Source: a virus
Direction: 5' to 3' (one strand)
DNA length: 64,000 nt
IMG/VR virus record: IMGVR_UViG_3300021964_000014
The notes under the pieces were generated by a model. The model was not told the DNA's origin, searched no databases, and saw nothing but the letters and a program-made list of their open reading frames with translations. Positions within the stretch are counted from its first letter, which is position 1, and every line of letters begins with the position of its first letter. Both the position numbers and the translations under genes were made by a program. Positions 1 through 64,000 of the stretch are shown here, in pieces.

Positions 1-257
1 CTATCTGTGCCTGTATTCGATAAGACAGGGGAGGCTAAGTTCAACCAACCTTTCCACATATACCTGTAGAACTTGTTTGCTAAGTCAGGTCGGTCTAATC
101 TCTGTGCTATTCTGTTAGCTACTCTTCTATAAGCTAATTTAGGTGTTTCGTTTTCTAATAAGTACCCTTTAGATATAGTTGCTAAAGAGACTTCATTCAT
201 CCACTCAGGATAATCTTTGCCTGCTTCCCATTGGGAATAATCTAATTGTAAAGTCAT
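1..257 (-). CDS. nrdA: Ribonucleotide reductase class I alpha subunit, N-terminal part (runs off window edge)
   Basis: Not in ORF track. Manual translation gives MTLQLDYSQWEAGKDYPEWMNEVSLATISKGYLLENETPKLAYRRVA...GWLNLASPVLSNTGTDR, typical of an NrdA N-terminus; directly follows nrdB. Confidence 0.88.
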   Translation of the reverse strand, partial: MTLQLDYSQWEAGKDYPEWMNEVSLATISKGYLLENETPKLAYRRVANRIAQRLDRPDLANKFYRYMWKGWLNLASPVLSNTGTD

Positions 258-266
258 ATCTATATA

Positions 267-1250
267 TTAAAACATTGTTTCAGCGTCCCACTCCATATGA
301 CCTTTAGCGTAATTAGTCACCCTATTAGCGAAGAAATCAGTTTGTTGTTTACCGGCTATTACTGCATCAAACCATTTCATGGTTTTTAAAGCTCCTTTAT
401 CAATTTCTTCAGCTGGTATGATAGGTTTTAAACCTAAATCTGCCATTTTAGTATTGATTCTATGTTTGATAAAATTCTTTAACTCATCTTTAGAAAGATT
501 TTCTAAGTTACCTAATTCGAATACTTTATCAATAAAATTAAATTCCAATTTAGATGCTAATAATGCAGCTTCTTCTATTTCTTTTACTAATTTATCAGTT
601 TTAAATTCTGGGTGTTCTTTCATTAGGGTTCTGAATAACCAACAGCCAGCTTCAGAGTGAAGTGATTCATCTCTTACTGACCATTCTACTATCTGTCCTA
701 CTCCTTTTAGTTTATTTCTCATTTTAAACGACAAAAGAACTGCGAAAGAAGAAAATAAATTAACACCTTCTGTAAACGCAGAAAAAATCGCTAATGATTT
801 AGCTCTTTCATGCCAGTTAGGAGTACCGTCGTGATTGTCTCTTACTTCCATTAATGCTTCTATCTTCGCCATAGTAGTTTCATCCTCTAAAAACTCTGCA
901 AAGTCATCTAAACCTAGTTGTTCGTTAAGTAAAGAATATGCTTCAGCATGAATAGTCTCAGATGATCCTAAAGTTGTGCCCATCATTATAACTTCTGGTT
1001 TTCTAAACCACTTTGTTACTAATGTAGACCAGTAGTCATTAACTATGGTTTCAGTTTGAGCGAAACCTTTTAGAATTTGCCCAACAACATTTTTTTCATG
1101 ATCTTTTAAATTACTTTTCCAGTCAGTTACATCTTGTGACATTGGAACTTCTGTGTGTAACCAGTGAGCTTGTTGTTGCTTTAACCAGTAATCGTATGCT
1201 TTTGGGTATTCGAATGGTTTATATACCACTCTTTCTTCTAATAGACTCAT
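267..1250 (-). CDS. nrdB: Ribonucleotide reductase class I beta subunit
   Basis: Ferritin-like di-metal motifs ETIHAEAY, TEGVNLFSSF and RDESLH; C-terminal TDFFANRVTNY. Confidence 0.96.
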   Translation of the reverse strand: MSLLEERVVYKPFEYPKAYDYWLKQQQAHWLHTEVPMSQDVTDWKSNLKDHEKNVVGQILKGFAQTETIVNDYWSTLVTKWFRKPEVIMMGTTLGSSETIHAEAYSLLNEQLGLDDFAEFLEDETTMAKIEALMEVRDNHDGTPNWHERAKSLAIFSAFTEGVNLFSSFAVLLSFKMRNKLKGVGQIVEWSVRDESLHSEAGCWLFRTLMKEHPEFKTDKLVKEIEEAALLASKLEFNFIDKVFELGNLENLSKDELKNFIKHRINTKMADLGLKPIIPAEEIDKGALKTMKWFDAVIAGKQQTDFFANRVTNYAKGHMEWDAETMF

Positions 1251-1339
1251 ATATCTTTATATATTAATAGGTTAATAAGACAGTAAATCCCCAAGGGAAA
1301 TTATATTTCTCTTGAGGACATCTTTAATAAATATCAACG

Positions 1340-2701
1340 TTAACCATTATCTAATCGTTCAACGCTGAAAAATTTCTTTGCCAATTCTTTATGGGTAGAG
1401 TTCACTCCGTTTTCATTCGGTAAATCTAAACTGTCTAAATCAGTTTTACCTTCGAATTGTATATGACCATTATTAGTATCCATCTTAACATTATATGTCA
1501 TACCATCTTGACCGTATCGATTCTTCATAACGTGAACCCTACCAGTACCGAGGACTTTATCCTCTTTCTGTCGCGAAAGAGACAGGCAAATGTCTGCAAC
1601 CATCATTTTATCATAACTTCCTGCTGCCTTATCTCCTTCAATGACAGAATCTTTAGCACCCATTCTATTTACCTGAGATGGTGTTAAGATGGGTATCTTA
1701 AGTTCTTTAGCTAAACCTTTAGTAGCAATAAATACATCATCTATCTCATCTTTTCTTTCTGAAAATTTACCTTTAGCAGGTGCTCTAAGATAATCTACAT
1801 AATCTATAATTACTATATCTGGTTTATGATCCATATCTATACATTTTTGGATATGGGATTTAATAGTATTAACTGAAGCGCTTTTAGGTGCGTACTCTTT
1901 TACAATTAATCTACCTTTTAAATTGTCTACATATTTTTGTACTTCTTTACGGTGTTTATTAACTTCGTCTATAGAGTAACCAGTAAAGTAACAGTCAAAT
2001 CTTTTACCAACATAATCTTCACCTAACTCCAAAGTATAAAAGTTAACTTTATGTCCTAATTGAACTGCATGTGCTGCTATTGCAACCATAGTCCAGGATT
2101 TACCGCCACCTGGGTTACCGAATACAATACCTAAATCACCAGGTCCAAATCCTCCTTGAATACCATCATTAAGTATAGGCCAAGGAGATGGAATAGTAGG
2201 TCTGTAGTCTGTTCTATACCTACTTTCTACATCTTTATTATACTCATGTCCGATATTTTTATCCATACCAGCTTTCATAGCTTTTTCTACTAAGTTTCTG
2301 ATACCGTCAAAATTACCTTCTTTAAGTAAATCAGCAGAGTCTAGTATAGCTGATTTCATCTCTTGATTCTTACAGAAGTTAGTAAATTCTTCCTGTACAT
2401 AGTCTAAATCATCTTGAGATGCTTGATAGCTATTACGCAGCTCTTCTTTTAATGCAACCTGTAGTACTTCATTTTCTACTTTTTGTAGTTCTACTTTAAG
2501 CACATCCATAGTAACTGTAGTATGGTACTTATCGAAGTAAGAAGTAATCTGATTGATAATCCACTTATGTGAATCAGCATCAAAGTATCCATCTGTTAGT
2601 ACATCTCTTACATTTAAGAGGAATCCTTTATCTGTAAGTAAAGATCCTAGTACTTTTAGTTGAAATCCTTTTCCGTATTGTTGTAAACTTTTTAATGTCA
2701 T
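1340..2701 (-). CDS. DnaB-like replicative helicase (gp41-like)
   Basis: Walker A GNPGGGKS, YTLEL, IIDYVD Walker B, SQVNR and KNRYG motifs of SF4 helicases. Confidence 0.92.
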   Translation of the reverse strand: MTLKSLQQYGKGFQLKVLGSLLTDKGFLLNVRDVLTDGYFDADSHKWIINQITSYFDKYHTTVTMDVLKVELQKVENEVLQVALKEELRNSYQASQDDLDYVQEEFTNFCKNQEMKSAILDSADLLKEGNFDGIRNLVEKAMKAGMDKNIGHEYNKDVESRYRTDYRPTIPSPWPILNDGIQGGFGPGDLGIVFGNPGGGKSWTMVAIAAHAVQLGHKVNFYTLELGEDYVGKRFDCYFTGYSIDEVNKHRKEVQKYVDNLKGRLIVKEYAPKSASVNTIKSHIQKCIDMDHKPDIVIIDYVDYLRAPAKGKFSERKDEIDDVFIATKGLAKELKIPILTPSQVNRMGAKDSVIEGDKAAGSYDKMMVADICLSLSRQKEDKVLGTGRVHVMKNRYGQDGMTYNVKMDTNNGHIQFEGKTDLDSLDLPNENGVNSTHKELAKKFFSVERLDNG

Positions 2702-3726
2702 TTTATAACCGTTGTTAGCCCCCTAAAGTTTTCAAGCCATCCTTCTGTATTTTTAGTAACACCTTCTATTTTATCTTGATCTAACAATCTCAAAAAGGCG
2801 CCTGTCTGCAAATCAGGTATCGGACTCTTTATTATATCTAATATAGTATTTTTTTCGCTATTATCCAACACAGAATTGTGTAAATTCATCAATTCGTAGT
2901 TTTTTTCTACCCTATCCCATTCATGGATAATTTTAGCGAATATTTTCTTCGGTTTTTCACCGTCTAATTGCGTTTCACAATGATCCCAAACATTTTGTAA
3001 TGATGCTAATGAATCCCAAGTAAAGCTTTTCCATTCAGATAGTATAGTTTTAATCCCTAGCCCTTTGATACCGGGTAAATTATCGGAATTATCACCCAAT
3101 AGTGCTTTTACTATATTATAGTTCTCAGGTAAAACTTTTATTTCTTCTACTATATTATCTACTGTAAAAGTCTTCTTTTTTACTGGTGCATAAACTTCAA
3201 TGTTTTTATTCACCAATTGTAAGAAATCTTTATCTGATGAAACTATCGTGACTTTTTTATTATTACCTGATGCTTGTTTAGCTAAATAAGCTATTATATC
3301 ATCAGCTTCTAATTTTTCCATCACAATCTGCTGTAAAGGTAAGCATTCTAGGTAATCCATAGTTCTATATAACTGACCTATTAATGCTTCTTGTTCTTCT
3401 TCTCTAGTATCGTATAGTCCCCAGTGCGTTATTCGAGCAGTAGCTCTTTGTGCTTTATAATTAGGATCTATATTTTTACGGTTTCCGGAACCACCCTTTC
3501 CATCCCATACAATAACTACCCTAGTTGGATCAAAAATACGTGTAACGTATCCTAATGAGCGAAGAAAGCCCACCAGGCCTCCGATATGCGCGCCTGATGG
3601 GTTCATCGCCTTGAGTAGAGAGAAACTACGAATTAACATATTCATAGCATCAATGATCAGAATGTGATCATTCAACTCTCGGGGTGGGGTCTGCTTTAAG
3701 TTTTTTAGGATTTCGTCGTACGCCAT
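2698..3726 (-). CDS. 5'-3' exonuclease / flap endonuclease (T4 RNase H / PolI N-terminal-like)
   Basis: IIDAMN, WDGKGG, YKAQR, EADD, SSDKD and GDNSDNLPGIKGLG (helix-hairpin-helix) motifs. Confidence 0.93.
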   Translation of the reverse strand: MAYDEILKNLKQTPPRELNDHILIIDAMNMLIRSFSLLKAMNPSGAHIGGLVGFLRSLGYVTRIFDPTRVVIVWDGKGGSGNRKNIDPNYKAQRATARITHWGLYDTREEEQEALIGQLYRTMDYLECLPLQQIVMEKLEADDIIAYLAKQASGNNKKVTIVSSDKDFLQLVNKNIEVYAPVKKKTFTVDNIVEEIKVLPENYNIVKALLGDNSDNLPGIKGLGIKTILSEWKSFTWDSLASLQNVWDHCETQLDGEKPKKIFAKIIHEWDRVEKNYELMNLHNSVLDNSEKNTILDIIKSPIPDLQTGAFLRLLDQDKIEGVTKNTEGWLENFRGLTTVIK

Positions 3727-4799
3727 TAATCTAATAAATTAGGTGAAATTGGAGTTTCTTCTAAATCACCTTCTTCGATTAGATCAAAGTCTATGGAACC
3801 AACTAGTTTTAACCAGTGTTCTTTATGAGCATCTCTATATTTATCGATTGCTTTCTTATCATCTTCAATAAAACCGTGTTGAGTCATTACAATTCTACCT
3901 CTAGATTGTACTCCTCCGATATGGTTCTTTTCTACTTGAACGTTAGTACGTTTAGCAAATTCAACTTGCATACCGTTTTTAATAGCTTTAATCTTAGATG
4001 TACCTGGATTGGTTATGTTACCGAATGTAATAACTAAAGTTGCGTCGTACCACATAGACATACCTCCTTTATTCTGTAACTTTGGTTGACCCATTGGATG
4101 TTCTGGTTTCATAGTCCAGACTTTATTAATAGCAACTAACGTATTAGTGTAGGGTGAATTTTCTTTTCTTGATAATAGAATCTTTTGGTTAAGATTATTA
4201 CCAAATTGAGTAGACATTGCACCTGCATTCCATTCGTTGTTGTTTTTATTGGATCTTACAGATAAATCACAAGGTACAGAACCAATACTATCCCAAAAGA
4301 AACATAAATCATAAGGTAAGTTACCTTTAGCTTGTTCATCCATAAGATCTGCAATATAAACTGCTACATCTTCAATAGTATTTAAAGTACCTCTATCAGC
4401 ATATAAGAAATGACCTTCATAATCTGTGATATTACCGTTAGCATCTGTTACTTCCTCTATTTGTAATCCCATCTCTTTAGCATGTTCCCAAGACCATTTC
4501 ATCTCAGTAATAATAAAAACAGGCAGTATACCCAGTTTCTGGGCATTTACTGCTGCTTCTATTAGGGCTGTTGTTTTGCCCGTATCACTATGTCCACGCA
4601 ATAGAGTGATGTGACCGGTAGGTATACCGGGTAAGGAAGTAATATCTTGAAAGGCTTTAGATAACGGTATCCATCCTTGCTCCTTAAATTTAACAGAAGC
4701 ATTAGAATAACCTTTCTTCTTTTTAAAATTCCCTAGATTAAACGACTTACGTACAGTTTCAGTCGCTCTAGCTTTTACTTCTTCTTTCTTTTTTGCCAT
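3726..4799 (-). CDS. RecA/UvsX-like recombinase
   Basis: Walker A GHSDTGKTT, WDSIGS Walker B, KGG and VEKNH motifs typical of the RecA family. Confidence 0.88.
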   Translation of the reverse strand: MAKKKEEVKARATETVRKSFNLGNFKKKKGYSNASVKFKEQGWIPLSKAFQDITSLPGIPTGHITLLRGHSDTGKTTALIEAAVNAQKLGILPVFIITEMKWSWEHAKEMGLQIEEVTDANGNITDYEGHFLYADRGTLNTIEDVAVYIADLMDEQAKGNLPYDLCFFWDSIGSVPCDLSVRSNKNNNEWNAGAMSTQFGNNLNQKILLSRKENSPYTNTLVAINKVWTMKPEHPMGQPKLQNKGGMSMWYDATLVITFGNITNPGTSKIKAIKNGMQVEFAKRTNVQVEKNHIGGVQSRGRIVMTQHGFIEDDKKAIDKYRDAHKEHWLKLVGSIDFDLIEEGDLEETPISPNLLD

Positions 4800-4801
4800 G
4801 T

Positions 4802-5599
4802 TTACTCGTTAAATAGGTCATCAAATTTACTAACTGTATCTTTATTGCCAGCGGTAGCTGTTTCTAAAGTAAAGTCAGTCTTTTGAGGACTAGAGCTTTC
4901 TGGCGTTGTTTCAGCACCTGCTGCTGGAGTATTCTCCTCTGCAGATCCTGGGTTTAAGTAATTCTGAAGTTGTTTCTTAATAAAATCGTAATCGTATTCT
5001 GTATGAACTTCTACAGGATTAGGTTGTTCTTTTAACCATTTATCAACTAAATCATTATTATCTGATAATGGTGTTTGTTTAGGTTTAATCCTAACAGTAG
5101 TTTCTGGGTAAGGGTTACCTTGTCTTTGTTCTACTACCATATCCCAGCCGTTGATTACATCAGTAAAGTCACCTACATCTTCATCTTCTGCTAAAGCAAG
5201 TAAAGATTTATAGATAGTTACTCCGAATCCCCATAGCCGTACTCCTTTGTCCTCCTCTCCTCTAACGATTACTGGGGCAAAGATTCTTGTCTTTGGGTTG
5301 ATTTTACCAGATAAAGACCAGTTATCTTTATCATTCGTTTTTCTAAGTTCTTTTACGAACTCTTCGATTGGATCTTGCTTACCGAAGTTAGATAAAGCAA
5401 CCATAGGGTATTTACCAATACCGTAGTGAAACTTTAACTCCTTGAAGGGAAAAGCAGGATCGAAAGCAGATGGTACAATACGTACTGTTTGCTTTCCTAA
5501 TTCAGGTTTCCAAAAAATAGTGGAATAGTCAGTTTTTTCTCTTTGCTGACCGTTGTTGTTTAAGGCATCGAGCTTAGCCTTGATCGCGTTTAAATCCAT
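4802..5599 (-). CDS. Single-stranded DNA-binding protein (gp32-like)
   Basis: FWKP...VRIVP, WGFG, DFTDVINGWD motifs and acidic C-terminal tail (FDDLFNE); adjacent to UvsX. Confidence 0.8.
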   Translation of the reverse strand: MDLNAIKAKLDALNNNGQQREKTDYSTIFWKPELGKQTVRIVPSAFDPAFPFKELKFHYGIGKYPMVALSNFGKQDPIEEFVKELRKTNDKDNWSLSGKINPKTRIFAPVIVRGEEDKGVRLWGFGVTIYKSLLALAEDEDVGDFTDVINGWDMVVEQRQGNPYPETTVRIKPKQTPLSDNNDLVDKWLKEQPNPVEVHTEYDYDFIKKQLQNYLNPGSAEENTPAAGAETTPESSSPQKTDFTLETATAGNKDTVSKFDDLFNE

Positions 5600-5629
5600 A
5601 TAACTAATTTTAATTTATAACTTATTATA

Positions 5630-5661
5630 CTAATATAAGAACTTATTTTCAGTTCTCCAAC
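5630..5661 (-). promoter_or_regulatory. Putative host-sigma (Bacteroidota-type) promoter GTTG-N20-TATATTAG upstream of SSB
   Basis: One of four copies with identical 20-nt spacing; resembles the -33 TTTG / -7 TAnnTTTG consensus. Confidence 0.65.
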
Positions 5662-6104
5662 TCTATTATCTTATAAAGTTTAGTATTTACTCTTTTTAAT
5701 TCCGGACCTTTAGTGAGAAGGATACAATTTCTATAGTCTGACCAATTAACTCTGTATGATGTATCTAATACACCACCGTTAATCTCTTTAATCAGGGTAT
5801 TTAAGGCATTAATAGTGTAGAGAGTGTTAGTCTCTTTTTTTCTATGTACAAGAATAGTATTATCTAAAAATGTTGACACATTTCCAAAGTCTACGTTGTA
5901 CGTACAAATATACTCATCTTGGCTCTTTGAATAAAGAACAAAAATTTTGCTGTATATAATTCTGTACTTCTCTTGAATAGAGGATAATACGTCATCCAAT
6001 CCTTCCTCGGTGGAAAACGTACAGAACAGTTTATTACTCATATCTTCGTTTAAATATACTTCGTCGAAATCGTATTCGACGGAAAAATCTGTAACTGGTT
6101 GCAT
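5649..6104 (-). CDS. Hypothetical protein between PolA and SSB
   Basis: 151-aa ORF colinear with neighbours; true start may be the internal MSNKLF. Confidence 0.7.
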   Translation of the reverse strand: MQPVTDFSVEYDFDEVYLNEDMSNKLFCTFSTEEGLDDVLSSIQEKYRIIYSKIFVLYSKSQDEYICTYNVDFGNVSTFLDNTILVHRKKETNTLYTINALNTLIKEINGGVLDTSYRVNWSDYRNCILLTKGPELKRVNTKLYKIIELEN

Positions 6105-6127
6105 TCTTTTATAAATATGATTCTGTT

Positions 6128-7453
6128 CTACAAAACTAAACTTTTACTAAACTTAAACTTTACCGGGTATTTTTCTTCTAATTCTAAAATTTTCTTAATA
6201 CCTTCTAAAGTTTCTCTACCATCCTCTTTATGAAAATCAAAAAGTATGGCATCGTATGTATACAACGCTATTTTAGTCTTTTTATCTCTTAAGTAGCGAA
6301 GTACTTCTTTTAATATAAGAATATTATTTGAAGTTTCCAACGATTGCATCATATAATTCATTAACTTAGCTGGATGCATGTCTTTTAACTCTTTTGTGAA
6401 GTGTTTACCTGATTGAGGATTACAAACGTATCCATTGTCATTAAATCTCTTCCACATATCATCAATATACTCTTGTATTTCTTTAAATATTTTTAAATCT
6501 TTATGCTTTTCTGGGATCTTACCGTATATAGCTTGAAAATTAATTTGCTTTGCTTTAGTATACTCCTCATCTGTTATCTCTTCCTTACCGAAGTATAACT
6601 TAGCTAATTGCTTATGAGCAGATGCGCTGGTAAGTTTATAATTAATCTGCTCAGAAAGTAGGCGCAAGTGGTACCCGTCAAAATCAAACTCAACAAAGTA
6701 GTCATTCTGTGGTCTGAAGGTTTTTCGATGCCTCTCCGTGTGAGGAATAGCAGCGAAATTAATACTGTTATAAGAATTAGTGGGTCTGGATGTAGCATTA
6801 TATAAATTATATGAGGTTAGTACTTTATTATCTTTAATATTATACAGTGGATCCCTTGGAGAGAACGTCTCTACAAAAGGTTCGTAATAGATCCCTATAC
6901 CGTGTTGTTCTAATAGATAGAATACGTTAGTTGCGGTCTTGTTATAGAAGTCAAAACCATCAGGAATATCTAACTCTATAACGTGTTTTATTTCACTATA
7001 AACTTTTTCATAAGATTCATATAATTTAGATATAGGAATTAACTTATTAACATAAGGTATGCTTCTAAATTTATTATAGAAATAATTGATTGCTGAGTTG
7101 CTATGGTTTATATCTAGCTTGTTATAAGTCACCATGCTATATAGTAACGAAACATCTATGGCTTCCTGTAAATTAAAGTAATACAGTAACTTCTTCTTAT
7201 CTAATGTATATAGTTTACTCGCTTTAGATAAAACTTGGTAGATACGGTGTTTATCTACATTAAGACCTTCGTCGTGATCTATAGGAATTATAAATCCGTG
7301 ATCTGATTTTAATAATCTTATGTATACTGCAATAGGTGTTGTAAGTTGAGGATGATATAAATCATGAGTAGGTATAACATCTACATAACATCCTAATCTG
7401 ACTAGATTTTCAAGATAAACTAACTTAGATTCTTCTTCTACTATATAAAACAC
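6128..7453 (-). CDS. Short, divergent family A DNA polymerase-like protein
   Basis: Motif A FDFDGYHLRLL, motif B AKQINFQAIYG, MNYMMQSLET and motif C YTYDAILFD; GTG start. Confidence 0.82.
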   Translation of the reverse strand: MFYIVEEESKLVYLENLVRLGCYVDVIPTHDLYHPQLTTPIAVYIRLLKSDHGFIIPIDHDEGLNVDKHRIYQVLSKASKLYTLDKKKLLYYFNLQEAIDVSLLYSMVTYNKLDINHSNSAINYFYNKFRSIPYVNKLIPISKLYESYEKVYSEIKHVIELDIPDGFDFYNKTATNVFYLLEQHGIGIYYEPFVETFSPRDPLYNIKDNKVLTSYNLYNATSRPTNSYNSINFAAIPHTERHRKTFRPQNDYFVEFDFDGYHLRLLSEQINYKLTSASAHKQLAKLYFGKEEITDEEYTKAKQINFQAIYGKIPEKHKDLKIFKEIQEYIDDMWKRFNDNGYVCNPQSGKHFTKELKDMHPAKLMNYMMQSLETSNNILILKEVLRYLRDKKTKIALYTYDAILFDFHKEDGRETLEGIKKILELEEKYPVKFKFSKSLVL

Positions 7454-7470
7454 TTACAAAACCTTTTTAT

Positions 7471-7502
7471 TTAATATAGTAAAAAAGATTTAAAGAAGCA
7501 AC
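7471..7502 (-). promoter_or_regulatory. Putative host-sigma promoter GTTG-N20-TATATTAA upstream of PolA-like gene
   Basis: Same motif and spacing as the copies at 5630, 16864 and 19725. Confidence 0.65.
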
Positions 7503-8356
7503 TAATCTCTATACATAATAGTCTCGCCGGTGCCTCCTAGTTCACCTGTTCCGCCTCCTCCACCACCAGAACTACTACTACCTGTAGGTTCATTATCTCC
7601 TTTTGGACCTCCTAGAGGGTTCATATCATTTTCAAAATCAAATATACCATCTCCGTCTGAATCTTCAGTGATAGGTTTATTTATGTATTTCAAACCTCCT
7701 CCATCTCTTAGGTTACCGCCCTCTTCTTTTATAGGTTTTGGTTTATTTCTAAGATTAGAAGATGTTTGTTTTATTATTCGAGTCTGTTCTTTTGGAGGTA
7801 ATTCTTCAAATCTATACCCTTCAACGTCTGATTCTATATCAGCGAATTTTGCATAATCAGTTATGTAATCTATAATTCCTTTCATTACAAGGTTTGCTCG
7901 CATTACACTTTCTTTGTTTCTACTTATAGTTCCTTTATATACGTACCCTTGATTAAAAATATCTTTTAAAGGTTTATCTATTATCCATTTTATTATTAAC
8001 CTTTTTATATAACGTTCTTTTTGTTTTTCTTCAAAAAAAGGTAGGTCTACTTCAATAATCTTATTAGTAATAGTGTTTTTTAAAAAATATCTATCAAAAT
8101 AACCTTTTTTATAGTCTTTAGGAGTAGGTAAAACATCTATAGAACTAAAAAATTCCTGTTGTACTTGCTCTTCTCCTGATAATTCATGAGGATCTTTAAC
8201 TATAGTTACAGAATCTACTGATGGGGTGTCACCAGTAGCAAACTCTCCTAACTCGTTTTCATGGTACGGGCCTTCATAGTCTGAGCCGTCAGGTAATTTA
8301 AAAATTCCTTTCAAGGCGAACAATCCAGACAGATATTTAATTTTAGGTAACCACAT
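7502..8356 (-). CDS. Hypothetical protein, last gene of baseplate cluster
   Basis: 284-aa ORF; YEGPYH and PTPKDYKKGYFDRYF segments; low-complexity Gly/Ser C-terminus. Confidence 0.7.
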   Translation of the reverse strand: MWLPKIKYLSGLFALKGIFKLPDGSDYEGPYHENELGEFATGDTPSVDSVTIVKDPHELSGEEQVQQEFFSSIDVLPTPKDYKKGYFDRYFLKNTITNKIIEVDLPFFEEKQKERYIKRLIIKWIIDKPLKDIFNQGYVYKGTISRNKESVMRANLVMKGIIDYITDYAKFADIESDVEGYRFEELPPKEQTRIIKQTSSNLRNKPKPIKEEGGNLRDGGGLKYINKPITEDSDGDGIFDFENDMNPLGGPKGDNEPTGSSSSGGGGGGTGELGGTGETIMYRD

Positions 8357-8358
8357 AC

Positions 8359-11300
8359 TTATTCCGCTTGATTAGGATCCCATGCTTGAAAGTGCATGTA
8401 ATCATAGTTTTTCTCAGTTCCTAAATTATAAAAACCGTGTTTTTTAAATATAGCTAAGAATTCCTTATATTCTTCTCGTGCAAATTCAGCTTTATCTCTT
8501 TTCCACTCTAATTTATTATTATCAGCATCAAAATCTAATGCAATACCCCACGAATGTGTACTTTTTGTAGATCCATTTCTTTTATTTCTATCATTAAACG
8601 ATCCTTGATAAATATTAAGATTATAATCTTTTATTTTTTCAACACCATATGCTGTTTTAATCTCTTTCAAAGCATTTTCTAAATTACTAGCAATATCTTT
8701 ATGTATTCTTATACTCTTTACTGGTTTACCTAAGTAGGTAAGGTTGTAGCCTATTGGTACTTTGACTGATGTAAGGACTGATGTATCACCTGGTTCGCCG
8801 TAAGTATCTCTTAGGTTTTTCTGTATTGATGAATTATTGTTTTTACCGTTATCTGCATCTTGTTTTTCGGGCGGTGAATCGTTATCAAGTAACTTTTTAG
8901 TATCGACGTCTGGAAGCATAAACATTTTGGTTTTAATGTCTGTTTCCCATCTATTATCAGTTCCTATACCATGTTCTACTTGAGTTATAACAAAACCTAT
9001 TAACCCTTGATACCTTTTAGGGAGTACGTTTCCTCCTACTACAAAAGCTTCTCCTGGTCTAAATCCTGTCATTCCTCCTAAAGTAAAGCTTAAATCTATA
9101 GGGATTAAACCATCATAAGATCTAGGGTTCCCTGTAGAGGTTGATTCATCGTTTTTTATTAATGACCTAGTATGCGTCATATAAAAAGTATGGTCGGAAC
9201 TTATAGAACTAAATGTATCTTCAACAGCATAGTTCTTCAAATACTCTGCATATGTAGTTGATATTTTTTCAATAGCGGCGTTTCTGTTTCTACTTATTTC
9301 ATTGTCTTTTGCAGCTTTTGCCATAGCTGCTTCGTCGGAATAATCTGGTACTTCTTCATACCTGTCTACTAGTCCTTCGTTATATTTAAAAAGACCCTCT
9401 ATTCCTGCTCCGTTACCGGAACTACTAGATGCTATAGATAACATACTAGCTAATTTACTAGAAATTTTACTATTTAAACTAAAGTTTGTTACTAGACTAT
9501 TCTTACCTATTAAATTTATTATAGGCATGTCCTTTTTCTTAGTTACCGGTTCGTATAGGTTTCTATCTATGATTATCCATTTCTGAGATTTACCGTCTAA
9601 GTGTAGGTCTAATTTTGAAATATTTCCAAATGCAGTTGATACATCGCTTAATACTTTTTTATAAAATGAAAATATAGATTGTACTTTATCATTATTATTT
9701 TTTTTCTCATCTAAAAAAGCTCTTTGTAAGCTTATAAGGTAATCAAAACTAACAAATAAAAAGTAAGGGGAATCCATACTAAATGAAGTTGGGTATCCTT
9801 GGCTAAGTTTTGAATAAGCGCTTATGCACTCGAATGGAGCGTCTACTTCAACACCATACCTATTTCCTCCGTATAGTTGTTTCGGTGATGGACCTCTATC
9901 CCCAGTACCCTCGTCATAAGGTTTCCCGAAGGAGTAAGGGTTATTAGAAATATTTCCAGAAAACGTTACGTATTTAGAAACTTTAGGATTTGTTCCAAAT
10001 GTAGATACCGGTTTTTCTTTAGAATCGGTTAGTCCATCTACAAATAATCTATTCAGACAGGCTGCTAAACCTACCAATGATATGTACACAGTAAATCCTT
10101 TAGTTTTAAAAGAAGTTTTTTCATTCCCATCGTCGTCGTATTCTTGTTGTTTAACATATCTAAAGGCACTTGTAAAAGTATTAACCTTTAAAGTATTTTT
10201 GGGAATGTTATATGTTTTTTCTACCTCTTCAATAGTTAATGGAGCTTTTTCTAAAGTTTCTTTTTTTCTTTCTTCTGCTTCTTCAGATGATATATCACCA
10301 GAGATGTATTCGCCAGTCACCTCAAGATTACTTAATGTATTTATTTTTTCAATCGATTCTTTTTGACTATCACTATAGACTAAAGCCTTACAGCTTTTAA
10401 AAAAGTTAATAAGTAAGTCAGATGATGGGTCTTTCCCGGATACGTTTTTTCGGGCTGAGCTAGTTTTACTGTCGTATTTAATGGTCGATATAGATTCCAT
10501 TACTTCACCAGAGGTAATAAGCTTTAAAGTACAATCATAGGAACCATCCATGTTAAGGTCCCATGAAAAGTTTATTACTTTTCCAAGCAATCCCTCGTAG
10601 TTGTAACCAGACTCTTTCTTGTTTTCTTCTATCTTTTCTAAAATTTTTTCTTTTGCAGTTCCATTTAAAAATGAACTTGACATGCCGAAAGTATGAGTAG
10701 TAACTTTTCCATTTTTATCTAAGTACGCTGCATTTCCGAATTCAAGTAACATATCAAATCCGGGTCTAAAATATAGGTTTTCTAAAATAGATATTTGCTC
10801 TTGATTATGAGCTACTATATTTATTTCCATTTCCTTTAAAGACCCGTAAGTGCTTTTTGACTTAACTTTAAGTTCTGTAATACCCATCATAGGTTTAAAC
10901 CCTGTATCAGGAGTACTAGCGTATATTGAATTTACACCGTAGGGATTATCAGATTGAGATAAGTCTACTCTAGACCTACGTTTACCTTTGATCTTACCAT
11001 CTTCATCGTAGTTAAAAGCTAAAACACCACCTTCAAGTACGTTGTTACGAGCTAATACATTAGTTTTATTATTTAATGCTTTACGGTTATTATTTATGTT
11101 ATCAGAAGCTAATTGACCGTAGTAGTAGTTATACTGGTATTGTTTAGTATCTGCTTCATATTTTATCGTCTCTTCATCTAAAACATTAACAGAGGAAGTT
11201 AATCTTATCCATGCGCCTTTGCTATTAAATAACATACGGTGCCTTGAATCAATACCATTAGGGAAAGCATCATCATGATCATCTCCAATAACTTTTTGCC

Positions 11301-11367
11301 TTAATTCTAGTTGATCTTTAACACCTTTATTTAAAGGTATACCGAATATTCTTTGATCTTGCGACAT
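8359..11367 (-). CDS. Baseplate hub / tail-associated protein with C-terminal M15-family peptidoglycan peptidase
   Basis: C-terminal STHSWGIALDF...DYMHFQ zinc-peptidase motif; hub-like FVITQVEHGI...WETDIKT; position after LysM gene. Confidence 0.78.
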   Translation of the reverse strand: MSQDQRIFGIPLNKGVKDQLELRQKVIGDDHDDAFPNGIDSRHRMLFNSKGAWIRLTSSVNVLDEETIKYEADTKQYQYNYYYGQLASDNINNNRKALNNKTNVLARNNVLEGGVLAFNYDEDGKIKGKRRSRVDLSQSDNPYGVNSIYASTPDTGFKPMMGITELKVKSKSTYGSLKEMEINIVAHNQEQISILENLYFRPGFDMLLEFGNAAYLDKNGKVTTHTFGMSSSFLNGTAKEKILEKIEENKKESGYNYEGLLGKVINFSWDLNMDGSYDCTLKLITSGEVMESISTIKYDSKTSSARKNVSGKDPSSDLLINFFKSCKALVYSDSQKESIEKINTLSNLEVTGEYISGDISSEEAEERKKETLEKAPLTIEEVEKTYNIPKNTLKVNTFTSAFRYVKQQEYDDDGNEKTSFKTKGFTVYISLVGLAACLNRLFVDGLTDSKEKPVSTFGTNPKVSKYVTFSGNISNNPYSFGKPYDEGTGDRGPSPKQLYGGNRYGVEVDAPFECISAYSKLSQGYPTSFSMDSPYFLFVSFDYLISLQRAFLDEKKNNNDKVQSIFSFYKKVLSDVSTAFGNISKLDLHLDGKSQKWIIIDRNLYEPVTKKKDMPIINLIGKNSLVTNFSLNSKISSKLASMLSIASSSSGNGAGIEGLFKYNEGLVDRYEEVPDYSDEAAMAKAAKDNEISRNRNAAIEKISTTYAEYLKNYAVEDTFSSISSDHTFYMTHTRSLIKNDESTSTGNPRSYDGLIPIDLSFTLGGMTGFRPGEAFVVGGNVLPKRYQGLIGFVITQVEHGIGTDNRWETDIKTKMFMLPDVDTKKLLDNDSPPEKQDADNGKNNNSSIQKNLRDTYGEPGDTSVLTSVKVPIGYNLTYLGKPVKSIRIHKDIASNLENALKEIKTAYGVEKIKDYNLNIYQGSFNDRNKRNGSTKSTHSWGIALDFDADNNKLEWKRDKAEFAREEYKEFLAIFKKHGFYNLGTEKNYDYMHFQAWDPNQAE

Positions 11368-11669
11368 TATCTTTCACGATTTACTTCATTAAATTCCAAA
11401 AGTACCTGTTCTATATCCATTGGAATTCTTAACTGTACACCTGGTTTAATTGTGAGAGAATCTTTTTTTATATTATTAGTCCCTGCAATAATCCACCAAA
11501 GGGTAGGATTTTGGTAGTACTCTAATGCTAAAGTATCAAACCTATCACCTGCAGATGTAATAACGTATATATCAGAAGATTTAGGTGTTATACGTGGAAA
11601 TATAACATTTCTATTATATAGAGTGCCATCTTGGGTTGGTAGTAACGGTATATTATTATATCTATTCAT
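11367..11669 (-). CDS. LysM-like baseplate protein (gp53/tail X-like)
   Basis: GDRFDTLALEYYQNPTLWWIIAGTN...PGVQLRIP. Confidence 0.85.
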   Translation of the reverse strand: MNRYNNIPLLPTQDGTLYNRNVIFPRITPKSSDIYVITSAGDRFDTLALEYYQNPTLWWIIAGTNNIKKDSLTIKPGVQLRIPMDIEQVLLEFNEVNRER

Positions 11670-11675
11670 AACTTA

Positions 11676-13181
11676 TTAATTTTCATTGGCGGTTACAACT
11701 ATTTCTTCCATTGCAGTGTCAGTACCAAAGTTTTCGACAAATAAATCATTCTTCCTACCTATAAACCTACTAGCAGCTTTAGGAATAGACATGTGTATCG
11801 GTTTAAAGGATACTGATATATCTAAAATAGTAGGAAGCTCTCGGCCGGGGTCGTTATTAAACCTAGTATTCCATTGATAATCTGTATCCCAAGAGATATC
11901 TACGCTTTCAATAAACCCTAACTGATCTTGTAAATAATCACCGATGGTAACTGCCATAAAAGTACCTCTCTGAAAGCTATTACCAACATAAGAAGGAGCT
12001 GTTGAAGAGGCAAAGATGTTAAGTTTGTTATATAACACTTCAAGCTCTACTGCTGAAGAGGCAGCTATTTTAAAGCCAAAAGAAATAGACCTATCAAACC
12101 CTGCATAAGTATGAAAATCTTCAGCACGGCCTACGTACTTATATGCATTCCAATCCCCTGAGAAGTTATCATTAAAAGAATCTAGATAGGCTCTAAAATC
12201 CATCCTTGTTAATTTTGGTTCTGCTCCTGGTGTTCTTCCAGGTTCTATTAATTTAAAATAAAATTTTATTAAATCTCCACCACCAAAAAATTCTGATTGT
12301 AGTTCATCGTCTAAATTTAATGTTAATTCTTCATGTCTGGATAGCTCTGTTCGTAGTGGAATGGTGTTATTAATAGCATCAGCAGGTAAAGTGTAATCAC
12401 CATTAATAGTAGATGCTCCAAATCCTAATTGATTTTGATTAAAAAACTTACTAGCAAATAATGCATCTTCTTTTTGAAAATACGCCAATTTTTCGTCTTT
12501 AGGTTTATCAATAGTTTCCTCTAGGCCAGGAGAGGTTCCTAGAAATGCGCCTATTACACTGTCAGCTGCAGCTCTTGTATCTAGGAGTGGAAACGTAGTT
12601 GTACGGGGTTCTAATACGGAACCAGATGGGCTAGATATTTTTTGTTCAATATCTTTTTGATACCTACTTAATATAGCACCAGATTTAGTTAAATCATTTG
12701 GGTCTTCAAAAATACTACTAGAAGCTTGAAAATTATCAGCTCCAATACTTATAGCTGCACCGTTTCTAGATAATACATGTCCTTGAATTTCAGGTAAGTA
12801 TCCTTTTTTGCCTGCAAAACTTTCCACAAAATGTGTTCCTGTGCCATTCACAGGTACTTGAGCTAGTGTTGATGCTAATGATGTTGCTGTGCTTCCTAAA
12901 CCGCTTAAAATTCTACCTCCTGCAGTTTTGTTATCGAACTTACTAGAAATATTTTTTTCTATTACGTTTAAAGCAGCTTGATTAGCTAAATGTTTTAATC
13001 CTGGGGCTGTTGTTAATAATTTACCAATCCTTACTAGATCATCTTTTCGGCGTTCAAATTCCATAGAAAGACCGGATGAATCAGGTGGATTGAGTATACT
13101 TTTAGTTATCAGTGGACTTTCAGCACCAAAATCACCATATTTTAAAGACTTTAGATTAGTAGTTATATCTATTAAAGGCAT
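11676..13181 (-). CDS. Putative baseplate / tube-initiator protein
   Basis: C-terminal FRAYLDSFND...YVGRAE...FDRSISFGF...ELPTILDISVSF resembles a tube-fold domain; lies between tape measure and LysM genes. Confidence 0.6.
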   Translation of the reverse strand: MPLIDITTNLKSLKYGDFGAESPLITKSILNPPDSSGLSMEFERRKDDLVRIGKLLTTAPGLKHLANQAALNVIEKNISSKFDNKTAGGRILSGLGSTATSLASTLAQVPVNGTGTHFVESFAGKKGYLPEIQGHVLSRNGAAISIGADNFQASSSIFEDPNDLTKSGAILSRYQKDIEQKISSPSGSVLEPRTTTFPLLDTRAAADSVIGAFLGTSPGLEETIDKPKDEKLAYFQKEDALFASKFFNQNQLGFGASTINGDYTLPADAINNTIPLRTELSRHEELTLNLDDELQSEFFGGGDLIKFYFKLIEPGRTPGAEPKLTRMDFRAYLDSFNDNFSGDWNAYKYVGRAEDFHTYAGFDRSISFGFKIAASSAVELEVLYNKLNIFASSTAPSYVGNSFQRGTFMAVTIGDYLQDQLGFIESVDISWDTDYQWNTRFNNDPGRELPTILDISVSFKPIHMSIPKAASRFIGRKNDLFVENFGTDTAMEEIVVTANEN

Positions 13182-13200
13182 TAAATATGTGTTTTAATTC

Positions 13201-13440
13201 TTATTTTGTTCGGTCTTGTGCTCTTGCAGAGATTCCTTGTTCTGGTAGGTTATCTAAATAGTTATCAGAAGGTTTTTTACCTTTCAAACTCAACTCTGAC
13301 TGACCTGCTAAAATATCAGGATTATCTGTGATAGACGACTGAAAGTGTAGAGTAGAAGTTTTTTGTGCTCCATCTCTCTTATCAGGTGTTGATCCTTTTA
13401 ACCCTAGTACTGAATCTTTAATTTTTGTAATTAGTGACAT
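13201..13440 (-). CDS. Small hypothetical protein with internal duplicated motif
   Basis: SVLGLKGSTP / SELSLKGKKP repeat; preceded by a TATTTAT element. Confidence 0.7.
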   Translation of the reverse strand: MSLITKIKDSVLGLKGSTPDKRDGAQKTSTLHFQSSITDNPDILAGQSELSLKGKKPSDNYLDNLPEQGISARAQDRTK

Positions 13441-13467
13441 AGTTATTGATTTTTATTATAAATAGTG

Positions 13468-15828
13468 TTAAGTACTAAGTTTAGAACTAAGTACTAAAGC
13501 TTCTCCAACTTTACTACCGTCTATATAAACGTTTCCTCCTTTTTCAACAATAGATATTAACTTATCTATTTTTTGCATTAATTTTTCTGTTCCTAAACCG
13601 CCATTTCCACCGTTTAGGTTAGTACCTGCTACAATTGAATCTTTTTTATCTAATTGAATAGATCCTTTTTGCCCAGATACCATTAATCCACCGGAAGGAT
13701 CAATTACTCCATCTTTGATTTTCTTTGAACTGCCAGCTGCTTTTTTAGAGCTACTCATCAACAATGCTGAACCTGCAGCTATTCCTCCTAGTATGGGTAG
13801 CATACCTAAACCTAAAGTACTGGCTGATGCTGTTGTCATAGCACTTATAGCAGTAATGGTTGATTTAATAGCCATCCCGGCCATTATACCTACTACTGCT
13901 GCTGCTATACCTTTAATTAACCCTAAATTTTTTGAAATTGATTGGAATACACCAGCTATACTTCTAACTACTCCTGCAAGATCAAAGTTCTTATCAAATA
14001 CTTCAGCAAAAGTTTCTTTTACTCTATCCATTGCTGCTTGGAATTCTTGCTGGGCTGTTAGTCTTTCTAATGCAGCAGCTGCATCTTCTTCATTGGCGGT
14101 TTGAGAGAGTAATCTATTAGCTTCAGCTGTTTTTCCTTCTGCTCTTAATTGTGCTACTCTTTCTTTTATTTGTTTTTGCGTTTCTTTACCAAGTTTATTT
14201 ATATTTTGCTCTTGCAATAGTGAATTAGCTAGTTCATCAGCTGTCATTCCTACAGCATCTGCAAGTGCTTGTTGCTGTACTACGTTAAGATCTTGAAAGT
14301 CTGATAGAGAACCTACTTGTTTTCTTATTTCTGCTGCTGCTCCTGCAGCATCTCCTTGTAATGCTAGAGCTCTTGCTCTACTTAAATTTAAATCTCTTCC
14401 TAGTAGTACTTCAGCTTCCATTTCGTTACTTAACGATTGTTCGAAGTCAAGCATACTAGATGACATTTTTGCAGCTTGAGATAAATTTAACCCAAGTTTA
14501 CGTACTTGTGTTACTGCTTTAGCTATTAATTTTGGGTTATTACCGTAGTTGGCAGCCAGTTGTCCTTCTGTCTTTGCTACTTCATCTATAACACCTTTTT
14601 GGTCTAACTGTATACCGGTTTGCATTTTTAATGCTTGGGTTGTAGAGATAATAGATTTTAATGAATCAGCTGAAGATTTCCCGCTAGCCATAGAAAGAGA
14701 CTGAAGTCTACCGGCGGTAGCTTCTTCAAGTCCCATATTGTTTACCATTTTTACCTGGTCTTCTAACTGCTGTTTGCTAAATCCTCTAGTTACTCCCATT
14801 GCGGAAGCTAATGAACCTTGTGCTTTGATTAAATTTTTAGTAGTAGCTAATACATTATCGGAAGATTCTTTAATACCTTTAAACTGGGTATACATTGCTT
14901 TAGACTCAGTAACGCTTAAGCTCATGCTTTTAGCGATAGTAGTCTGTTTTTCATCTATACCAAATGCAGCATCTTTTAAAAATTTAAACATTCCAACGAA
15001 CAATGTCATTGGTGCAAATGCTTTCATTAAAGCTTTACCTCCTGCTGCAAAGGATTGTAGTCCGTTACCTCCTTCTCTAGCTGTATCTTTAGCAGCTTGT
15101 GCTGCTTTCTCAAATGGTCCTGATAAACCAGATAAACCTGGTATGGATTTAACTACTCCGGCTAATGTTGAAAACCCGGCTGCTTTTCTTTCTATTTCTT
15201 TTTCAAATCCGAGACGTTCCTCTGTCTTTTTAGTAAGTTTATCTAATTCATTACCTTGAGAAAAATATAAGGCTAAGAGTTCTCTTTCTACATCTGAAAG
15301 TCCTTCTTTTCTACTTATACTTTTTAGAATATCGTCATTTATCTGCTCTTCTTTTTTACCTCGAAGTTCACCAAACTTAACAATTTTTTCGACTTGTTGA
15401 GACATGCTATCAAATCCTTTGATTTGTTTAGCACCTTCCACAACTCTTTGTTTATTTTCTTGTACTCTTTTTTGTAAGTTTTTAAGATCTTTTACGCCAA
15501 GTTTTGTAATTTCCTGTTCATCAAACTTTAACTTTTCTGCATCTTTAACAAGACTATTAAAAGCCTTATTAAGGTCTTTTTGAGATTTGTCTTGACCGGT
15601 AATCTCTTTTGTAATATTTTTTAATGTACCATAAAGACCAGAAGCTGAACCGGCTAATTGATCCATTGCTGCTCGAGCATCATCGATATCGCCTGGTAGG
15701 CTTTTAAGCTGTTTTACAGCTTGTTCATCAGATAACTTCAAAGGCTCCTTGTTCATCTTCATTCTAAGGGTGTTGAGCTCTTTAAGTAACTTTAATGCTT
15801 CCTGTAATTTTTTTGGATCTTCGGCCAT
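13468..15828 (-). CDS. Tail tape measure protein
   Basis: 786 aa, Ala/Lys/Gln-rich helical with hydrophobic segments; downstream of tube and chaperone genes. Confidence 0.82.
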   Translation of the reverse strand: MAEDPKKLQEALKLLKELNTLRMKMNKEPLKLSDEQAVKQLKSLPGDIDDARAAMDQLAGSASGLYGTLKNITKEITGQDKSQKDLNKAFNSLVKDAEKLKFDEQEITKLGVKDLKNLQKRVQENKQRVVEGAKQIKGFDSMSQQVEKIVKFGELRGKKEEQINDDILKSISRKEGLSDVERELLALYFSQGNELDKLTKKTEERLGFEKEIERKAAGFSTLAGVVKSIPGLSGLSGPFEKAAQAAKDTAREGGNGLQSFAAGGKALMKAFAPMTLFVGMFKFLKDAAFGIDEKQTTIAKSMSLSVTESKAMYTQFKGIKESSDNVLATTKNLIKAQGSLASAMGVTRGFSKQQLEDQVKMVNNMGLEEATAGRLQSLSMASGKSSADSLKSIISTTQALKMQTGIQLDQKGVIDEVAKTEGQLAANYGNNPKLIAKAVTQVRKLGLNLSQAAKMSSSMLDFEQSLSNEMEAEVLLGRDLNLSRARALALQGDAAGAAAEIRKQVGSLSDFQDLNVVQQQALADAVGMTADELANSLLQEQNINKLGKETQKQIKERVAQLRAEGKTAEANRLLSQTANEEDAAAALERLTAQQEFQAAMDRVKETFAEVFDKNFDLAGVVRSIAGVFQSISKNLGLIKGIAAAVVGIMAGMAIKSTITAISAMTTASASTLGLGMLPILGGIAAGSALLMSSSKKAAGSSKKIKDGVIDPSGGLMVSGQKGSIQLDKKDSIVAGTNLNGGNGGLGTEKLMQKIDKLISIVEKGGNVYIDGSKVGEALVLSSKLST

Positions 15829-15850
15829 GTACTCTTTTTATATAAATAGG

Positions 15851-15877
15851 AAAGGCCTCTATTTGGAAGGGGCCTTT
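15851..15877 (-). terminator. Hairpin AAAGGCCCCT-N7-AGAGGCCTTT, probable terminator
   Basis: Near-perfect inverted repeat spanning the stop of the 15859 ORF, directly followed by a TATTTATA element. Confidence 0.5.
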
Positions 15878-16114
15878 GCTCTATATGTAGGAATTTTAAT
15901 TTTGGAACTAGTATTCTTTATATTTTTATTTTCTTTTTCAATATTTTCGTTAACCTTATTGAAATGTTCTTTTAATTGATTAAAAGTAAAATTTCTCAAC
16001 CAGATAGGCATTTGATAAACTTCAGTCCAAGTGTACCCTCCGCCACCGTGAAATACTATTTCGTGGATGGTTTTAAATAACTGTGATCTATATTCGGACG
16101 TCAGGCCAAAAAAA
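15859..16114 (-). CDS. C-terminal extension of tail assembly chaperone, probably reached by frameshift
   Basis: ORF lacks a credible start (only an upstream TTG); overlaps the chaperone end at a U7 run; sits just before the tape measure gene. Confidence 0.65.
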
Positions 16115-16831
16115 GCTAAGAGTAATCGGCAGCGTAACAACGTCCTCCCTACCGTCTAGCTGCACTTCTAAATCGACGTCTGGGCTAATTCTTGTATACT
16201 CTGCTCTAAGTGCTCTAGCATCCGACGCTAATAAATAATTATCAACAAATTCTCTTATATCTTTATTTTCTTTTAATCCATTTACAGAAGTAAGCATATG
16301 TTTATATCTAGTAGTCCCAGTAGGATCTGCTTCTTTGTTTAACTTCTGTAGGCCGATTACTTCTCTTTCTATATTCTGTTCATCCTTATGATTAAGGAGT
16401 TTAAAAGTAACTTTATTTTCAGTAGCAGGTAAAATAAACTCAAATTCATTTGAGCCTGCGTTCTCTTCTACTTCTTTTAATAAAGGTTTATTTTCAATAG
16501 TAGTTAAATCTATAGTCTCTTCTTTACCTCTATAGTTAAATTCATAATTTTTTCCATATGCTAGTATTCTTGCAACTAACATAATTGCATTTTTATCACC
16601 GGTTAGTAATGAATTGTAATCTACTTTTTTATCTACTATAAGAGATTGTAAGAGTTTATCGATTACTACACCTTTCTGTATATAGTTTTGATTTGAAAGA
16701 ATATCTTCTTCTTTCGCAGTCATATACTTTATCTCTACTTTACCTGTAGCTAATGCTGAATCTTTAGGGTAGAACAAGCCTTTTGAGGGTAAATCTACTG
16801 TTTCAGTAGGCAGTTTAAATTTTGGTTCCAT
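16088..16831 (-). CDS. Tail/baseplate assembly chaperone (gp26-like)
   Basis: LPSKGLFYP, MTAKEEDIL, LLTGDKNAIM and terminal FFWP. Start reassigned to ATG (MEPKF) because the track's TTG lies inside a promoter/terminator. Confidence 0.78.
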   Translation of the reverse strand: MEPKFKLPTETVDLPSKGLFYPKDSALATGKVEIKYMTAKEEDILSNQNYIQKGVVIDKLLQSLIVDKKVDYNSLLTGDKNAIMLVARILAYGKNYEFNYRGKEETIDLTTIENKPLLKEVEENAGSNEFEFILPATENKVTFKLLNHKDEQNIEREVIGLQKLNKEADPTGTTRYKHMLTSVNGLKENKDIREFVDNYLLASDARALRAEYTRISPDVDLEVQLDGREDVVTLPITLSFFWPDVRI

Positions 16832-16863
16832 AAATTTTATTTCGTTATAACTTAGTTTATATA

Positions 16864-16895
16864 TAAATATACGAAGAAAATATTTTATAAACAAC
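16864..16895 (-). promoter_or_regulatory. Putative host-sigma promoter GTTG-N20-TATATTTA overlapping a TATTTATA element
   Basis: Same 20-nt spacing as the three other copies. Confidence 0.65.
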
Positions 16896-16919
16896 AAAAA
16901 ACCCGGAAAAATTCCGGGT
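16896..16919 (-). terminator. Intrinsic terminator after tail tube gene
   Basis: ACCCGGAA-TTT-TTCCGGGT stem followed by a T run on the minus strand. Confidence 0.85.
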
Positions 16920-16945
16920 CTTAAGTTCAGGTAGGTATTTAATTT

Positions 16946-17431
16946 TTAGTAGTTCAATACGCAGTAGTCCATTGCTATAGTAATTGAGATCTCAACTGCT
17001 TCATCAGAAGTCCAGTCATACTGACCAAAATCACCGTTTGATAAAATAGCTCCTTTGATGATCCATTCTCCTACTATGTCACCAACAGGTCCTAATATAT
17101 TTAAGGTTAGATCCTTTTTGTAGAAATCAGAATAACCAGCTCTACCAGTTACTGATTCGTATCCTAATCTTGCCCATTCCATTACGGCTTGAGCTCCAGA
17201 AGGAGTTACTGGATCGTAAAGAGTCATGGTCATATCATCCCATTCTCTCTTACCTCTGATTTTTCTATATGAATTGATGTGGTCTAATTTGATAACGTTA
17301 TCGGTAAAGGTAGGAGCTTTAACATTCTTAACCATAAAGGAAGGAATGTTGTCGATATACATTACAAATCTGTTTTGTACTTTCGGTTCGAAAGCTTTAA
17401 ACATTATTTCGTTAGGATCTAATACTGCCAT
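16946..17431 (-). CDS. Tail tube protein (gp19-like)
   Basis: EPKVQNRF, WDDMTMTLYDP, YKKDLTL and EWIIKGA motifs; follows sheath. Confidence 0.9.
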   Translation of the reverse strand: MAVLDPNEIMFKAFEPKVQNRFVMYIDNIPSFMVKNVKAPTFTDNVIKLDHINSYRKIRGKREWDDMTMTLYDPVTPSGAQAVMEWARLGYESVTGRAGYSDFYKKDLTLNILGPVGDIVGEWIIKGAILSNGDFGQYDWTSDEAVEISITIAMDYCVLNY

Positions 17432-17470
17432 TTTTATTTATTCTTTATTATAAATATCTAGTTTTTAAAT

Positions 17471-19225
17471 TTATCCTGCAAATGTTGCACCAGTAGGCTC
17501 AACTGTAAAGTCAAGTACTATGAATTCTGCCGTTTTAGCTGGCTGAATAAATATTTGACCTACTAATTGATTTCTATCTACAACGTCTGCTGTATTATTA
17601 GTGTCATCCATTACTACTCTAAAAGCATAAAGACCTTGTCTCTGTACTACTGATTCTAAGTAAGGATTTACCACTGATAAGAATCTGTTTCTAGTTGCTA
17701 CAGTATTTTGTTCGAATACTAAGTTTCTAGCTTGATCACCTAAGAATTTCTTAAGTTGGATTAATAATCTTCTTACGTTTACTCTGTCTAAAGCAGAAGC
17801 TTTAGTCTGTAGAGTCTTTTGACCAAATACTGCTATACCTTGTCCAGGGAAAGTAGCAATTGGGTTAATTTTTCCATCATACAATAAGTCTCTTTGACCT
17901 CTTGTTAATTTTTGCTCTGCTTGTATTACTCCTACGATGCCTCCTCTAACTAATCCAGCTGGTGCGAACCATGGTGCTGAACTATTATCAGTGAATGCAT
18001 ATATTCCTGGGATAACTACTGAAGCTGGTGCCCATACGTTTCTTCCTGTTGCGGATACGACTTGTACCCAAGGCCAGTAAGAAGCTGCATAAGAACTATT
18101 CAATGATGTAGCTGTTGAAGTAATATTACTAACTGTAGATGCGTAATTATCTAAATCTAGTACTGAAATACAATCTCCTCTAGATTCTGCTAAAGTAACA
18201 ACACTATTTAATACTCCTGCTTGATCTGCATTTTCGTAAATTAAACCTGGAGCAGACAACACGTTAAAGATATACTCATCTTTATTGTCTAAGATTGAAA
18301 TAGCATCTGTATAGTTACCAGAAGTTAATCCTTGTGCGTTAGTATTTGAAATACTGTTAAAATAGTTAGCACTTGCTACTGCATTTTCTCCTGTTGCATT
18401 ATAGAATGATCCAGATTCAACAATCGGTAAAGACGCTGAATAAGAATTTGTTCCGTCTGACCCAACTGTAGTACCGTCGTTTAGTAAGTAATCTACTGTA
18501 GGTGAATTAACTGTTGATACGTAAATATAATTTGATTTATTTACATAATCTCCAACAGTTTTAATATAAGTTTTAGTCCCATCAGTAGCTTTTGATTTAT
18601 ATTGAGTACCAATTACGTTTTCAATATAATTACCTGAGTTAGGATCTAGAGATACATTATTAAATGTCTCCAGTACTACTTTATTATTATGACTGTCATC
18701 TCCTCTTCTAACTAATAATGAGAATGTACCTTTAGCATTGTCTACATTTTGTACTTCCCATCTAATGTTATCTCTAGAACCTGAAGCTAATGCTCCACCG
18801 CCACCTGAAATATGTTCACCGGCATTGGTAAGAGATGTTGAGTTGTTAAAAATTGCTCCTTTGCCTAAAGTTTTAATTACAAAAGGTTGAATACTATCTT
18901 TAGCTGAAGATGAAACGTGAGTTGAAGTTGCTTGTGTAAATGATCCTGTTACTACTCTAGTTACTAATACTGAACCACCACCTTGTTGGAAGTAATTTTT
19001 TACAGCTATAGAAGTTAAAAATTCTTGCTTTGTAGATGCTGACACAAATGTTTCACCGAAATTACGTACATACTGGTTATAGGATGTGACGATAGTTGGT
19101 TCTTCTACTGGTCCTTTAACTGTAGGTCCGATAATTGCAGCACCTGCTTCAACTGGAGCGGGTTGGATAAAAGAAATATCGTTTTCTCTTGCAAATACAC
19201 CTGGGGAGATGATTGTTTCTGCCAT
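17471..19225 (-). CDS. Contractile tail sheath protein (gp18-like)
   Basis: SPGVFARE, PWFAPAG, GQKTLQ, DRVNVRRLL, FEQN, DDTNNT and PAKTAEFI motifs. Confidence 0.96.
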   Translation of the reverse strand: MAETIISPGVFARENDISFIQPAPVEAGAAIIGPTVKGPVEEPTIVTSYNQYVRNFGETFVSASTKQEFLTSIAVKNYFQQGGGSVLVTRVVTGSFTQATSTHVSSSAKDSIQPFVIKTLGKGAIFNNSTSLTNAGEHISGGGGALASGSRDNIRWEVQNVDNAKGTFSLLVRRGDDSHNNKVVLETFNNVSLDPNSGNYIENVIGTQYKSKATDGTKTYIKTVGDYVNKSNYIYVSTVNSPTVDYLLNDGTTVGSDGTNSYSASLPIVESGSFYNATGENAVASANYFNSISNTNAQGLTSGNYTDAISILDNKDEYIFNVLSAPGLIYENADQAGVLNSVVTLAESRGDCISVLDLDNYASTVSNITSTATSLNSSYAASYWPWVQVVSATGRNVWAPASVVIPGIYAFTDNSSAPWFAPAGLVRGGIVGVIQAEQKLTRGQRDLLYDGKINPIATFPGQGIAVFGQKTLQTKASALDRVNVRRLLIQLKKFLGDQARNLVFEQNTVATRNRFLSVVNPYLESVVQRQGLYAFRVVMDDTNNTADVVDRNQLVGQIFIQPAKTAEFIVLDFTVEPTGATFAG

Positions 19226-19316
19226 GTTTGGTCTATTTTATTTTAATTTATTATAAATATCATTCAGGAATGTAAAACAGAACTAATGTTTTTACAATAT
19301 CTGTCTATAATAAATA

Positions 19317-19344
19317 GGAAAGGAGGATGTAAAACCCTCCTTCC
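19317..19344 (-). terminator. Hairpin GGAAGGAGG-N9-CCTCCTTTCC
   Basis: Inverted repeat after the 19367 gene, abutting a TATTTAT element. Confidence 0.55.
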
Positions 19345-19366
19345 TTAAAAGTTTGTAAAAGATTAT

Positions 19367-19693
19367 TTATTTTTCTTCTACTACCTCTTCTGAAGTTGCT
19401 TCAGGAACTGAGCCTTCTACTGCTTCTTCTGACGCTGGAGCTTCAGGGTTTGGAATAAATTCCCCCTTTTGCAAGTCAATTGAACCAGCACCATAAGTCT
19501 CTTCTAGACTTTTAACTAATTCTTGTTCTGCATCTCTCAATTCATTTAAGAATGTATTAGCCGCTTCTTTTCTTTTGCCAAGGTTGATCTCGATTAATGA
19601 GATGTTACCAAGTTCATTGATCAAAGCGTTGTTCTTTTGAGAGAGTTCCGATAACTTGTCAAGCTCTTCTTGAGTTAACTTTTGATTTGCCAT
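19367..19693 (-). CDS. Acidic coiled-coil protein, possible fibre-assembly chaperone
   Basis: Heptad N-terminus, YGAGSIDLQKGEF motif, acidic tail; has its own promoter-like element. Confidence 0.6.
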   Translation of the reverse strand: MANQKLTQEELDKLSELSQKNNALINELGNISLIEINLGKRKEAANTFLNELRDAEQELVKSLEETYGAGSIDLQKGEFIPNPEAPASEEAVEGSVPEATSEEVVEEK

Positions 19694-19724
19694 AATTAAA
19701 AATTTAAATTAATCGATTAATATT

Positions 19725-19756
19725 ATAATATAAGTATAAATATTTTACAATCCAAC
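19725..19756 (-). promoter_or_regulatory. Putative host-sigma promoter GTTG-N20-TATATTAT with a TATTTATA element in its spacer
   Basis: Same 20-nt spacing as the three other copies. Confidence 0.65.
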
Positions 19757-19771
19757 TTTTTTAAGACTTTT

Positions 19772-20137
19772 TTATTCTGCAGCTACTTCAACTATGTACT
19801 TAGTAACAGAAGTAGGGTTTACCATTTCTGCTAGAGAAGATGAGACATTGTTTTTATGTGCTTGAACAGAACCTGTCGTTGCAGTTTCCATAGATGAAGT
19901 TACCCATCCTACTACAGTTGCTTTATCTAAAGAATCAAACGAAGTAAAAGAAGATAAATCGTCAATAGAAAGCGTTTGAGTCCCGATAGATGATACTGAG
20001 TGACTCCCAGTTGAAGCAGACAATGTCCAATGAGCATTGTAAATTACATCATTTTGAGTGTTTACTGGGTCTTGTGAATCTGATGCTGTTGGGTAAGTAT
20101 CTAATGCACCAACAGTCCATGTATACGTTATTGCCAT
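19772..20137 (-). CDS. Small fibre-associated virion protein
   Basis: YTWTV...VIYNAHW...FTSFDSL...VVGWV pattern resembles small tail-fibre accessory proteins; Ser/Thr-rich. Confidence 0.6.
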   Translation of the reverse strand: MAITYTWTVGALDTYPTASDSQDPVNTQNDVIYNAHWTLSASTGSHSVSSIGTQTLSIDDLSSFTSFDSLDKATVVGWVTSSMETATTGSVQAHKNNVSSSLAEMVNPTSVTKYIVEVAAE

Positions 20138-20182
20138 AATTTTTTATTTTGTTAGAATTAGTTATATAATATAAATAGGTAG

Positions 20183-20890
20183 TTATATTTGAATATTAAA
20201 GTTTATAACTGCTCTATGCTTTTTGCCGTAAAACGGCTCTACTGAATGTATAATATCGTAAGGCCATATTAATAACATTCCTTTTTTAGGTCTAATGTAG
20301 TATTTCATACCTCTAATATGAAAAGCAAAAACCCCACTGTAGGGATGATCCTTGATAGGTTCACCATCGGATAAGTAATAACCTCCTGAGAACATTGTAG
20401 GTTTAGCTTCACTATGATGCCATCTGCAATGATTATGAGCATTATGTCCTCTTCCGGAAGTTGGTTCGTAATACTGTAACCAGCTTTCTGTTATTTTACT
20501 ATTTTTTTCGTGTTTAATATCTAATGAATCTAATAAATGATAAAAACCTGCTTTTATTCTTCTTTCAATCACATTAACATATTCGTTATCTGTCTCTAAA
20601 AAATCGTTTGGTGGAGTAAAAAACCTACTCCCAATAGGAGGTAATTCGTGTTCCTCAACCCATTCATCTTGCCTGTTATAATTTACTTCATAATTTGATT
20701 GTCTTTCAATATCAAACTTACCTGGTAACTCTTGGCCCATTCTTTTTTGTTGAGGAGATAATAATTCTAAACCTAACTCGTAAACACTATCTGATACATT
20801 ATCGTTAAAGACTCTTTTATATAACGGTATAGGAGCTAAGTAAAAAATACTACTTTTAGTTGTTTCTATTAAAGGTTGATTAAATTTCAT
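20183..20890 (-). CDS. 2OG-Fe(II) oxygenase-like protein
   Basis: ESWLQYY, HNAHNH, SGGYYL, HSVEP and RAVINFN double-stranded beta-helix motifs. Confidence 0.85.
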   Translation of the reverse strand: MKFNQPLIETTKSSIFYLAPIPLYKRVFNDNVSDSVYELGLELLSPQQKRMGQELPGKFDIERQSNYEVNYNRQDEWVEEHELPPIGSRFFTPPNDFLETDNEYVNVIERRIKAGFYHLLDSLDIKHEKNSKITESWLQYYEPTSGRGHNAHNHCRWHHSEAKPTMFSGGYYLSDGEPIKDHPYSGVFAFHIRGMKYYIRPKKGMLLIWPYDIIHSVEPFYGKKHRAVINFNIQI

Positions 20891-20892
20891 AC

Positions 20893-21921
20893 TTACTCTT
20901 TTAAAAATCCATTATGAAAAGGAACATAGAAAACCACTTCATAATCGTTATCTTTAGCATACTGTTCAGCTTCTAATTGTGCTTCCCAAAATGTTTGCCA
21001 ATTGTCTTTATTACATAACATACTATCCTCAATTTTCAAATCAGCTTGGTATTTCATTGTTAAGGTAAACTGAGTGCTGTTAGAACCTACCTCAAGTCCT
21101 AAATCTATCATTTCTTTTAGCTCATGTACGTTATGTAGGTTAATATTGTTTGTCGTATAAGAAAAATCAGTTATATCTGGTCTTTCTTTAACTTTTTTAA
21201 AGTAAGAAGTTAAATTTTTCTTTATCTTATCAAAGTAATCTAATCTCCTAATAGTTCTATACGTCTCTGGTGTACCTGCATCGATTGAAAATCCTAAATT
21301 TACATTTCTTACTATATCTAAAAACCTATCTTGAGCTCTTTCTGTAAAAATAGTACCATTGCAAAAAGTCCAAAATAAAATATTATCTCGATATTTAATA
21401 AAATCTAGTTTTTCAAATACATCAAATATTCTATTCTTGTAAAAAGGTTCTGCTATACCTAAAATTGATAGAGTTTGTAAACTAGGTACTATTATTTTTA
21501 CTTCTTCTAATATATCATCTAATATATCAGGACCTACTCTACTCATATGTTGTTTACTACTTCTAGGACACATAATACAGGCAGTATCTGGTGTAGGGTT
21601 TAATCCTCCTATATTACAAAATGTAGAAGGCATATTTAACTCTAAATCTACTGGGTATTTAGTTAGTTGCACCTCATGTTTTGGTATTTTACTAAGATCG
21701 TAAAATCTAAAAGGGCAGCGATCATTATCACAGTATTTTTTATCTAATACTCCTTTAAGTGTAGAATTTTTAACTTCTCTTAGTTTAGGGTGTTTGAAAG
21801 CTTTTTCAATACCGTCTTCTAATATATTACCGTACACAGATGACTGGAAGCAGCACGAATGGTAGGTACCGTCTTCGTTTATTTTTAATCTAGAAAAAGG
21901 TAAGTTACAAAATGCTTTCAT
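20893..21921 (-). CDS. Radical SAM protein with N-terminal SPASM/twitch-like Cys domain
   Basis: FCNLPF...DGTYHSCC...GNI, C-X12-C-X2-C, GIAEP and FSIDAGTPETYRTIR. Confidence 0.8.
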   Translation of the reverse strand: MKAFCNLPFSRLKINEDGTYHSCCFQSSVYGNILEDGIEKAFKHPKLREVKNSTLKGVLDKKYCDNDRCPFRFYDLSKIPKHEVQLTKYPVDLELNMPSTFCNIGGLNPTPDTACIMCPRSSKQHMSRVGPDILDDILEEVKIIVPSLQTLSILGIAEPFYKNRIFDVFEKLDFIKYRDNILFWTFCNGTIFTERAQDRFLDIVRNVNLGFSIDAGTPETYRTIRRLDYFDKIKKNLTSYFKKVKERPDITDFSYTTNNINLHNVHELKEMIDLGLEVGSNSTQFTLTMKYQADLKIEDSMLCNKDNWQTFWEAQLEAEQYAKDNDYEVVFYVPFHNGFLKE

Positions 21922-22691
21922 TATATATGTTTAAAGTATAAGTCCATATCAATTTTTTTGTTGATAAATTTATTTAATTTTCTCTGTACTTTGCTTATTT
22001 TAAAATAATGATCAGTTCTATCATCACTTACTCCTTGTACATATGTTGGTTGAAACTTATTTATATATTCTTCTAAACTACAATTAGCATAAAGTAACAT
22101 AGCATGTTCTTCTATACATCCTTCGATTTTATTTTTAATTGTTATATCAATTAAATCTTTACCTAAATTTCTATTAGATGTATATAAACAGCTAAAATTA
22201 GGAGAAGCTAATCCTTCTTCAAAGTCCCAATTGTATTTCTTAAACTCTTTTTCTAAAACTTTAAAATACTCTAAGTTATAATCTAAAATTAATCTACCTT
22301 CAAATGTTTCTTTAAACGATTCAACTGTGTTTTTATGTTGTGCGTATAGAGGACATAGGGTTTCGTTCTTTTCTAATAACTTATAAAAGTTTGTATCTAA
22401 CGGTCTTAAAGCATAACAGTCCCAATCTAATAGGATAACTCTTTCAAATTTTTGAAGAGCTAAATCTAATGCGATTAATTTTTTACCGTATTGAGTATTA
22501 TACGAATCAAAGTAAGGTAGAGATTCTTTTACTAAAAAAGTTTTAAATCCTCTTTCTTTTAGGTACTGTTCGTTTTCTTCACCCCATACGTATACTAAAT
22601 GATTTTTCATCACCGGTAATCTAGGAATTTCAGCTTTAGTTTCATTCCTGTTCCCCCAATATGCTCTAATTATTGGTATCGTTGTATTCAT
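21921..22691 (-). CDS. Putative GT-A-fold nucleotide-sugar transferase
   Basis: KLIAL...VILLDWDC DxD motif; member of the enzyme cluster. Confidence 0.55.
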   Translation of the reverse strand: MNTTIPIIRAYWGNRNETKAEIPRLPVMKNHLVYVWGEENEQYLKERGFKTFLVKESLPYFDSYNTQYGKKLIALDLALQKFERVILLDWDCYALRPLDTNFYKLLEKNETLCPLYAQHKNTVESFKETFEGRLILDYNLEYFKVLEKEFKKYNWDFEEGLASPNFSCLYTSNRNLGKDLIDITIKNKIEGCIEEHAMLLYANCSLEEYINKFQPTYVQGVSDDRTDHYFKISKVQRKLNKFINKKIDMDLYFKHI

Positions 22692-23658
22692 CCCAATACG
22701 TTTTAAATCTTGAATGCTGTAGGTACTTACCTAATCCAAGTTCAATACATTCTCTAAAATATCTTCTTGTTTCTTGTTCTAAAAATTCAGGAAACATATT
22801 AAAATGTATCTTATTAAACCAGACATGTTCCCAAATTAGGTCTTCATCTTTCTTTTGGTCTGCACCTAAAGGTAAGTACCATTGTTCAGATTTTCCTTTA
22901 TACCTATACTCTTTACTTGAATAGTTACTATTGGCTAGGAACACTCTATCTGTTAGTGTGTTTGCCTTATAATCACCTTCTCTAATAACGTGTCCTAATA
23001 TACCTTGATCAGAAAGTAACCAAAACCATTCCGGCACGTGTTCACCGTTTGTTTCAACTAATTTCTTATGCCATTTAGTATATTTCTGATTTAGCTCTAA
23101 ATTATTAACAGCTAAAAAAGAAGTATTAGGACAAAGATCATTACAGTTGTAACTTTTTGGAAATGCAATATGATCTACTTCATTTTCCCAATCATGTTGC
23201 TCAAAATAATAGTATCCTCTGGGTATTTCCCAATGTGTTACTGTTATATCTCCTTCTAGAATATAATCAGGTATAGGTTGTCTAATAATCATATCCTGAT
23301 CCATAAAGATAAAAGGTTCTTTTTGATTTGCTAGTACTTTTATTTTACCACTAGTCCAAAAATAAGCAGGATCTATTTTAGATTTTGAATAACCGTCCAA
23401 AAAACTAATATTTACTTCATCATAAAGATCATTTATTCCAAATTGCTGGTAAAAATTAAATCCTACTGAATCTGTATATAGTTTTATAGGTCCATTATGG
23501 TATTTCCACATACCTGCGGATAGAATAGTATAAAGTATTTGATAATTGGGTTGATCATAGCACTTACCTGGTAGCTCTCTTGTTGATCTAAAACCATGTC
23601 CTCTTAAACGCTCTCTATGAAAAAAAGGTTTAGTCCAATTTACGTGTATACCGTTCAT
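22666..23658 (-). CDS. Putative GT-A-fold nucleotide-sugar transferase
   Basis: KLYTD, FWTSGKIKV and PFIFMDQD (DxD) motifs. Confidence 0.6.
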   Translation of the reverse strand: MNGIHVNWTKPFFHRERLRGHGFRSTRELPGKCYDQPNYQILYTILSAGMWKYHNGPIKLYTDSVGFNFYQQFGINDLYDEVNISFLDGYSKSKIDPAYFWTSGKIKVLANQKEPFIFMDQDMIIRQPIPDYILEGDITVTHWEIPRGYYYFEQHDWENEVDHIAFPKSYNCNDLCPNTSFLAVNNLELNQKYTKWHKKLVETNGEHVPEWFWLLSDQGILGHVIREGDYKANTLTDRVFLANSNYSSKEYRYKGKSEQWYLPLGADQKKDEDLIWEHVWFNKIHFNMFPEFLEQETRRYFRECIELGLGKYLQHSRFKTYWDEYNDTNN

Positions 23659-23659
23659 A

Positions 23660-24532
23660 TTAAGACTTTAAATATATATGTGCCCACTTTTGTGGTTTTT
23701 TACTAAGATACGATTTAAATTGCTTAAAAACAACTTTATCTACATCAAAAGATGGAGCAATATTACAGTTCTGTACCATATAAGGTTCATCATCTGTTTT
23801 TCTTACTTCTACTGCTGTTGCACCTTGCCATTGTTGAGGAGCATTAGCTTGCCAAATAGCTAAATGAAGTCTTTCCATTTTTTGTTCATCGATATAACCT
23901 CTTTTCTGTATAAATAAAGTATGTTTAGGGCAGTATACTTTAAAATCTAAAGTTTCTAAAAATACATCTGCTGCATATCTTATAGGTAGAACTTTATTTA
24001 GTAATTTTTGAGCTGAATTACGATTTAATTGGTAAGCATGAGCTGAGTATTTATCAGATAGCAAGTCTGGTTTGTATATTTCACTTAGGTTTGTTTTTTC
24101 CTTACCTATGATAGGATCGTACATTCTACCCCAAATAAATAAATCGTAGTCTATTTCTTTTATTTGTTTTTTTAGAACTTCAAATTTACCAGAGCCTATA
24201 TAACTGTGCAGCTCTTTACTAAAGCATGCGTCATCTTCAAGAATTAAACAAGTTTCGTGTTTACTATCAATAAAAGCTTGATAGGCTAATCTATGGGATA
24301 AAGCACAAGCTATAATATTTTTAGTTAAAAGACCGTTAGAATCTATAAAAATAGTATTTAAAGTACCGCTGTTTATTAATTCATTCTGATCTGGTAAATC
24401 CTCTCCTGCTATAGCTTCTATAATTTCAAAGTTTGTAATATTGAAATCGTTAAAAAGCTTAAGAATAGTTTCTTTCCTTTCAGGATAAGTAGGTAGGTTA
24501 ATAACATAGATAATATCTACACCTAAATCCAT
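23660..24532 (-). CDS. Glycosyltransferase family 25
   Basis: YVINL...ER, CALSHR, LILEDD and AHAY...AQKLL...AAD motifs characteristic of GT25. Confidence 0.9.
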   Translation of the reverse strand: MDLGVDIIYVINLPTYPERKETILKLFNDFNITNFEIIEAIAGEDLPDQNELINSGTLNTIFIDSNGLLTKNIIACALSHRLAYQAFIDSKHETCLILEDDACFSKELHSYIGSGKFEVLKKQIKEIDYDLFIWGRMYDPIIGKEKTNLSEIYKPDLLSDKYSAHAYQLNRNSAQKLLNKVLPIRYAADVFLETLDFKVYCPKHTLFIQKRGYIDEQKMERLHLAIWQANAPQQWQGATAVEVRKTDDEPYMVQNCNIAPSFDVDKVVFKQFKSYLSKKPQKWAHIYLKS

Positions 24533-24548
24533 AACTTTTATTTAAAAT

Positions 24549-25097
24549 TTATACGTCTAAAATACTTGAACTAGGAATATTTTCAGCTACTACTGTTTTT
24601 AAGTGGGTATAACATTGACTGTATATATCTGTTAATTGATCTAAATCTATACGGTTATAGTCTTGTAATGATTCACTAACTTTAGTCCACTGTGAGCTTG
24701 ATACCCATCCTGTTACTTCTACTTCGTCTCCATTTTCATCAAAATCAATATAAACTTGACTTGAAGATGTCCACACTTCTTCCCAATGTTCTTGATTTAC
24801 TCTTTCAGTTGAAGCTGTTACTGGAAATGAAATAAGTTCAGGTAGAGTAAAAGAACCGGTAATAGAACCAGATTCATACTCCATATCTCTTAAAGGTACA
24901 GATGCTATTCCTCTTGGTAAAGGATCTTGATACCAGTATTTTCTACCTTTTACAGCATCACTAGAAGTAAGGAATAACATAGGATTATATTCTACTTCTC
25001 CCATCCATGGTTTAACTTTATAGAATTCTATTCTAATATAAGCTGAATTAGTATCCCCCCATTCTGTTTTTAGTGTTCCGTTTAATTGTATAGCCAT
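24549..25097 (-). CDS. Hypothetical fibre-associated protein
   Basis: 182-aa ORF after a TATTTATA element; rich in the [ST][GAS]S motif. Confidence 0.6.
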   Translation of the reverse strand: MAIQLNGTLKTEWGDTNSAYIRIEFYKVKPWMGEVEYNPMLFLTSSDAVKGRKYWYQDPLPRGIASVPLRDMEYESGSITGSFTLPELISFPVTASTERVNQEHWEEVWTSSSQVYIDFDENGDEVEVTGWVSSSQWTKVSESLQDYNRIDLDQLTDIYSQCYTHLKTVVAENIPSSSILDV

Positions 25098-25127
25098 TTT
25101 AGTATTTTATTATAAATAGTTAATGTT

Positions 25128-26702
25128 TTACAGACTAAATCTTTCTTTATATGCTTTGTAATTAGTAGCTATTTCAATAGGACTCAACACTCTATTGTAC
25201 TCTCTATAAACATGTACATCATTTGTTCCGTATCTACTCAAATCTCCTACTCCTATAAAATTAGAATCTAAACTATGACTAAAAGTAAATGTCCAGTTAA
25301 AAGAGTCTGTTTTTTCTCCTCCGTTATAATACAAATTAAAAGTACCTGCAGTAGAACTTGTAGACGTATAAGTAATGACTAAATGATGATATTGATCTTG
25401 CACAAATGTATTAGCTTTAGTCCAGCTCCTATAGGTTATTTTAGAACTGCCAGAGTAGCCTTCGTAATAAGTTAAATTACCACTTGAGTGAAACATCCAA
25501 TAACCTCCTCCTCCTAAATATCCTCCGAATAGTCCATTCCAAGAAGTATCATTATCATCAGTTGGTTTAAATACTAATTCTACTGACCAATCTTCAGTAA
25601 TAGCGTACTGTTTACGGTCTTTATTTATATAATCATCAGTACCATCAAAAGTAGGTTGAGCATTAGAATCAAAACTTACGTTTGCAACATTTAAAGTCCC
25701 GTAATCGTTACCGGCTAAATTTAATAAGCTTTCTGTTGATGAACGAGTACCTGCTACAAAGGGTGTTGAATGTCCTCTGTTTACTTCTACTTGCAGATCG
25801 GCGATATCCATATCGTACTTGTCAGTAGACCCTTGTGGGAACCAGTATTGATAAAAGTTATAAGTAACTGAAGCTGTCCATTGATGCACTACGTGTTTCC
25901 ATTCTAAATACTCACCACAGCTAAACCCTTGACTAAATGCTGAATTACCTGAGCCGAAATATGTAGTGTATGTTCCTGTTTTATTAGCTGCACTTGGAGT
26001 AGCTGCTCTAAGCCAATATGAAACGGTAATGGTATCACCTTGAGTTACTGGTGTATATACTCCATATGCCATTCCATCTGCTACTCCATCGCCTCTGTAC
26101 ACATGCCATCTCATACAGTTAGTTCCAGGTCTTCTTCCTCCTCCTTCAACTATTTCTTTTATTAAACCAGAATTAGGTAAATGAGGTCCTCCCCACCACA
26201 TAGTAGGGAAACTAGTAGCATTGATGGAAATTCTAGTGTCATTTGCATAATCATCGTGTACTTTATAGAATCCAGTAGAAGGATTAATATACCCTTGAGA
26301 GCCGTTCTGTGAGCTATTATACGCATGTAAAGAAAATGTAGTAGAACTTAATTTTTTAATAACATAATTAGTTCCTGCTGTTACTCCTCCTCCGGTGGTT
26401 TGAGGTTTTAGTACATCAAAACTTCTTATGTTACGGCCTGTACTACTCAAAGTTACTATGTTGTTAGAAACAGAGCCTACAGTCCCTATAGAAAAATAAG
26501 TATTACTATTGTATTGATTTGTATTATATGTACCCCATCCGTTAGATGTAGTAAAGCTAGCATTTGCTGTTGGGGTTGGTACTAAGTTACTAGTAGGCTC
26601 CCCAGCATAAAAACGAGTAGCTATACCATTAGTATCTAATCCGTATGAACTGTCATACCCATAAACTAATCCTTGCTTTGCTATGTGAGGTCCTGAATAC
26701 AT
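25128..26702 (-). CDS. Virion protein with carbohydrate-binding-like and C-terminal LamG/ConA domain
   Basis: TFDGTDDYI...YHHLVITY...YNRVLSPIEIATNY. Confidence 0.8.
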   Translation of the reverse strand: MYSGPHIAKQGLVYGYDSSYGLDTNGIATRFYAGEPTSNLVPTPTANASFTTSNGWGTYNTNQYNSNTYFSIGTVGSVSNNIVTLSSTGRNIRSFDVLKPQTTGGGVTAGTNYVIKKLSSTTFSLHAYNSSQNGSQGYINPSTGFYKVHDDYANDTRISINATSFPTMWWGGPHLPNSGLIKEIVEGGGRRPGTNCMRWHVYRGDGVADGMAYGVYTPVTQGDTITVSYWLRAATPSAANKTGTYTTYFGSGNSAFSQGFSCGEYLEWKHVVHQWTASVTYNFYQYWFPQGSTDKYDMDIADLQVEVNRGHSTPFVAGTRSSTESLLNLAGNDYGTLNVANVSFDSNAQPTFDGTDDYINKDRKQYAITEDWSVELVFKPTDDNDTSWNGLFGGYLGGGGYWMFHSSGNLTYYEGYSGSSKITYRSWTKANTFVQDQYHHLVITYTSTSSTAGTFNLYYNGGEKTDSFNWTFTFSHSLDSNFIGVGDLSRYGTNDVHVYREYNRVLSPIEIATNYKAYKERFSL

Positions 26703-27865
26703 TATAGTTCAAATCTATTTTTATATGCATTATAATTTTTTGCGATTTCTGCTGCTGTTAATACCCTATCGTACACCCTAACTACTGGAGCATCGATATC
26801 TGTATATCTATCATTAGAATACGCTCTTCCAATCGTTAGTCTAGGGGAAGTTCCTAAAGCCATATCTGGTACACTCCCCCCTGAGTTGTATAGCTCTCCG
26901 TTTATATATAAAGTTATATTACCGTTAGCATCATGTGTTCCAACACAATGGTAATATTGATTATTAGTCATACTATAAGCAGAAGTTAAATAATCACTAG
27001 AACCGTTATAATAATCAGTAACTATATTAGAAACAGCTCCAGTGCTTCTGAATTCAAAAAATGGTGTATTAGCACCTGATGGTTTTAGATTGAAGAATGT
27101 TCTCCAGGCTCCTGGGGTGCTTTTTCTTTTTAAAACTCCTTCTATAGTACACCCTCCATCTAAATATGCATCTGTTAAAGAAACTAAAATATAATCATCT
27201 GTTCCATCAAAAGTTACTTGGAGGTTTGAATCAAAAGAAGTATTTGATATATCTATTGTTGAGCCACTAGTAATATTTAACAACGCTTGTGTAGCTGATC
27301 TAGTACCATCAACAAATTGTGTAGCGTATCCTTTGTTTATTTCAACTACTGGCATAGTCATTTCTAAATATACATGATTGGTATTTGTATAAGGTCTAAA
27401 TTCTACGTAATCGTTATTCATACTGGACTGATTTACGGTCCATTGTACTTTTTGCCAATCACTATTTGCTGCTAATGTTCTAGTACTAGAAAAATCATGA
27501 CCTATATAAGCATACATTGGATATGATGTACTATTATTATTTCTTACCATACAGCTCATAGTTACGGTACCTGAAGATCCAGCTGCTGTTCTAAGTCCTG
27601 AGATGGTTGTGTCAATACCTTGATAGCTAGCTCCTAAAGTAGTTCTACAATTGTATGTAGGTTGTCCGTTATATGTGTTACCTGTGGCAATTCGTTGTGC
27701 AGTATTCTCTGTCCCCCAACTTCCAAAACTTACAGGTCCGTAGTTCGTAGTAGGTTGGCCTAAATAAAATCTAGACGCAGTACTATCATCAACAATACCA
27801 TACCCGGTATCATGTCCGTATACTAATGCATTTTCTATACTATCTGGTCCTACTGCTATTGACAT
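26702..27865 (-). CDS. Virion protein with C-terminal LamG/ConA domain (paralogue of 25128)
   Basis: TFDGTDDYI...LYING...YDRVLTAAEIAKNYNA; shares N-terminal LVYGxD and RFYxGxPT motifs with its neighbour. Confidence 0.8.
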   Translation of the reverse strand: MSIAVGPDSIENALVYGHDTGYGIVDDSTASRFYLGQPTTNYGPVSFGSWGTENTAQRIATGNTYNGQPTYNCRTTLGASYQGIDTTISGLRTAAGSSGTVTMSCMVRNNNSTSYPMYAYIGHDFSSTRTLAANSDWQKVQWTVNQSSMNNDYVEFRPYTNTNHVYLEMTMPVVEINKGYATQFVDGTRSATQALLNITSGSTIDISNTSFDSNLQVTFDGTDDYILVSLTDAYLDGGCTIEGVLKRKSTPGAWRTFFNLKPSGANTPFFEFRSTGAVSNIVTDYYNGSSDYLTSAYSMTNNQYYHCVGTHDANGNITLYINGELYNSGGSVPDMALGTSPRLTIGRAYSNDRYTDIDAPVVRVYDRVLTAAEIAKNYNAYKNRFEL

Positions 27866-27866
27866 A

Positions 27867-28196
27867 TTACGGTTCTAAATCATTATTTGTCCATTCTTCT
27901 CCTGATAGTAGTTCTAATATTTCAGAATACGTATATTCGGTGTAATCACTACTGTAAATAGAAGGTCTACCGTATACTCCTTGTTCTATTGTGTGTGTTG
28001 TATCTTCTCCTGTTTCAGGATTTTGAAATGTTTCCGTATAGGTTTCTTCTACAACCCTTACATCGTATTTAACAAAAGTTTTACTCCCATTTAAAGAAAG
28101 GCGTAAAGTATCTGCTGAGTTCTGCAGTACTTCGTTAAAATTGATTGATCCTGTTATGCTAGTTGGTATTACTAACCATCTTCTGTTTTCAAACAT
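27867..28196 (-). CDS. Small fibre-associated hypothetical protein
   Basis: INFNEVLQ...TLRLS...KTFVKY...YSEILELL...EW; translationally coupled to neighbours. Confidence 0.65.
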   Translation of the reverse strand: MFENRRWLVIPTSITGSINFNEVLQNSADTLRLSLNGSKTFVKYDVRVVEETYTETFQNPETGEDTTHTIEQGVYGRPSIYSSDYTEYTYSEILELLSGEEWTNNDLEP

Positions 28197-28199
28197 AAT

Positions 28200-28412
28200 C
28201 TAATTATTTTTTTCTACTTCTACTATATTCCAAAAAGGTAACTGTGTCATTTGTGCTTCATAATCATCTAAAAGACTTGAAGGCATAGTTTCATCATAAT
28301 ATTCTTCCCCACTAGACCATATATTATTTCCATTTAAATCTTCAACTACTCTGGTAAAAACACTACCAGAAATAGTAAGAATCAATTTCATTTCTTTCAG
28401 TTGAGTTTCCAT
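28200..28412 (-). CDS. Hypothetical protein
   Basis: 70-aa ORF tightly packed between neighbours. Confidence 0.55.
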   Translation of the reverse strand: METQLKEMKLILTISGSVFTRVVEDLNGNNIWSSGEEYYDETMPSSLLDDYEAQMTQLPFWNIVEVEKNN

Positions 28413-28416
28413 ATTT

Positions 28417-29148
28417 TTATTTTATATATACTGCTCCATAATTGTAAGCGTTGCCTGAGGATGAGCTAACCCAATGTGGTTTATCATTATAGTCTCCTCC
28501 TGCAAAATAGTTTCCTGTCCAACAACTTGAATACCACCAAGGATTATTATTGTAATAAGTAGAACAGTTACCGCCGTTTGTATCCTGGTCATTATCGAAA
28601 GTGGTTAAATTATTACCGCTGTTGGCATGACTATAAAACCCCGGTGTTGTGCCTCCTACTATATTACTTAAATTTCCTACGCTTTGAAAAGCATAAGTGC
28701 TTGAGAACCCGGTTGTAGTCCAGCTTGATCTAAAAGTATGAGTTCCTGATAGAGGGACTGTTGATGTATGTACATATTGTACTACTTTTATACTGTTGGC
28801 TGTTACTCTACCGGCTAGTTCACTCCAATATTTTAACCCAATCCATACATTAACGTTATCGTATCCCAATCTTACAAGTTCTCTTCCTGAAGTAGCTGCT
28901 ACATCGTTTGTGGCATCATCTGTACCGTTTTTTCTATAGTTAGCGGTATTGATTGCATTATTGTAGGTAAGGTTATTCATTCCAGCAGTTAAACCTCTAT
29001 TAGCCAGCACCATAACCCATCCTCCGCCGTCGTAATCTTGGTCTATAAAAACAGGTATAGTACCTATACTGGTGTTTATTCTATAAAATCCAGTAGGTCC
29101 TGATACTTCACTAACGCTTGAGTAAACCGGTCCTCTTTTGATACTCAT
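28417..29148 (-). CDS. Fibrinogen C-terminal-like domain protein
   Basis: DYDGGGWVMV, WIGL and TTFDNDQD...NC...WWYSSC match the fibrinogen-related domain pattern. Confidence 0.78.
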   Translation of the reverse strand: MSIKRGPVYSSVSEVSGPTGFYRINTSIGTIPVFIDQDYDGGGWVMVLANRGLTAGMNNLTYNNAINTANYRKNGTDDATNDVAATSGRELVRLGYDNVNVWIGLKYWSELAGRVTANSIKVVQYVHTSTVPLSGTHTFRSSWTTTGFSSTYAFQSVGNLSNIVGGTTPGFYSHANSGNNLTTFDNDQDTNGGNCSTYYNNNPWWYSSCWTGNYFAGGDYNDKPHWVSSSSGNAYNYGAVYIK

Positions 29149-29152
29149 AACT

Positions 29153-32100
29153 TTACTTATTGATTAATTTATTTACTAAATCTTTTAATTCATCAATTTG
29201 TTTTTGTTGATCTTCGATAGTATCTTGCTGTTCTTTTATACCTTCTACAAGCAAGGGAACTATTTTAGAATAGTCTACAGATAAGTAATCTTCGTTAACT
29301 GATTTACCTTTATCAGTATCGTTAATTGCTGCTTTATGAACAGCTTCAGGAAGTATTTCTTGAACTTCTTGAGCAGAAAGGCCTACTCTTCTTTCCTTTT
29401 TATACCCTAATTCTACTGCTTTATCATTTGGTTCATAATAAAATCCATTTAAAAACTTAATTTTATCTACAGGGTTTTCTATATCACCTAATTTAGTTTT
29501 TAAACGCATATCAGAATAGTATGCTACAATATCACCTGAGGCTTGTATTGTACCATTTGTCCATATACCCGAACCAATAGCGGTGTAGGTAGCACCGTTC
29601 ATCATTAACAGTAACTGGTGGCCTAAACCTGCTTTAGATTGTCCACCAATATTCGAATGTGTAAACGCTAATCCGTATAAATTACCTGTACTGGTACCAT
29701 CATCTGAAAGGTTATAACCCGTACCCATAGACCAAACGTGTTGGTATCTAGTCGCTGAATATAATCCATAAACACCTCTACCGTAGTTGTTAGCAACTAA
29801 TGCTTTTTGAGTAGCCATTGTAATGGTACTACTAAATGAATCTGCCGCATCTGATCGTAAGAATGATGCTCCTTGAACACCATCTAGTAAATCAGCATCT
29901 AATCCAGAACCTGCACCATCAGAGGTATTAGTCCATATTTCTCTCCAACCAGGTGCATAACCACTACCTTGGTCGTTATAAACAAACATCTTACCAGCTG
30001 AACCACCAGTATTTGGTGCAATTGCAAGTACAGTTATATTACCTCTGGTTGAATCAGAAGAATTATCAGTCCATGTAAGGAATGAAGCACCGGCGGTTTC
30101 TGTAAATCTACCGGCATCACTTAAGTCAAAGTTACCAGCATATGACCAAGAAGTTTTAAATACTGAACTGTATGAATCAAATGCTCCATCACTTTCCATT
30201 TCAGATATTAATCCTGCAGTTGTTGCTGTACCTGTAAACGCTTGTGTCCCTAAAGACCTGATATCATTATAGTATGCGTATATATTGTTTAATGTAGAAC
30301 TATAGTTAGCTGAGGTTAATACTGTATTTCCACCAGCGGTAACGTTTGGTGAACCGATTTTAAAATAATGACCAGAGTTAGTTATATTAATCTCTAAAGG
30401 CCATCCTGATGCTCCTCCTGTACCATCAAATGATGTCCAAGTAATTGAATCATTTGAGTTACTTCTTAAAATATAGAATAGGTTACTATTCTGATGAATC
30501 ATTGCAGACAGGTGATCGGTATCTCTTAGGTAAATTGTTGGATCAGTACCTCTAATATATAAATTATTAGATTGGGTAGTAGAAGTAGAGATAGCATCAG
30601 TAATACCAAACCCAGATAAAGTAGTAGGTTTACTTGTGATTCCACTCCATGCTACAGCTCCTGCTGAATCGGCATACCCGGCATATAGTTTTCTCCAAGA
30701 TGACCAGTTACCGCTTTCCATATCTCTTGCAAAAAGATACTGGCTACCTCCTTGTCCTGCTCTAGCCCAATAAAGCTCAGATCCATAATGACCGCTAGCC
30801 CCAGTTTGAGTACCGTAATCATTACCAAGACCTAATCTAAAGCCATACCATTGATGGCCTGCTGTTCCTGTTGGGCCGTTTGTACCGCCCTGTAGGTAGT
30901 TTACACCTGCTCTTAAACCTGTATCGTTAAAGTTAGTATAAGTACTATGGTTTCTACCTTGATTATTCAATAAACTGCTTCCTATACCCCCTGCTCCAGT
31001 TAATGCTAATGACGATAAAGCAGAAGCATTTGATGCTGTTCCTGTTACATTACCTGTTACATTACCTGTTACATTACCTGTTACATTACCTGTTACATTA
31101 CCTGTTACATTACCTGTTAATGCTCCCACAAATGTTGCTGCTTGAACAGAAGCATTACTCGTTCCACCGTCTACATCAAAATGGAATCGATTAGCAGTAT
31201 CATCAAACCTTAAGTAATCATTATTTTGAAATCTTATTTTTGCTGAAGATCCTACAATAGGTGTGTTTATTGTTACTGTATTAAATGCAAGTGTATTAGT
31301 GTACGTACCCTGAAGTGAAGCGTCTGTTAAGACTCCTGATCCGTTTATACCGTGGTTTGTGTCATCTACAAATAATCCTGCGTCTGCTCTTATGTAACGA
31401 GGTGTGTAAATATTTTTTGCAGTTTCTTGATTTATTCTTAACCATGTAGTATCTTCACATCCTATTTCACCAACTCTTGTTGTACCGTTATAGAATTGAA
31501 TATGATCTGATACGTTATTATCTGCTTTTTTGATTGCAATTCGTGTATCTGCAAGACCTGTTCCTACATCTAATGAACCACTAAAATGTGAACTTCCACT
31601 CACGGTTAAAGAATGTATAGAACTTAAAGAAGTAGTTCCTATACCTAAACTTCCATCAAAGTACGAATCTCCACTAGAATTAACATTTAAAATAGGTATA
31701 CCGGATATATCTGATACTGAGAATAAATCCCCGGTTAAATTATCAGTTATAGAAAATAACTGTCCTTGTGAACCTTGTATGTCTAATACTGTAGAACCAG
31801 AACCGTATACTTCTAGTTTTGAGGATGGTGAAGTTGTACCTATACCTAGATTACCGTTATGGTCGAGTTCCATTTTAATGTTAGACCAGTCTGCAGAACC
31901 AGATCTACTGGTATACCAATAATGTGAGTGGTTTTCAGAAGCTGTATTTCCTACTGTTCTCCAATGTCCGGAATAGTAATGTATATCGTTACCATATGAT
32001 CTAATCATACCTCCGTAATTGCCTGTAATCCCTAATTCTAAGCTTGCATAATTACTTGTTCCGCCTATTCGTAAAGCAGCTGTACCAGATGCTCCACCTG

Positions 32101-34291
32101 CTCCTGAATCGATATTTAATTGTGTAGCTGGGGCAGTGGTTCCAATACCAACGTAGCCAGTAGCGTGCTTAATAGTTAATTCATTATTACTTGCTCCAGG
32201 ATTTGTGTTTTCTCCAGGAAGAGTTCTAATATAGAAATCACCAGCTGTAACATTATTTGCGCTACCGACTAACCAACCCTTGCTATTAAATGAGTCCCAC
32301 ATTCTTATCGCAGGAGCAGTAGTCCAAGATTGACCACTTCCATTTAACTCAAGTCTACCTTCTGGACTAGTAGTTCCGATTCCCACATTACCAGAAGAGT
32401 TAATTGTCATATCAACAGCAGATCCTATACCGAAGTCAATTTGATTTTCACCTCTGATCCCGAAGTTGTTTGCGTTGTTATTAGGAGAAACAAATAAATG
32501 GTACCCGCTTCCAATATACCCTTTTGCAGTGCTGTTATTGTTAAATCTTAAATACGGCCCATTAGCATCTGTGGAATTAAATACTGTATTTTCAGAATTA
32601 TTATTTACTACTAACTTTCCATTAAGAGTAAGAGCACCGGTGAAGGTATCGCTCGTATCGCTTCTTAAGTAAGAAGATCCTTGAACACCGTCTAATAAAT
32701 CAGCATCTAATCCTGAGCTTGCTCCATCGTTTCCGGCATGCCAGACTTGATTGTCATCAATATAAACCTTACCAGCAGCATCTAAATCAATTCTTAATTT
32801 ATTTGCATTTGCACCAACAAACTGAATCTCATTAGGATTTGATGCCCATCGAATACCCCAAGCGTTTGCAGCTGTTCCCTCTGAAGGATAGTAATCCTCG
32901 CTAATACCCCAAATGTCAGCGTCGCCATCACTACTAAGTCTAGAAAGAAAACCTCCTTGTAAAATAGGTCTATCACCTATTGATGAAGGAAAAGTTAATT
33001 GTTTTGATACAGTATCGTCGGCATCGCTTCTCACGTACTTCGAGTAAGTAGGCGGTGGATTTGCAGAACTGTAATAGTAAGAACCATGTTGTCCATCTAA
33101 CAAATCTGCATCTAATCCTGAACTTGCACCATCATTTCCTGCATGCCATACAAGACTTGTACCGTCATATATATTACCGGTTGCAATTATATCTCCTTCT
33201 ACTTTAACAACAGTACGTGTTTCCGTTCCACTTATAATAAATCCGTCATTTGAATTTCCTCCAGTTGTGGTAATGGCTCCGTCAGAATGTAAATACTGAA
33301 TTGTACCAACTTGAGAGAAATTTGAAGTTTGATCACTAAATTTTATAGTGGCTCCAACTCCATTAGTAGAAGATTTTATAAAAACTCCTGTATCATTTAT
33401 AAATTGAATATGGCCTGTTGTGCTATCATCTGCATCACTTCTTAAGAATGAAGAAGCTTGTATACCATCTACAGTATCTGCATCTAATCCTGATCCTGCT
33501 CCATCGTTACCGGCATGCCAAATCATACTACCCCCAGTAAAGTTAGCAGAAGAAGCCCAGTAGGGTTGGGTGTCTGTACCTACTCCAAAGTACCTTGTAT
33601 GTACTCCGCTAACCTCTAATGCTAATCCTACTTGATTACTAGTTGGACTAGTCCTTCTAAGTATTAACTGATCTGCAGTATTTGATTTCGCTATAACTAA
33701 TTGACCTGTGGTAGTATCATCTGCATCACTTCTCAAGTAAGAAGCTCCTTGCACACCGTCTAATAAATCTGCATCTAATCCTGAACTTGCACCATCATTT
33801 CCTGCATGCCAAATTTCATTATTTTCAATTGTAGTTGTACCACCTCGTTCGTCAAAATTAAAATTAACTGCGGCAAAATTTATATCTCCGTATGAATTAT
33901 TAGTTCTATCATATGATAAAATATAGGCCTCAGTTGAATTTGGTCCAGAAACCCCTATTTCTAATGCAGTACCAGATGCATTTGATGAATTATTATTCCA
34001 CCATCCGGTTGCTCTAATTTGTCCTAGAGCTAAAATATCTCCATTAACCGTTAAATCCCCAGATCCTAATGAAATATTTCCTGCTGTTAATGTACCTGTG
34101 AAATTACCATCCCCTAATAGGTTAAGAGACCCGGTCATATTGTGCACATCATCTGATGAATTACCAAAAGATGTACTACCACTTTCATGTAGTATAGAAG
34201 AACTTATAAACTCAGTATGAAATTCTTGAGCTGTTAGTGTTCCTGTTACTACTAATGATCCGGTTACCGCCGAGGATTGTAATTGTGCCAT
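29153..34291 (-). CDS. Tail fibre protein with C-terminal S74 intramolecular chaperone
   Basis: WHAGNDG...LDADLLDG repeats and GIGT repeats; SDMRLK...GLSAQEV...VDY...LLVEGIKE. Confidence 0.88.
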   Translation of the reverse strand: MAQLQSSAVTGSLVVTGTLTAQEFHTEFISSSILHESGSTSFGNSSDDVHNMTGSLNLLGDGNFTGTLTAGNISLGSGDLTVNGDILALGQIRATGWWNNNSSNASGTALEIGVSGPNSTEAYILSYDRTNNSYGDINFAAVNFNFDERGGTTTIENNEIWHAGNDGASSGLDADLLDGVQGASYLRSDADDTTTGQLVIAKSNTADQLILRRTSPTSNQVGLALEVSGVHTRYFGVGTDTQPYWASSANFTGGSMIWHAGNDGAGSGLDADTVDGIQASSFLRSDADDSTTGHIQFINDTGVFIKSSTNGVGATIKFSDQTSNFSQVGTIQYLHSDGAITTTGGNSNDGFIISGTETRTVVKVEGDIIATGNIYDGTSLVWHAGNDGASSGLDADLLDGQHGSYYYSSANPPPTYSKYVRSDADDTVSKQLTFPSSIGDRPILQGGFLSRLSSDGDADIWGISEDYYPSEGTAANAWGIRWASNPNEIQFVGANANKLRIDLDAAGKVYIDDNQVWHAGNDGASSGLDADLLDGVQGSSYLRSDTSDTFTGALTLNGKLVVNNNSENTVFNSTDANGPYLRFNNNSTAKGYIGSGYHLFVSPNNNANNFGIRGENQIDFGIGSAVDMTINSSGNVGIGTTSPEGRLELNGSGQSWTTAPAIRMWDSFNSKGWLVGSANNVTAGDFYIRTLPGENTNPGASNNELTIKHATGYVGIGTTAPATQLNIDSGAGGASGTAALRIGGTSNYASLELGITGNYGGMIRSYGNDIHYYSGHWRTVGNTASENHSHYWYTSRSGSADWSNIKMELDHNGNLGIGTTSPSSKLEVYGSGSTVLDIQGSQGQLFSITDNLTGDLFSVSDISGIPILNVNSSGDSYFDGSLGIGTTSLSSIHSLTVSGSSHFSGSLDVGTGLADTRIAIKKADNNVSDHIQFYNGTTRVGEIGCEDTTWLRINQETAKNIYTPRYIRADAGLFVDDTNHGINGSGVLTDASLQGTYTNTLAFNTVTINTPIVGSSAKIRFQNNDYLRFDDTANRFHFDVDGGTSNASVQAATFVGALTGNVTGNVTGNVTGNVTGNVTGNVTGTASNASALSSLALTGAGGIGSSLLNNQGRNHSTYTNFNDTGLRAGVNYLQGGTNGPTGTAGHQWYGFRLGLGNDYGTQTGASGHYGSELYWARAGQGGSQYLFARDMESGNWSSWRKLYAGYADSAGAVAWSGITSKPTTLSGFGITDAISTSTTQSNNLYIRGTDPTIYLRDTDHLSAMIHQNSNLFYILRSNSNDSITWTSFDGTGGASGWPLEINITNSGHYFKIGSPNVTAGGNTVLTSANYSSTLNNIYAYYNDIRSLGTQAFTGTATTAGLISEMESDGAFDSYSSVFKTSWSYAGNFDLSDAGRFTETAGASFLTWTDNSSDSTRGNITVLAIAPNTGGSAGKMFVYNDQGSGYAPGWREIWTNTSDGAGSGLDADLLDGVQGASFLRSDAADSFSSTITMATQKALVANNYGRGVYGLYSATRYQHVWSMGTGYNLSDDGTSTGNLYGLAFTHSNIGGQSKAGLGHQLLLMMNGATYTAIGSGIWTNGTIQASGDIVAYYSDMRLKTKLGDIENPVDKIKFLNGFYYEPNDKAVELGYKKERRVGLSAQEVQEILPEAVHKAAINDTDKGKSVNEDYLSVDYSKIVPLLVEGIKEQQDTIEDQQKQIDELKDLVNKLINK
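31041..31119. repeat. Perfect 12-bp tandem repeat (cctgttacatta)x6 plus 7 nt, encoding (GNVT)6
   Basis: Read directly from the sequence. Confidence 0.97.
33102..33811. repeat. 47-bp identical direct repeats (33102-33148 and 33765-33811) encoding the WHAGNDGASSGLDAD module junction
   Basis: Direct comparison; diverged copies near 32660-32742, 33430-33520 and 29850-29920. Confidence 0.9.
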
Positions 34292-34296
34292 TTACC

Positions 34297-37200
34297 TTAC
34301 TTTTTCTTTAATATAAATATCTCTTCTTTCAACTCATTAATCTGCTTTTGCTGTTCTTGAACTGCTTTGATTAATATAGCTGTAAGTTTAGTGTATTGTA
34401 TTCCTTTTACTTCTCCGTCTTCTTCAGAAACTAAAGTTGGAATAATTTCTTTAACTTCTTCTGCTATTAAACCTATATCAGATTTACCATCTTTTTTCCA
34501 ATCAAATGATACAGGATTAAGTTTTTCTATATTTTCTAATTGAGATTCTAAAGGTTGTATATTTTCTTTGAATCTTTTTGCTGATGTTTCAGTTAATGTA
34601 CCTTCTACAAATAAGTCGTTATTTATGGTAACATTACCGGAGGTATCTATTCTAAGATGGTTTGTCGAACCATTATCAGTACTAAGATTCATATCAATAG
34701 CATTAGCTATGATATTTAAATCTCCACCGGCTCTAGTTATCCTACTATTACTTGAGATGTAAAGTCCGGCTTCACCGGAACCGTTAGAACGTAAATATAT
34801 CGCTGCTCCAGTAGCTCCATCATCTAAGTATATTCTTGAATCTGCCGAACTTCCTCTAACATCTAATTCATAAGAAGGACTAGTAGTTCCGATTCCTACG
34901 TTTCCTCCTTGATTAAAATAAGTATGTCTTGTTGAACCACTTCTTGAATCTATATTTACTACAGTAGTTCCAGCTTGATTTATTAATCTCAATAAAGAAC
35001 CTGCGTCTGTGCCAGTAGTTCCGTAATTGTCAACTCTAAATGTTAGTTCTTCTGCGTTAGGATGTGAAACATATAAGTTTTCTTTAACTTCTAATTTAGC
35101 AGCAGGGTCATCAATTCCAATTCCTACGTTTTGATCATGATCAATATACATAGCCCTATTTAAAGTGCCATTGGTATTAGTCCAAAAAGATAGAGCTCCT
35201 TCATTTTCCAATCCACCATCACCTGGATTATCATTAACCCAAGAAATTCTAGCCCACTCATAATTACTGTTGCTGTCTGTCCCCCACATTGAAATATGAC
35301 CTTCAGTACTAGCTTTGATATCTCCTACACTATCTAATCTTTGAAGCTTTAATACTTCAACTGATGATTGACCAGAAGTCATTGCGGTTGTGTCTGCTAC
35401 GTGTAATTTAGCATCAGGCGAAGTTGTCCCAATTCCTACGTTTCCTGCAAAAGTTGCACTTGAACTATCTAATGAAAATTCAGTAGTGCCGTTGACATCA
35501 AACTCATACTTGCCATTAGATGATGCAATGTTAAATGTATGTAAAGCATGAGCCGAAACATTAGTGCCACTTGTAATTGATAATCTTCTTATATCACCAG
35601 AACCACCCTCAAAATATTTTCCCTCACTAGAAAGGTTTACATCTATTTCACCACCAGCAGTAATTCCACCAGCAAAAGTTGCATTTTGTGAAGCATCAAG
35701 TGTTAATCCAACTGTGTTAGCTGTAAGTAATTTTAAGCTATCACCTTGAACATTAATTCCTACACCATTATCAGTTGAATTATTATCTTGAATAGCTAAA
35801 AATGCACCAGCATCAGTTGAAATAAATTTACCTACCCTATCATAAGGTGTTGTAACTTTAAATGTTTCTGTGCCTACTGATTGTGTAATTACTAAACTAC
35901 CATCACTTAACGTAACATCTCCTGCAAAAGTTGCATTGTTACCAGAAATCGCAATAGGAGCGTCTGTAAGTGTATCTGAATCAGACCACATTGCAAGATC
36001 GTTAGCTGTTCCTGAACCATCTAAATCATTTCCTACTATCGTAGCAAGTGATGCTGAGATTGAACCCCAGTTGTTAATGTATATGTCTGATCCTGATATA
36101 TCATTTGCAAAATATGCATCATTATTAGATTTGATCCCCCATATTAAACTACTATTAGAATTGGTCTGTTCAACTGCTTGGTTAGTCCCTCCTCCGTTAT
36201 TTCCTAATACTAATTGGTATAAATACCCAGTCGCAAAAGGAGAATCTGTAGGAAGTGTTATACTGCCTCTATTATTAGAATAAAATTCCATAATAGGTTT
36301 AGAGTAAGCTCCTTGTGCATGAGGATTATATCCACCACTGCCACTTGCGTATACTGCCTGGTAACCTTTAAAATATCCGTATGTAGCTACTGAAGCTGTA
36401 GATCCATCTGTTAATATAGGTCCATGGTGAGAAATATATTCGTTACCTGTTGATAAGTCAGATGTGCCTAAATTAATTCCTGATTTTTGTAAGAACCCAC
36501 CATCTTGTATAATAGTGCTGCTAACATCAAGTTTCTGTCTAGGAGAAGTTGTTCCTATTCCGACGTTTCCTGAACCATCTATTGTTACATTTGCTGTTCC
36601 ACCATCTCTAAATCTTATAGGAATACCACTTGGAGCATTAAAATTAAATGCACCACCAACCATATTAATATATCCAGTTTGAGAATTTGCACTTCTTATA
36701 ACACCTATACCACTATCAAAACTACTATCTTGTGAATCTTTTACTGTTAATCTTAATGAAGGCGAAATCGTGCCGATTCCTACGTTGCCATCACTTGCAA
36801 TATACATTTTAGTATTAGCAGCGTGTACACCGCCAATACCGAACTGAATGTTTCCTCCAGTATCTTGGTTGGTAATATAAAATCCCCCTCTGTTACCAGC
36901 TAAACCGTATGCACTTAGATGAACGTGATTTGCAGAAACAGCAGGATTACCGGTATCCACCCCAACAACACGTACTCTATTTTCAAATGATCCGTCACCA
37001 GTTACTTGCAGCTTGAATCCTGGACTAGTATTCCCGATACCGACGTTGCCTGAACTGTTAATCATCATTTTAGAATCACTCAGAGTCATATCTGAGTTGT
37101 CTAAGGTGTTATTATTTAAGAAATGAAGCTCTCCAGTACCGTAAGTACCAGTTCTTTTTAAAGCCAAACCTGCTTTTGTTGCTCCATTTGATGCTATAAA

Positions 37201-39999
37201 GCCTGATAGTCCTATTGCTGTATATTCATTTTGGTCATTTGCACTACCAAAAGATGCTACAATTTCGCTATTTGTTGAACTTCCGTATGCTGTAAGTCTG
37301 TAGCTAGGACTAGTAGTCCCTATACCGACGTTGCCGCCAGCTAGAATAGTCATTTTGTCAGTATTGTTAGTTCTAAAAAAGAAACTACCATTTGACATGT
37401 TTGACAAATAAGCATGATCACCTAAAAACTGTAAAAAACCAACATTAGTTCCATTTTCAACCCATCTGATAAAAGGGTTTGAATCTGCTTCAATTTTTAA
37501 AACTTCTGAATTTGTAGCACCCTCAATATGTAAAGGTGCAGTTGGCGTAGTCGTGCCTATTCCAACGTTGCCTGATGAATTAATCATCATTGGATAAGTA
37601 GATTGACCTACATTTTGAAAGTATAAAGAATCTGTATTCGTATATATGTTAAACTCACCGGTTGCTGAGGTGGTTCTTTTTAAAGTCAGTTGAGTATTAG
37701 AAGCACTTCTAGTTATAGAAACTCCTCCTGTTGAATCTACCCCTCCTACAGTAATCGCATTTGTTGTGGAAGAACCGTTTCCTGTTACATAATCTAATGT
37801 AAAATCAGTAGCATGTTTACTATCTACTGTATCTGCATTTGTAGCACTAGCTACAGTTCCGTCTATATTAGCAGCAGCCACGTATGATGCAGTAGCAGCT
37901 GTACCTGTTGTATCTTGATTCCAAGTTGGGGTAGTACCAGTTAATCCTGAGTAAGGCACAGATGAGGCTGATAAAGCATTATCCGCATATTCTGCATGAG
38001 AAGCAGAAACTAAACCGGTTAAATTACTTCCGTCTCCATGAAATGCTGAAGCAGAAACTATACCTACTACGTGTAGAGGATGTAAAGGTGAGGTTGTTCC
38101 AATACCTACCTTACCGTCTACGATTACATTATGTTTTGTAGTTCCTCCTCCAGTTCTATCTAAAAATCTTGTATAAAATTGTGCTGTTCCAGATCCTGGA
38201 GCAGTGGAAGGAGTAATAGTTAACGTCCCGTTTCCTAATACTGTAGATGGTGTTGAATCAAAAATTACTCTTTGATAAGCTGTGGTATTACCTAGAAGTA
38301 GGGAACCAGCGCTATCTATTTTCATTCTCTCTGTTCCTCCAGTACTTCTAAATATCCAACTATCTGGGCTGGTTAAGTATATATGAGTAGATCCTCTGTA
38401 ATCGTCGGCTAGTACCGCTCCATTTACCTCGAGCTTTTGACTTGGAGTAGTTGTTCCAATACCTACGTTACCACTATTATCTATCCTGGCATATTCAGAT
38501 CCAGAAACCCAAAATCCAATATGACCATTTCCACTATTGTTATCTTTAATTCTTATACGTGCCCAATTATCAACGTAACTAGATCCAGAAACACCAGCTT
38601 TTAAATCTAAATGACTATTATACTGGTAGGATGTCACCGTAGCATTGAATGAGTTATCAGTGTAGAGCTTTAATTTACCGTTACCAGTTGTTTCTCCTGT
38701 GTTCCCAATATGAATTTGATTACCATTCGCTACAGTGTTAAGTTTTATACTCCCAGTAAATTCATGAGTATCATCAGAAGTATCTCCAAACTTGGTTGAA
38801 CCGCTTTCGTATATAATAGATGCACTAACAAATTCCGTATGGAATTCCTGTGCTGTCAACGTACCTGTTACAGTTAAATTACCTGTTAATGTATCTGTTG
38901 TATTAAGCAAATACGAACCGGTAGCACCATTAAGTGACGAGATACTACTTTCGTTAGTTTTTACTCTACCTGCTATAGAACCTGAAAAACTTGTAATAGA
39001 TCCTGAAATATCGGATGCTATTTGAGCTGAACCGGATAATAGGTTCTTATTTTCTAATACATCTAAATCTGTTGTTAATGTAGATAGTGAAGCTGATACT
39101 GAGTTCCATCCATTTATATATGTATCTGATCCTGATATAACTCCATTAACGTGTAGAGGGTGTAATGGTGATGTTGTACCGATACCTACTCTACTATTTG
39201 CTATATCTACATGAATAGTGCCGTCTGCTACTGCTTGATTTGAAGCATTACCAACAAACAATCTACCTTCATTTAAGTTAGGTGTTGCATTAGTTCTACC
39301 TGCTCCTGATATTTTTATCGAACCAGCAGCATTATCTACTCTGGTTACTTTTGCTATTTTTTGTATTAACGATGATTCACCTGTAGGTGCAGTTGCTGTT
39401 AATTCTCCAGCTGAAGATGAAACATATAATTCGTCTCCTATTGTGAATCCTGAGGTATCTAAACCTGTTAATGTACCAACGGTGTAAATATCGATAGGAT
39501 TATTTAAAGAAGCAGCTGCTGCTGCTACACCGAACGCAGGCATTTTATTTGCATCGTCTGCATCTGCTTTTGATACTACTGTAGTATTTCCTGATATGCC
39601 AGAAATGTAGACTACGTCTCCTTTTGATAATGCTTCTCCTGCTTGTGCTTTGAATAAAACAGCTCCTCTTATATCTCCTATAAATTCTTCTGCTTCTACA
39701 TTACCAACTACTTCTAATTTTTCACCGGGTGAAGAGGTACCTATACCTACATTAGTACCATCATCGAATATAACAGAATCGGTTAACGTATCTGAATCTA
39801 ACCATTTAGATATGTAGTTTGTAGTTCCTGTACCGTCAAGGTCGTTAGAAGTAATAGTTACTAAAGAAGCTGATACTGATCCCCAATCATCGATAAACAC
39901 ATCAGATGATGTAACGTCTGTAGATACGTTTAAAGATCCAGTAATTTCAGAGGAAGCAAGGGATTTATACCCCTTCCTGATTATAAATTCGTTGGCCAT
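34297..39999 (-). CDS. Large modular tail fibre protein with C-terminal S74 chaperone
   Basis: About 12 xxVGIGxxxP junctions; ETSAKRFKENI...GLIAEEV...LIKAVQEQQ. Confidence 0.88.
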   Translation of the reverse strand: MANEFIIRKGYKSLASSEITGSLNVSTDVTSSDVFIDDWGSVSASLVTITSNDLDGTGTTNYISKWLDSDTLTDSVIFDDGTNVGIGTSSPGEKLEVVGNVEAEEFIGDIRGAVLFKAQAGEALSKGDVVYISGISGNTTVVSKADADDANKMPAFGVAAAAASLNNPIDIYTVGTLTGLDTSGFTIGDELYVSSSAGELTATAPTGESSLIQKIAKVTRVDNAAGSIKISGAGRTNATPNLNEGRLFVGNASNQAVADGTIHVDIANSRVGIGTTSPLHPLHVNGVISGSDTYINGWNSVSASLSTLTTDLDVLENKNLLSGSAQIASDISGSITSFSGSIAGRVKTNESSISSLNGATGSYLLNTTDTLTGNLTVTGTLTAQEFHTEFVSASIIYESGSTKFGDTSDDTHEFTGSIKLNTVANGNQIHIGNTGETTGNGKLKLYTDNSFNATVTSYQYNSHLDLKAGVSGSSYVDNWARIRIKDNNSGNGHIGFWVSGSEYARIDNSGNVGIGTTTPSQKLEVNGAVLADDYRGSTHIYLTSPDSWIFRSTGGTERMKIDSAGSLLLGNTTAYQRVIFDSTPSTVLGNGTLTITPSTAPGSGTAQFYTRFLDRTGGGTTKHNVIVDGKVGIGTTSPLHPLHVVGIVSASAFHGDGSNLTGLVSASHAEYADNALSASSVPYSGLTGTTPTWNQDTTGTAATASYVAAANIDGTVASATNADTVDSKHATDFTLDYVTGNGSSTTNAITVGGVDSTGGVSITRSASNTQLTLKRTTSATGEFNIYTNTDSLYFQNVGQSTYPMMINSSGNVGIGTTTPTAPLHIEGATNSEVLKIEADSNPFIRWVENGTNVGFLQFLGDHAYLSNMSNGSFFFRTNNTDKMTILAGGNVGIGTTSPSYRLTAYGSSTNSEIVASFGSANDQNEYTAIGLSGFIASNGATKAGLALKRTGTYGTGELHFLNNNTLDNSDMTLSDSKMMINSSGNVGIGNTSPGFKLQVTGDGSFENRVRVVGVDTGNPAVSANHVHLSAYGLAGNRGGFYITNQDTGGNIQFGIGGVHAANTKMYIASDGNVGIGTISPSLRLTVKDSQDSSFDSGIGVIRSANSQTGYINMVGGAFNFNAPSGIPIRFRDGGTANVTIDGSGNVGIGTTSPRQKLDVSSTIIQDGGFLQKSGINLGTSDLSTGNEYISHHGPILTDGSTASVATYGYFKGYQAVYASGSGGYNPHAQGAYSKPIMEFYSNNRGSITLPTDSPFATGYLYQLVLGNNGGGTNQAVEQTNSNSSLIWGIKSNNDAYFANDISGSDIYINNWGSISASLATIVGNDLDGSGTANDLAMWSDSDTLTDAPIAISGNNATFAGDVTLSDGSLVITQSVGTETFKVTTPYDRVGKFISTDAGAFLAIQDNNSTDNGVGINVQGDSLKLLTANTVGLTLDASQNATFAGGITAGGEIDVNLSSEGKYFEGGSGDIRRLSITSGTNVSAHALHTFNIASSNGKYEFDVNGTTEFSLDSSSATFAGNVGIGTTSPDAKLHVADTTAMTSGQSSVEVLKLQRLDSVGDIKASTEGHISMWGTDSNSNYEWARISWVNDNPGDGGLENEGALSFWTNTNGTLNRAMYIDHDQNVGIGIDDPAAKLEVKENLYVSHPNAEELTFRVDNYGTTGTDAGSLLRLINQAGTTVVNIDSRSGSTRHTYFNQGGNVGIGTTSPSYELDVRGSSADSRIYLDDGATGAAIYLRSNGSGEAGLYISSNSRITRAGGDLNIIANAIDMNLSTDNGSTNHLRIDTSGNVTINNDLFVEGTLTETSAKRFKENIQPLESQLENIEKLNPVSFDWKKDGKSDIGLIAEEVKEIIPTLVSEEDGEVKGIQYTKLTAILIKAVQEQQKQINELKEEIFILKKK

Positions 40000-40061
40000 A
40001 ATAGATTCCTTTTTTCACTGTCCAAAAGGTGATTCTATAATAAATAGCGTGAAAAGATTGT

Positions 40062-40235
40062 TTAAACCTCTACTATTTTATATTGGCGAGAATTATCGGC
40101 TGTAGTTAATGCATCCACTCTAGTTTGAGCTTCTGCTTCAGTGTCATATACATCTACTGTATCACTATCAGATAGTTTTTCTACCCAGACTGTGGCTGAT
40201 TGAGGATTAAATTGTTTTAGGACTTTGTATGGCAT
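40062..40235 (-). CDS. Small hypothetical protein (57 aa, not in ORF track)
   Basis: MPYKVLKQFNPQSATVWVEKLSDSDTVDVYDTEAEAQTRVDALTTADNSRQYKIVEV; starts 1 nt after the upstream fibre stop. Confidence 0.75.
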   Translation of the reverse strand: MPYKVLKQFNPQSATVWVEKLSDSDTVDVYDTEAEAQTRVDALTTADNSRQYKIVEV

Positions 40236-40236
40236 T

Positions 40237-43200
40237 TTACTTAATTTGTTTTTTTAATTCTTCTATTTCTGCTTTTAACTCTTTAATACCTTCAACTAAT
40301 AGTGGTATTAATTTTGCGTAATCAACAGAAAGATATTCTTCATTAACCTCTGGATCGTTACTAATCGGTGCTTTAGATACCGCTTCAGGTAAAACTTCTT
40401 GTACTTCCTGTGCTGAAAGACCAATTCTTTTTTCTTTCTTGTATCCTAGTTCTAATGCTTTTTCGTTTGGTTCATAGTAGAAACCATTAAGTAACTTTAT
40501 TTTACCTATAGCACCAGTAATATCTCCAAGCTTAGTTTTTAAACGCATATCAGAATAGTATGCTACTACGTCTCCTGTTACATTCATAGTACCGCTCAAG
40601 TACCCGCCACCGCCTCTATTTACATGGAATAAATCTGAGGTAATATTAGATGATTTAACTTGAAAAGCTTTTGAAGGGTCGGAAGAAGATGTATCTGCTT
40701 CAACTACAAATCTACCTTTTACTCTAACGTGGTCAGAAGAACCTGCACCATCATTTTGTGCACTTAAAAGAAGAACTGATCTTTCACCGGCAGTAACTCC
40801 TGCTTCAGGATAATCTTCATCAAATACTATATATCCGAAATCTGAAGGTGCATTTCCAATAGACTTAAATAGTATTGCTGTTGCTCCATCATCTCCGGCT
40901 GGTTCTAATGCCAATGCTACATTACCGTCATAGTCCCAGTAGGCTCCTCTGTCAGAACCATCATAATCCTGTGCTTGACCTTTAAGTACAACAGCTCCAT
41001 GGAATATTGAAGTATTAGCTACTCCATAACCTACATTAATAGCTCCATAAGTAGAAAGTCCTTTATCTGGTGTGTCTGTCTGTCCTTGACCCCAACCAGA
41101 TGGATGACCAATTCCTACTTTATTATAAAGGTGTATATACTCATTAGTAAACCTACCCCTAATACCATATAAACGAATAGATTCACTTGCGTTAAAATCT
41201 AATCTACCTCCTACAGTATCATCGGCATCACTTCGTATGAATTGAGATGAGTCTATACCGTCAAGTAGGTTGGAGTCTGCTGCTTTACCTGTTGTAGTTA
41301 AGTATGATGCAGGATTAAAATTACCATTGTGCCACAGTTTTCTCCAATCTCTCCAAGTAGAACCATCAGTTCTAACTCTAGCATAAAAATCTGTACCGTT
41401 ATAATGTGCGCCTAGTTGTAAAACAGACGCACTACCTCCAGTAAATGAAGTAAATAAGTGTGCTGACGCACCTGTATAACTTATTGATCTTGATCCGTTT
41501 TCTGCTATCTGAGTTTCGGTGTGAGCGTTATCAAAAGGGTCACTATTATTACCTCCTGCTGTGGTTGTTACATTAATACTACCTCTATTTAAAAATACAG
41601 TACTGGCTAATCTATCATTAGATAATGTACCTGAGTTTATTTCACTTGCTGAGTGATTATGTGAAGATGGTGAAAAAGTCGAAGGTTTAGCTAAAACAGT
41701 ATCCCAATGCGGTCCCCATTGTCCGGTTGTATTGACATCTTTTTCTTTAGTCCATCCTACACCCTGTAGGTGTACTCTGCCGGATCTATTAGTAATTCTA
41801 ATAGCAGTAAGTCCATCAAGTCCGGATATCTTAATAATTTCTTGACCATCATGTCCTCCTCCATGGTCACTATTTTCTACGTTTTGATAAGAAGTATACC
41901 TTCCCCTTAGTACCAGATCTCCGTCGCTTTCAACTGCGTAGACATCAAAGTAACCTCCGGAGGTCCATCTTAGCTGTCCTATATAAGCAGTTTTCATACC
42001 GCTTGGAACATTATACTGTACGTAATTTCCGTTTCCGGCATCATTATAAGCATAAGCATCTCCTATCTTATAATTTCCCCATGAGCCGTTTTCGCCTGAA
42101 TTCCAAGTACCGGAAGAACTATTCCAATCATTAGCATTAGTGACAGCGGCGTAATCAGTTCTACAAAATCTATCATCGGATTCTGATTCAGTATAGTACC
42201 TGTCATCGTGGGTATGAGAAGAGGCTGCGTATACACTATTTAATGTAGAGCTATAATTTCCTGATGTTAGTATGGTATTACTATTGTGCTTTAGGTTACT
42301 AGATGCATTAGTCTTAAATGCAATACCGTCGTTCGAATCATTTTGAGATTCTATAACTAATACAGATCCGGCGAAGCCTTCAGCATTTGTAGTATGGTAT
42401 ATGGTAGCGTTATCTGAAAAGTCTGTTGCTGTTTCTTTATCAAATCCGGTAAATTTTATTGCTCTTGTCTGATTAGTTGTTGTTGGGTCTCCTTCTAATA
42501 TAAGGTCACCAAATAAACTAAGTTCTCCTTGGACTGCTTCTGTAACGTCGATAACAGTACAGCTTGCTAAATACCAAGTAAATGTAGAACCTCCGCCTGA
42601 AACATAAACGTGACCACCACTAGAAAATGTTCCACTGTCACCACAATGTGATACTCTAGCATACCATTCCCATTTACCTGTACCGGCAGTATTTGTTAAC
42701 CAGTAAGATGTATTATTTGATCCTTGGGCGTTTTCAGCTATAACTAGACTTCTTCCAGAATCTAATTTAGCTTGAAATATCTGAACAAATGTATGGTTAT
42801 CTTGAGATGGAATACTATGTATAAAACCACCATGACCAGGAGACGTTGAATTACCGTTGTGTACTATTTTGAGAACTACCCCAGTACTGTTAGGAGCTGA
42901 TTGTTCTAAAGTTACTGAATCAGCTTCTCTTGTAATAACAACTCCATCTCCCCCTGCGTTATTGTACACACCTACGCCGTTACTGCCGTCTCTAAATTCT
43001 TCATCAGGGTAAAGTCTTCTACCGCTACCTCTTATGGAAGAAACTATAGGGTTCCAAGGTCCTCTTTCTGTAGAGTTGCTAGGTAAGTCGAGGACTTTTT
43101 TACCGTCAATATTTAAAACACTTAAATTTCCACCGGCGACTGCATTATCTACATATGTTTTATTTGCAGCATCGGTTGACGCACTTACAGTATCTACTCC

Positions 43201-44406
43201 TTGAATTCTACCTGTACCGCTTAAGACTATGTCTCCACCGCCTACAGTTAGATCACCTGTGGTAGTTACATCTCCATTATAAGTAATTTCTAATTCACTT
43301 CCATTTTCATGTTTTATTCTAAAAGGACTATCGGTATCATCATCACCCCATTGAATAATAGGTCTATAATTACCTGAAGAGTATTCTTCCATTCCGAAGA
43401 AAACGGCATCTGAATTTGCTTGAAATTGAATACCATACGCACCTGAGGGTAAATAAGCTGGGAATACTCCTGTGCCTGCTGCAAAATCGTCAGTTAATCC
43501 TATCTGTATTCTTGTATCCCAACCAGCACCAGATGCATGGTCGTTAAACATCATATCAATCAAAGGAGTTGTGCCGGTTTTTCCTATAGTAAGATTTCCT
43601 TCTATTGTAGCATTACCCTTAGCCCATAAATTACCAGAATCGGATTCTAGTTTCATTACTTCCACTGCACCATTAGAATACCATCCAAAAGAAGGAACTA
43701 TCCCTGTACTGCTGTATGCTGCATGATTAGGCACATGGAATGTTAACTGTCTTTTAGCATCATCATTACCATTTCCTAATCCGTATGCTCCTGCTGAGGC
43801 TCCTCTTGCTCCTAATCCCCATAAGTACCAATCGTCTGCGGTTGCTGTTATATTACCACTGTATGAATCATCTGCATCACTTCTTAGATACTTATTATCT
43901 GTATATCCGGTATAGTTGCCGGCGTGTAGAACAGTATTTCCACCTATTGTTGTACCTGATGTGGTTACTTTTAATTCATTTGTAGAAGAGTTGTTTCCTG
44001 CTCTAATATAAACATTATCTCCGTTTATATATGTATCGGTACCTGCACTAATAATTAAATACTGTTGAGTTGTAGTAACTATTGCCTCTGTGTTCCATAA
44101 GCCGTAGTATCCGCTATGAACAGCGTGTTCTCCTAATACAGCTTCGCCAATCTTAAATTTTCTTCCGGTACCGGTTAATTCTAAAATATTATCAGAAGAA
44201 TCATCAGCTACAGCTAAAGTTATATTACCTGAAGATCCGTTTAGCCATACTATTCCTTCCCCAGGGTCATTGATAGTAAGTTGATTAACATTTTCAATAT
44301 TGTAGTTGGTACCTGAAATTCCATTAGAATTGGTTAACCCTACTATAGTACCGCTAGTGTTTAATCCTGAACCTAAATTTATTCTATCTTTTAATTGTAT
44401 AGCCAT
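40237..44406 (-). CDS. Tail fibre protein with C-terminal S74 chaperone
   Basis: HTHDDRYYTE and HNH metal-knot-like motifs, ADSNLLDGIDS, SDMRLK...GLSAQEV. Confidence 0.86.
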   Translation of the reverse strand: MAIQLKDRINLGSGLNTSGTIVGLTNSNGISGTNYNIENVNQLTINDPGEGIVWLNGSSGNITLAVADDSSDNILELTGTGRKFKIGEAVLGEHAVHSGYYGLWNTEAIVTTTQQYLIISAGTDTYINGDNVYIRAGNNSSTNELKVTTSGTTIGGNTVLHAGNYTGYTDNKYLRSDADDSYSGNITATADDWYLWGLGARGASAGAYGLGNGNDDAKRQLTFHVPNHAAYSSTGIVPSFGWYSNGAVEVMKLESDSGNLWAKGNATIEGNLTIGKTGTTPLIDMMFNDHASGAGWDTRIQIGLTDDFAAGTGVFPAYLPSGAYGIQFQANSDAVFFGMEEYSSGNYRPIIQWGDDDTDSPFRIKHENGSELEITYNGDVTTTGDLTVGGGDIVLSGTGRIQGVDTVSASTDAANKTYVDNAVAGGNLSVLNIDGKKVLDLPSNSTERGPWNPIVSSIRGSGRRLYPDEEFRDGSNGVGVYNNAGGDGVVITREADSVTLEQSAPNSTGVVLKIVHNGNSTSPGHGGFIHSIPSQDNHTFVQIFQAKLDSGRSLVIAENAQGSNNTSYWLTNTAGTGKWEWYARVSHCGDSGTFSSGGHVYVSGGGSTFTWYLASCTVIDVTEAVQGELSLFGDLILEGDPTTTNQTRAIKFTGFDKETATDFSDNATIYHTTNAEGFAGSVLVIESQNDSNDGIAFKTNASSNLKHNSNTILTSGNYSSTLNSVYAASSHTHDDRYYTESESDDRFCRTDYAAVTNANDWNSSSGTWNSGENGSWGNYKIGDAYAYNDAGNGNYVQYNVPSGMKTAYIGQLRWTSGGYFDVYAVESDGDLVLRGRYTSYQNVENSDHGGGHDGQEIIKISGLDGLTAIRITNRSGRVHLQGVGWTKEKDVNTTGQWGPHWDTVLAKPSTFSPSSHNHSASEINSGTLSNDRLASTVFLNRGSINVTTTAGGNNSDPFDNAHTETQIAENGSRSISYTGASAHLFTSFTGGSASVLQLGAHYNGTDFYARVRTDGSTWRDWRKLWHNGNFNPASYLTTTGKAADSNLLDGIDSSQFIRSDADDTVGGRLDFNASESIRLYGIRGRFTNEYIHLYNKVGIGHPSGWGQGQTDTPDKGLSTYGAINVGYGVANTSIFHGAVVLKGQAQDYDGSDRGAYWDYDGNVALALEPAGDDGATAILFKSIGNAPSDFGYIVFDEDYPEAGVTAGERSVLLLSAQNDGAGSSDHVRVKGRFVVEADTSSSDPSKAFQVKSSNITSDLFHVNRGGGGYLSGTMNVTGDVVAYYSDMRLKTKLGDITGAIGKIKLLNGFYYEPNEKALELGYKKEKRIGLSAQEVQEVLPEAVSKAPISNDPEVNEEYLSVDYAKLIPLLVEGIKELKAEIEELKKQIK

Positions 44407-44408
44407 AA

Positions 44409-47400
44409 TTATATCATTCTTCTAAATTTGAACGTATATGTAGAGTCCCCACTTGTAGTCACGTTAGATGCTATCTGTAACTTTAAATCATCAGTATCTG
44501 CACTAGCAGTACGTAATACTCTTAAATAAATATGCCTATTACTAGGAGCATGTCCTGCTTTGTGTAATACTATCTCATCAGAATTTGAACTATTAGTATT
44601 ACCAGCAAACCAAGACATAGTACCTGAGTATGTTTCATAATAATGTCCTCCCCCGACAGCGTAGTTATGAGCATACATTTGTAAAATATAGGTACCGGTT
44701 GCTAGATCTGTTCCATTTATACCTGTATCCGACCAGCTTGTAGTTACCGTTAATGATTGAGAGAATGTTTTTATCTGATCAATATCAGTACCTGATGTTG
44801 GTGTTATACCTTCATGAGATATATTTCCTTGTACATTTAATGAACCTGTAAAGTTATGTACATCATCTGATGAATTACCAAATGAAGTACTACCGCTTTC
44901 ATGTAAAATTGATGAACTAACATATTCGGTATGGAATTGCTGTGCTGTGATAGTACCTGCTACGGTTAAGTTACCGGCTAATGTTCCGTTACCGCTAGTA
45001 TCAAATTCTGTATTACCCCCATATACTGCAAAGTTACCAGAACCTCCGTTTTGCTGTGGTCTAAATACTGTATTGCCTGGTCCTCCGTTAAAGTATACGT
45101 TATTACCGTTTTCATAGATAGTAAATCTATCAGATCCACCTTCTCTTAAACGTAAGTAGTAATTATCTGTATCTCCGCTAGAATCTATATTTAATACATT
45201 ATACTTTGTATCTTCATACCACTTATCTACATGATAAGCTTCACCTCCTGCGTAGTTATTTGCAAATAAGTGAGCAATTCTAGTTGAAGTTGTATTAAAG
45301 TTTGTTAATGTAAAACGTATACCTGTGGTTGCTGTACCGCCTGTATTAAAAGTAACATAGTAGGAACTATAAGCATAGTTTGTAACACTACCTCTTGAAG
45401 TCCAATTTGTTCCATCTGTTGTAGTTTCTATTGTAATATTTTTAGCTCTCCATGCTCTAGAACTAAACACAATACCTGTACCTGAGCTATGACTAAATGA
45501 AGCGTTGGTGATTGTTATTACTACAGTATCGTTAGTACTTACTGATATGCTTTGATAGTGGTGTGTGCTTTTAAATACGTTAGAGCTTAAGCTTGTTGCA
45601 CTACCGTTTAGTGTTGCAGAAACTGTAAATCTTTCATCAGCACCGGCTAATTCGTTTTGAGTTGATCCTGGGAGTATAAATTGGTTTTCACCGTTTTCTG
45701 CTCCAATTTCTGCAATAAATCCTTCTATTTTTGAAAGACCTTCACCGCTATTACTCAATACACCGGAAAGGTTTCCGTATACTATAGTATTATCATCTTG
45801 AGAATTTCCTAAAGTAGTATCTCCGTATACTGTTAAATTAGTACCTACGGTTAAATTACCGGCAAGTACTGAATTAGATGATGGATCTAAATAGTAATTT
45901 CCATCTCTAAATATAGTTCCTTCTATATCCCCGACAACATGTAATTTACGTGTTGGTGAAGTCGTGCCGATTCCTACGTTTCCTGCTTGCGTTACTACCA
46001 TTCTTTGAACAGTTGATGCAGTATTCCAAACACTAAAACAATTAGCACTGTCAGCGCCAATTCCACCACTACCTATACTATTGCCATCTCTACCGAACGC
46101 TATTTGTATTGAAGCACCGCTAGTCCTAAATTCAGAACCGTAATTGTATATTTTATTTGCGTTAGAAACACCTTGACTAAATTCACCAGTAACATAAGCA
46201 TCTCCTGAAACTTGCAGTTTACTAGCAGGCGAAGTCGTGCCGATTCCTACGTTTCCTCCAGCTTCTACTTTTAAAGCTTGATTTCCTTCAGGTGATATGT
46301 AAATGCTATCAGAATCTGTTTCTATAAAAGCGTTAGATGCATTGTGTCTTAATGAAATATAATCTTGTTCATATCTATCGTAGACTCTAAGACCTGCTGA
46401 TTCGTTTTGACTATTAGGTCTAAACTTAAATACATTTGCAGTAGTATCATTTGAAGGTTCTATTGCGAAATCAACAGAGTTTGGGTCTGATAAGAATAAT
46501 CTTAGGTTTGATGCCGAACTTCCATCTTCAATTCTAAAACCTCCTTTAATATGTAGTTTATCACCTGGACCAGTCGTTCCAATACCTACGTTTCCTGCAG
46601 CAGTAATACGCATTCTTTCGGTGTTGTTTGAGAATATTGATACTTCTCCTTTTCCTGTATCATAGCTAGCTATTGCACCTACCTGTACAACATCGCCATT
46701 TGTTGCACCTAATATTCTATTCCATGAATTACCGGCACTATCTAATACTCTAAGCCATTTATTATTGTACATAAACATCTCACCATCAAATAAATGAGTC
46801 TTCTGAGATTGTATGTATTGGGCAGAATCTAATTTTAAACGATCACCAGTTGTAGTAAATTGTGAATGACCGTTTGTCTTTACTTGGACTGTTAATGAAT
46901 CAGTTGTACTATTACCTGTATCTCTACCATATAAAGTAATGATAGGGTTACCAGATGTCATAGCAGAAGTACCTATACTTAAATCACCGTTATTAGTATC
47001 AAACGTATGTGATACTGCCGTATTAGAGTTTCTAAAAAATATTTTACTGTCATTATTATTAGCGGTAGACCCAGCTGTTTGTAACAGTGTACCAGCTGAG
47101 GCATTCGACCAAAGAGTATTCATCCCAGATGCACCTTGGAACCAACTATCCGCTTGTACTTTAGCACTAAAGTTAGCGTTACCTGAGTTATCCATTGATA
47201 GCACTACACTACCGTTAGCACTGTTATTATGTGTTGCTATTTCAAACGCAGGTGTTCCATCGGTACCTAATCTAGCTCCTCTTAAAGATACACCGTAGTT
47301 ATCTACTGGCGAAGTGCCTAAAAATATAGAGGATTTACCTGATGTGTTGGTAGTAGATCCTGGTTTTAATCTTATAGCAGAGGTAGTACCAATGTTAGTT

Positions 47401-50400
47401 GTAATTTGGTTTTGAGTTGTTGTTATTTGCCCTGCAAAAGTTGATGCACCTGCTGTTGTAATTCTTAATAACTCTGTACCACTTGCACCTGTAGAAACTG
47501 TAAAATTACCTCCGCCGCCATCATTTAGATTTGTTGCTAACGCAATACCAGAAACAGAACCTAAAGTTGTAACATTACCATCAGGGTTGTGGGTTGTAGA
47601 ATCATCATCGAAATCTAAAAAGTTAGATGCTGGATTATTAGATGATTTTAATAATTTAGCTACATTTAATGTTATATCTTCACTAAATGTTATTGCACCG
47701 GCTGCTGTATCTGCTGTATCACTTCTTAAGAATTGAGAAGAATCTAAACTATCTAATGTACCTGCATTGTCAGCATATTCTGAATGAGAGGCCGAAGTGG
47801 CTGTTGCTGCATTTCCTGTTATATCACTATCGGTATATGCTAATTGTTTAGCTGTACCCCAATTAGTAGCTGCTTGATCTGCTTGATAATGATATATTTT
47901 CTTCTCACTCTTATCAAAAGCAAGTATGTTTGCATCACCACCAGTGCTATCATTGTAAGAGTTTAAATACAGAACATCTTGATAGTTAGTACCAGTGCCG
48001 CTACCAGCTTCTAATCCTTCTTTTGATGAAAAGAATATTCTTAAATCATTAGTATACCCATAATCCTCAGGAGCCATGTCTCTATCATCGGTAGCATTTA
48101 AATTATTTGCTTGAGCTGCAGTTCCTGTTGTATTTTGATTCCAAGTAGGAACTGTACCTGTTAGTCCTGAATAAGGAACAGATGAAGCTGATGTAGCTGA
48201 ACCTGCACTAGTTGCTGATGTAGCAGAGGTTGCATTATCAGCATATTCTGCATGAGAAGCAGATGTTGCTGACCCAATTGTACCTGTTAAGTTACTACCG
48301 TCCCCGTAGTATGCTGAACCAGAAACTGTACCTACTACGTGTAGAGGGTGTAAAGGAGAGGTTGTTCCAATTCCAACCCTGCCTGCGTTAATGGTTAAAG
48401 TAGTGCCGTTTTCGTCCCCTAATTGTAGGTCTGAATCGGTTGATGCTCCCCCTCTTTGAGATGCTCTGATAAATGGTCCGGCGTCTCTATTTGAGTTAGC
48501 TTTAAATTGAATACGTGCTGCTCCGGTTGAAGTACCGTTTTCTATTAGTAATTGATCTGAGTCTCCTCCTAATACATGTAATTTTTTCGAAGGACTAGTT
48601 GTTCCAATACCTACGTTACCGTCTTTGATACGCATACTTTCACCGCCAGATTCTTCAAATACTATATCCCCACCGGATGGACCTACGTTTAGTTTTAGAT
48701 GTTTAGCATCTGTTTGTCCTACGAAAGCATAATCTGAACCTGCAAGATCTCCATTTGATGCATCCATATAAATCCCTGCATCTCCAGATCCTGTGTTTGC
48801 TATTGAGATAGCTGTATAGCTTGAATTACCGTTAATAAGTTTAAGAGGGATTGCAGAAGTATTGGACATTGTAAGTACCCCAGTTGTTGTATCCGCTGCA
48901 TCGCTTCTTATGAAAGAACCTGGGTTTATACCTCCTAATGTACCTGCATTATCAGCATATTCTGCATGAGAAGCAGAAGTTGCTAATCCTATTCTTCCTG
49001 TTAAGTTACTTGCATCTCCGTAGTAAGTTGAACCTGATACTTGCCCAGTAACAGCAATACCTGTACTTGTTGTTTCAAACTTTTTAGAGTTATCGTAGTA
49101 TAGTTTTACTGCACCATTTTCAATAAAATTAGCTAATGTTTCATTTCCAGCACCATTAAGAAAATCATACTGGGTTGAGGACATAAATCTCAATCGACCA
49201 GTTGTGTTTTTAATAATACTGTTAGTACCGTCGTGATATAATTGTAAATCAAATGAATTACCTAATGATATATTTGTGCTATCTGGTATTAATATATTTT
49301 TTGTGAATCTATTTAATTGTTCAGAACCATCTATGTAATAGTAAGTATCTAAGCCACCGCTTCCATTATCTGATCTAAATATAATATCTTGATCATCAGC
49401 ATTATTATCAATATATAAATGACCCTCATAAGTAGCTATGTGAGAATAGGTTGCTTTATGTCCAATCTGGAACATATCACCGTTGCCCATCAATAATAGC
49501 TTATTATCTACAAGTCTTAAATGATCTCTAAATAAACCTGTACCGTTAACATCTAATGTATAAGATGGTGTGATCGTGTTAATACCTACTTCACCGGAAG
49601 CAGAAATAAACATTCTTGAACTAGTTAAAGTCTTAAATGTTATACCTCCTACTCCTGTATTTTGAATAGTCTGTGATGCTCCGGTTGAAGCTAACCAGTG
49701 GTTATAAAGTAAATAATTACTACTATTATCTTTCCAAAGGTAAATTTTACCGCTATTCTTTAATCTTACATCTCCATCAATTCCAACACTACCGGTAAAG
49801 TCGTGATTATCATCTGAGGTATCGCCAAACTTAGTTGAACCGCTATCGAATAGTATAGAAGCAGATACATATTCAGTATTAAACTGCTGTGCAGTTAACG
49901 TACCTGTCACTGTCAAGTTACCGGTTAATGTATCTGTTGTATTAAGTAAATACGACGAGGTAGCCGCATTAAGAGACGTTATATTACTAGCATTTGTACT
50001 AATATTACCTGCGTTAGTTTTAGAGGTACTTGCTAATGAAGCTGATGTTGACGTAAAGGAACCGGATATCTTTGCCGCTGTTAATCCTTTTATTAAAGAT
50101 AAACTAGTTACTTCAGAATCCATTAATGCTCCAAACGAAGTGATTTGATCTGATCCTGATACTATATTAGCAGGTATATTATCTAATTCGTTATAATTTG
50201 TGGTTAAACCTTCAAATCTTGTTGCAACCGAAGCTGAGTATGATGTGATAGAGCCTGATATGTCTGATGCTATTTGAGCTGATTGAGATATTAAAGTTTT
50301 ACCTTCTAATGTATCTAATCTACCATCATTAGTTTTTATATCAGCCGCAAGTGAACTACTTAATGTTGTATCGGCACTTGTTGCGAAAGTTTTAACAGAA

Positions 50401-51182
50401 GCAGAAACTGCATTAAGTTCTGCATCAGTTGCATATTCGGTGTCTAAGCTACTTATCCTACTTGCTAACGAAGAGGACATTGCTTGTAGATCAATCCCGT
50501 CTACTGTTCCTGATACTGATATAGAACCTGTTACTCCTAAACTATCACCAAATTGAATAACAGTACCTGCACTATCTATAATCTTTTTACCCGAAAGTAT
50601 TTCTACAGTACCTTTTAATTCAATATTACCTGTATCTGTTTGTAAGGTAATATCATCTGCGCCTGTTTCTAATAATTTTAAACTTTGACCGGTATCTGTT
50701 GAGACAGTTAGGACATTAGAATCAGATGATAAAACTTGAGTACCGTCTATATATAAAGATGCAGAAGATAAATATAAATCTCTCCATTGTGCTGTAGGTG
50801 ATCCTAAGTCGTATTGGTTGTGTCCATGAGGCATCATGTGACCGACCATTTGAGTATCTGCATTACCGTCTTTATCGGTCATACTCAACTTACCATCATC
50901 TACCTTAATTCTTTTTTGATTATTTCCTGAACCTATAAGGATCTCTTCTACTATAACTTTTTTTCTATTATTTGATCCATCTTTAAATTCTATGTTACCA
51001 CTAGAATCTTTGGTCATTTTTGTACCACCAAGATCAATAGTAGAACCGGCTAAGTAGATATCATTCCATCTATTAGTTGATGAACCAAGATCAAATACTT
51101 CAGTTGTAGTAGGAATTATACTACCTGATACTTGACTTTGTATCTCTATACTACCGGTTAATTTAGGATCAAATATCTTCAT
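44409..51182 (-). CDS. Very large modular tail fibre / fibre-scaffold protein
   Basis: DLGSSTNRWNDIY repeats, coiled-coil segment, GNVGIGT repeats; segments shared with the 34297 and 29153 proteins. Confidence 0.82.
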   Translation of the reverse strand: MKIFDPKLTGSIEIQSQVSGSIIPTTTEVFDLGSSTNRWNDIYLAGSTIDLGGTKMTKDSSGNIEFKDGSNNRKKVIVEEILIGSGNNQKRIKVDDGKLSMTDKDGNADTQMVGHMMPHGHNQYDLGSPTAQWRDLYLSSASLYIDGTQVLSSDSNVLTVSTDTGQSLKLLETGADDITLQTDTGNIELKGTVEILSGKKIIDSAGTVIQFGDSLGVTGSISVSGTVDGIDLQAMSSSLASRISSLDTEYATDAELNAVSASVKTFATSADTTLSSSLAADIKTNDGRLDTLEGKTLISQSAQIASDISGSITSYSASVATRFEGLTTNYNELDNIPANIVSGSDQITSFGALMDSEVTSLSLIKGLTAAKISGSFTSTSASLASTSKTNAGNISTNASNITSLNAATSSYLLNTTDTLTGNLTVTGTLTAQQFNTEYVSASILFDSGSTKFGDTSDDNHDFTGSVGIDGDVRLKNSGKIYLWKDNSSNYLLYNHWLASTGASQTIQNTGVGGITFKTLTSSRMFISASGEVGINTITPSYTLDVNGTGLFRDHLRLVDNKLLLMGNGDMFQIGHKATYSHIATYEGHLYIDNNADDQDIIFRSDNGSGGLDTYYYIDGSEQLNRFTKNILIPDSTNISLGNSFDLQLYHDGTNSIIKNTTGRLRFMSSTQYDFLNGAGNETLANFIENGAVKLYYDNSKKFETTSTGIAVTGQVSGSTYYGDASNLTGRIGLATSASHAEYADNAGTLGGINPGSFIRSDAADTTTGVLTMSNTSAIPLKLINGNSSYTAISIANTGSGDAGIYMDASNGDLAGSDYAFVGQTDAKHLKLNVGPSGGDIVFEESGGESMRIKDGNVGIGTTSPSKKLHVLGGDSDQLLIENGTSTGAARIQFKANSNRDAGPFIRASQRGGASTDSDLQLGDENGTTLTINAGRVGIGTTSPLHPLHVVGTVSGSAYYGDGSNLTGTIGSATSASHAEYADNATSATSATSAGSATSASSVPYSGLTGTVPTWNQNTTGTAAQANNLNATDDRDMAPEDYGYTNDLRIFFSSKEGLEAGSGTGTNYQDVLYLNSYNDSTGGDANILAFDKSEKKIYHYQADQAATNWGTAKQLAYTDSDITGNAATATSASHSEYADNAGTLDSLDSSQFLRSDTADTAAGAITFSEDITLNVAKLLKSSNNPASNFLDFDDDSTTHNPDGNVTTLGSVSGIALATNLNDGGGGNFTVSTGASGTELLRITTAGASTFAGQITTTQNQITTNIGTTSAIRLKPGSTTNTSGKSSIFLGTSPVDNYGVSLRGARLGTDGTPAFEIATHNNSANGSVVLSMDNSGNANFSAKVQADSWFQGASGMNTLWSNASAGTLLQTAGSTANNNDSKIFFRNSNTAVSHTFDTNNGDLSIGTSAMTSGNPIITLYGRDTGNSTTDSLTVQVKTNGHSQFTTTGDRLKLDSAQYIQSQKTHLFDGEMFMYNNKWLRVLDSAGNSWNRILGATNGDVVQVGAIASYDTGKGEVSIFSNNTERMRITAAGNVGIGTTGPGDKLHIKGGFRIEDGSSASNLRLFLSDPNSVDFAIEPSNDTTANVFKFRPNSQNESAGLRVYDRYEQDYISLRHNASNAFIETDSDSIYISPEGNQALKVEAGGNVGIGTTSPASKLQVSGDAYVTGEFSQGVSNANKIYNYGSEFRTSGASIQIAFGRDGNSIGSGGIGADSANCFSVWNTASTVQRMVVTQAGNVGIGTTSPTRKLHVVGDIEGTIFRDGNYYLDPSSNSVLAGNLTVGTNLTVYGDTTLGNSQDDNTIVYGNLSGVLSNSGEGLSKIEGFIAEIGAENGENQFILPGSTQNELAGADERFTVSATLNGSATSLSSNVFKSTHHYQSISVSTNDTVVITITNASFSHSSGTGIVFSSRAWRAKNITIETTTDGTNWTSRGSVTNYAYSSYYVTFNTGGTATTGIRFTLTNFNTTSTRIAHLFANNYAGGEAYHVDKWYEDTKYNVLNIDSSGDTDNYYLRLREGGSDRFTIYENGNNVYFNGGPGNTVFRPQQNGGSGNFAVYGGNTEFDTSGNGTLAGNLTVAGTITAQQFHTEYVSSSILHESGSTSFGNSSDDVHNFTGSLNVQGNISHEGITPTSGTDIDQIKTFSQSLTVTTSWSDTGINGTDLATGTYILQMYAHNYAVGGGHYYETYSGTMSWFAGNTNSSNSDEIVLHKAGHAPSNRHIYLRVLRTASADTDDLKLQIASNVTTSGDSTYTFKFRRMI

Positions 51183-51183
51183 T

Positions 51184-51951
51184 TTATAGTGCTCTTACTA
51201 ATGTTTTAATAGACCAATCATCACTTGTAACTGTTGCTCGTAACCTCATATCTGCTCCAGATGTATCAACGCTAAAAGTAACTCCACTTGTGTCTCCAAT
51301 ATCACTTGTTGAATTGTCTGTAAACTTTACAGACCCTCCATTATAAATAGCTATTACTGTACCTGCTCTAGCATTAGATCCACTTATGCAAGTGTAGTCG
51401 AAAAATGCTCCTGAGTATGATCCTGTATTTACTGTTGCTACTGTTTCTATAGCAGCAGAATCAACATCTATATTTTCTTGATAATCAAGTAAAGCGCTTT
51501 CTATTTTAAATTCTTCTGCATAAGAAGCTGTAAAAGCAATACCACCAACATTAACTGCTGCTGTACCTGCTGTGGCTGTATCAAAGTAGATTTTAATGTT
51601 ATTGTCATCAACCATTTCAACCCTTCCGGGTATGATCTGATTATCGTTAGTATCAAATACTTGAACTACGGGAAATTGATCTCCAATATTATGAGCTAAA
51701 GACCAAGTTGTAGCTGCTACTGTTTGAGAAAGTTTAATGGAACTACCATAACCACCTGGTGAAATACCTGTTAGATTAGAACCGTCTCCGTAATAAGTAG
51801 ACGCTGAAACTGGGCCTTCTACTGATAGTAGATGCGAAGGAGAAGATGTACCTATACCTACAGTCCCCCCAAAGGAGCCTGTGCCTTGTACAGTAAGCGA
51901 ATTTAAGTTAGCATCAGATCCGCTAACTATTAGTTTTTTCCAGTTCGGCAT
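51184..51951 (-). CDS. Virion structural/fibre-associated protein
   Basis: MPNWKKLIVSGS N-terminus, WSLAHNIG...PVVQVFD domain, beta-rich C-terminal domain. Confidence 0.7.
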   Translation of the reverse strand: MPNWKKLIVSGSDANLNSLTVQGTGSFGGTVGIGTSSPSHLLSVEGPVSASTYYGDGSNLTGISPGGYGSSIKLSQTVAATTWSLAHNIGDQFPVVQVFDTNDNQIIPGRVEMVDDNNIKIYFDTATAGTAAVNVGGIAFTASYAEEFKIESALLDYQENIDVDSAAIETVATVNTGSYSGAFFDYTCISGSNARAGTVIAIYNGGSVKFTDNSTSDIGDTSGVTFSVDTSGADMRLRATVTSDDWSIKTLVRAL

Positions 51952-52026
51952 GTCTTTCTTATCACGGTTGGTTACAGGATTGCCTGCCCACTTCCCTTAC
52001 GGGCCAATAATATACGTATAAATAGC

Positions 52027-52050
52027 AAAGGAGCCCATAAGGCTCCCTTT
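52027..52050 (-). terminator. Probable terminator hairpin AAAGGGAGCC-TTAT-GGGCTCCTTT
   Basis: Inverted repeat directly after the small ORF stop and directly before a TATTTATA element. Confidence 0.6.
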
Positions 52051-52228
52051 ACTTATTCTCTAAATCTTTAAACGAACCTGCTAACTTTACCCATACCTTG
52101 TAAAACATTTCAAATTCATGCCCAGTATAGTTAGCATTTCGCAATTTAAGTAAAACAAACTCTAGTTCATCTTTACTTAAGCTATTATTTGGTTGTGTTC
52201 TCTTTCGAGAATTTGTTAGAATACCCAT
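52049..52228 (-). CDS. Small hypothetical protein (59 aa, not in ORF track)
   Basis: MGILTNSRKRTQPNNSLSKDELEFVLLKLRNANYTGHEFEMFYKVWVKLAGSFKDLENK fills the intergenic gap. Confidence 0.72.
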   Translation of the reverse strand: MGILTNSRKRTQPNNSLSKDELEFVLLKLRNANYTGHEFEMFYKVWVKLAGSFKDLENK

Positions 52229-52247
52229 ATAACTAATTTATGAAATA

Positions 52248-53246
52248 TTAAGCGTAAATCCAAATCTCTCCTGAGGTATCTACTTTTATATTACCGTTTT
52301 TCTGGTATTTTGCTTTATCTGTAGATTCAACGATGTTCTCGTCAACTACTACCGGTACGAAAGCGTCAGGAGCAAAAGATGTTGCATTAGATGCTAAAGA
52401 ACCTGTAGTGGCAAATCTACTAGTTGCTGTATCCCATGCAAATACCTCTCCTGCTTTACCGCCTTGGTCTATAATAATACCACCTTCGGCTGCTCCAGCT
52501 GAACCAGATGCTAATAAGATAAATGCATCTTCTACGTTCAGGTTAGTAACTTGTTGCTCAATTGTATCCCCGGTTACTGTTAAGTTTCCTTGGATAGTAA
52601 TGTTATTGGCAAACGTTCTATCACCAGTAATTGTATCAGCAAGTCCGTAAGTTACAGTACCTCCAGTACCTAACGTAATAGATGAACCAGCATCGACTGT
52701 TAATTCACCTGAAGTTGCTGTGTATGTAATTGAAGTGTCACCTTCTACTGCTGTACCTGCTGTTGAACCGTAATCTACTGATAGAGCTGTACCGGCACCG
52801 CCTGATAAACCTGTACCTGCAACAGAAGTATTTAATTGAGTTTCTGTAATTCCTCCATCAGTAACTGCAACTGTAATAGTTTGTGCTGTTGCGGCTGTAC
52901 TAATTGAATTACCGGATAGTATACTAAAGTCTTGAGTTAATAGATCTACAGTTGTTGTTGATCCTCCCGATCCTGTAATATCTAAACTTGTTACTAACCC
53001 TGTTAATTGTGAACCATCGCCTTGGAAAGAACCGCTAAATGAACCGGAAAGAATTGAAGTAGCTCCGGTTGATGTAATTACTGATGATCCAAGTCCGAGA
53101 GTAGAGCCGTTAAATGTAATACCACTACTTTCGATGGCGCCTCCAACTCCGGCTACAAGTATGTTGTCATTAGTTAGTATTGAGGAGGTAATCGATGCTA
53201 AATGCGCATCAGATCCACTAACTATTATCTTTTTCCAGTTTGCCAT
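52248..53246 (-). CDS. Virion fibre/whisker-like structural protein
   Basis: MANWKKIIVSGS N-terminus; ITIQGNLTVTG...NLNVEDAFILL; Gly/Ser/Thr-rich. Confidence 0.7.
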   Translation of the reverse strand: MANWKKIIVSGSDAHLASITSSILTNDNILVAGVGGAIESSGITFNGSTLGLGSSVITSTGATSILSGSFSGSFQGDGSQLTGLVTSLDITGSGGSTTTVDLLTQDFSILSGNSISTAATAQTITVAVTDGGITETQLNTSVAGTGLSGGAGTALSVDYGSTAGTAVEGDTSITYTATSGELTVDAGSSITLGTGGTVTYGLADTITGDRTFANNITIQGNLTVTGDTIEQQVTNLNVEDAFILLASGSAGAAEGGIIIDQGGKAGEVFAWDTATSRFATTGSLASNATSFAPDAFVPVVVDENIVESTDKAKYQKNGNIKVDTSGEIWIYA

Positions 53247-53280
53247 GTTATTTAATGAGTTTTATATATTATAAATATCG

Positions 53281-53658
53281 TTAATTATTAAATCCAAGAA
53301 AGAATTCATCTGAGCCGCTATAAAACATTCCACCACTTACAGCTGTAGGTGCAGTATTTTGAGCAGACATTTGTAAAGTACCTTCTTCGTTTACTTTTAT
53401 TTTCTCTTCTCCGTTAACAGAAATACCGAAATAGTCTTCTACTCCGTCTAATTCTAATTGAAAAGAACCTGTTATTTTTAAATCATTTGTTGTAGAATAA
53501 TAAGAACCGGTTTGTTTAAAGATACCATTAGTAAACAACTCTCCGTTTACCGTCAAAGGTCCATCTATATTGAGAGAACCAGATAAATCTAAACTTCCGG
53601 TCAGTGATTTCGAACCGGAAATGTCAGGATCAATTTGTTTCCATTGAATTAATGCCAT
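53281..53658 (-). CDS. Small virion structural protein
   Basis: 125 aa, repeated [ST]GS motif, follows tail-completion gene. Confidence 0.65.
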   Translation of the reverse strand: MALIQWKQIDPDISGSKSLTGSLDLSGSLNIDGPLTVNGELFTNGIFKQTGSYYSTTNDLKITGSFQLELDGVEDYFGISVNGEEKIKVNEEGTLQMSAQNTAPTAVSGGMFYSGSDEFFLGFNN

Positions 53659-53659
53659 C

Positions 53660-54874
53660 TTATCTTATTTTACCGCTTATTACCACTTCATCTCCAGTAC
53701 TTAATGTATATTCTGTTTGTCCTGTTTGAACAACTGCAGATACATCACTACCTAACTGCTGTACTGTGTAGTAATTAGCAGGGATAAACTGTCCGTTAAT
53801 AAATAATGAGAATCTTTCATCACCAGAAGTAAATCCTGCTGGTGTTTCTTCTATATTTCTATTATTGAACAGAGCAGTATTAGTTGTTACATAGTCTGCT
53901 ATAAATGTGTTATGTAAAGCAACATAATTTATCTGTTCTGTTGTCATACCAAATCTCTGAACTCCTAAAGCACCTTGATCGAAGAACCTGTAATCTGCTT
54001 CTGCTTCTGATGTTCTTGATCTTGCTTGTAATTCTTCTATATCTCCTGCTAGTTCCATACCGAAAGTAACTGAAGATTTAGAATAATATTTATTCATACC
54101 AGCTAATTGTGCATTTATACTGTCAGGCACTACATGTCCGTTCATTACTAATGTAAAATTCGTCTTAGCCGCACGATCTTGCCCTTGAGCCAGTTCAGTA
54201 GTCGTAGTATATGAGTCTATTTTTGCTCTAAAACTAAATCTTTCAGGGTCTCCCCAATATCCATCAGAAGCATAGTTAATAGATTCTACTATCTTATTCA
54301 TCTGCTCTATGTAATCAGTAAATATCATACAAGAGTAAGTTAAAGTAACATATTCTGGTACTATTATACCGTAGTATTCATTTATAGGTTCTCTGTTAGT
54401 TATTAAACTAAATCTATCGTAAACATTTTTCTTAGAAAATTGCTTTTTAAATATACCTACATTGATTGGATTAGTTGGATCTACCTTATTACCTAAAGAT
54501 CTGTTTTTATCAACAGAATCTCTTTTAAACATAATGAGAGGCGCTTGAATCTTACCGTTTTTATCACGGTAAAAACCGTCTTTCTGCACAGACTTCCATC
54601 TTTCAGGAGAACCATATAGGATAGGTACGTTTATCTTAGAGCCATTTTGATTTACAGAAGGTTTTATTACATTATTAAAGTAGTATATAATAGTTTCATC
54701 TATATCTCTTAATCCTACTGTAAATCTTTTAGTTTTATCGCCCTTTACTGTTCTTTGATTCTCTCTTTTCTTAGAATTAGGTACAGGAGGTTTGCCAGTA
54801 CTCAATACCGGTTTAATCTCCTTTTGAAGGAGTTCTGCTTGTGATTTTGGAACTGGTTTCTTTCTTCTAGCCAT
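53660..54874 (-). CDS. Tail completion / sheath terminator-like protein (gp15-like)
   Basis: VPILYGSPERW, PEYVTLTY...QMNKIVE; position after neck genes. Confidence 0.65.
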   Translation of the reverse strand: MARRKKPVPKSQAELLQKEIKPVLSTGKPPVPNSKKRENQRTVKGDKTKRFTVGLRDIDETIIYYFNNVIKPSVNQNGSKINVPILYGSPERWKSVQKDGFYRDKNGKIQAPLIMFKRDSVDKNRSLGNKVDPTNPINVGIFKKQFSKKNVYDRFSLITNREPINEYYGIIVPEYVTLTYSCMIFTDYIEQMNKIVESINYASDGYWGDPERFSFRAKIDSYTTTTELAQGQDRAAKTNFTLVMNGHVVPDSINAQLAGMNKYYSKSSVTFGMELAGDIEELQARSRTSEAEADYRFFDQGALGVQRFGMTTEQINYVALHNTFIADYVTTNTALFNNRNIEETPAGFTSGDERFSLFINGQFIPANYYTVQQLGSDVSAVVQTGQTEYTLSTGDEVVISGKIR

Positions 54875-54878
54875 CTAA

Positions 54879-55364
54879 TTATAGTCTTTGTCTAGCGATT
54901 CCTACTTTATCTGCTCTTGTTAAGTGACAATCTAATACTAGAGATATAGATTCTCCGTATCCAGAGGCACGTTCTACATTGTAATTATTATTTCTACCGT
55001 AGAATAACTGGTTCTCCTTAACTGAATCTACTTCATAATAGTCTTCATGCCACATTACTATATCCCCTACCTCAGGAACAAGTTGTATATCTTCTAAATC
55101 TCTTCTTAATAGTGCAAATGATGCTTCTCTTCCTAAATCAGGTCCAAATTCATCTACATTATATACTTGATCACCTCTAGTTATTAAACAATTTAACTTT
55201 ACTGCTTCTAAGTAAGTCTTTTCTAATGCTTCTCCGTATAAATTAGTAGAAGTATCAGCAATACTGAGCTTGTAGATGAGTATTTCTTGCTCAACTACAT
55301 CTTTTAATAGCTCTCTATTAATACTTACTAATAGATCAAAATCTCTGTTACTTCCAAATAGCAT
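54879..55364 (-). CDS. Head completion / neck protein (gp14-like)
   Basis: NLYGEA, PEVGDIVMW...YYEV; position. Confidence 0.65.
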   Translation of the reverse strand: MLFGSNRDFDLLVSINRELLKDVVEQEILIYKLSIADTSTNLYGEALEKTYLEAVKLNCLITRGDQVYNVDEFGPDLGREASFALLRRDLEDIQLVPEVGDIVMWHEDYYEVDSVKENQLFYGRNNNYNVERASGYGESISLVLDCHLTRADKVGIARQRL

Positions 55365-55663
55365 TACTTCTTTTCTATTGTTTCTTCTGCTATCTCAATC
55401 TTAATTATATTAGGATATTTTGATGTAGCATTGTTTTTAAACGAATTAAACGCCTCTGAGGCTTCTTTCTGACTTATTAGTTTCACTTTAAACGTCATTG
55501 CACCCATTTCTGCTGATGAACCAGCATTAGTTACTGTGGTAACTCCGGGTAAAGCACGTAAAAGTTCAGCTAAATTTTCACTTTCACCTTCTTTGAACAT
55601 AACACGTACCATACCTTCATAGGTATTAAATAATATCTGTTCTATTATGGTGATTAATTTCAT
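55364..55663 (-). CDS. Hypothetical protein
   Basis: 99-aa ORF with MKLITIIE N-terminus and LRALPGVTTV. Confidence 0.65.
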   Translation of the reverse strand: MKLITIIEQILFNTYEGMVRVMFKEGESENLAELLRALPGVTTVTNAGSSAEMGAMTFKVKLISQKEASEAFNSFKNNATSKYPNIIKIEIAEETIEKK

Positions 55664-56805
55664 TATCCTACATGTATAGTCAGTGGAACATTCGATAAGG
55701 TAGTTTTAAGGAATTCAGCCTCTTGAGACTGTGCTTCCATCTGAGATCCTCTCGATGTTTCGTTTAACATTTCTCTTAAGTTAGTCAATAAAGCATCTTT
55801 TTCTGTTCTAGCATCAGCTAACAAGTCAGATTGATTTAATGTTGCTTCTGAGCCTGGTACTGGTACTGTTTGATACTTTCCTCTTATGTACCCTAGTAGT
55901 TCTTTAGCTAATGCTAAAGTATATTTAAAGATCCACTGTCTTCCTACACTATTAATATGTTCATATGTTGGGTTATTATAAGGAACTTCTGCTACATTAG
56001 TAATTAGCCCTGGGGAATTATTAAAGTTGATAGCAGATTTATCATCTGACTTATAGTATTCAAACATTAAACGACCACTATTAGTAGGTACTGGGAATAC
56101 TTTTAATTGGTTATTTACTAATTCAAAAGTAAATGTTGATTTTCTTATTTGATCATTAAATTCTATTGCTTGAGTCTTTAATATATCGTAAGAAGCTGGC
56201 ATTAATAAGAAATTAACACCGGGACTATAAGCTCCAAATTCAAAAGCGTCCATTAATGACTGTATACCTGTACCTGTACCAGCATATGGGTCAAAGTACC
56301 TCTGTATTGCTGGTGGTGCTTCATAAAATACCTTTCTTATCTCTATTCCACCTACTATTCCTTGGTCAGATGCCCAAGCATCTAAATCATAGTTTTGAAG
56401 TGAAGCAGTGATATCTAAAGAGCCTGAGTATTTAGTTACGTTACCGCCTACTCCTGCTTCAGTCCCGTAGTTTTTAGCAATCTGTACAAATCTATTTATA
56501 TTTGATTCTACTAATTGATTATTTACAGAACTACCGGTAGAAGCTCCTTCTAAATTTAGATAATTTTCTCTAATTTTATATTGAAATACTTCGTTACCGT
56601 AAGTAGTAATAGCTTCTTCAAAGCAAGCATAAAAAGAACCAGACTGGAGTTCTACGTCCATTAACGGATATCCTAGTCTAGTAGCACAGAATGTAGCAAC
56701 TTTATCTGCATCCGATTGAAAGGATGTATCGTTGTCATAAAATCCGAAAGGAGTAGATCCTGTAGTGAAATTTGAAGATCCGTTCCATATACTAATATTG
56801 GCCAT
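55663..56805 (-). CDS. Neck / head-tail adaptor protein (gp13-like)
   Basis: RLGYPLMDVEL; WIFKYTLALAKELLGYIRGKY...TLN. Confidence 0.8.
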   Translation of the reverse strand: MANISIWNGSSNFTTGSTPFGFYDNDTSFQSDADKVATFCATRLGYPLMDVELQSGSFYACFEEAITTYGNEVFQYKIRENYLNLEGASTGSSVNNQLVESNINRFVQIAKNYGTEAGVGGNVTKYSGSLDITASLQNYDLDAWASDQGIVGGIEIRKVFYEAPPAIQRYFDPYAGTGTGIQSLMDAFEFGAYSPGVNFLLMPASYDILKTQAIEFNDQIRKSTFTFELVNNQLKVFPVPTNSGRLMFEYYKSDDKSAINFNNSPGLITNVAEVPYNNPTYEHINSVGRQWIFKYTLALAKELLGYIRGKYQTVPVPGSEATLNQSDLLADARTEKDALLTNLREMLNETSRGSQMEAQSQEAEFLKTTLSNVPLTIHVG

Positions 56806-56850
56806 AGAGTATAGTTTTATAATAAATAGTAAGGTATTGTAATAAGAGCT

Positions 56851-57543
56851 TTAATCTCTAAACGTTTTATATACCTTGAGTATTGGAGACACTATTTCAT
56901 GTCTATGATTCTGTTCCAATGAATGTGTAACAAAGCCTTCAACTTGTTCTTCTAACCTAGAAAGAAAAGAAAACCCAGTTTCTCTTTTATCTTTTAAATC
57001 AATCTGAGCTATATCCCCACATATTACCATTTTACTTCCCTTTCCTAATCTACCTATAACGGTTTCCATTTGAGGGTGTGTAACATTTTGTGCTTCATCA
57101 ACTATTACAAATGCATCTACAAACGTTCTACCTCTCATGAAAGCAAATGGTACTATCTCTATAGTTCCTTTTTCAATTTCTTTATCTACCTTTTCTTTAT
57201 TGTATAACATATACAAGTTATGATAGATAGGAGCTAACCATGGGTCCATTTTTTCTCTAATATCTCCAGGTAAAAATCCTATTGACTCTTTAGAAACTGT
57301 AGGACGTGTGATTATAATCTTTTTTACTTGTTTTCTAAATAATAAATCTAATCCTACTTGAGTAGCAACTAATGTTTTACCGCTACCGGCCATTCCCTTA
57401 AGTACTGTTATTGGTGAGTTAAGAATTAAAGCTTTTGCTTTCTTTTGTTCCTCATTTAACGTAACATTGAATTTAATTGGACCCTTTGGTCTTCTTTTTA
57501 AGACGAAGACCTCGTCTGTGTGGTGGTTTGATGACATAGGCAA
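56851..57543 (-). CDS. phoH: PhoH-family ATPase
   Basis: GMAGSGKT, GFLPGD, FMRGRTF, DEAQN, GDIAQIDL. Confidence 0.95.
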   Translation of the reverse strand: MPMSSNHHTDEVFVLKRRPKGPIKFNVTLNEEQKKAKALILNSPITVLKGMAGSGKTLVATQVGLDLLFRKQVKKIIITRPTVSKESIGFLPGDIREKMDPWLAPIYHNLYMLYNKEKVDKEIEKGTIEIVPFAFMRGRTFVDAFVIVDEAQNVTHPQMETVIGRLGKGSKMVICGDIAQIDLKDKRETGFSFLSRLEEQVEGFVTHSLEQNHRHEIVSPILKVYKTFRD

Positions 57544-57587
57544 AAAACGTTTATTGTATAATAATAAATAGTTGATCGCTAGTAAAT

Positions 57588-57620
57588 AAAAAAAAGAAAG
57601 GGGCCAAAAAGGCCCCTCTC
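57588..57620 (-). terminator. Intrinsic terminator after major capsid gene
   Basis: GAGAGGGGCC-TTTTT-GGCCCCTTTC followed by T8. Confidence 0.88.
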
Positions 57621-57646
57621 AAATATATCCAATATCTAGATTAGAA

Positions 57647-59218
57647 TTACACTGCTAACATGTCAGAGATGTAAATCTTACCGTAGAATTCTGGTCTAAT
57701 CATCTTCTTCGCATAACGAGTCATGATACCTTTTCTTGGAGTGAAGGTATTAGGATCGTATACTAAAGGAGTCATGATTAATGGTACATATGGAGCATAT
57801 ACAGCACCACTTTCTAGGAACTGACCACCTCTAAATCCTAATAGGATAGTGTTTTCAGTCATATAAGGGTTTTTGTATACTTTATATCTACCGTTAAGTT
57901 GTCCAACTTTTTGAACACCCATTGCAAACTCAGCTTGGTCACCGTCAGTTTGTGCAGCATATCCTGGAATAGATTCTAAGATAGTTGCAACTGCTGGAGA
58001 ACATACTAGGAAGTTAGCACCTCCTCTAAGAGTTTTTTGGTGAATTTTGTTAGATACTTTTTGGATTTTAGTTCCTAAAGTTTGGAACCATTGTCCTTGA
58101 GTATTGTAGAATCCACTTGAAGCAGTAGCCCAAGCAGAACCATTCCATACTCTATTGTTTTCAGCAGACCACTTTTCAGTTGTTCTTGCACCGCCGATCA
58201 ACATATCTAAGATCTCAAGATCAATCTCCATAGAGATATACTCACTCAATAAAGATGTTAACTCAGCCTCAGCATCAATACTGTGGTAAGCGTTAAGATC
58301 TTGAGCGAATTCTGGAGTCCATTGTGCTTTCAACTTTCTAGTTTTAGCAACAACTGCCTCAGATTTTAACTCTACATTGATTTCTGGGATGTTGATAGAT
58401 CCAGCAGGAGCGTCTTCAAAGTCTCCTCTTGAATTGTCAGCTGGTACAGCATGCCATTTGATAGCACCTGTAATTGCACCTGCAGCAGTTGCTGTTTTAG
58501 CGATTACAAATACTAAATTACCACTACCGTCAACATAAGTCAATTCAGGGTTAGAAGTAATGTCAGTTGACCCAGATAAGATTCTGAAAGCTCTTACACC
58601 GTCAACATCATATCCAGCAGGAGCTGCAGCAGATACTGTAAAGTAATCAGCAGGATCCTTGTCGTCGTCAAAGTTTACTGATGCAGATGCAGCAGATCCA
58701 GTAGCGACAGCAGATAGAGCAACGTCAGATCCAGTAGCGACAGTATATCCGAATGCACCAGCACCGTATAGACCACCAGAAGGATCAACATCTACTCCCA
58801 TTTTATTCACAACTGATACGTTTCCGTATAAGCTTGAATCGTTAGTTTTTCCGTGTCCAGCAGTACCGTATTTAAAGTCTAAATAAAATACTAGTCCAGA
58901 AGGAAGGTTCATTGGTTGTACAGAGACGAAATCTTTAGATGAGATTTGTGCGAATACCTTTCTTACTAAAGGTAGAGCAACACCAGCCCATTGTTCAGAT
59001 CCACCACCTGCAGCGCCGATTGCAGAAGTACCAGTAGATGATTGCTCAGCTACGATTTGTTTTGCTTGGTTCTCTAACATGATAGACATGTTAGCTGTGT
59101 CTTTTTCGTTTAGACCTTCAAGCAATCCAGAAGCACCCCACTTATCAGCTAACCTTTTTGCGTCTTCTTGAAGGGCTTTGTAGCCGTTCGCGCTTTCTAA
59201 TAGGTTGTTAATTTCCAT
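57647..59218 (-). CDS. Major capsid protein (T4 gp23-like)
   Basis: VQPMNLPSGLVF, TRKLKAQWTPEFAQDL, EIDLEI, YAPYVPL and GIMTRYA. Confidence 0.96.
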   Translation of the reverse strand: MEINNLLESANGYKALQEDAKRLADKWGASGLLEGLNEKDTANMSIMLENQAKQIVAEQSSTGTSAIGAAGGGSEQWAGVALPLVRKVFAQISSKDFVSVQPMNLPSGLVFYLDFKYGTAGHGKTNDSSLYGNVSVVNKMGVDVDPSGGLYGAGAFGYTVATGSDVALSAVATGSAASASVNFDDDKDPADYFTVSAAAPAGYDVDGVRAFRILSGSTDITSNPELTYVDGSGNLVFVIAKTATAAGAITGAIKWHAVPADNSRGDFEDAPAGSINIPEINVELKSEAVVAKTRKLKAQWTPEFAQDLNAYHSIDAEAELTSLLSEYISMEIDLEILDMLIGGARTTEKWSAENNRVWNGSAWATASSGFYNTQGQWFQTLGTKIQKVSNKIHQKTLRGGANFLVCSPAVATILESIPGYAAQTDGDQAEFAMGVQKVGQLNGRYKVYKNPYMTENTILLGFRGGQFLESGAVYAPYVPLIMTPLVYDPNTFTPRKGIMTRYAKKMIRPEFYGKIYISDMLAV

Positions 59219-59254
59219 GATAAATTAAGTTTTTAAAAATTTGTGTTAATTTGA

Positions 59255-60289
59255 TTAAATAATACCAGCTAATTTTTGCATTCTTTGCACCGCAGAAGAT
59301 ACTTCACTAATTACTTCTGGTTTACTTGCAGTAGTTCCAGTAGCTTTAGATGCACTTCCTAATTTGCTTTCGTTTACTTTAGTTGTCTTTTTAGTTACAA
59401 CGTTTTCAGATACTGTTTCGAATACTAATTTTACTTCTTTAACAGTTTCTGCTTTATCAAAAGCAGCGATGATGTTAACTTTTTGACTCTCACTAAGGTT
59501 GTTAGCTTTGAATACTTTATTAACATACATAAGTTTTGCGTTTAGAAGATTTACTTCCTGTAGTTGACTCTGTAAAGTTTCAATAGTTGCTAAAGCTTCT
59601 GTTAATTCAGAATTGTCTTCTTCTTTAACTTCTTCTTCGTTTACTACATCTTCTTTTACTTCCTCTTCTACTTCTTCAGTAACTTCTTCTTCAATTTCCT
59701 CGTTAGTAGCTGATTCTAACTCGGCTAATAATTCGTCTAGATCGATTTCGTCATCTTCAGCACCTACTTCCATGTCGTCCATTGCTGGTTCCATTTCCGC
59801 ACCTGCGTCCATATCTACTCCGTCTAGCTCTTCTTCTCCACCGTCACCCATTTCTTGAGCGATAATGTCTCTGATAAGGTTCTTTAGGTCATCGACTTCC
59901 ATGTCTTTAACTTCAATATCCTCATCTTCCTCTTCGGCTTCTACCTCTTCGTCGCCTTCAGCTTCGTCCTCAGATTCTTCTGAGTCATCCTCGGCTTCTA
60001 CTACGTCTGATTCTTCCATCTTATCATCGTCGTCGCTATGCATTGCTTCTTCTACTCCTTCAGATTCTTCAACAGCTGTATCAACTGCTTCCTCTACTTC
60101 TTCTTCGACTTCGTTTACTACTTCTTCTTCAACTTTGGAATCTTCCATTTCTTGAAGTTTAGCAGCTAACATGTCCTTTAGATGTGGAGTTAAAGACTCT
60201 TCTAGAGCTTCTTTAGCGTTAGCAATAGCGGCTTCTCTAATAGATTTAGCTTCAGCAATAGCTTGCTTGAATAAATCTTTGTTTGCCAT
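59255..60289 (-). CDS. Prohead scaffolding protein (gp22-like)
   Basis: Highly acidic coiled-coil protein directly upstream of the major capsid gene; ends RMQKLAGII. Confidence 0.82.
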   Translation of the reverse strand: MANKDLFKQAIAEAKSIREAAIANAKEALEESLTPHLKDMLAAKLQEMEDSKVEEEVVNEVEEEVEEAVDTAVEESEGVEEAMHSDDDDKMEESDVVEAEDDSEESEDEAEGDEEVEAEEEDEDIEVKDMEVDDLKNLIRDIIAQEMGDGGEEELDGVDMDAGAEMEPAMDDMEVGAEDDEIDLDELLAELESATNEEIEEEVTEEVEEEVKEDVVNEEEVKEEDNSELTEALATIETLQSQLQEVNLLNAKLMYVNKVFKANNLSESQKVNIIAAFDKAETVKEVKLVFETVSENVVTKKTTKVNESKLGSASKATGTTASKPEVISEVSSAVQRMQKLAGII

Positions 60290-60427
60290 TATTAAAAATT
60301 TTGTTTGATTTCTACGATTATTTTAATCGTAATAGGAAAGTTCGTTTTTTTTCATACAGTATAGATGACTGTATATTCGTATATAAATATATACTTATTC
60401 TGGAAAACTAAGTAAATCTGAAAAAAA

Positions 60428-61033
60428 TTATACTACACCAGATAACTTAGGTGCTAACTTTTTAACCGCTATTATAAGCTCGTCTGCTTTAGTACCAGAA
60501 AGTCCTGCTTCAACTGCACCCATAATAGGGCTGCCAGATGTTAAAGCTTGAATTGAGCCGTAAACCGAGAATGCAGCTGCGATGGCAACTCCGACATATA
60601 AAAGAAATTCTGCAGCTGTTGTTAACTTTTCATCATTTACTTTACCATTTTCATCAGTATAAAATTTAGATGCGAACCCAGTGTTTTTTATAACCCACTT
60701 GATAATCTTAATATACTTCTTATGTAAGTTATGACCTTGATCTTCTATCCATTTAGCAGCTTTGACTTCTTTATCTTGTTCCTCTTCGCTTTTGCCTAGA
60801 AGTTTTTTAAAAATTTTTACTACCCACTGTACTATTCTACCTATATATTCTATAATTTTTGGAGCTGCTAATATTGCGCCAATAATTAAAGGAATGCCTA
60901 CAGCTTCATCTAATTTTCTTTGTTCTTCTTCAGAAAGAGTGGATAGAGGAAGGTCATCACGTAATGGGGCTTCTAAAGCTAGCCTTAATCCTCTTTCTTC
61001 TGCGGATTCTAATATAAGTTCAGATAGTTTCAT
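60428..61033 (-). CDS. Hypothetical protein with two hydrophobic segments, possible internal head protein
   Basis: MKLSELILE leader; hydrophobic AVGIPLIIGAILAAP and FLLYVGVAIAAAFSVY. Confidence 0.65.
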   Translation of the reverse strand: MKLSELILESAEERGLRLALEAPLRDDLPLSTLSEEEQRKLDEAVGIPLIIGAILAAPKIIEYIGRIVQWVVKIFKKLLGKSEEEQDKEVKAAKWIEDQGHNLHKKYIKIIKWVIKNTGFASKFYTDENGKVNDEKLTTAAEFLLYVGVAIAAAFSVYGSIQALTSGSPIMGAVEAGLSGTKADELIIAVKKLAPKLSGVV

Positions 61034-61611
61034 TACGCTCTTAATATATCGTTAATAATAGAATCTAAATTCATATATTTAGAAACTTTCTTTTTACCTT
61101 CATTTAACGATATAGGGTTCATAAATGCACCGTGAGTAGAAGGATTAGATACAAAGTCCCAACATACTAATTCAAAGTCTGGTTGTACTTCTAAATTACC
61201 TTCGTTAGTCTGTTGAACTGATCCGGTACCTCTAGAACTAATACCGATAGTATGTCCTGCTTTGATTATTTCTTTTACAATATTACCTGCTGGTGTATTT
61301 AGTAACTCAACTTTACCCATTAAGTCATCACCTTTCCACCATAGGTCTTTTACAATATGAGAAGCATTTTTTAAAGATACAACAGGAGATTCAGGATGAT
61401 CTAATTCACCATATGCATTACCATTCTTAACGAATTCATCCATATACTTACTCATCTCTCTTTCTAATATAGCTTTAGAATAAACTCTACCGTTTTGATT
61501 CTTAGCTGTTGCTCTTTGCATAACACCTTCAACCTCAAATACACCTGGTCTAGTTTTTGACTCGGTAATAATAGGCCTAAATGTTGATACTTCTACTAAT
61601 AATTGTGCCAT
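61033..61611 (-). CDS. Prohead core protease (gp21-like)
   Basis: NQNGRVY, GELDHP, SHIV, TPAG, GISSRGTGS and DFVSNPS. Confidence 0.95.
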   Translation of the reverse strand: MAQLLVEVSTFRPIITESKTRPGVFEVEGVMQRATAKNQNGRVYSKAILEREMSKYMDEFVKNGNAYGELDHPESPVVSLKNASHIVKDLWWKGDDLMGKVELLNTPAGNIVKEIIKAGHTIGISSRGTGSVQQTNEGNLEVQPDFELVCWDFVSNPSTHGAFMNPISLNEGKKKVSKYMNLDSIINDILRA

Positions 61612-61614
61612 GTC

Positions 61615-63726
61615 TTATTTTTTAGTCTCTCTTAATGATCCGTTTACCGGAGGTGTATAAACAGTATCTTTAACTGGTTCTGCTTCTCCTAAAGGAGCTT
61701 CACCTGAGTTATGTCTGTCTATATCTCTTTGAGAGATAACTCTTACTTTTGGTTGATCTAATCCTTTTGTAAAACCTTTTTTAGTTACAGGTCTAAGATC
61801 TTTTATAAATGCTGTTTCAATAGCAGGAGCTAAAAATCCTCCTACTTTTAAGCCTTCTTCATTTCTTATATCCCCCATAGCATCAAATGCTTTCTGAATC
61901 TTACTTCTAGTCTTGTCGTAATATGATTCTATATCTGTTACTACATCTTGTAATTGTAGTAGTACTGATTTCATTCCTTCAAATCCTCCGTAAGTATCAG
62001 TCATTTTAGCTAATTCTTGAGTAGCAGCTTCGTTAAGAGTGCCTTCTTCTAGTACTTTTGAAATGATAGCTTTAATGTTTTCTTTCACCATTTCATCTTT
62101 ACCCATTGCTGTTTTGATAGCTTTATCTTTAGCAGCCATATAATCATCTCCATCAACGTCTCCGTCTCCGTCGTGATCTTTACCTTTCTTTTCATTTAAG
62201 TTATAATGATCTTGTAAAGCTTCGATAACTTCTTCTGCTTCTTCTGCTTCACTGAATCCTGATTCTCCTGCTCTATCTTGAATTAAAGAAATAAATTCAT
62301 CTAAGCTACCTACTCTTTCAGTTACTACTGCTTCAGCTTCTTCTAATTCTTTTCTATTAGGATTAGCTCCTTCATTAAATCCAATTAAAGTTTGCTTGAT
62401 AGCTTTCTTAAAGTTTCTAATATGATCTAAAGCTTCTGATTTATCTCCATCATTAATAGCATCGATAGCTAAACCTAAATGACTGTTTTCTGAATGATAA
62501 TTAACATCTTCAAAAGAGTCATATAAAGCTTGTAAAGTAGCAATTGGAGTGTTTAATCTAATCTTCATACCAAATTCTAACATACCTTCATAATCGAAGT
62601 CAGAAGAAAACAGATCGCCTGGTTTAAAAGCTTTTACGGGTTTATCTTCTCTACCGTACTTTTCGATAGCTTTCATATCTTCGTCAGATAATTTTTCTTC
62701 CATATTTTTAGCAGCTGCCTTATACTTGGTAGCATCGCTTCCGCCAGTTTCTGGTTTCTTATTACCTTTTCTATCAACACCCATTACTTCTCCAACATCA
62801 TCTCTATTGATAGTTTCGTATTCATCGTAATTATTCCATACATCATTGATGTCGTTATAATCTATATCTCCGCTAAAAATATCTACTCTATGAGTTCTGA
62901 TAAAGTCTAAAGCATCTTGAGTACTTACTTTATGACCTGAATCTGGATGGCCATTTATAGTTAAAAAATCTATAATTTTTCTAAGAGCCATTTTTCTATT
63001 ATGGTTGACTGTTCTTTCTCCATCTATACCTGGTTCGGTAGGGATAGGATCGGCTTCTTTAATACCGTGTAGTTTGTCATACCATGCTTTAAATTCTGGA
63101 TCTCTATCTAAGTTAGCTAATAATTCTGGAGCTAATGAATCTAATCCGTGATCGTCTACCTGCTGTATAGCTTTTTCCGCATCGTCTGGATCTTCCACGT
63201 ATTTTAAAATAATATTAAGTAAAGCATTCATACTTTCATCATCAAATACTGTTGGTACTCCAGCTTCTTCTTTTAAGTCGGCTTTTTTCATACCGTTAAA
63301 AGTATCTACCTTATTTTTTTCATTTGGTTCAACCATTTGATCATGCTTGTCGACCTTATTAGACTCGCCTGACATTAGATTAAGGTAGTGTAGTGGATTC
63401 TTTTTTAAATTTTTTAGAGCTTTATCTTTAGCTTTAGCTTGATCCTCTTCAGATACTTTATCATGAGACATAAGTCCCATTGCTTCTAATTCAGCATCGA
63501 CTCCTCTTCTGATAGCTTCATCAGATATATTGTCGAAAGCAGAATATTCTGGCATTTTATCTGCTTCAGATATCATTCCTTTCTGTTTAAGTATGTTTAC
63601 AGTATCTTCAAATCCTAAGAATTGATTGATAAGTTGGGGCCATGCCATACGAGCATCTCTTACGAATTGTTTCTTTGAAAAGGATTCGTTTAATACCCCT
63701 CTATATTTTTCAGTTAACGTTTTCAT
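61615..63726 (-). CDS. Large acidic head-region protein, putative internal/core protein
   Basis: 703 aa with many [LIVM]-x-E sites and a DHDGDGDVDGDD loop; upstream of the protease. Confidence 0.6.
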   Translation of the reverse strand: MKTLTEKYRGVLNESFSKKQFVRDARMAWPQLINQFLGFEDTVNILKQKGMISEADKMPEYSAFDNISDEAIRRGVDAELEAMGLMSHDKVSEEDQAKAKDKALKNLKKNPLHYLNLMSGESNKVDKHDQMVEPNEKNKVDTFNGMKKADLKEEAGVPTVFDDESMNALLNIILKYVEDPDDAEKAIQQVDDHGLDSLAPELLANLDRDPEFKAWYDKLHGIKEADPIPTEPGIDGERTVNHNRKMALRKIIDFLTINGHPDSGHKVSTQDALDFIRTHRVDIFSGDIDYNDINDVWNNYDEYETINRDDVGEVMGVDRKGNKKPETGGSDATKYKAAAKNMEEKLSDEDMKAIEKYGREDKPVKAFKPGDLFSSDFDYEGMLEFGMKIRLNTPIATLQALYDSFEDVNYHSENSHLGLAIDAINDGDKSEALDHIRNFKKAIKQTLIGFNEGANPNRKELEEAEAVVTERVGSLDEFISLIQDRAGESGFSEAEEAEEVIEALQDHYNLNEKKGKDHDGDGDVDGDDYMAAKDKAIKTAMGKDEMVKENIKAIISKVLEEGTLNEAATQELAKMTDTYGGFEGMKSVLLQLQDVVTDIESYYDKTRSKIQKAFDAMGDIRNEEGLKVGGFLAPAIETAFIKDLRPVTKKGFTKGLDQPKVRVISQRDIDRHNSGEAPLGEAEPVKDTVYTPPVNGSLRETKK

Positions 63727-63931
63727 CTAAGTAATCAAACATTTTAGTGTTATAAGGTCTTTTTTTTTGCTTCACAGTCTTGTAACCTAGCTTTTCAGCT
63801 TGTTTTGTCGCTCTATTTTTTTTATTGCCTTTTGAAAAAGCAAATGGAGTTTGATAGCCTGCAACACCGGCTGTCGTACTCAATTCTTCTATTACTTCTC
63901 TTACTGCTTTAATTAACTTACTTCGTTTCAT
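63710..63931 (-). CDS. Small basic head-region protein
   Basis: EELSTTAGVAGYQTPFAF motif; overlaps both neighbours. Confidence 0.7.
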   Translation of the reverse strand: MKRSKLIKAVREVIEELSTTAGVAGYQTPFAFSKGNKKNRATKQAEKLGYKTVKQKKRPYNTKMFDYLDENVN

Positions 63932-64000
63932 AGCTTACGCATTTCGTTAACTAGATCGTAGTATTGCATTAAATTAATAAGATGGTTGTCTGTAATCTTT
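63928..64000 (-). CDS. C-terminal end of upstream gene (partial)
   Basis: ...KITDNHLINLMQYYDLVNEMRKL*; stop overlaps the next ATG (ATGA). Confidence 0.65.
   Translation of the reverse strand, partial: KITDNHLINLMQYYDLVNEMRKL

Follow-up and report, generated by a model that had tools for sequence, protein, structure and literature searches.

Tail fibres and spikes of phages, e.g. gp5C and gp12 of T4, possess trimeric beta-helical or beta-spiral shafts built from short, periodic repeats with a glycine-containing corner and alternating hydrophobic residues, the chains being intertwined to trimers. A similar local layout is known from two-residue beta-hairpin turns of the Gly-Ser or Gly-Asn kind (type II'-like), in which Gly takes the first and a small polar residue the second position, with beta-forming residues on either side. 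A strand-loop-strand motif within a beta-helix is read by enzymes of the Aah/TibC type, cytoplasmic O-glycosyltransferases responsible for autotransporter heptosylation. The O-glycosylation system of the Bacteroidota, which recognizes D-(S/T)-(A/I/L/V/M/T), acts on exported proteins; virions assemble in the cytoplasm. Giant viruses (chloroviruses, Mimivirus) encode their own capsid or fibril glycosylation, which uses atypical sequons (PMC9614988). For mycobacteriophages, phage-encoded glycosyltransferases (GTs) modifying capsid and tail-tube proteins have been described, according to Freeman et al. (2023) as cited in PMC10877033.

The virus analyzed here is a T4-like myophage of the Flavobacterium type. 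The preliminary description of its DNA, made for a window of 64,000 nucleotides (the whole stretch it dealt with), had proposed that unrelated outer virion proteins share the tripeptide [ST]-[GAS]-S, above all SGS/TGS, as acceptor of a phage-encoded glycosylation system. The actual unit is Phi-[ST]-G-S-Phi (Phi, hydrophobic residue). It resembles the repeats of the T4 shafts in its Gly-containing corner and its alternating hydrophobics, and the trimer predicted for one virion protein would have six-residue inter-chain offsets. Unlike in those shafts, there is no sequence relation to a solved chain, and the [ST]GS corner is clade-specific, not enriched in T4 and also present in non-fibre virion proteins. 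Gly-Ser and Gly-Asn turns have the same layout, and TGN is the next commonest triplet in the same Phi-flanked frame, but such turns in general exhibit neither this strength of Ser preference nor a restriction to one phage clade. With the mycobacteriophages, this phage has in common phage-encoded GTs and virion proteins as proposed substrates. However, the mycobacteriophage glycans are reported to be located on capsid and tail-tube subunits, whereas here the tube is devoid of sites and the capsid has three internal ones, of which one is conserved. Moreover, the hosts are of the Gram-negative type and the GT families are different. The nearest solved relatives of the phage GTs belong to giant viruses (B736L for the GT-B pair, R655 for GT25), although only weak matches were obtained, no acceptor of B736L is known and the chlorovirus glycans are N-linked. 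The Bacteroidota system shares the likely host phylum and a Ser/Thr acceptor. Its motif is nevertheless a different one, as already stated in the preliminary description, since the -1 position of [ST]GS is occupied by V/I/F/L/A and Gly follows the first hydroxyl residue. In addition, an unrelated phage of Flavobacteriia revealed no [ST]GS enrichment.

Motif enrichment in virion proteins

The proposal was examined by determining observed/expected ratios (O/E) of tripeptides for each protein class, compared to shuffled sequences. Virion proteins of the window contain 66 [ST]GS while composition-preserving shuffles gave 29.9±5.5 (maximum 47 in 500 shuffles), so that the enrichment held against these controls; for the non-virion proteins, 4 were observed and 4.6 obtained by shuffling. 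Similar ratios were found for the whole genome, with 127 vs 47.2 expected (O/E 2.7) in virion and 18 vs 18.3 expected (O/E 1.0) in non-virion proteins. Shuffling of virion proteins within local blocks of 10-50 aa resulted in approximately 50±7 [ST]GS, and the same three residues in other orders occurred 48-69 times, compared to the 127 observed. The enrichment is order-dependent and outlasts local-composition shuffles; it does not reflect a DNA motif, and the codons at the sites are heterogeneous. It is not confined to fibres either, as non-fibre virion proteins without the 53281 protein harbor 17 [ST]GS vs 5.3±2.2, a number reached in none of 2000 shuffles. In an unbiased scan of the non-fibre virion proteins, TGS ranked first and SGS second of 3066 tripeptides. 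The proteins concerned are:

17471..19225, minus strand: tail sheath; 3 [ST]GS, all in the variable N-terminal half
29153..34291, minus strand: 1712-aa fibre with S74 chaperone domain; 7 [ST]GS
34297..39999, minus strand: 1900-aa fibre with S74 chaperone domain; 13 [ST]GS, ten at residues 289-499
40237..44406, minus strand: 1389-aa fibre with S74 chaperone domain; no [ST]GS (3.1 expected)
44409..51182, minus strand: 2257-aa fibre; 13 [ST]GS, mostly in the N-terminal 1000 residues
51184..51951, minus strand: 255-aa fibre protein; 4 [ST]GS vs 0.78 expected
52248..53246, minus strand: 332-aa fibre protein; 6 [ST]GS vs 1.46 expected
53281..53658, minus strand: 125-aa fibre-like protein; 6 [ST]GS, N-terminal hexad repeat [STDN]-G-x-Phi-x-Phi
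55663..56805, minus strand: neck/head-tail adaptor protein; 4 [ST]GS vs 0.37 expected, none in the ortholog of phage immuto
57647..59218, minus strand: gp23-type major capsid protein; 3 [ST]GS at residues 162, 173 and 215

Thus, the claim that unrelated virion proteins share the motif was borne out, since fibres, baseplate, the outer half of the sheath, the neck and the capsid insertion region are far above chance and non-virion proteins are not. The motif counts given in the preliminary description were all reproduced (53281, 19772, 24549, neck, sheath and capsid), and a recount detected no SGS/TGS in NrdB, helicase, exonuclease, UvsX, SSB, PolA, PhoH, the five enzymes, the tube and the tape measure, as it had reported; the absence from the 1389-aa fibre was likewise verified. 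This fibre consists of domains shared with the tail fibres of many unrelated phages. In the looser form [ST][GAS]S, the sheath contains six sites, all ahead of residue 292, the neck five (four of them [ST]GS) and the capsid five, four of which lie at residues 162-215. The capsid [ST]GS sites align to residues ~160-202 of T4 gp23. Some contexts are duplicated: the 332-aa and 255-aa fibre proteins have the N-terminus NWKK[IL]IVSGSDA in common, and the module SGST.FG...H.FTGS occurs twice in the 2257-aa fibre.

Motif shape and structure models

While the SGS/TGS part of the proposed [ST]-[GAS]-S class was substantiated, the looser class was not (SAS 2.6x, TAS 1.3x, SSS 1.0x, TSS 0.8x). What characterizes the sites is their flanks. 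Phi-[ST]-G-S-Phi was found 23 times in the window (2.4±1.7 expected) and 40 times in the genome (~4 expected). Of the 127 [ST]GS sites, 40 are flanked by hydrophobic residues on both sides, compared to 11 expected. The hydrophobic fraction amounts to 0.58 at position -1 and to 0.50, 0.27, 0.44 and 0.22 at positions +1 to +4, with a background of 0.30. The sites show a Gly corner with alternating hydrophobic flanks of the strand-turn-strand type. Distances of 6, 12, 18 and 24 residues between a site and the [STDN]G that follows are overrepresented (2.8x, 2.1x, 2.0x and 1.8x, respectively). The frame Phi-x-G-x-Phi shows a preference for hydroxyl residues at its positions 1 and 3; for Ser at the third position the preference amounts to 2.1-3.4x, compared to values of about 1-1.5x for Asn, Thr and Asp.

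The periodicity is most apparent in the 53281 protein, whose N-terminus is made up of seven consecutive hexads, D-G-P, N-G-E and N-G-I being in the same register as [ST]GS. An alignment of its family (38 sequences, 53% mean identity) revealed three invariant sites, G21 S22, T50 G51 S52 and T63 G64 S65, with a Thr at two of them that is never replaced by Ser. The protein has no sequence relative among the solved (PDB) chains, and its monomer model reached a pLDDT of only 66. The homotrimer model scored 0.86 (best control 0.00). The calibration had been made with two copies instead of three; in it, 20 of 30 proteins with a solved structure of two identical chains attained the mark, as did 1 of 23 with a solved single chain. 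At least 81% of the contacts were common to the runs, and the partner pLDDT was at least 79. Among the contacts between chains, those defined best connect positions six residues apart (37:31, 36:30, 35:29, 31:25, 60:54, 62:56). The predicted interface comprises residues 11-33 and 52-72 and contains five of the six [ST]GS sites. In a 349-aa family with semi-conserved sites, the replacements are generic turn triplets (DGQ, SGQ, TGE, DGE, NAI), and an AF2 model of moderate confidence placed sites 26, 42 and 256 at the ends of secondary-structure elements.

Occurrence in related phages and the enzyme cassette

The motif is common to four relatives, namely immuto, Mel-JY01 and two complete IMG/VR genomes. 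The O/E of virion proteins was 3.5 in immuto and 3.5 (G002) and 4.4 (G001) in the complete genomes. Over four genomes, values of 2.7-4.4 for virion and 0.7-1.0 for non-virion proteins were determined, i.e. the enrichment is restricted to the presumed substrate class. By contrast, T4 virion proteins exhibited no enrichment (O/E 0.59) and no Phi-flanked site, and in RM378 the motif density is low and the enrichment weak, though this phage carries a GT-B. The [ST]GS enrichment is thus lineage-specific. Individual sites are poorly retained: immuto orthologs keep only 17 of 53 [ST]GS sites, the neck having dropped from four to none and the capsid retaining only site 215. In the five genomes compared, sites turn over between orthologs while their density is maintained.

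The enzymes suggested as modifiers are encoded by a cassette between the sheath and fibre genes, which associates GT genes with the structural module:

25111..25118, minus strand: late-promoter-like box TATTTATA (gene orientation), located 14 nt ahead of the 24549 start codon
24549..25097, minus strand: 182-aa protein rich in S, its gene heading the accessory cassette operon and always travelling with the cassette
23660..24532, minus strand: GT25 glycosyltransferase (Pfam PF01755, 82.1 bits vs cut-off 24, residues 8-191)
22666..23658, minus strand: DUF6734 protein (family assignment only)
21921..22691, minus strand: 256-aa protein; only leads, to clusters of the GT-A type (GT8, GT6, Nucleotid_trans)
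20893..21921, minus strand: radical SAM protein with N-terminal twitch/SPASM-like domain; NF033640 match below its cut-off
20183..20890, minus strand: 2OG-Fe(II) oxygenase, matches just under Pfam cut-offs
20170..20177, minus strand: late-promoter-like box TATTTATA, 33 nt upstream of the 19772 start codon
19772..20137, minus strand: 121-aa DUF7936 protein (S 16.5%, T 14.9%), its gene closing the cassette unit

The best solved relatives of GT25 are Mimivirus R655 (2e-8) and a procollagen galactosyltransferase (COLGALT1). The 24549 and 19772 proteins contain eight and six [ST][GAS]S, respectively, two of which are [ST]GS in each case. The seven genes form a fixed unit found only in three very close contigs, so the cassette is a sporadic island. 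No homolog of GT25 or of any other cassette gene was detected in immuto. Five long relatives (two complete) are devoid of GT25, and G002 is devoid of every cassette gene. The motif is fully present in genomes without the cassette, its density in immuto and the two complete relatives being the same or higher, and is therefore independent of the enzymes in the window. For these enzymes, this is an outcome that the preliminary description itself had named as refuting.

Discussion

On balance, Phi-[ST]-G-S-Phi is probably a lineage-specific structural element, a beta-turn corner. The strand-turn-strand flanks, the six-residue periodicity and the confident 53281 trimer model with its six-residue inter-chain offsets favour this explanation. 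In the predicted geometry, a strand would end with V/I/F-[S/T], Gly-Ser would form the corner of a tight turn and the next strand would start with F/I/L/Y. In fibre-type proteins, the turn would recur every six residues or multiples thereof, as [STDN]-G-x-Phi-x-Phi, and the recurrent turns may represent the corners of an intertwined trimeric beta structure, putatively a beta-helix. The clade may also favour this turn for the loops and turns of baseplate, sheath, neck and capsid proteins, namely in their beta-rich outer parts; virion proteins rather than enzymes would for this reason be marked by the motif. The sites indeed behave like turn positions of beta structures, and much of the pattern is explained without any modification. 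The cosmopolitan modules of the site-free fibre, the poor retention of sites in immuto and the low density in RM378 despite its GT-B fit in with a structural role. Less easily explained are the top ranks of TGS and SGS in non-fibre virion proteins of unrelated folds, the lack of enrichment in T4 and the preference for Ser at the third position within one and the same frame. Furthermore, both monomer models (53281 and 349-aa) are of moderate confidence and the trimer is a prediction.

Site turnover with maintained density is the pattern expected from selection by a trans-acting reader. It is conceivable, if rather doubtful, that the hairpin is a structural sequon, to which enzymes of the core GT operon of the clade add O-glycans in the cytoplasm during late infection. 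The site would be of the same kind as in Aah/TibC heptosylation, which is an analogy only. The operon lies beyond the window, at 26.1-34.5 kb of the genome; its products are two large GT-B proteins, a GT2, a GT32-like transferase and two nucleotide-sugar epimerase/dehydratases. In four genomes it is headed by a TATTTATA box resembling the boxes before tube, sheath, portal and fibre genes; judging by this box, the operon looks late-expressed. The 482-aa GT-B is present in exactly those phages that have the closest capsids, with hosts of three phyla. It occurs in 5/5 long relatives with 59-68% identity, compared to 33-53% for the virion protein used to find them. Enrichment confined to virion proteins of unrelated folds, with [ST]GS as top-ranked tripeptide, and the preferred hydroxyl residues at frame positions 1 and 3 are also consistent with a sequon, as are the mycobacteriophage GTs mentioned above. 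DNA is an unlikely substrate of the GTs, since that of immuto contains only dA, dC, dT and fdPreQ1, and thus no sugar (bioRxiv 10.1101/2023.04.13.536721). On the other hand, co-occurrence of GTs and motif is not independent as all cases fall within one clade, and a test of dependence on GT-B is uninformative because all five long relatives carry it. RM378 possesses a GT-B together with a weak enrichment, and one large outer fibre (1389 aa) lacks any site. The 53281 trimer model places motif residues in the region of the inter-chain interface and not in free loops, and the Thr never replaced by Ser at two sites of this protein looks like a constraint of packing rather than of an acceptor. Finally, the GT-B proteins gave only weak matches in the PDB (E 7e-3 and 2e-4), the best one being B736L. 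That a strongly conserved, late-expressed GT-B pair, as a core feature of the T4-like clade of the immuto/Mel-JY01/RM378 type, reads the hairpin as a fold-embedded sequon is accordingly considered unlikely.

Even less likely is another trans-acting reader, for example a chaperone for fibre or virion assembly or a Ser/Thr-directed modification other than glycosylation. The lineage-wide arguments are the same as for the sequon (third-position Ser, top tripeptides, maintained density) and the clade encodes its own GroEL/GroES, but neither a candidate linked to the motif nor a kinase-like gene came to notice, and the argument is one by elimination.

Modification by the five enzymes at 20183-24532, as put forward in the preliminary description, is highly improbable. 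The location of the cassette inside the tail module behind a late-type box, its clear GT25 and the one or two additional transferases that it probably encodes would suit such a role. Yet the cassette was found in three very close contigs only, GT25 is missing in the five long relatives, and virion O/E values reach 3.5 in immuto and G002, which have no cassette gene, and 4.4 in G001. Equally improbable, and rejected, is an artefact caused by a composition rich in S, G and T, by segments of low complexity or by duplication of fibre modules. Virion proteins do contain more S, G and T than the others, and a few modules occur in more than one fibre, but whole-protein and local-block shuffles gave 30-50 sites vs 66 and 127 observed, the reordered residues remained far below as well, duplicated contexts account for only 8 of the 66 window sites, a fibre of similar composition has no site and T4 shows no enrichment.

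If the sequon explanation were true, the virion would carry a sugar coat whose sites are gained and lost like those of the glycan shields of animal viruses. The contribution of the GT25 cassette would then at most be a decoration specific to the strain, which may be attached to the two small S/T-rich proteins of the cassette itself. To our knowledge, virion glycosylation directed by a sequon has not been described before for phages of Bacteroidota and cyanobacteria, so that this system would be the first.

Enrichment of a short motif in virion proteins

The window corresponds to bases 67346-131345 of the 176.6-kb genome of a phage with a T4 gp23-type major capsid protein. All genes of the window are located on the minus strand. 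The region in question is arranged in the following order, single genes being designated by their lower coordinates:

17471, minus strand: sheath
19772-25097, minus strand: enzyme cassette
following the cassette, minus strand: baseplate-proximal proteins, then six fibre proteins
53281, minus strand: 125-aa protein
following 53281, minus strand: neck proteins
57647, minus strand: capsid

The preliminary description had counted [ST]-[GAS]-S tripeptides, especially SGS and TGS, in these proteins, and on recount every one of its figures was reproduced. Compared to composition-preserving shuffles, [ST]GS was in excess in the virion proteins of the window (66 versus 29.9 ± 5.5) and of the whole genome (127 versus 47.2; observed/expected ratio, O/E, 2.7), while the non-virion proteins matched expectation (4 versus 4.6 in the window; 18 versus 18.3, O/E 1.0, in the genome). 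Since shuffling of blocks of 10 to 50 residues still yielded approximately 50 ± 7 expected sites, versus the 127 found genome-wide, local segments rich in S, G and T do not explain the pattern. Reordered versions of the three residues occurred 48-69 times, and duplicated contexts accounted for only 8 of the 66 window sites. The non-fibre virion proteins without 53281 contained 17 sites versus 5.3 ± 2.2, a number reached in none of 2000 shuffles. In an unbiased tripeptide scan of the 24 non-fibre virion proteins of the window phage, TGS and SGS ranked first and second of 3066 tripeptides; SGS was also first in the related phage immuto. The whole-protein, local-block and order controls, together with context clustering, thus ruled out composition, low complexity and module duplication, and an artefact of this kind is hardly credible as the origin of the motif.

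The codons used at the sites are heterogeneous, which places the feature at the peptide level and rules out an underlying DNA motif. At the virion sites of the whole genome, ACA is the codon for 36 threonines in the first position and ACT for only 7, even though both codons are used equally in the same proteins overall (840 versus 818). The codon pair formed with a following GGT or GGA may be the cause.

Sequence context and periodicity of the sites

The looser motif class of the preliminary description did not prove coherent, as SAS was enriched and TAS, SSS and TSS were not. At [ST]GS, the preceding residue is V or I at three times the expected frequency, the following one is F, I or L, and hydrophobic residues (Phi) border 40 of the 127 sites on both sides (11 expected). 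The sharpened motif Phi-[ST]-G-S-Phi was found 23 times in the window versus 2.4 ± 1.7. Within the frame Phi-x-G-x-Phi, SGS and TGS together make up 40 of 227 occurrences in the window phage and 40 of 142 in immuto, with TGN, AGN and DGS far behind. Distances of 6, 12, 18 and 24 residues between [ST]GS and the next [STDN]G are over-represented, and hydrophobicity alternates downstream of the motif. Protein 53281 begins with a series of hexads, in which D-G-P and N-G-E share the register with S-G-S and T-G-S.

Conservation of the sites is uneven. The 53281 family, aligned with 38 members at 53% mean identity, has three invariant sites and two that drift. A 349-aa baseplate-region protein encoded outside the window has nine sites, three of which are kept in 32-35 of 40 family sequences; the others are kept in about half, with generic turn triplets as alternatives, so that each sequence contains 2 to 9 sites. 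Of 53 sites compared between orthologs of the window phage and immuto, only 17 are conserved. For the neck protein the numbers are four in the window phage and none in immuto, for the capsid three and one. An insertion of about 125 aa in the immuto sheath (locus L004, residues ~100-230), absent from the window phage, holds five of the seven [ST]GS sites of this sheath; new outer domains come already motif-rich. The large fibre 40237 is devoid of sites and consists of domains common to tail fibres of many unrelated phages, which fits a motif belonging to the clade's own building blocks. A search with a fibre C-terminus retrieved only a C-terminal domain common to fibres of Vibrio and Alteromonas phages and was uninformative on the motif.

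Some further features of the fibre region were observed. Three otherwise unlike fibre-type proteins have in common the N-terminal tag M-A-(L-I-Q/N)-W-K-(Q/K)-I, followed by S-G-S, and MALIQWKQ is invariant across the 53281 family. The tag is possibly a docking peptide for attachment to the particle. In the 243-aa protein adjoining the fibres, the fibrinogen C-terminal globular domain was recognised with 25.6 bits (Pfam PF00147; cut-off 22); this domain has a lectin-type fold, and the protein is a putative receptor-binding tip.

53281-53658, minus strand: fibre-type protein with the N-terminal tag
52248-53246, minus strand: fibre-type protein with the N-terminal tag
51184-51951, minus strand: fibre-type protein with the N-terminal tag
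28417-29148, minus strand: 243-aa protein with fibrinogen-like domain

Distribution among phages

The enrichment is shared by relatives of the window phage. It is present in the fibre-like, sheath and neck proteins of Mel-JY01 and, in a weak version, in RM378 (14 versus 6.7 over 50 kb). The values for T4 and for TCUEAP1, a phage of the same host class outside the clade, rule out a generic trait of myovirus virions or of Flavobacteriia phages. The window phage and immuto also each encode GroES and GroEL, which are 67% identical (immuto locus L002, 40295-42237; window phage genome, 49727-51659).

Table. [ST]GS in the proteins of other phages
immuto: virion O/E 3.5; non-virion O/E 1.0
G001 (complete IMG/VR relative): virion O/E 4.4; non-virion O/E 0.73
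G002 (complete IMG/VR relative): virion O/E 3.5; non-virion O/E 0.73
T4: virion O/E 0.59; Phi-flanked sites, none
Elizabethkingia phage TCUEAP1: virion, 1.2 sites per 1000 aa (window phage, 6.4); Phi-flanked sites, one

Structural interpretation

AF2 monomer models were of moderate quality, and with a pLDDT of 66 for 53281 and of 61 for the 349-aa protein they were too weak to map solvent exposure; in the confident parts, the sites occupy hairpin turns or strand and helix ends. The homotrimer model of 53281 obtained a score of 0.86 (best control 0.00), the score mark having been reached by 20 of 30 proteins solved as one-chain pairs and by one of the 23 single-chain structures, a calibration that applies to two copies and not to three. 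The trimer runs had at least 81% of contacts in common, with a partner pLDDT of at least 79. The best-defined inter-chain contacts are six residues apart, and the interface spans stretches containing five of the six sites. The model supports a predicted intertwined trimer. Neither the 53281 family profile nor one fibre N-terminus had a usable match in PDB sequence searches.

We lean towards the view that the motif is a structural corner motif. This accounts for the flanks, the periodicity, the equivalence of the motif to D-G and N-G corners and the invariant sites of the fibre-type family. It likewise accounts for the trimer model, for the foreign fibre being motif-free and for sites turning over freely in capsid and neck. 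Poorly explained are the clade's strong preference for the triplet, even in non-fibre folds, and that for serine at the third position.

A putative late promoter

An octamer, TATTTATA in gene orientation, is located 13-40 nt upstream of the start codons of tape measure, tube, sheath, portal, fibre and baseplate genes. The genome contains it 52 times, in 35 cases no more than 80 nt away from a start codon, and its strand bias is the same in G001, G002 and immuto. Due to its association with virion genes, the octamer looks like the late promoter of the clade; it differs from the T4 box TATAAATA in the orientation of the core. It also precedes the first cassette gene, gene 19772 and the small gene heading a sugar/glycosyltransferase (GT) cluster outside the window, the GT-B operon, where its position is conserved in immuto, G001 and G002.

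Window, 25111-25118, 20170-20177, 19252, 17449, 15841, 34312, 52017, 53270 and others: octamer, as [CA]TATTTATA[AT]
Genome, 26144-34509 (locus L007): GT-B operon with two epimerase/dehydratases, a GT32-like transferase, a GT2 and two large GT-B proteins

Possible modification of the motif

The triplet preference in non-fibre folds and the serine at the third position would be covered if the motif were a glycan acceptor for GTs of the clade core, as would the constant density despite site turnover. A candidate enzyme set exists in the GT-B operon. The phages that possess its 482-aa GT-B protein are precisely those with the closest capsids, and their hosts come from three phyla. The protein is also present in five of five long relatives (59-68% identity), where it is better conserved than the virion protein used as finder. 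The two large GT-B proteins are a core feature of the immuto/Mel-JY01/RM378 clade and are conserved above baseplate proteins. The best solved relative of the 482-aa protein is chlorovirus B736L, a GT-B enzyme without known acceptor. An identity of the pair as GtfA/GtfB-like was not supported; PDB searches gave only weak matches to B736L and glycogen phosphorylases. DNA is an unlikely substrate in immuto, since published LC-MS detected dA, dC, dT and fdPreQ1 replacing dG, and no sugar-bearing nucleoside. Being conserved, apparently late, unlikely to act on DNA and kept across very different host envelopes, the operon is a reasonable candidate for modifying the virion. The literature was searched for glycosylated tail fibres of comparable phages, and nothing relevant was found. 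All co-occurrence in favour of an acceptor function comes from one clade; a comparison by presence of the GT-B is uninformative as every long relative possesses it, and RM378, with the GT-B but poor in the motif, is a partial counter-example. We regard an acceptor function as rather unlikely on present data. It is compatible with the structural reading, because a transferase could read the hairpin. Recognition of the motif by another reader appears improbable.

The preliminary description had also considered the in-window enzymes as modifiers of the motif. The cassette comprises the following proteins, all encoded on the minus strand within 19772-25097:

a clear GT25
a DUF6734 protein
a 256-aa protein with GT-A-type leads
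a radical SAM protein with a twitch/SPASM-like domain at the N-terminus
a 2OG-Fe(II) oxygenase slightly below the Pfam cut-offs

Three very close viral contigs carry the cassette as an invariable set of seven genes, which includes those of the small S/T-rich proteins 24549 (182 aa) and 19772 (DUF7936). Its layout resembles a module of substrates and tailoring enzymes (radical SAM, 2OG oxygenase, two or three transferases), and the two small proteins may be its dedicated substrates. The cassette is absent from immuto and five long relatives (two of them complete), and one complete relative without any homolog of the cassette genes has the full enrichment. Thus, the cassette cannot be the motif's purpose, and modification of the motif by these enzymes is extremely doubtful.

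Significance of the motif

The five-residue motif, approximately tenfold over-represented in virion proteins and in no others throughout the clade, is a reproducible sequence signature, of which no description was found in the family models and literature searched. The question can be put to a direct test, because both Flavobacterium phage immuto and its host, Flavobacterium sp. LMO8, are cultured. If structural, the motif would be a simple marker of fibre-type proteins and of outer virion proteins in a group of marine and freshwater phages that is large and for the most part uncultured (one of the marker proteins is present in at least 595 viral contigs), and would define a novel type of repeat in trimeric fibres. 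Were it a glycan acceptor, phages of Gram-negative-type hosts would be able to coat their particles with self-made sugars, with consequences for adsorption and for the stability of the particles as well as for grazing or recognition by immune systems.
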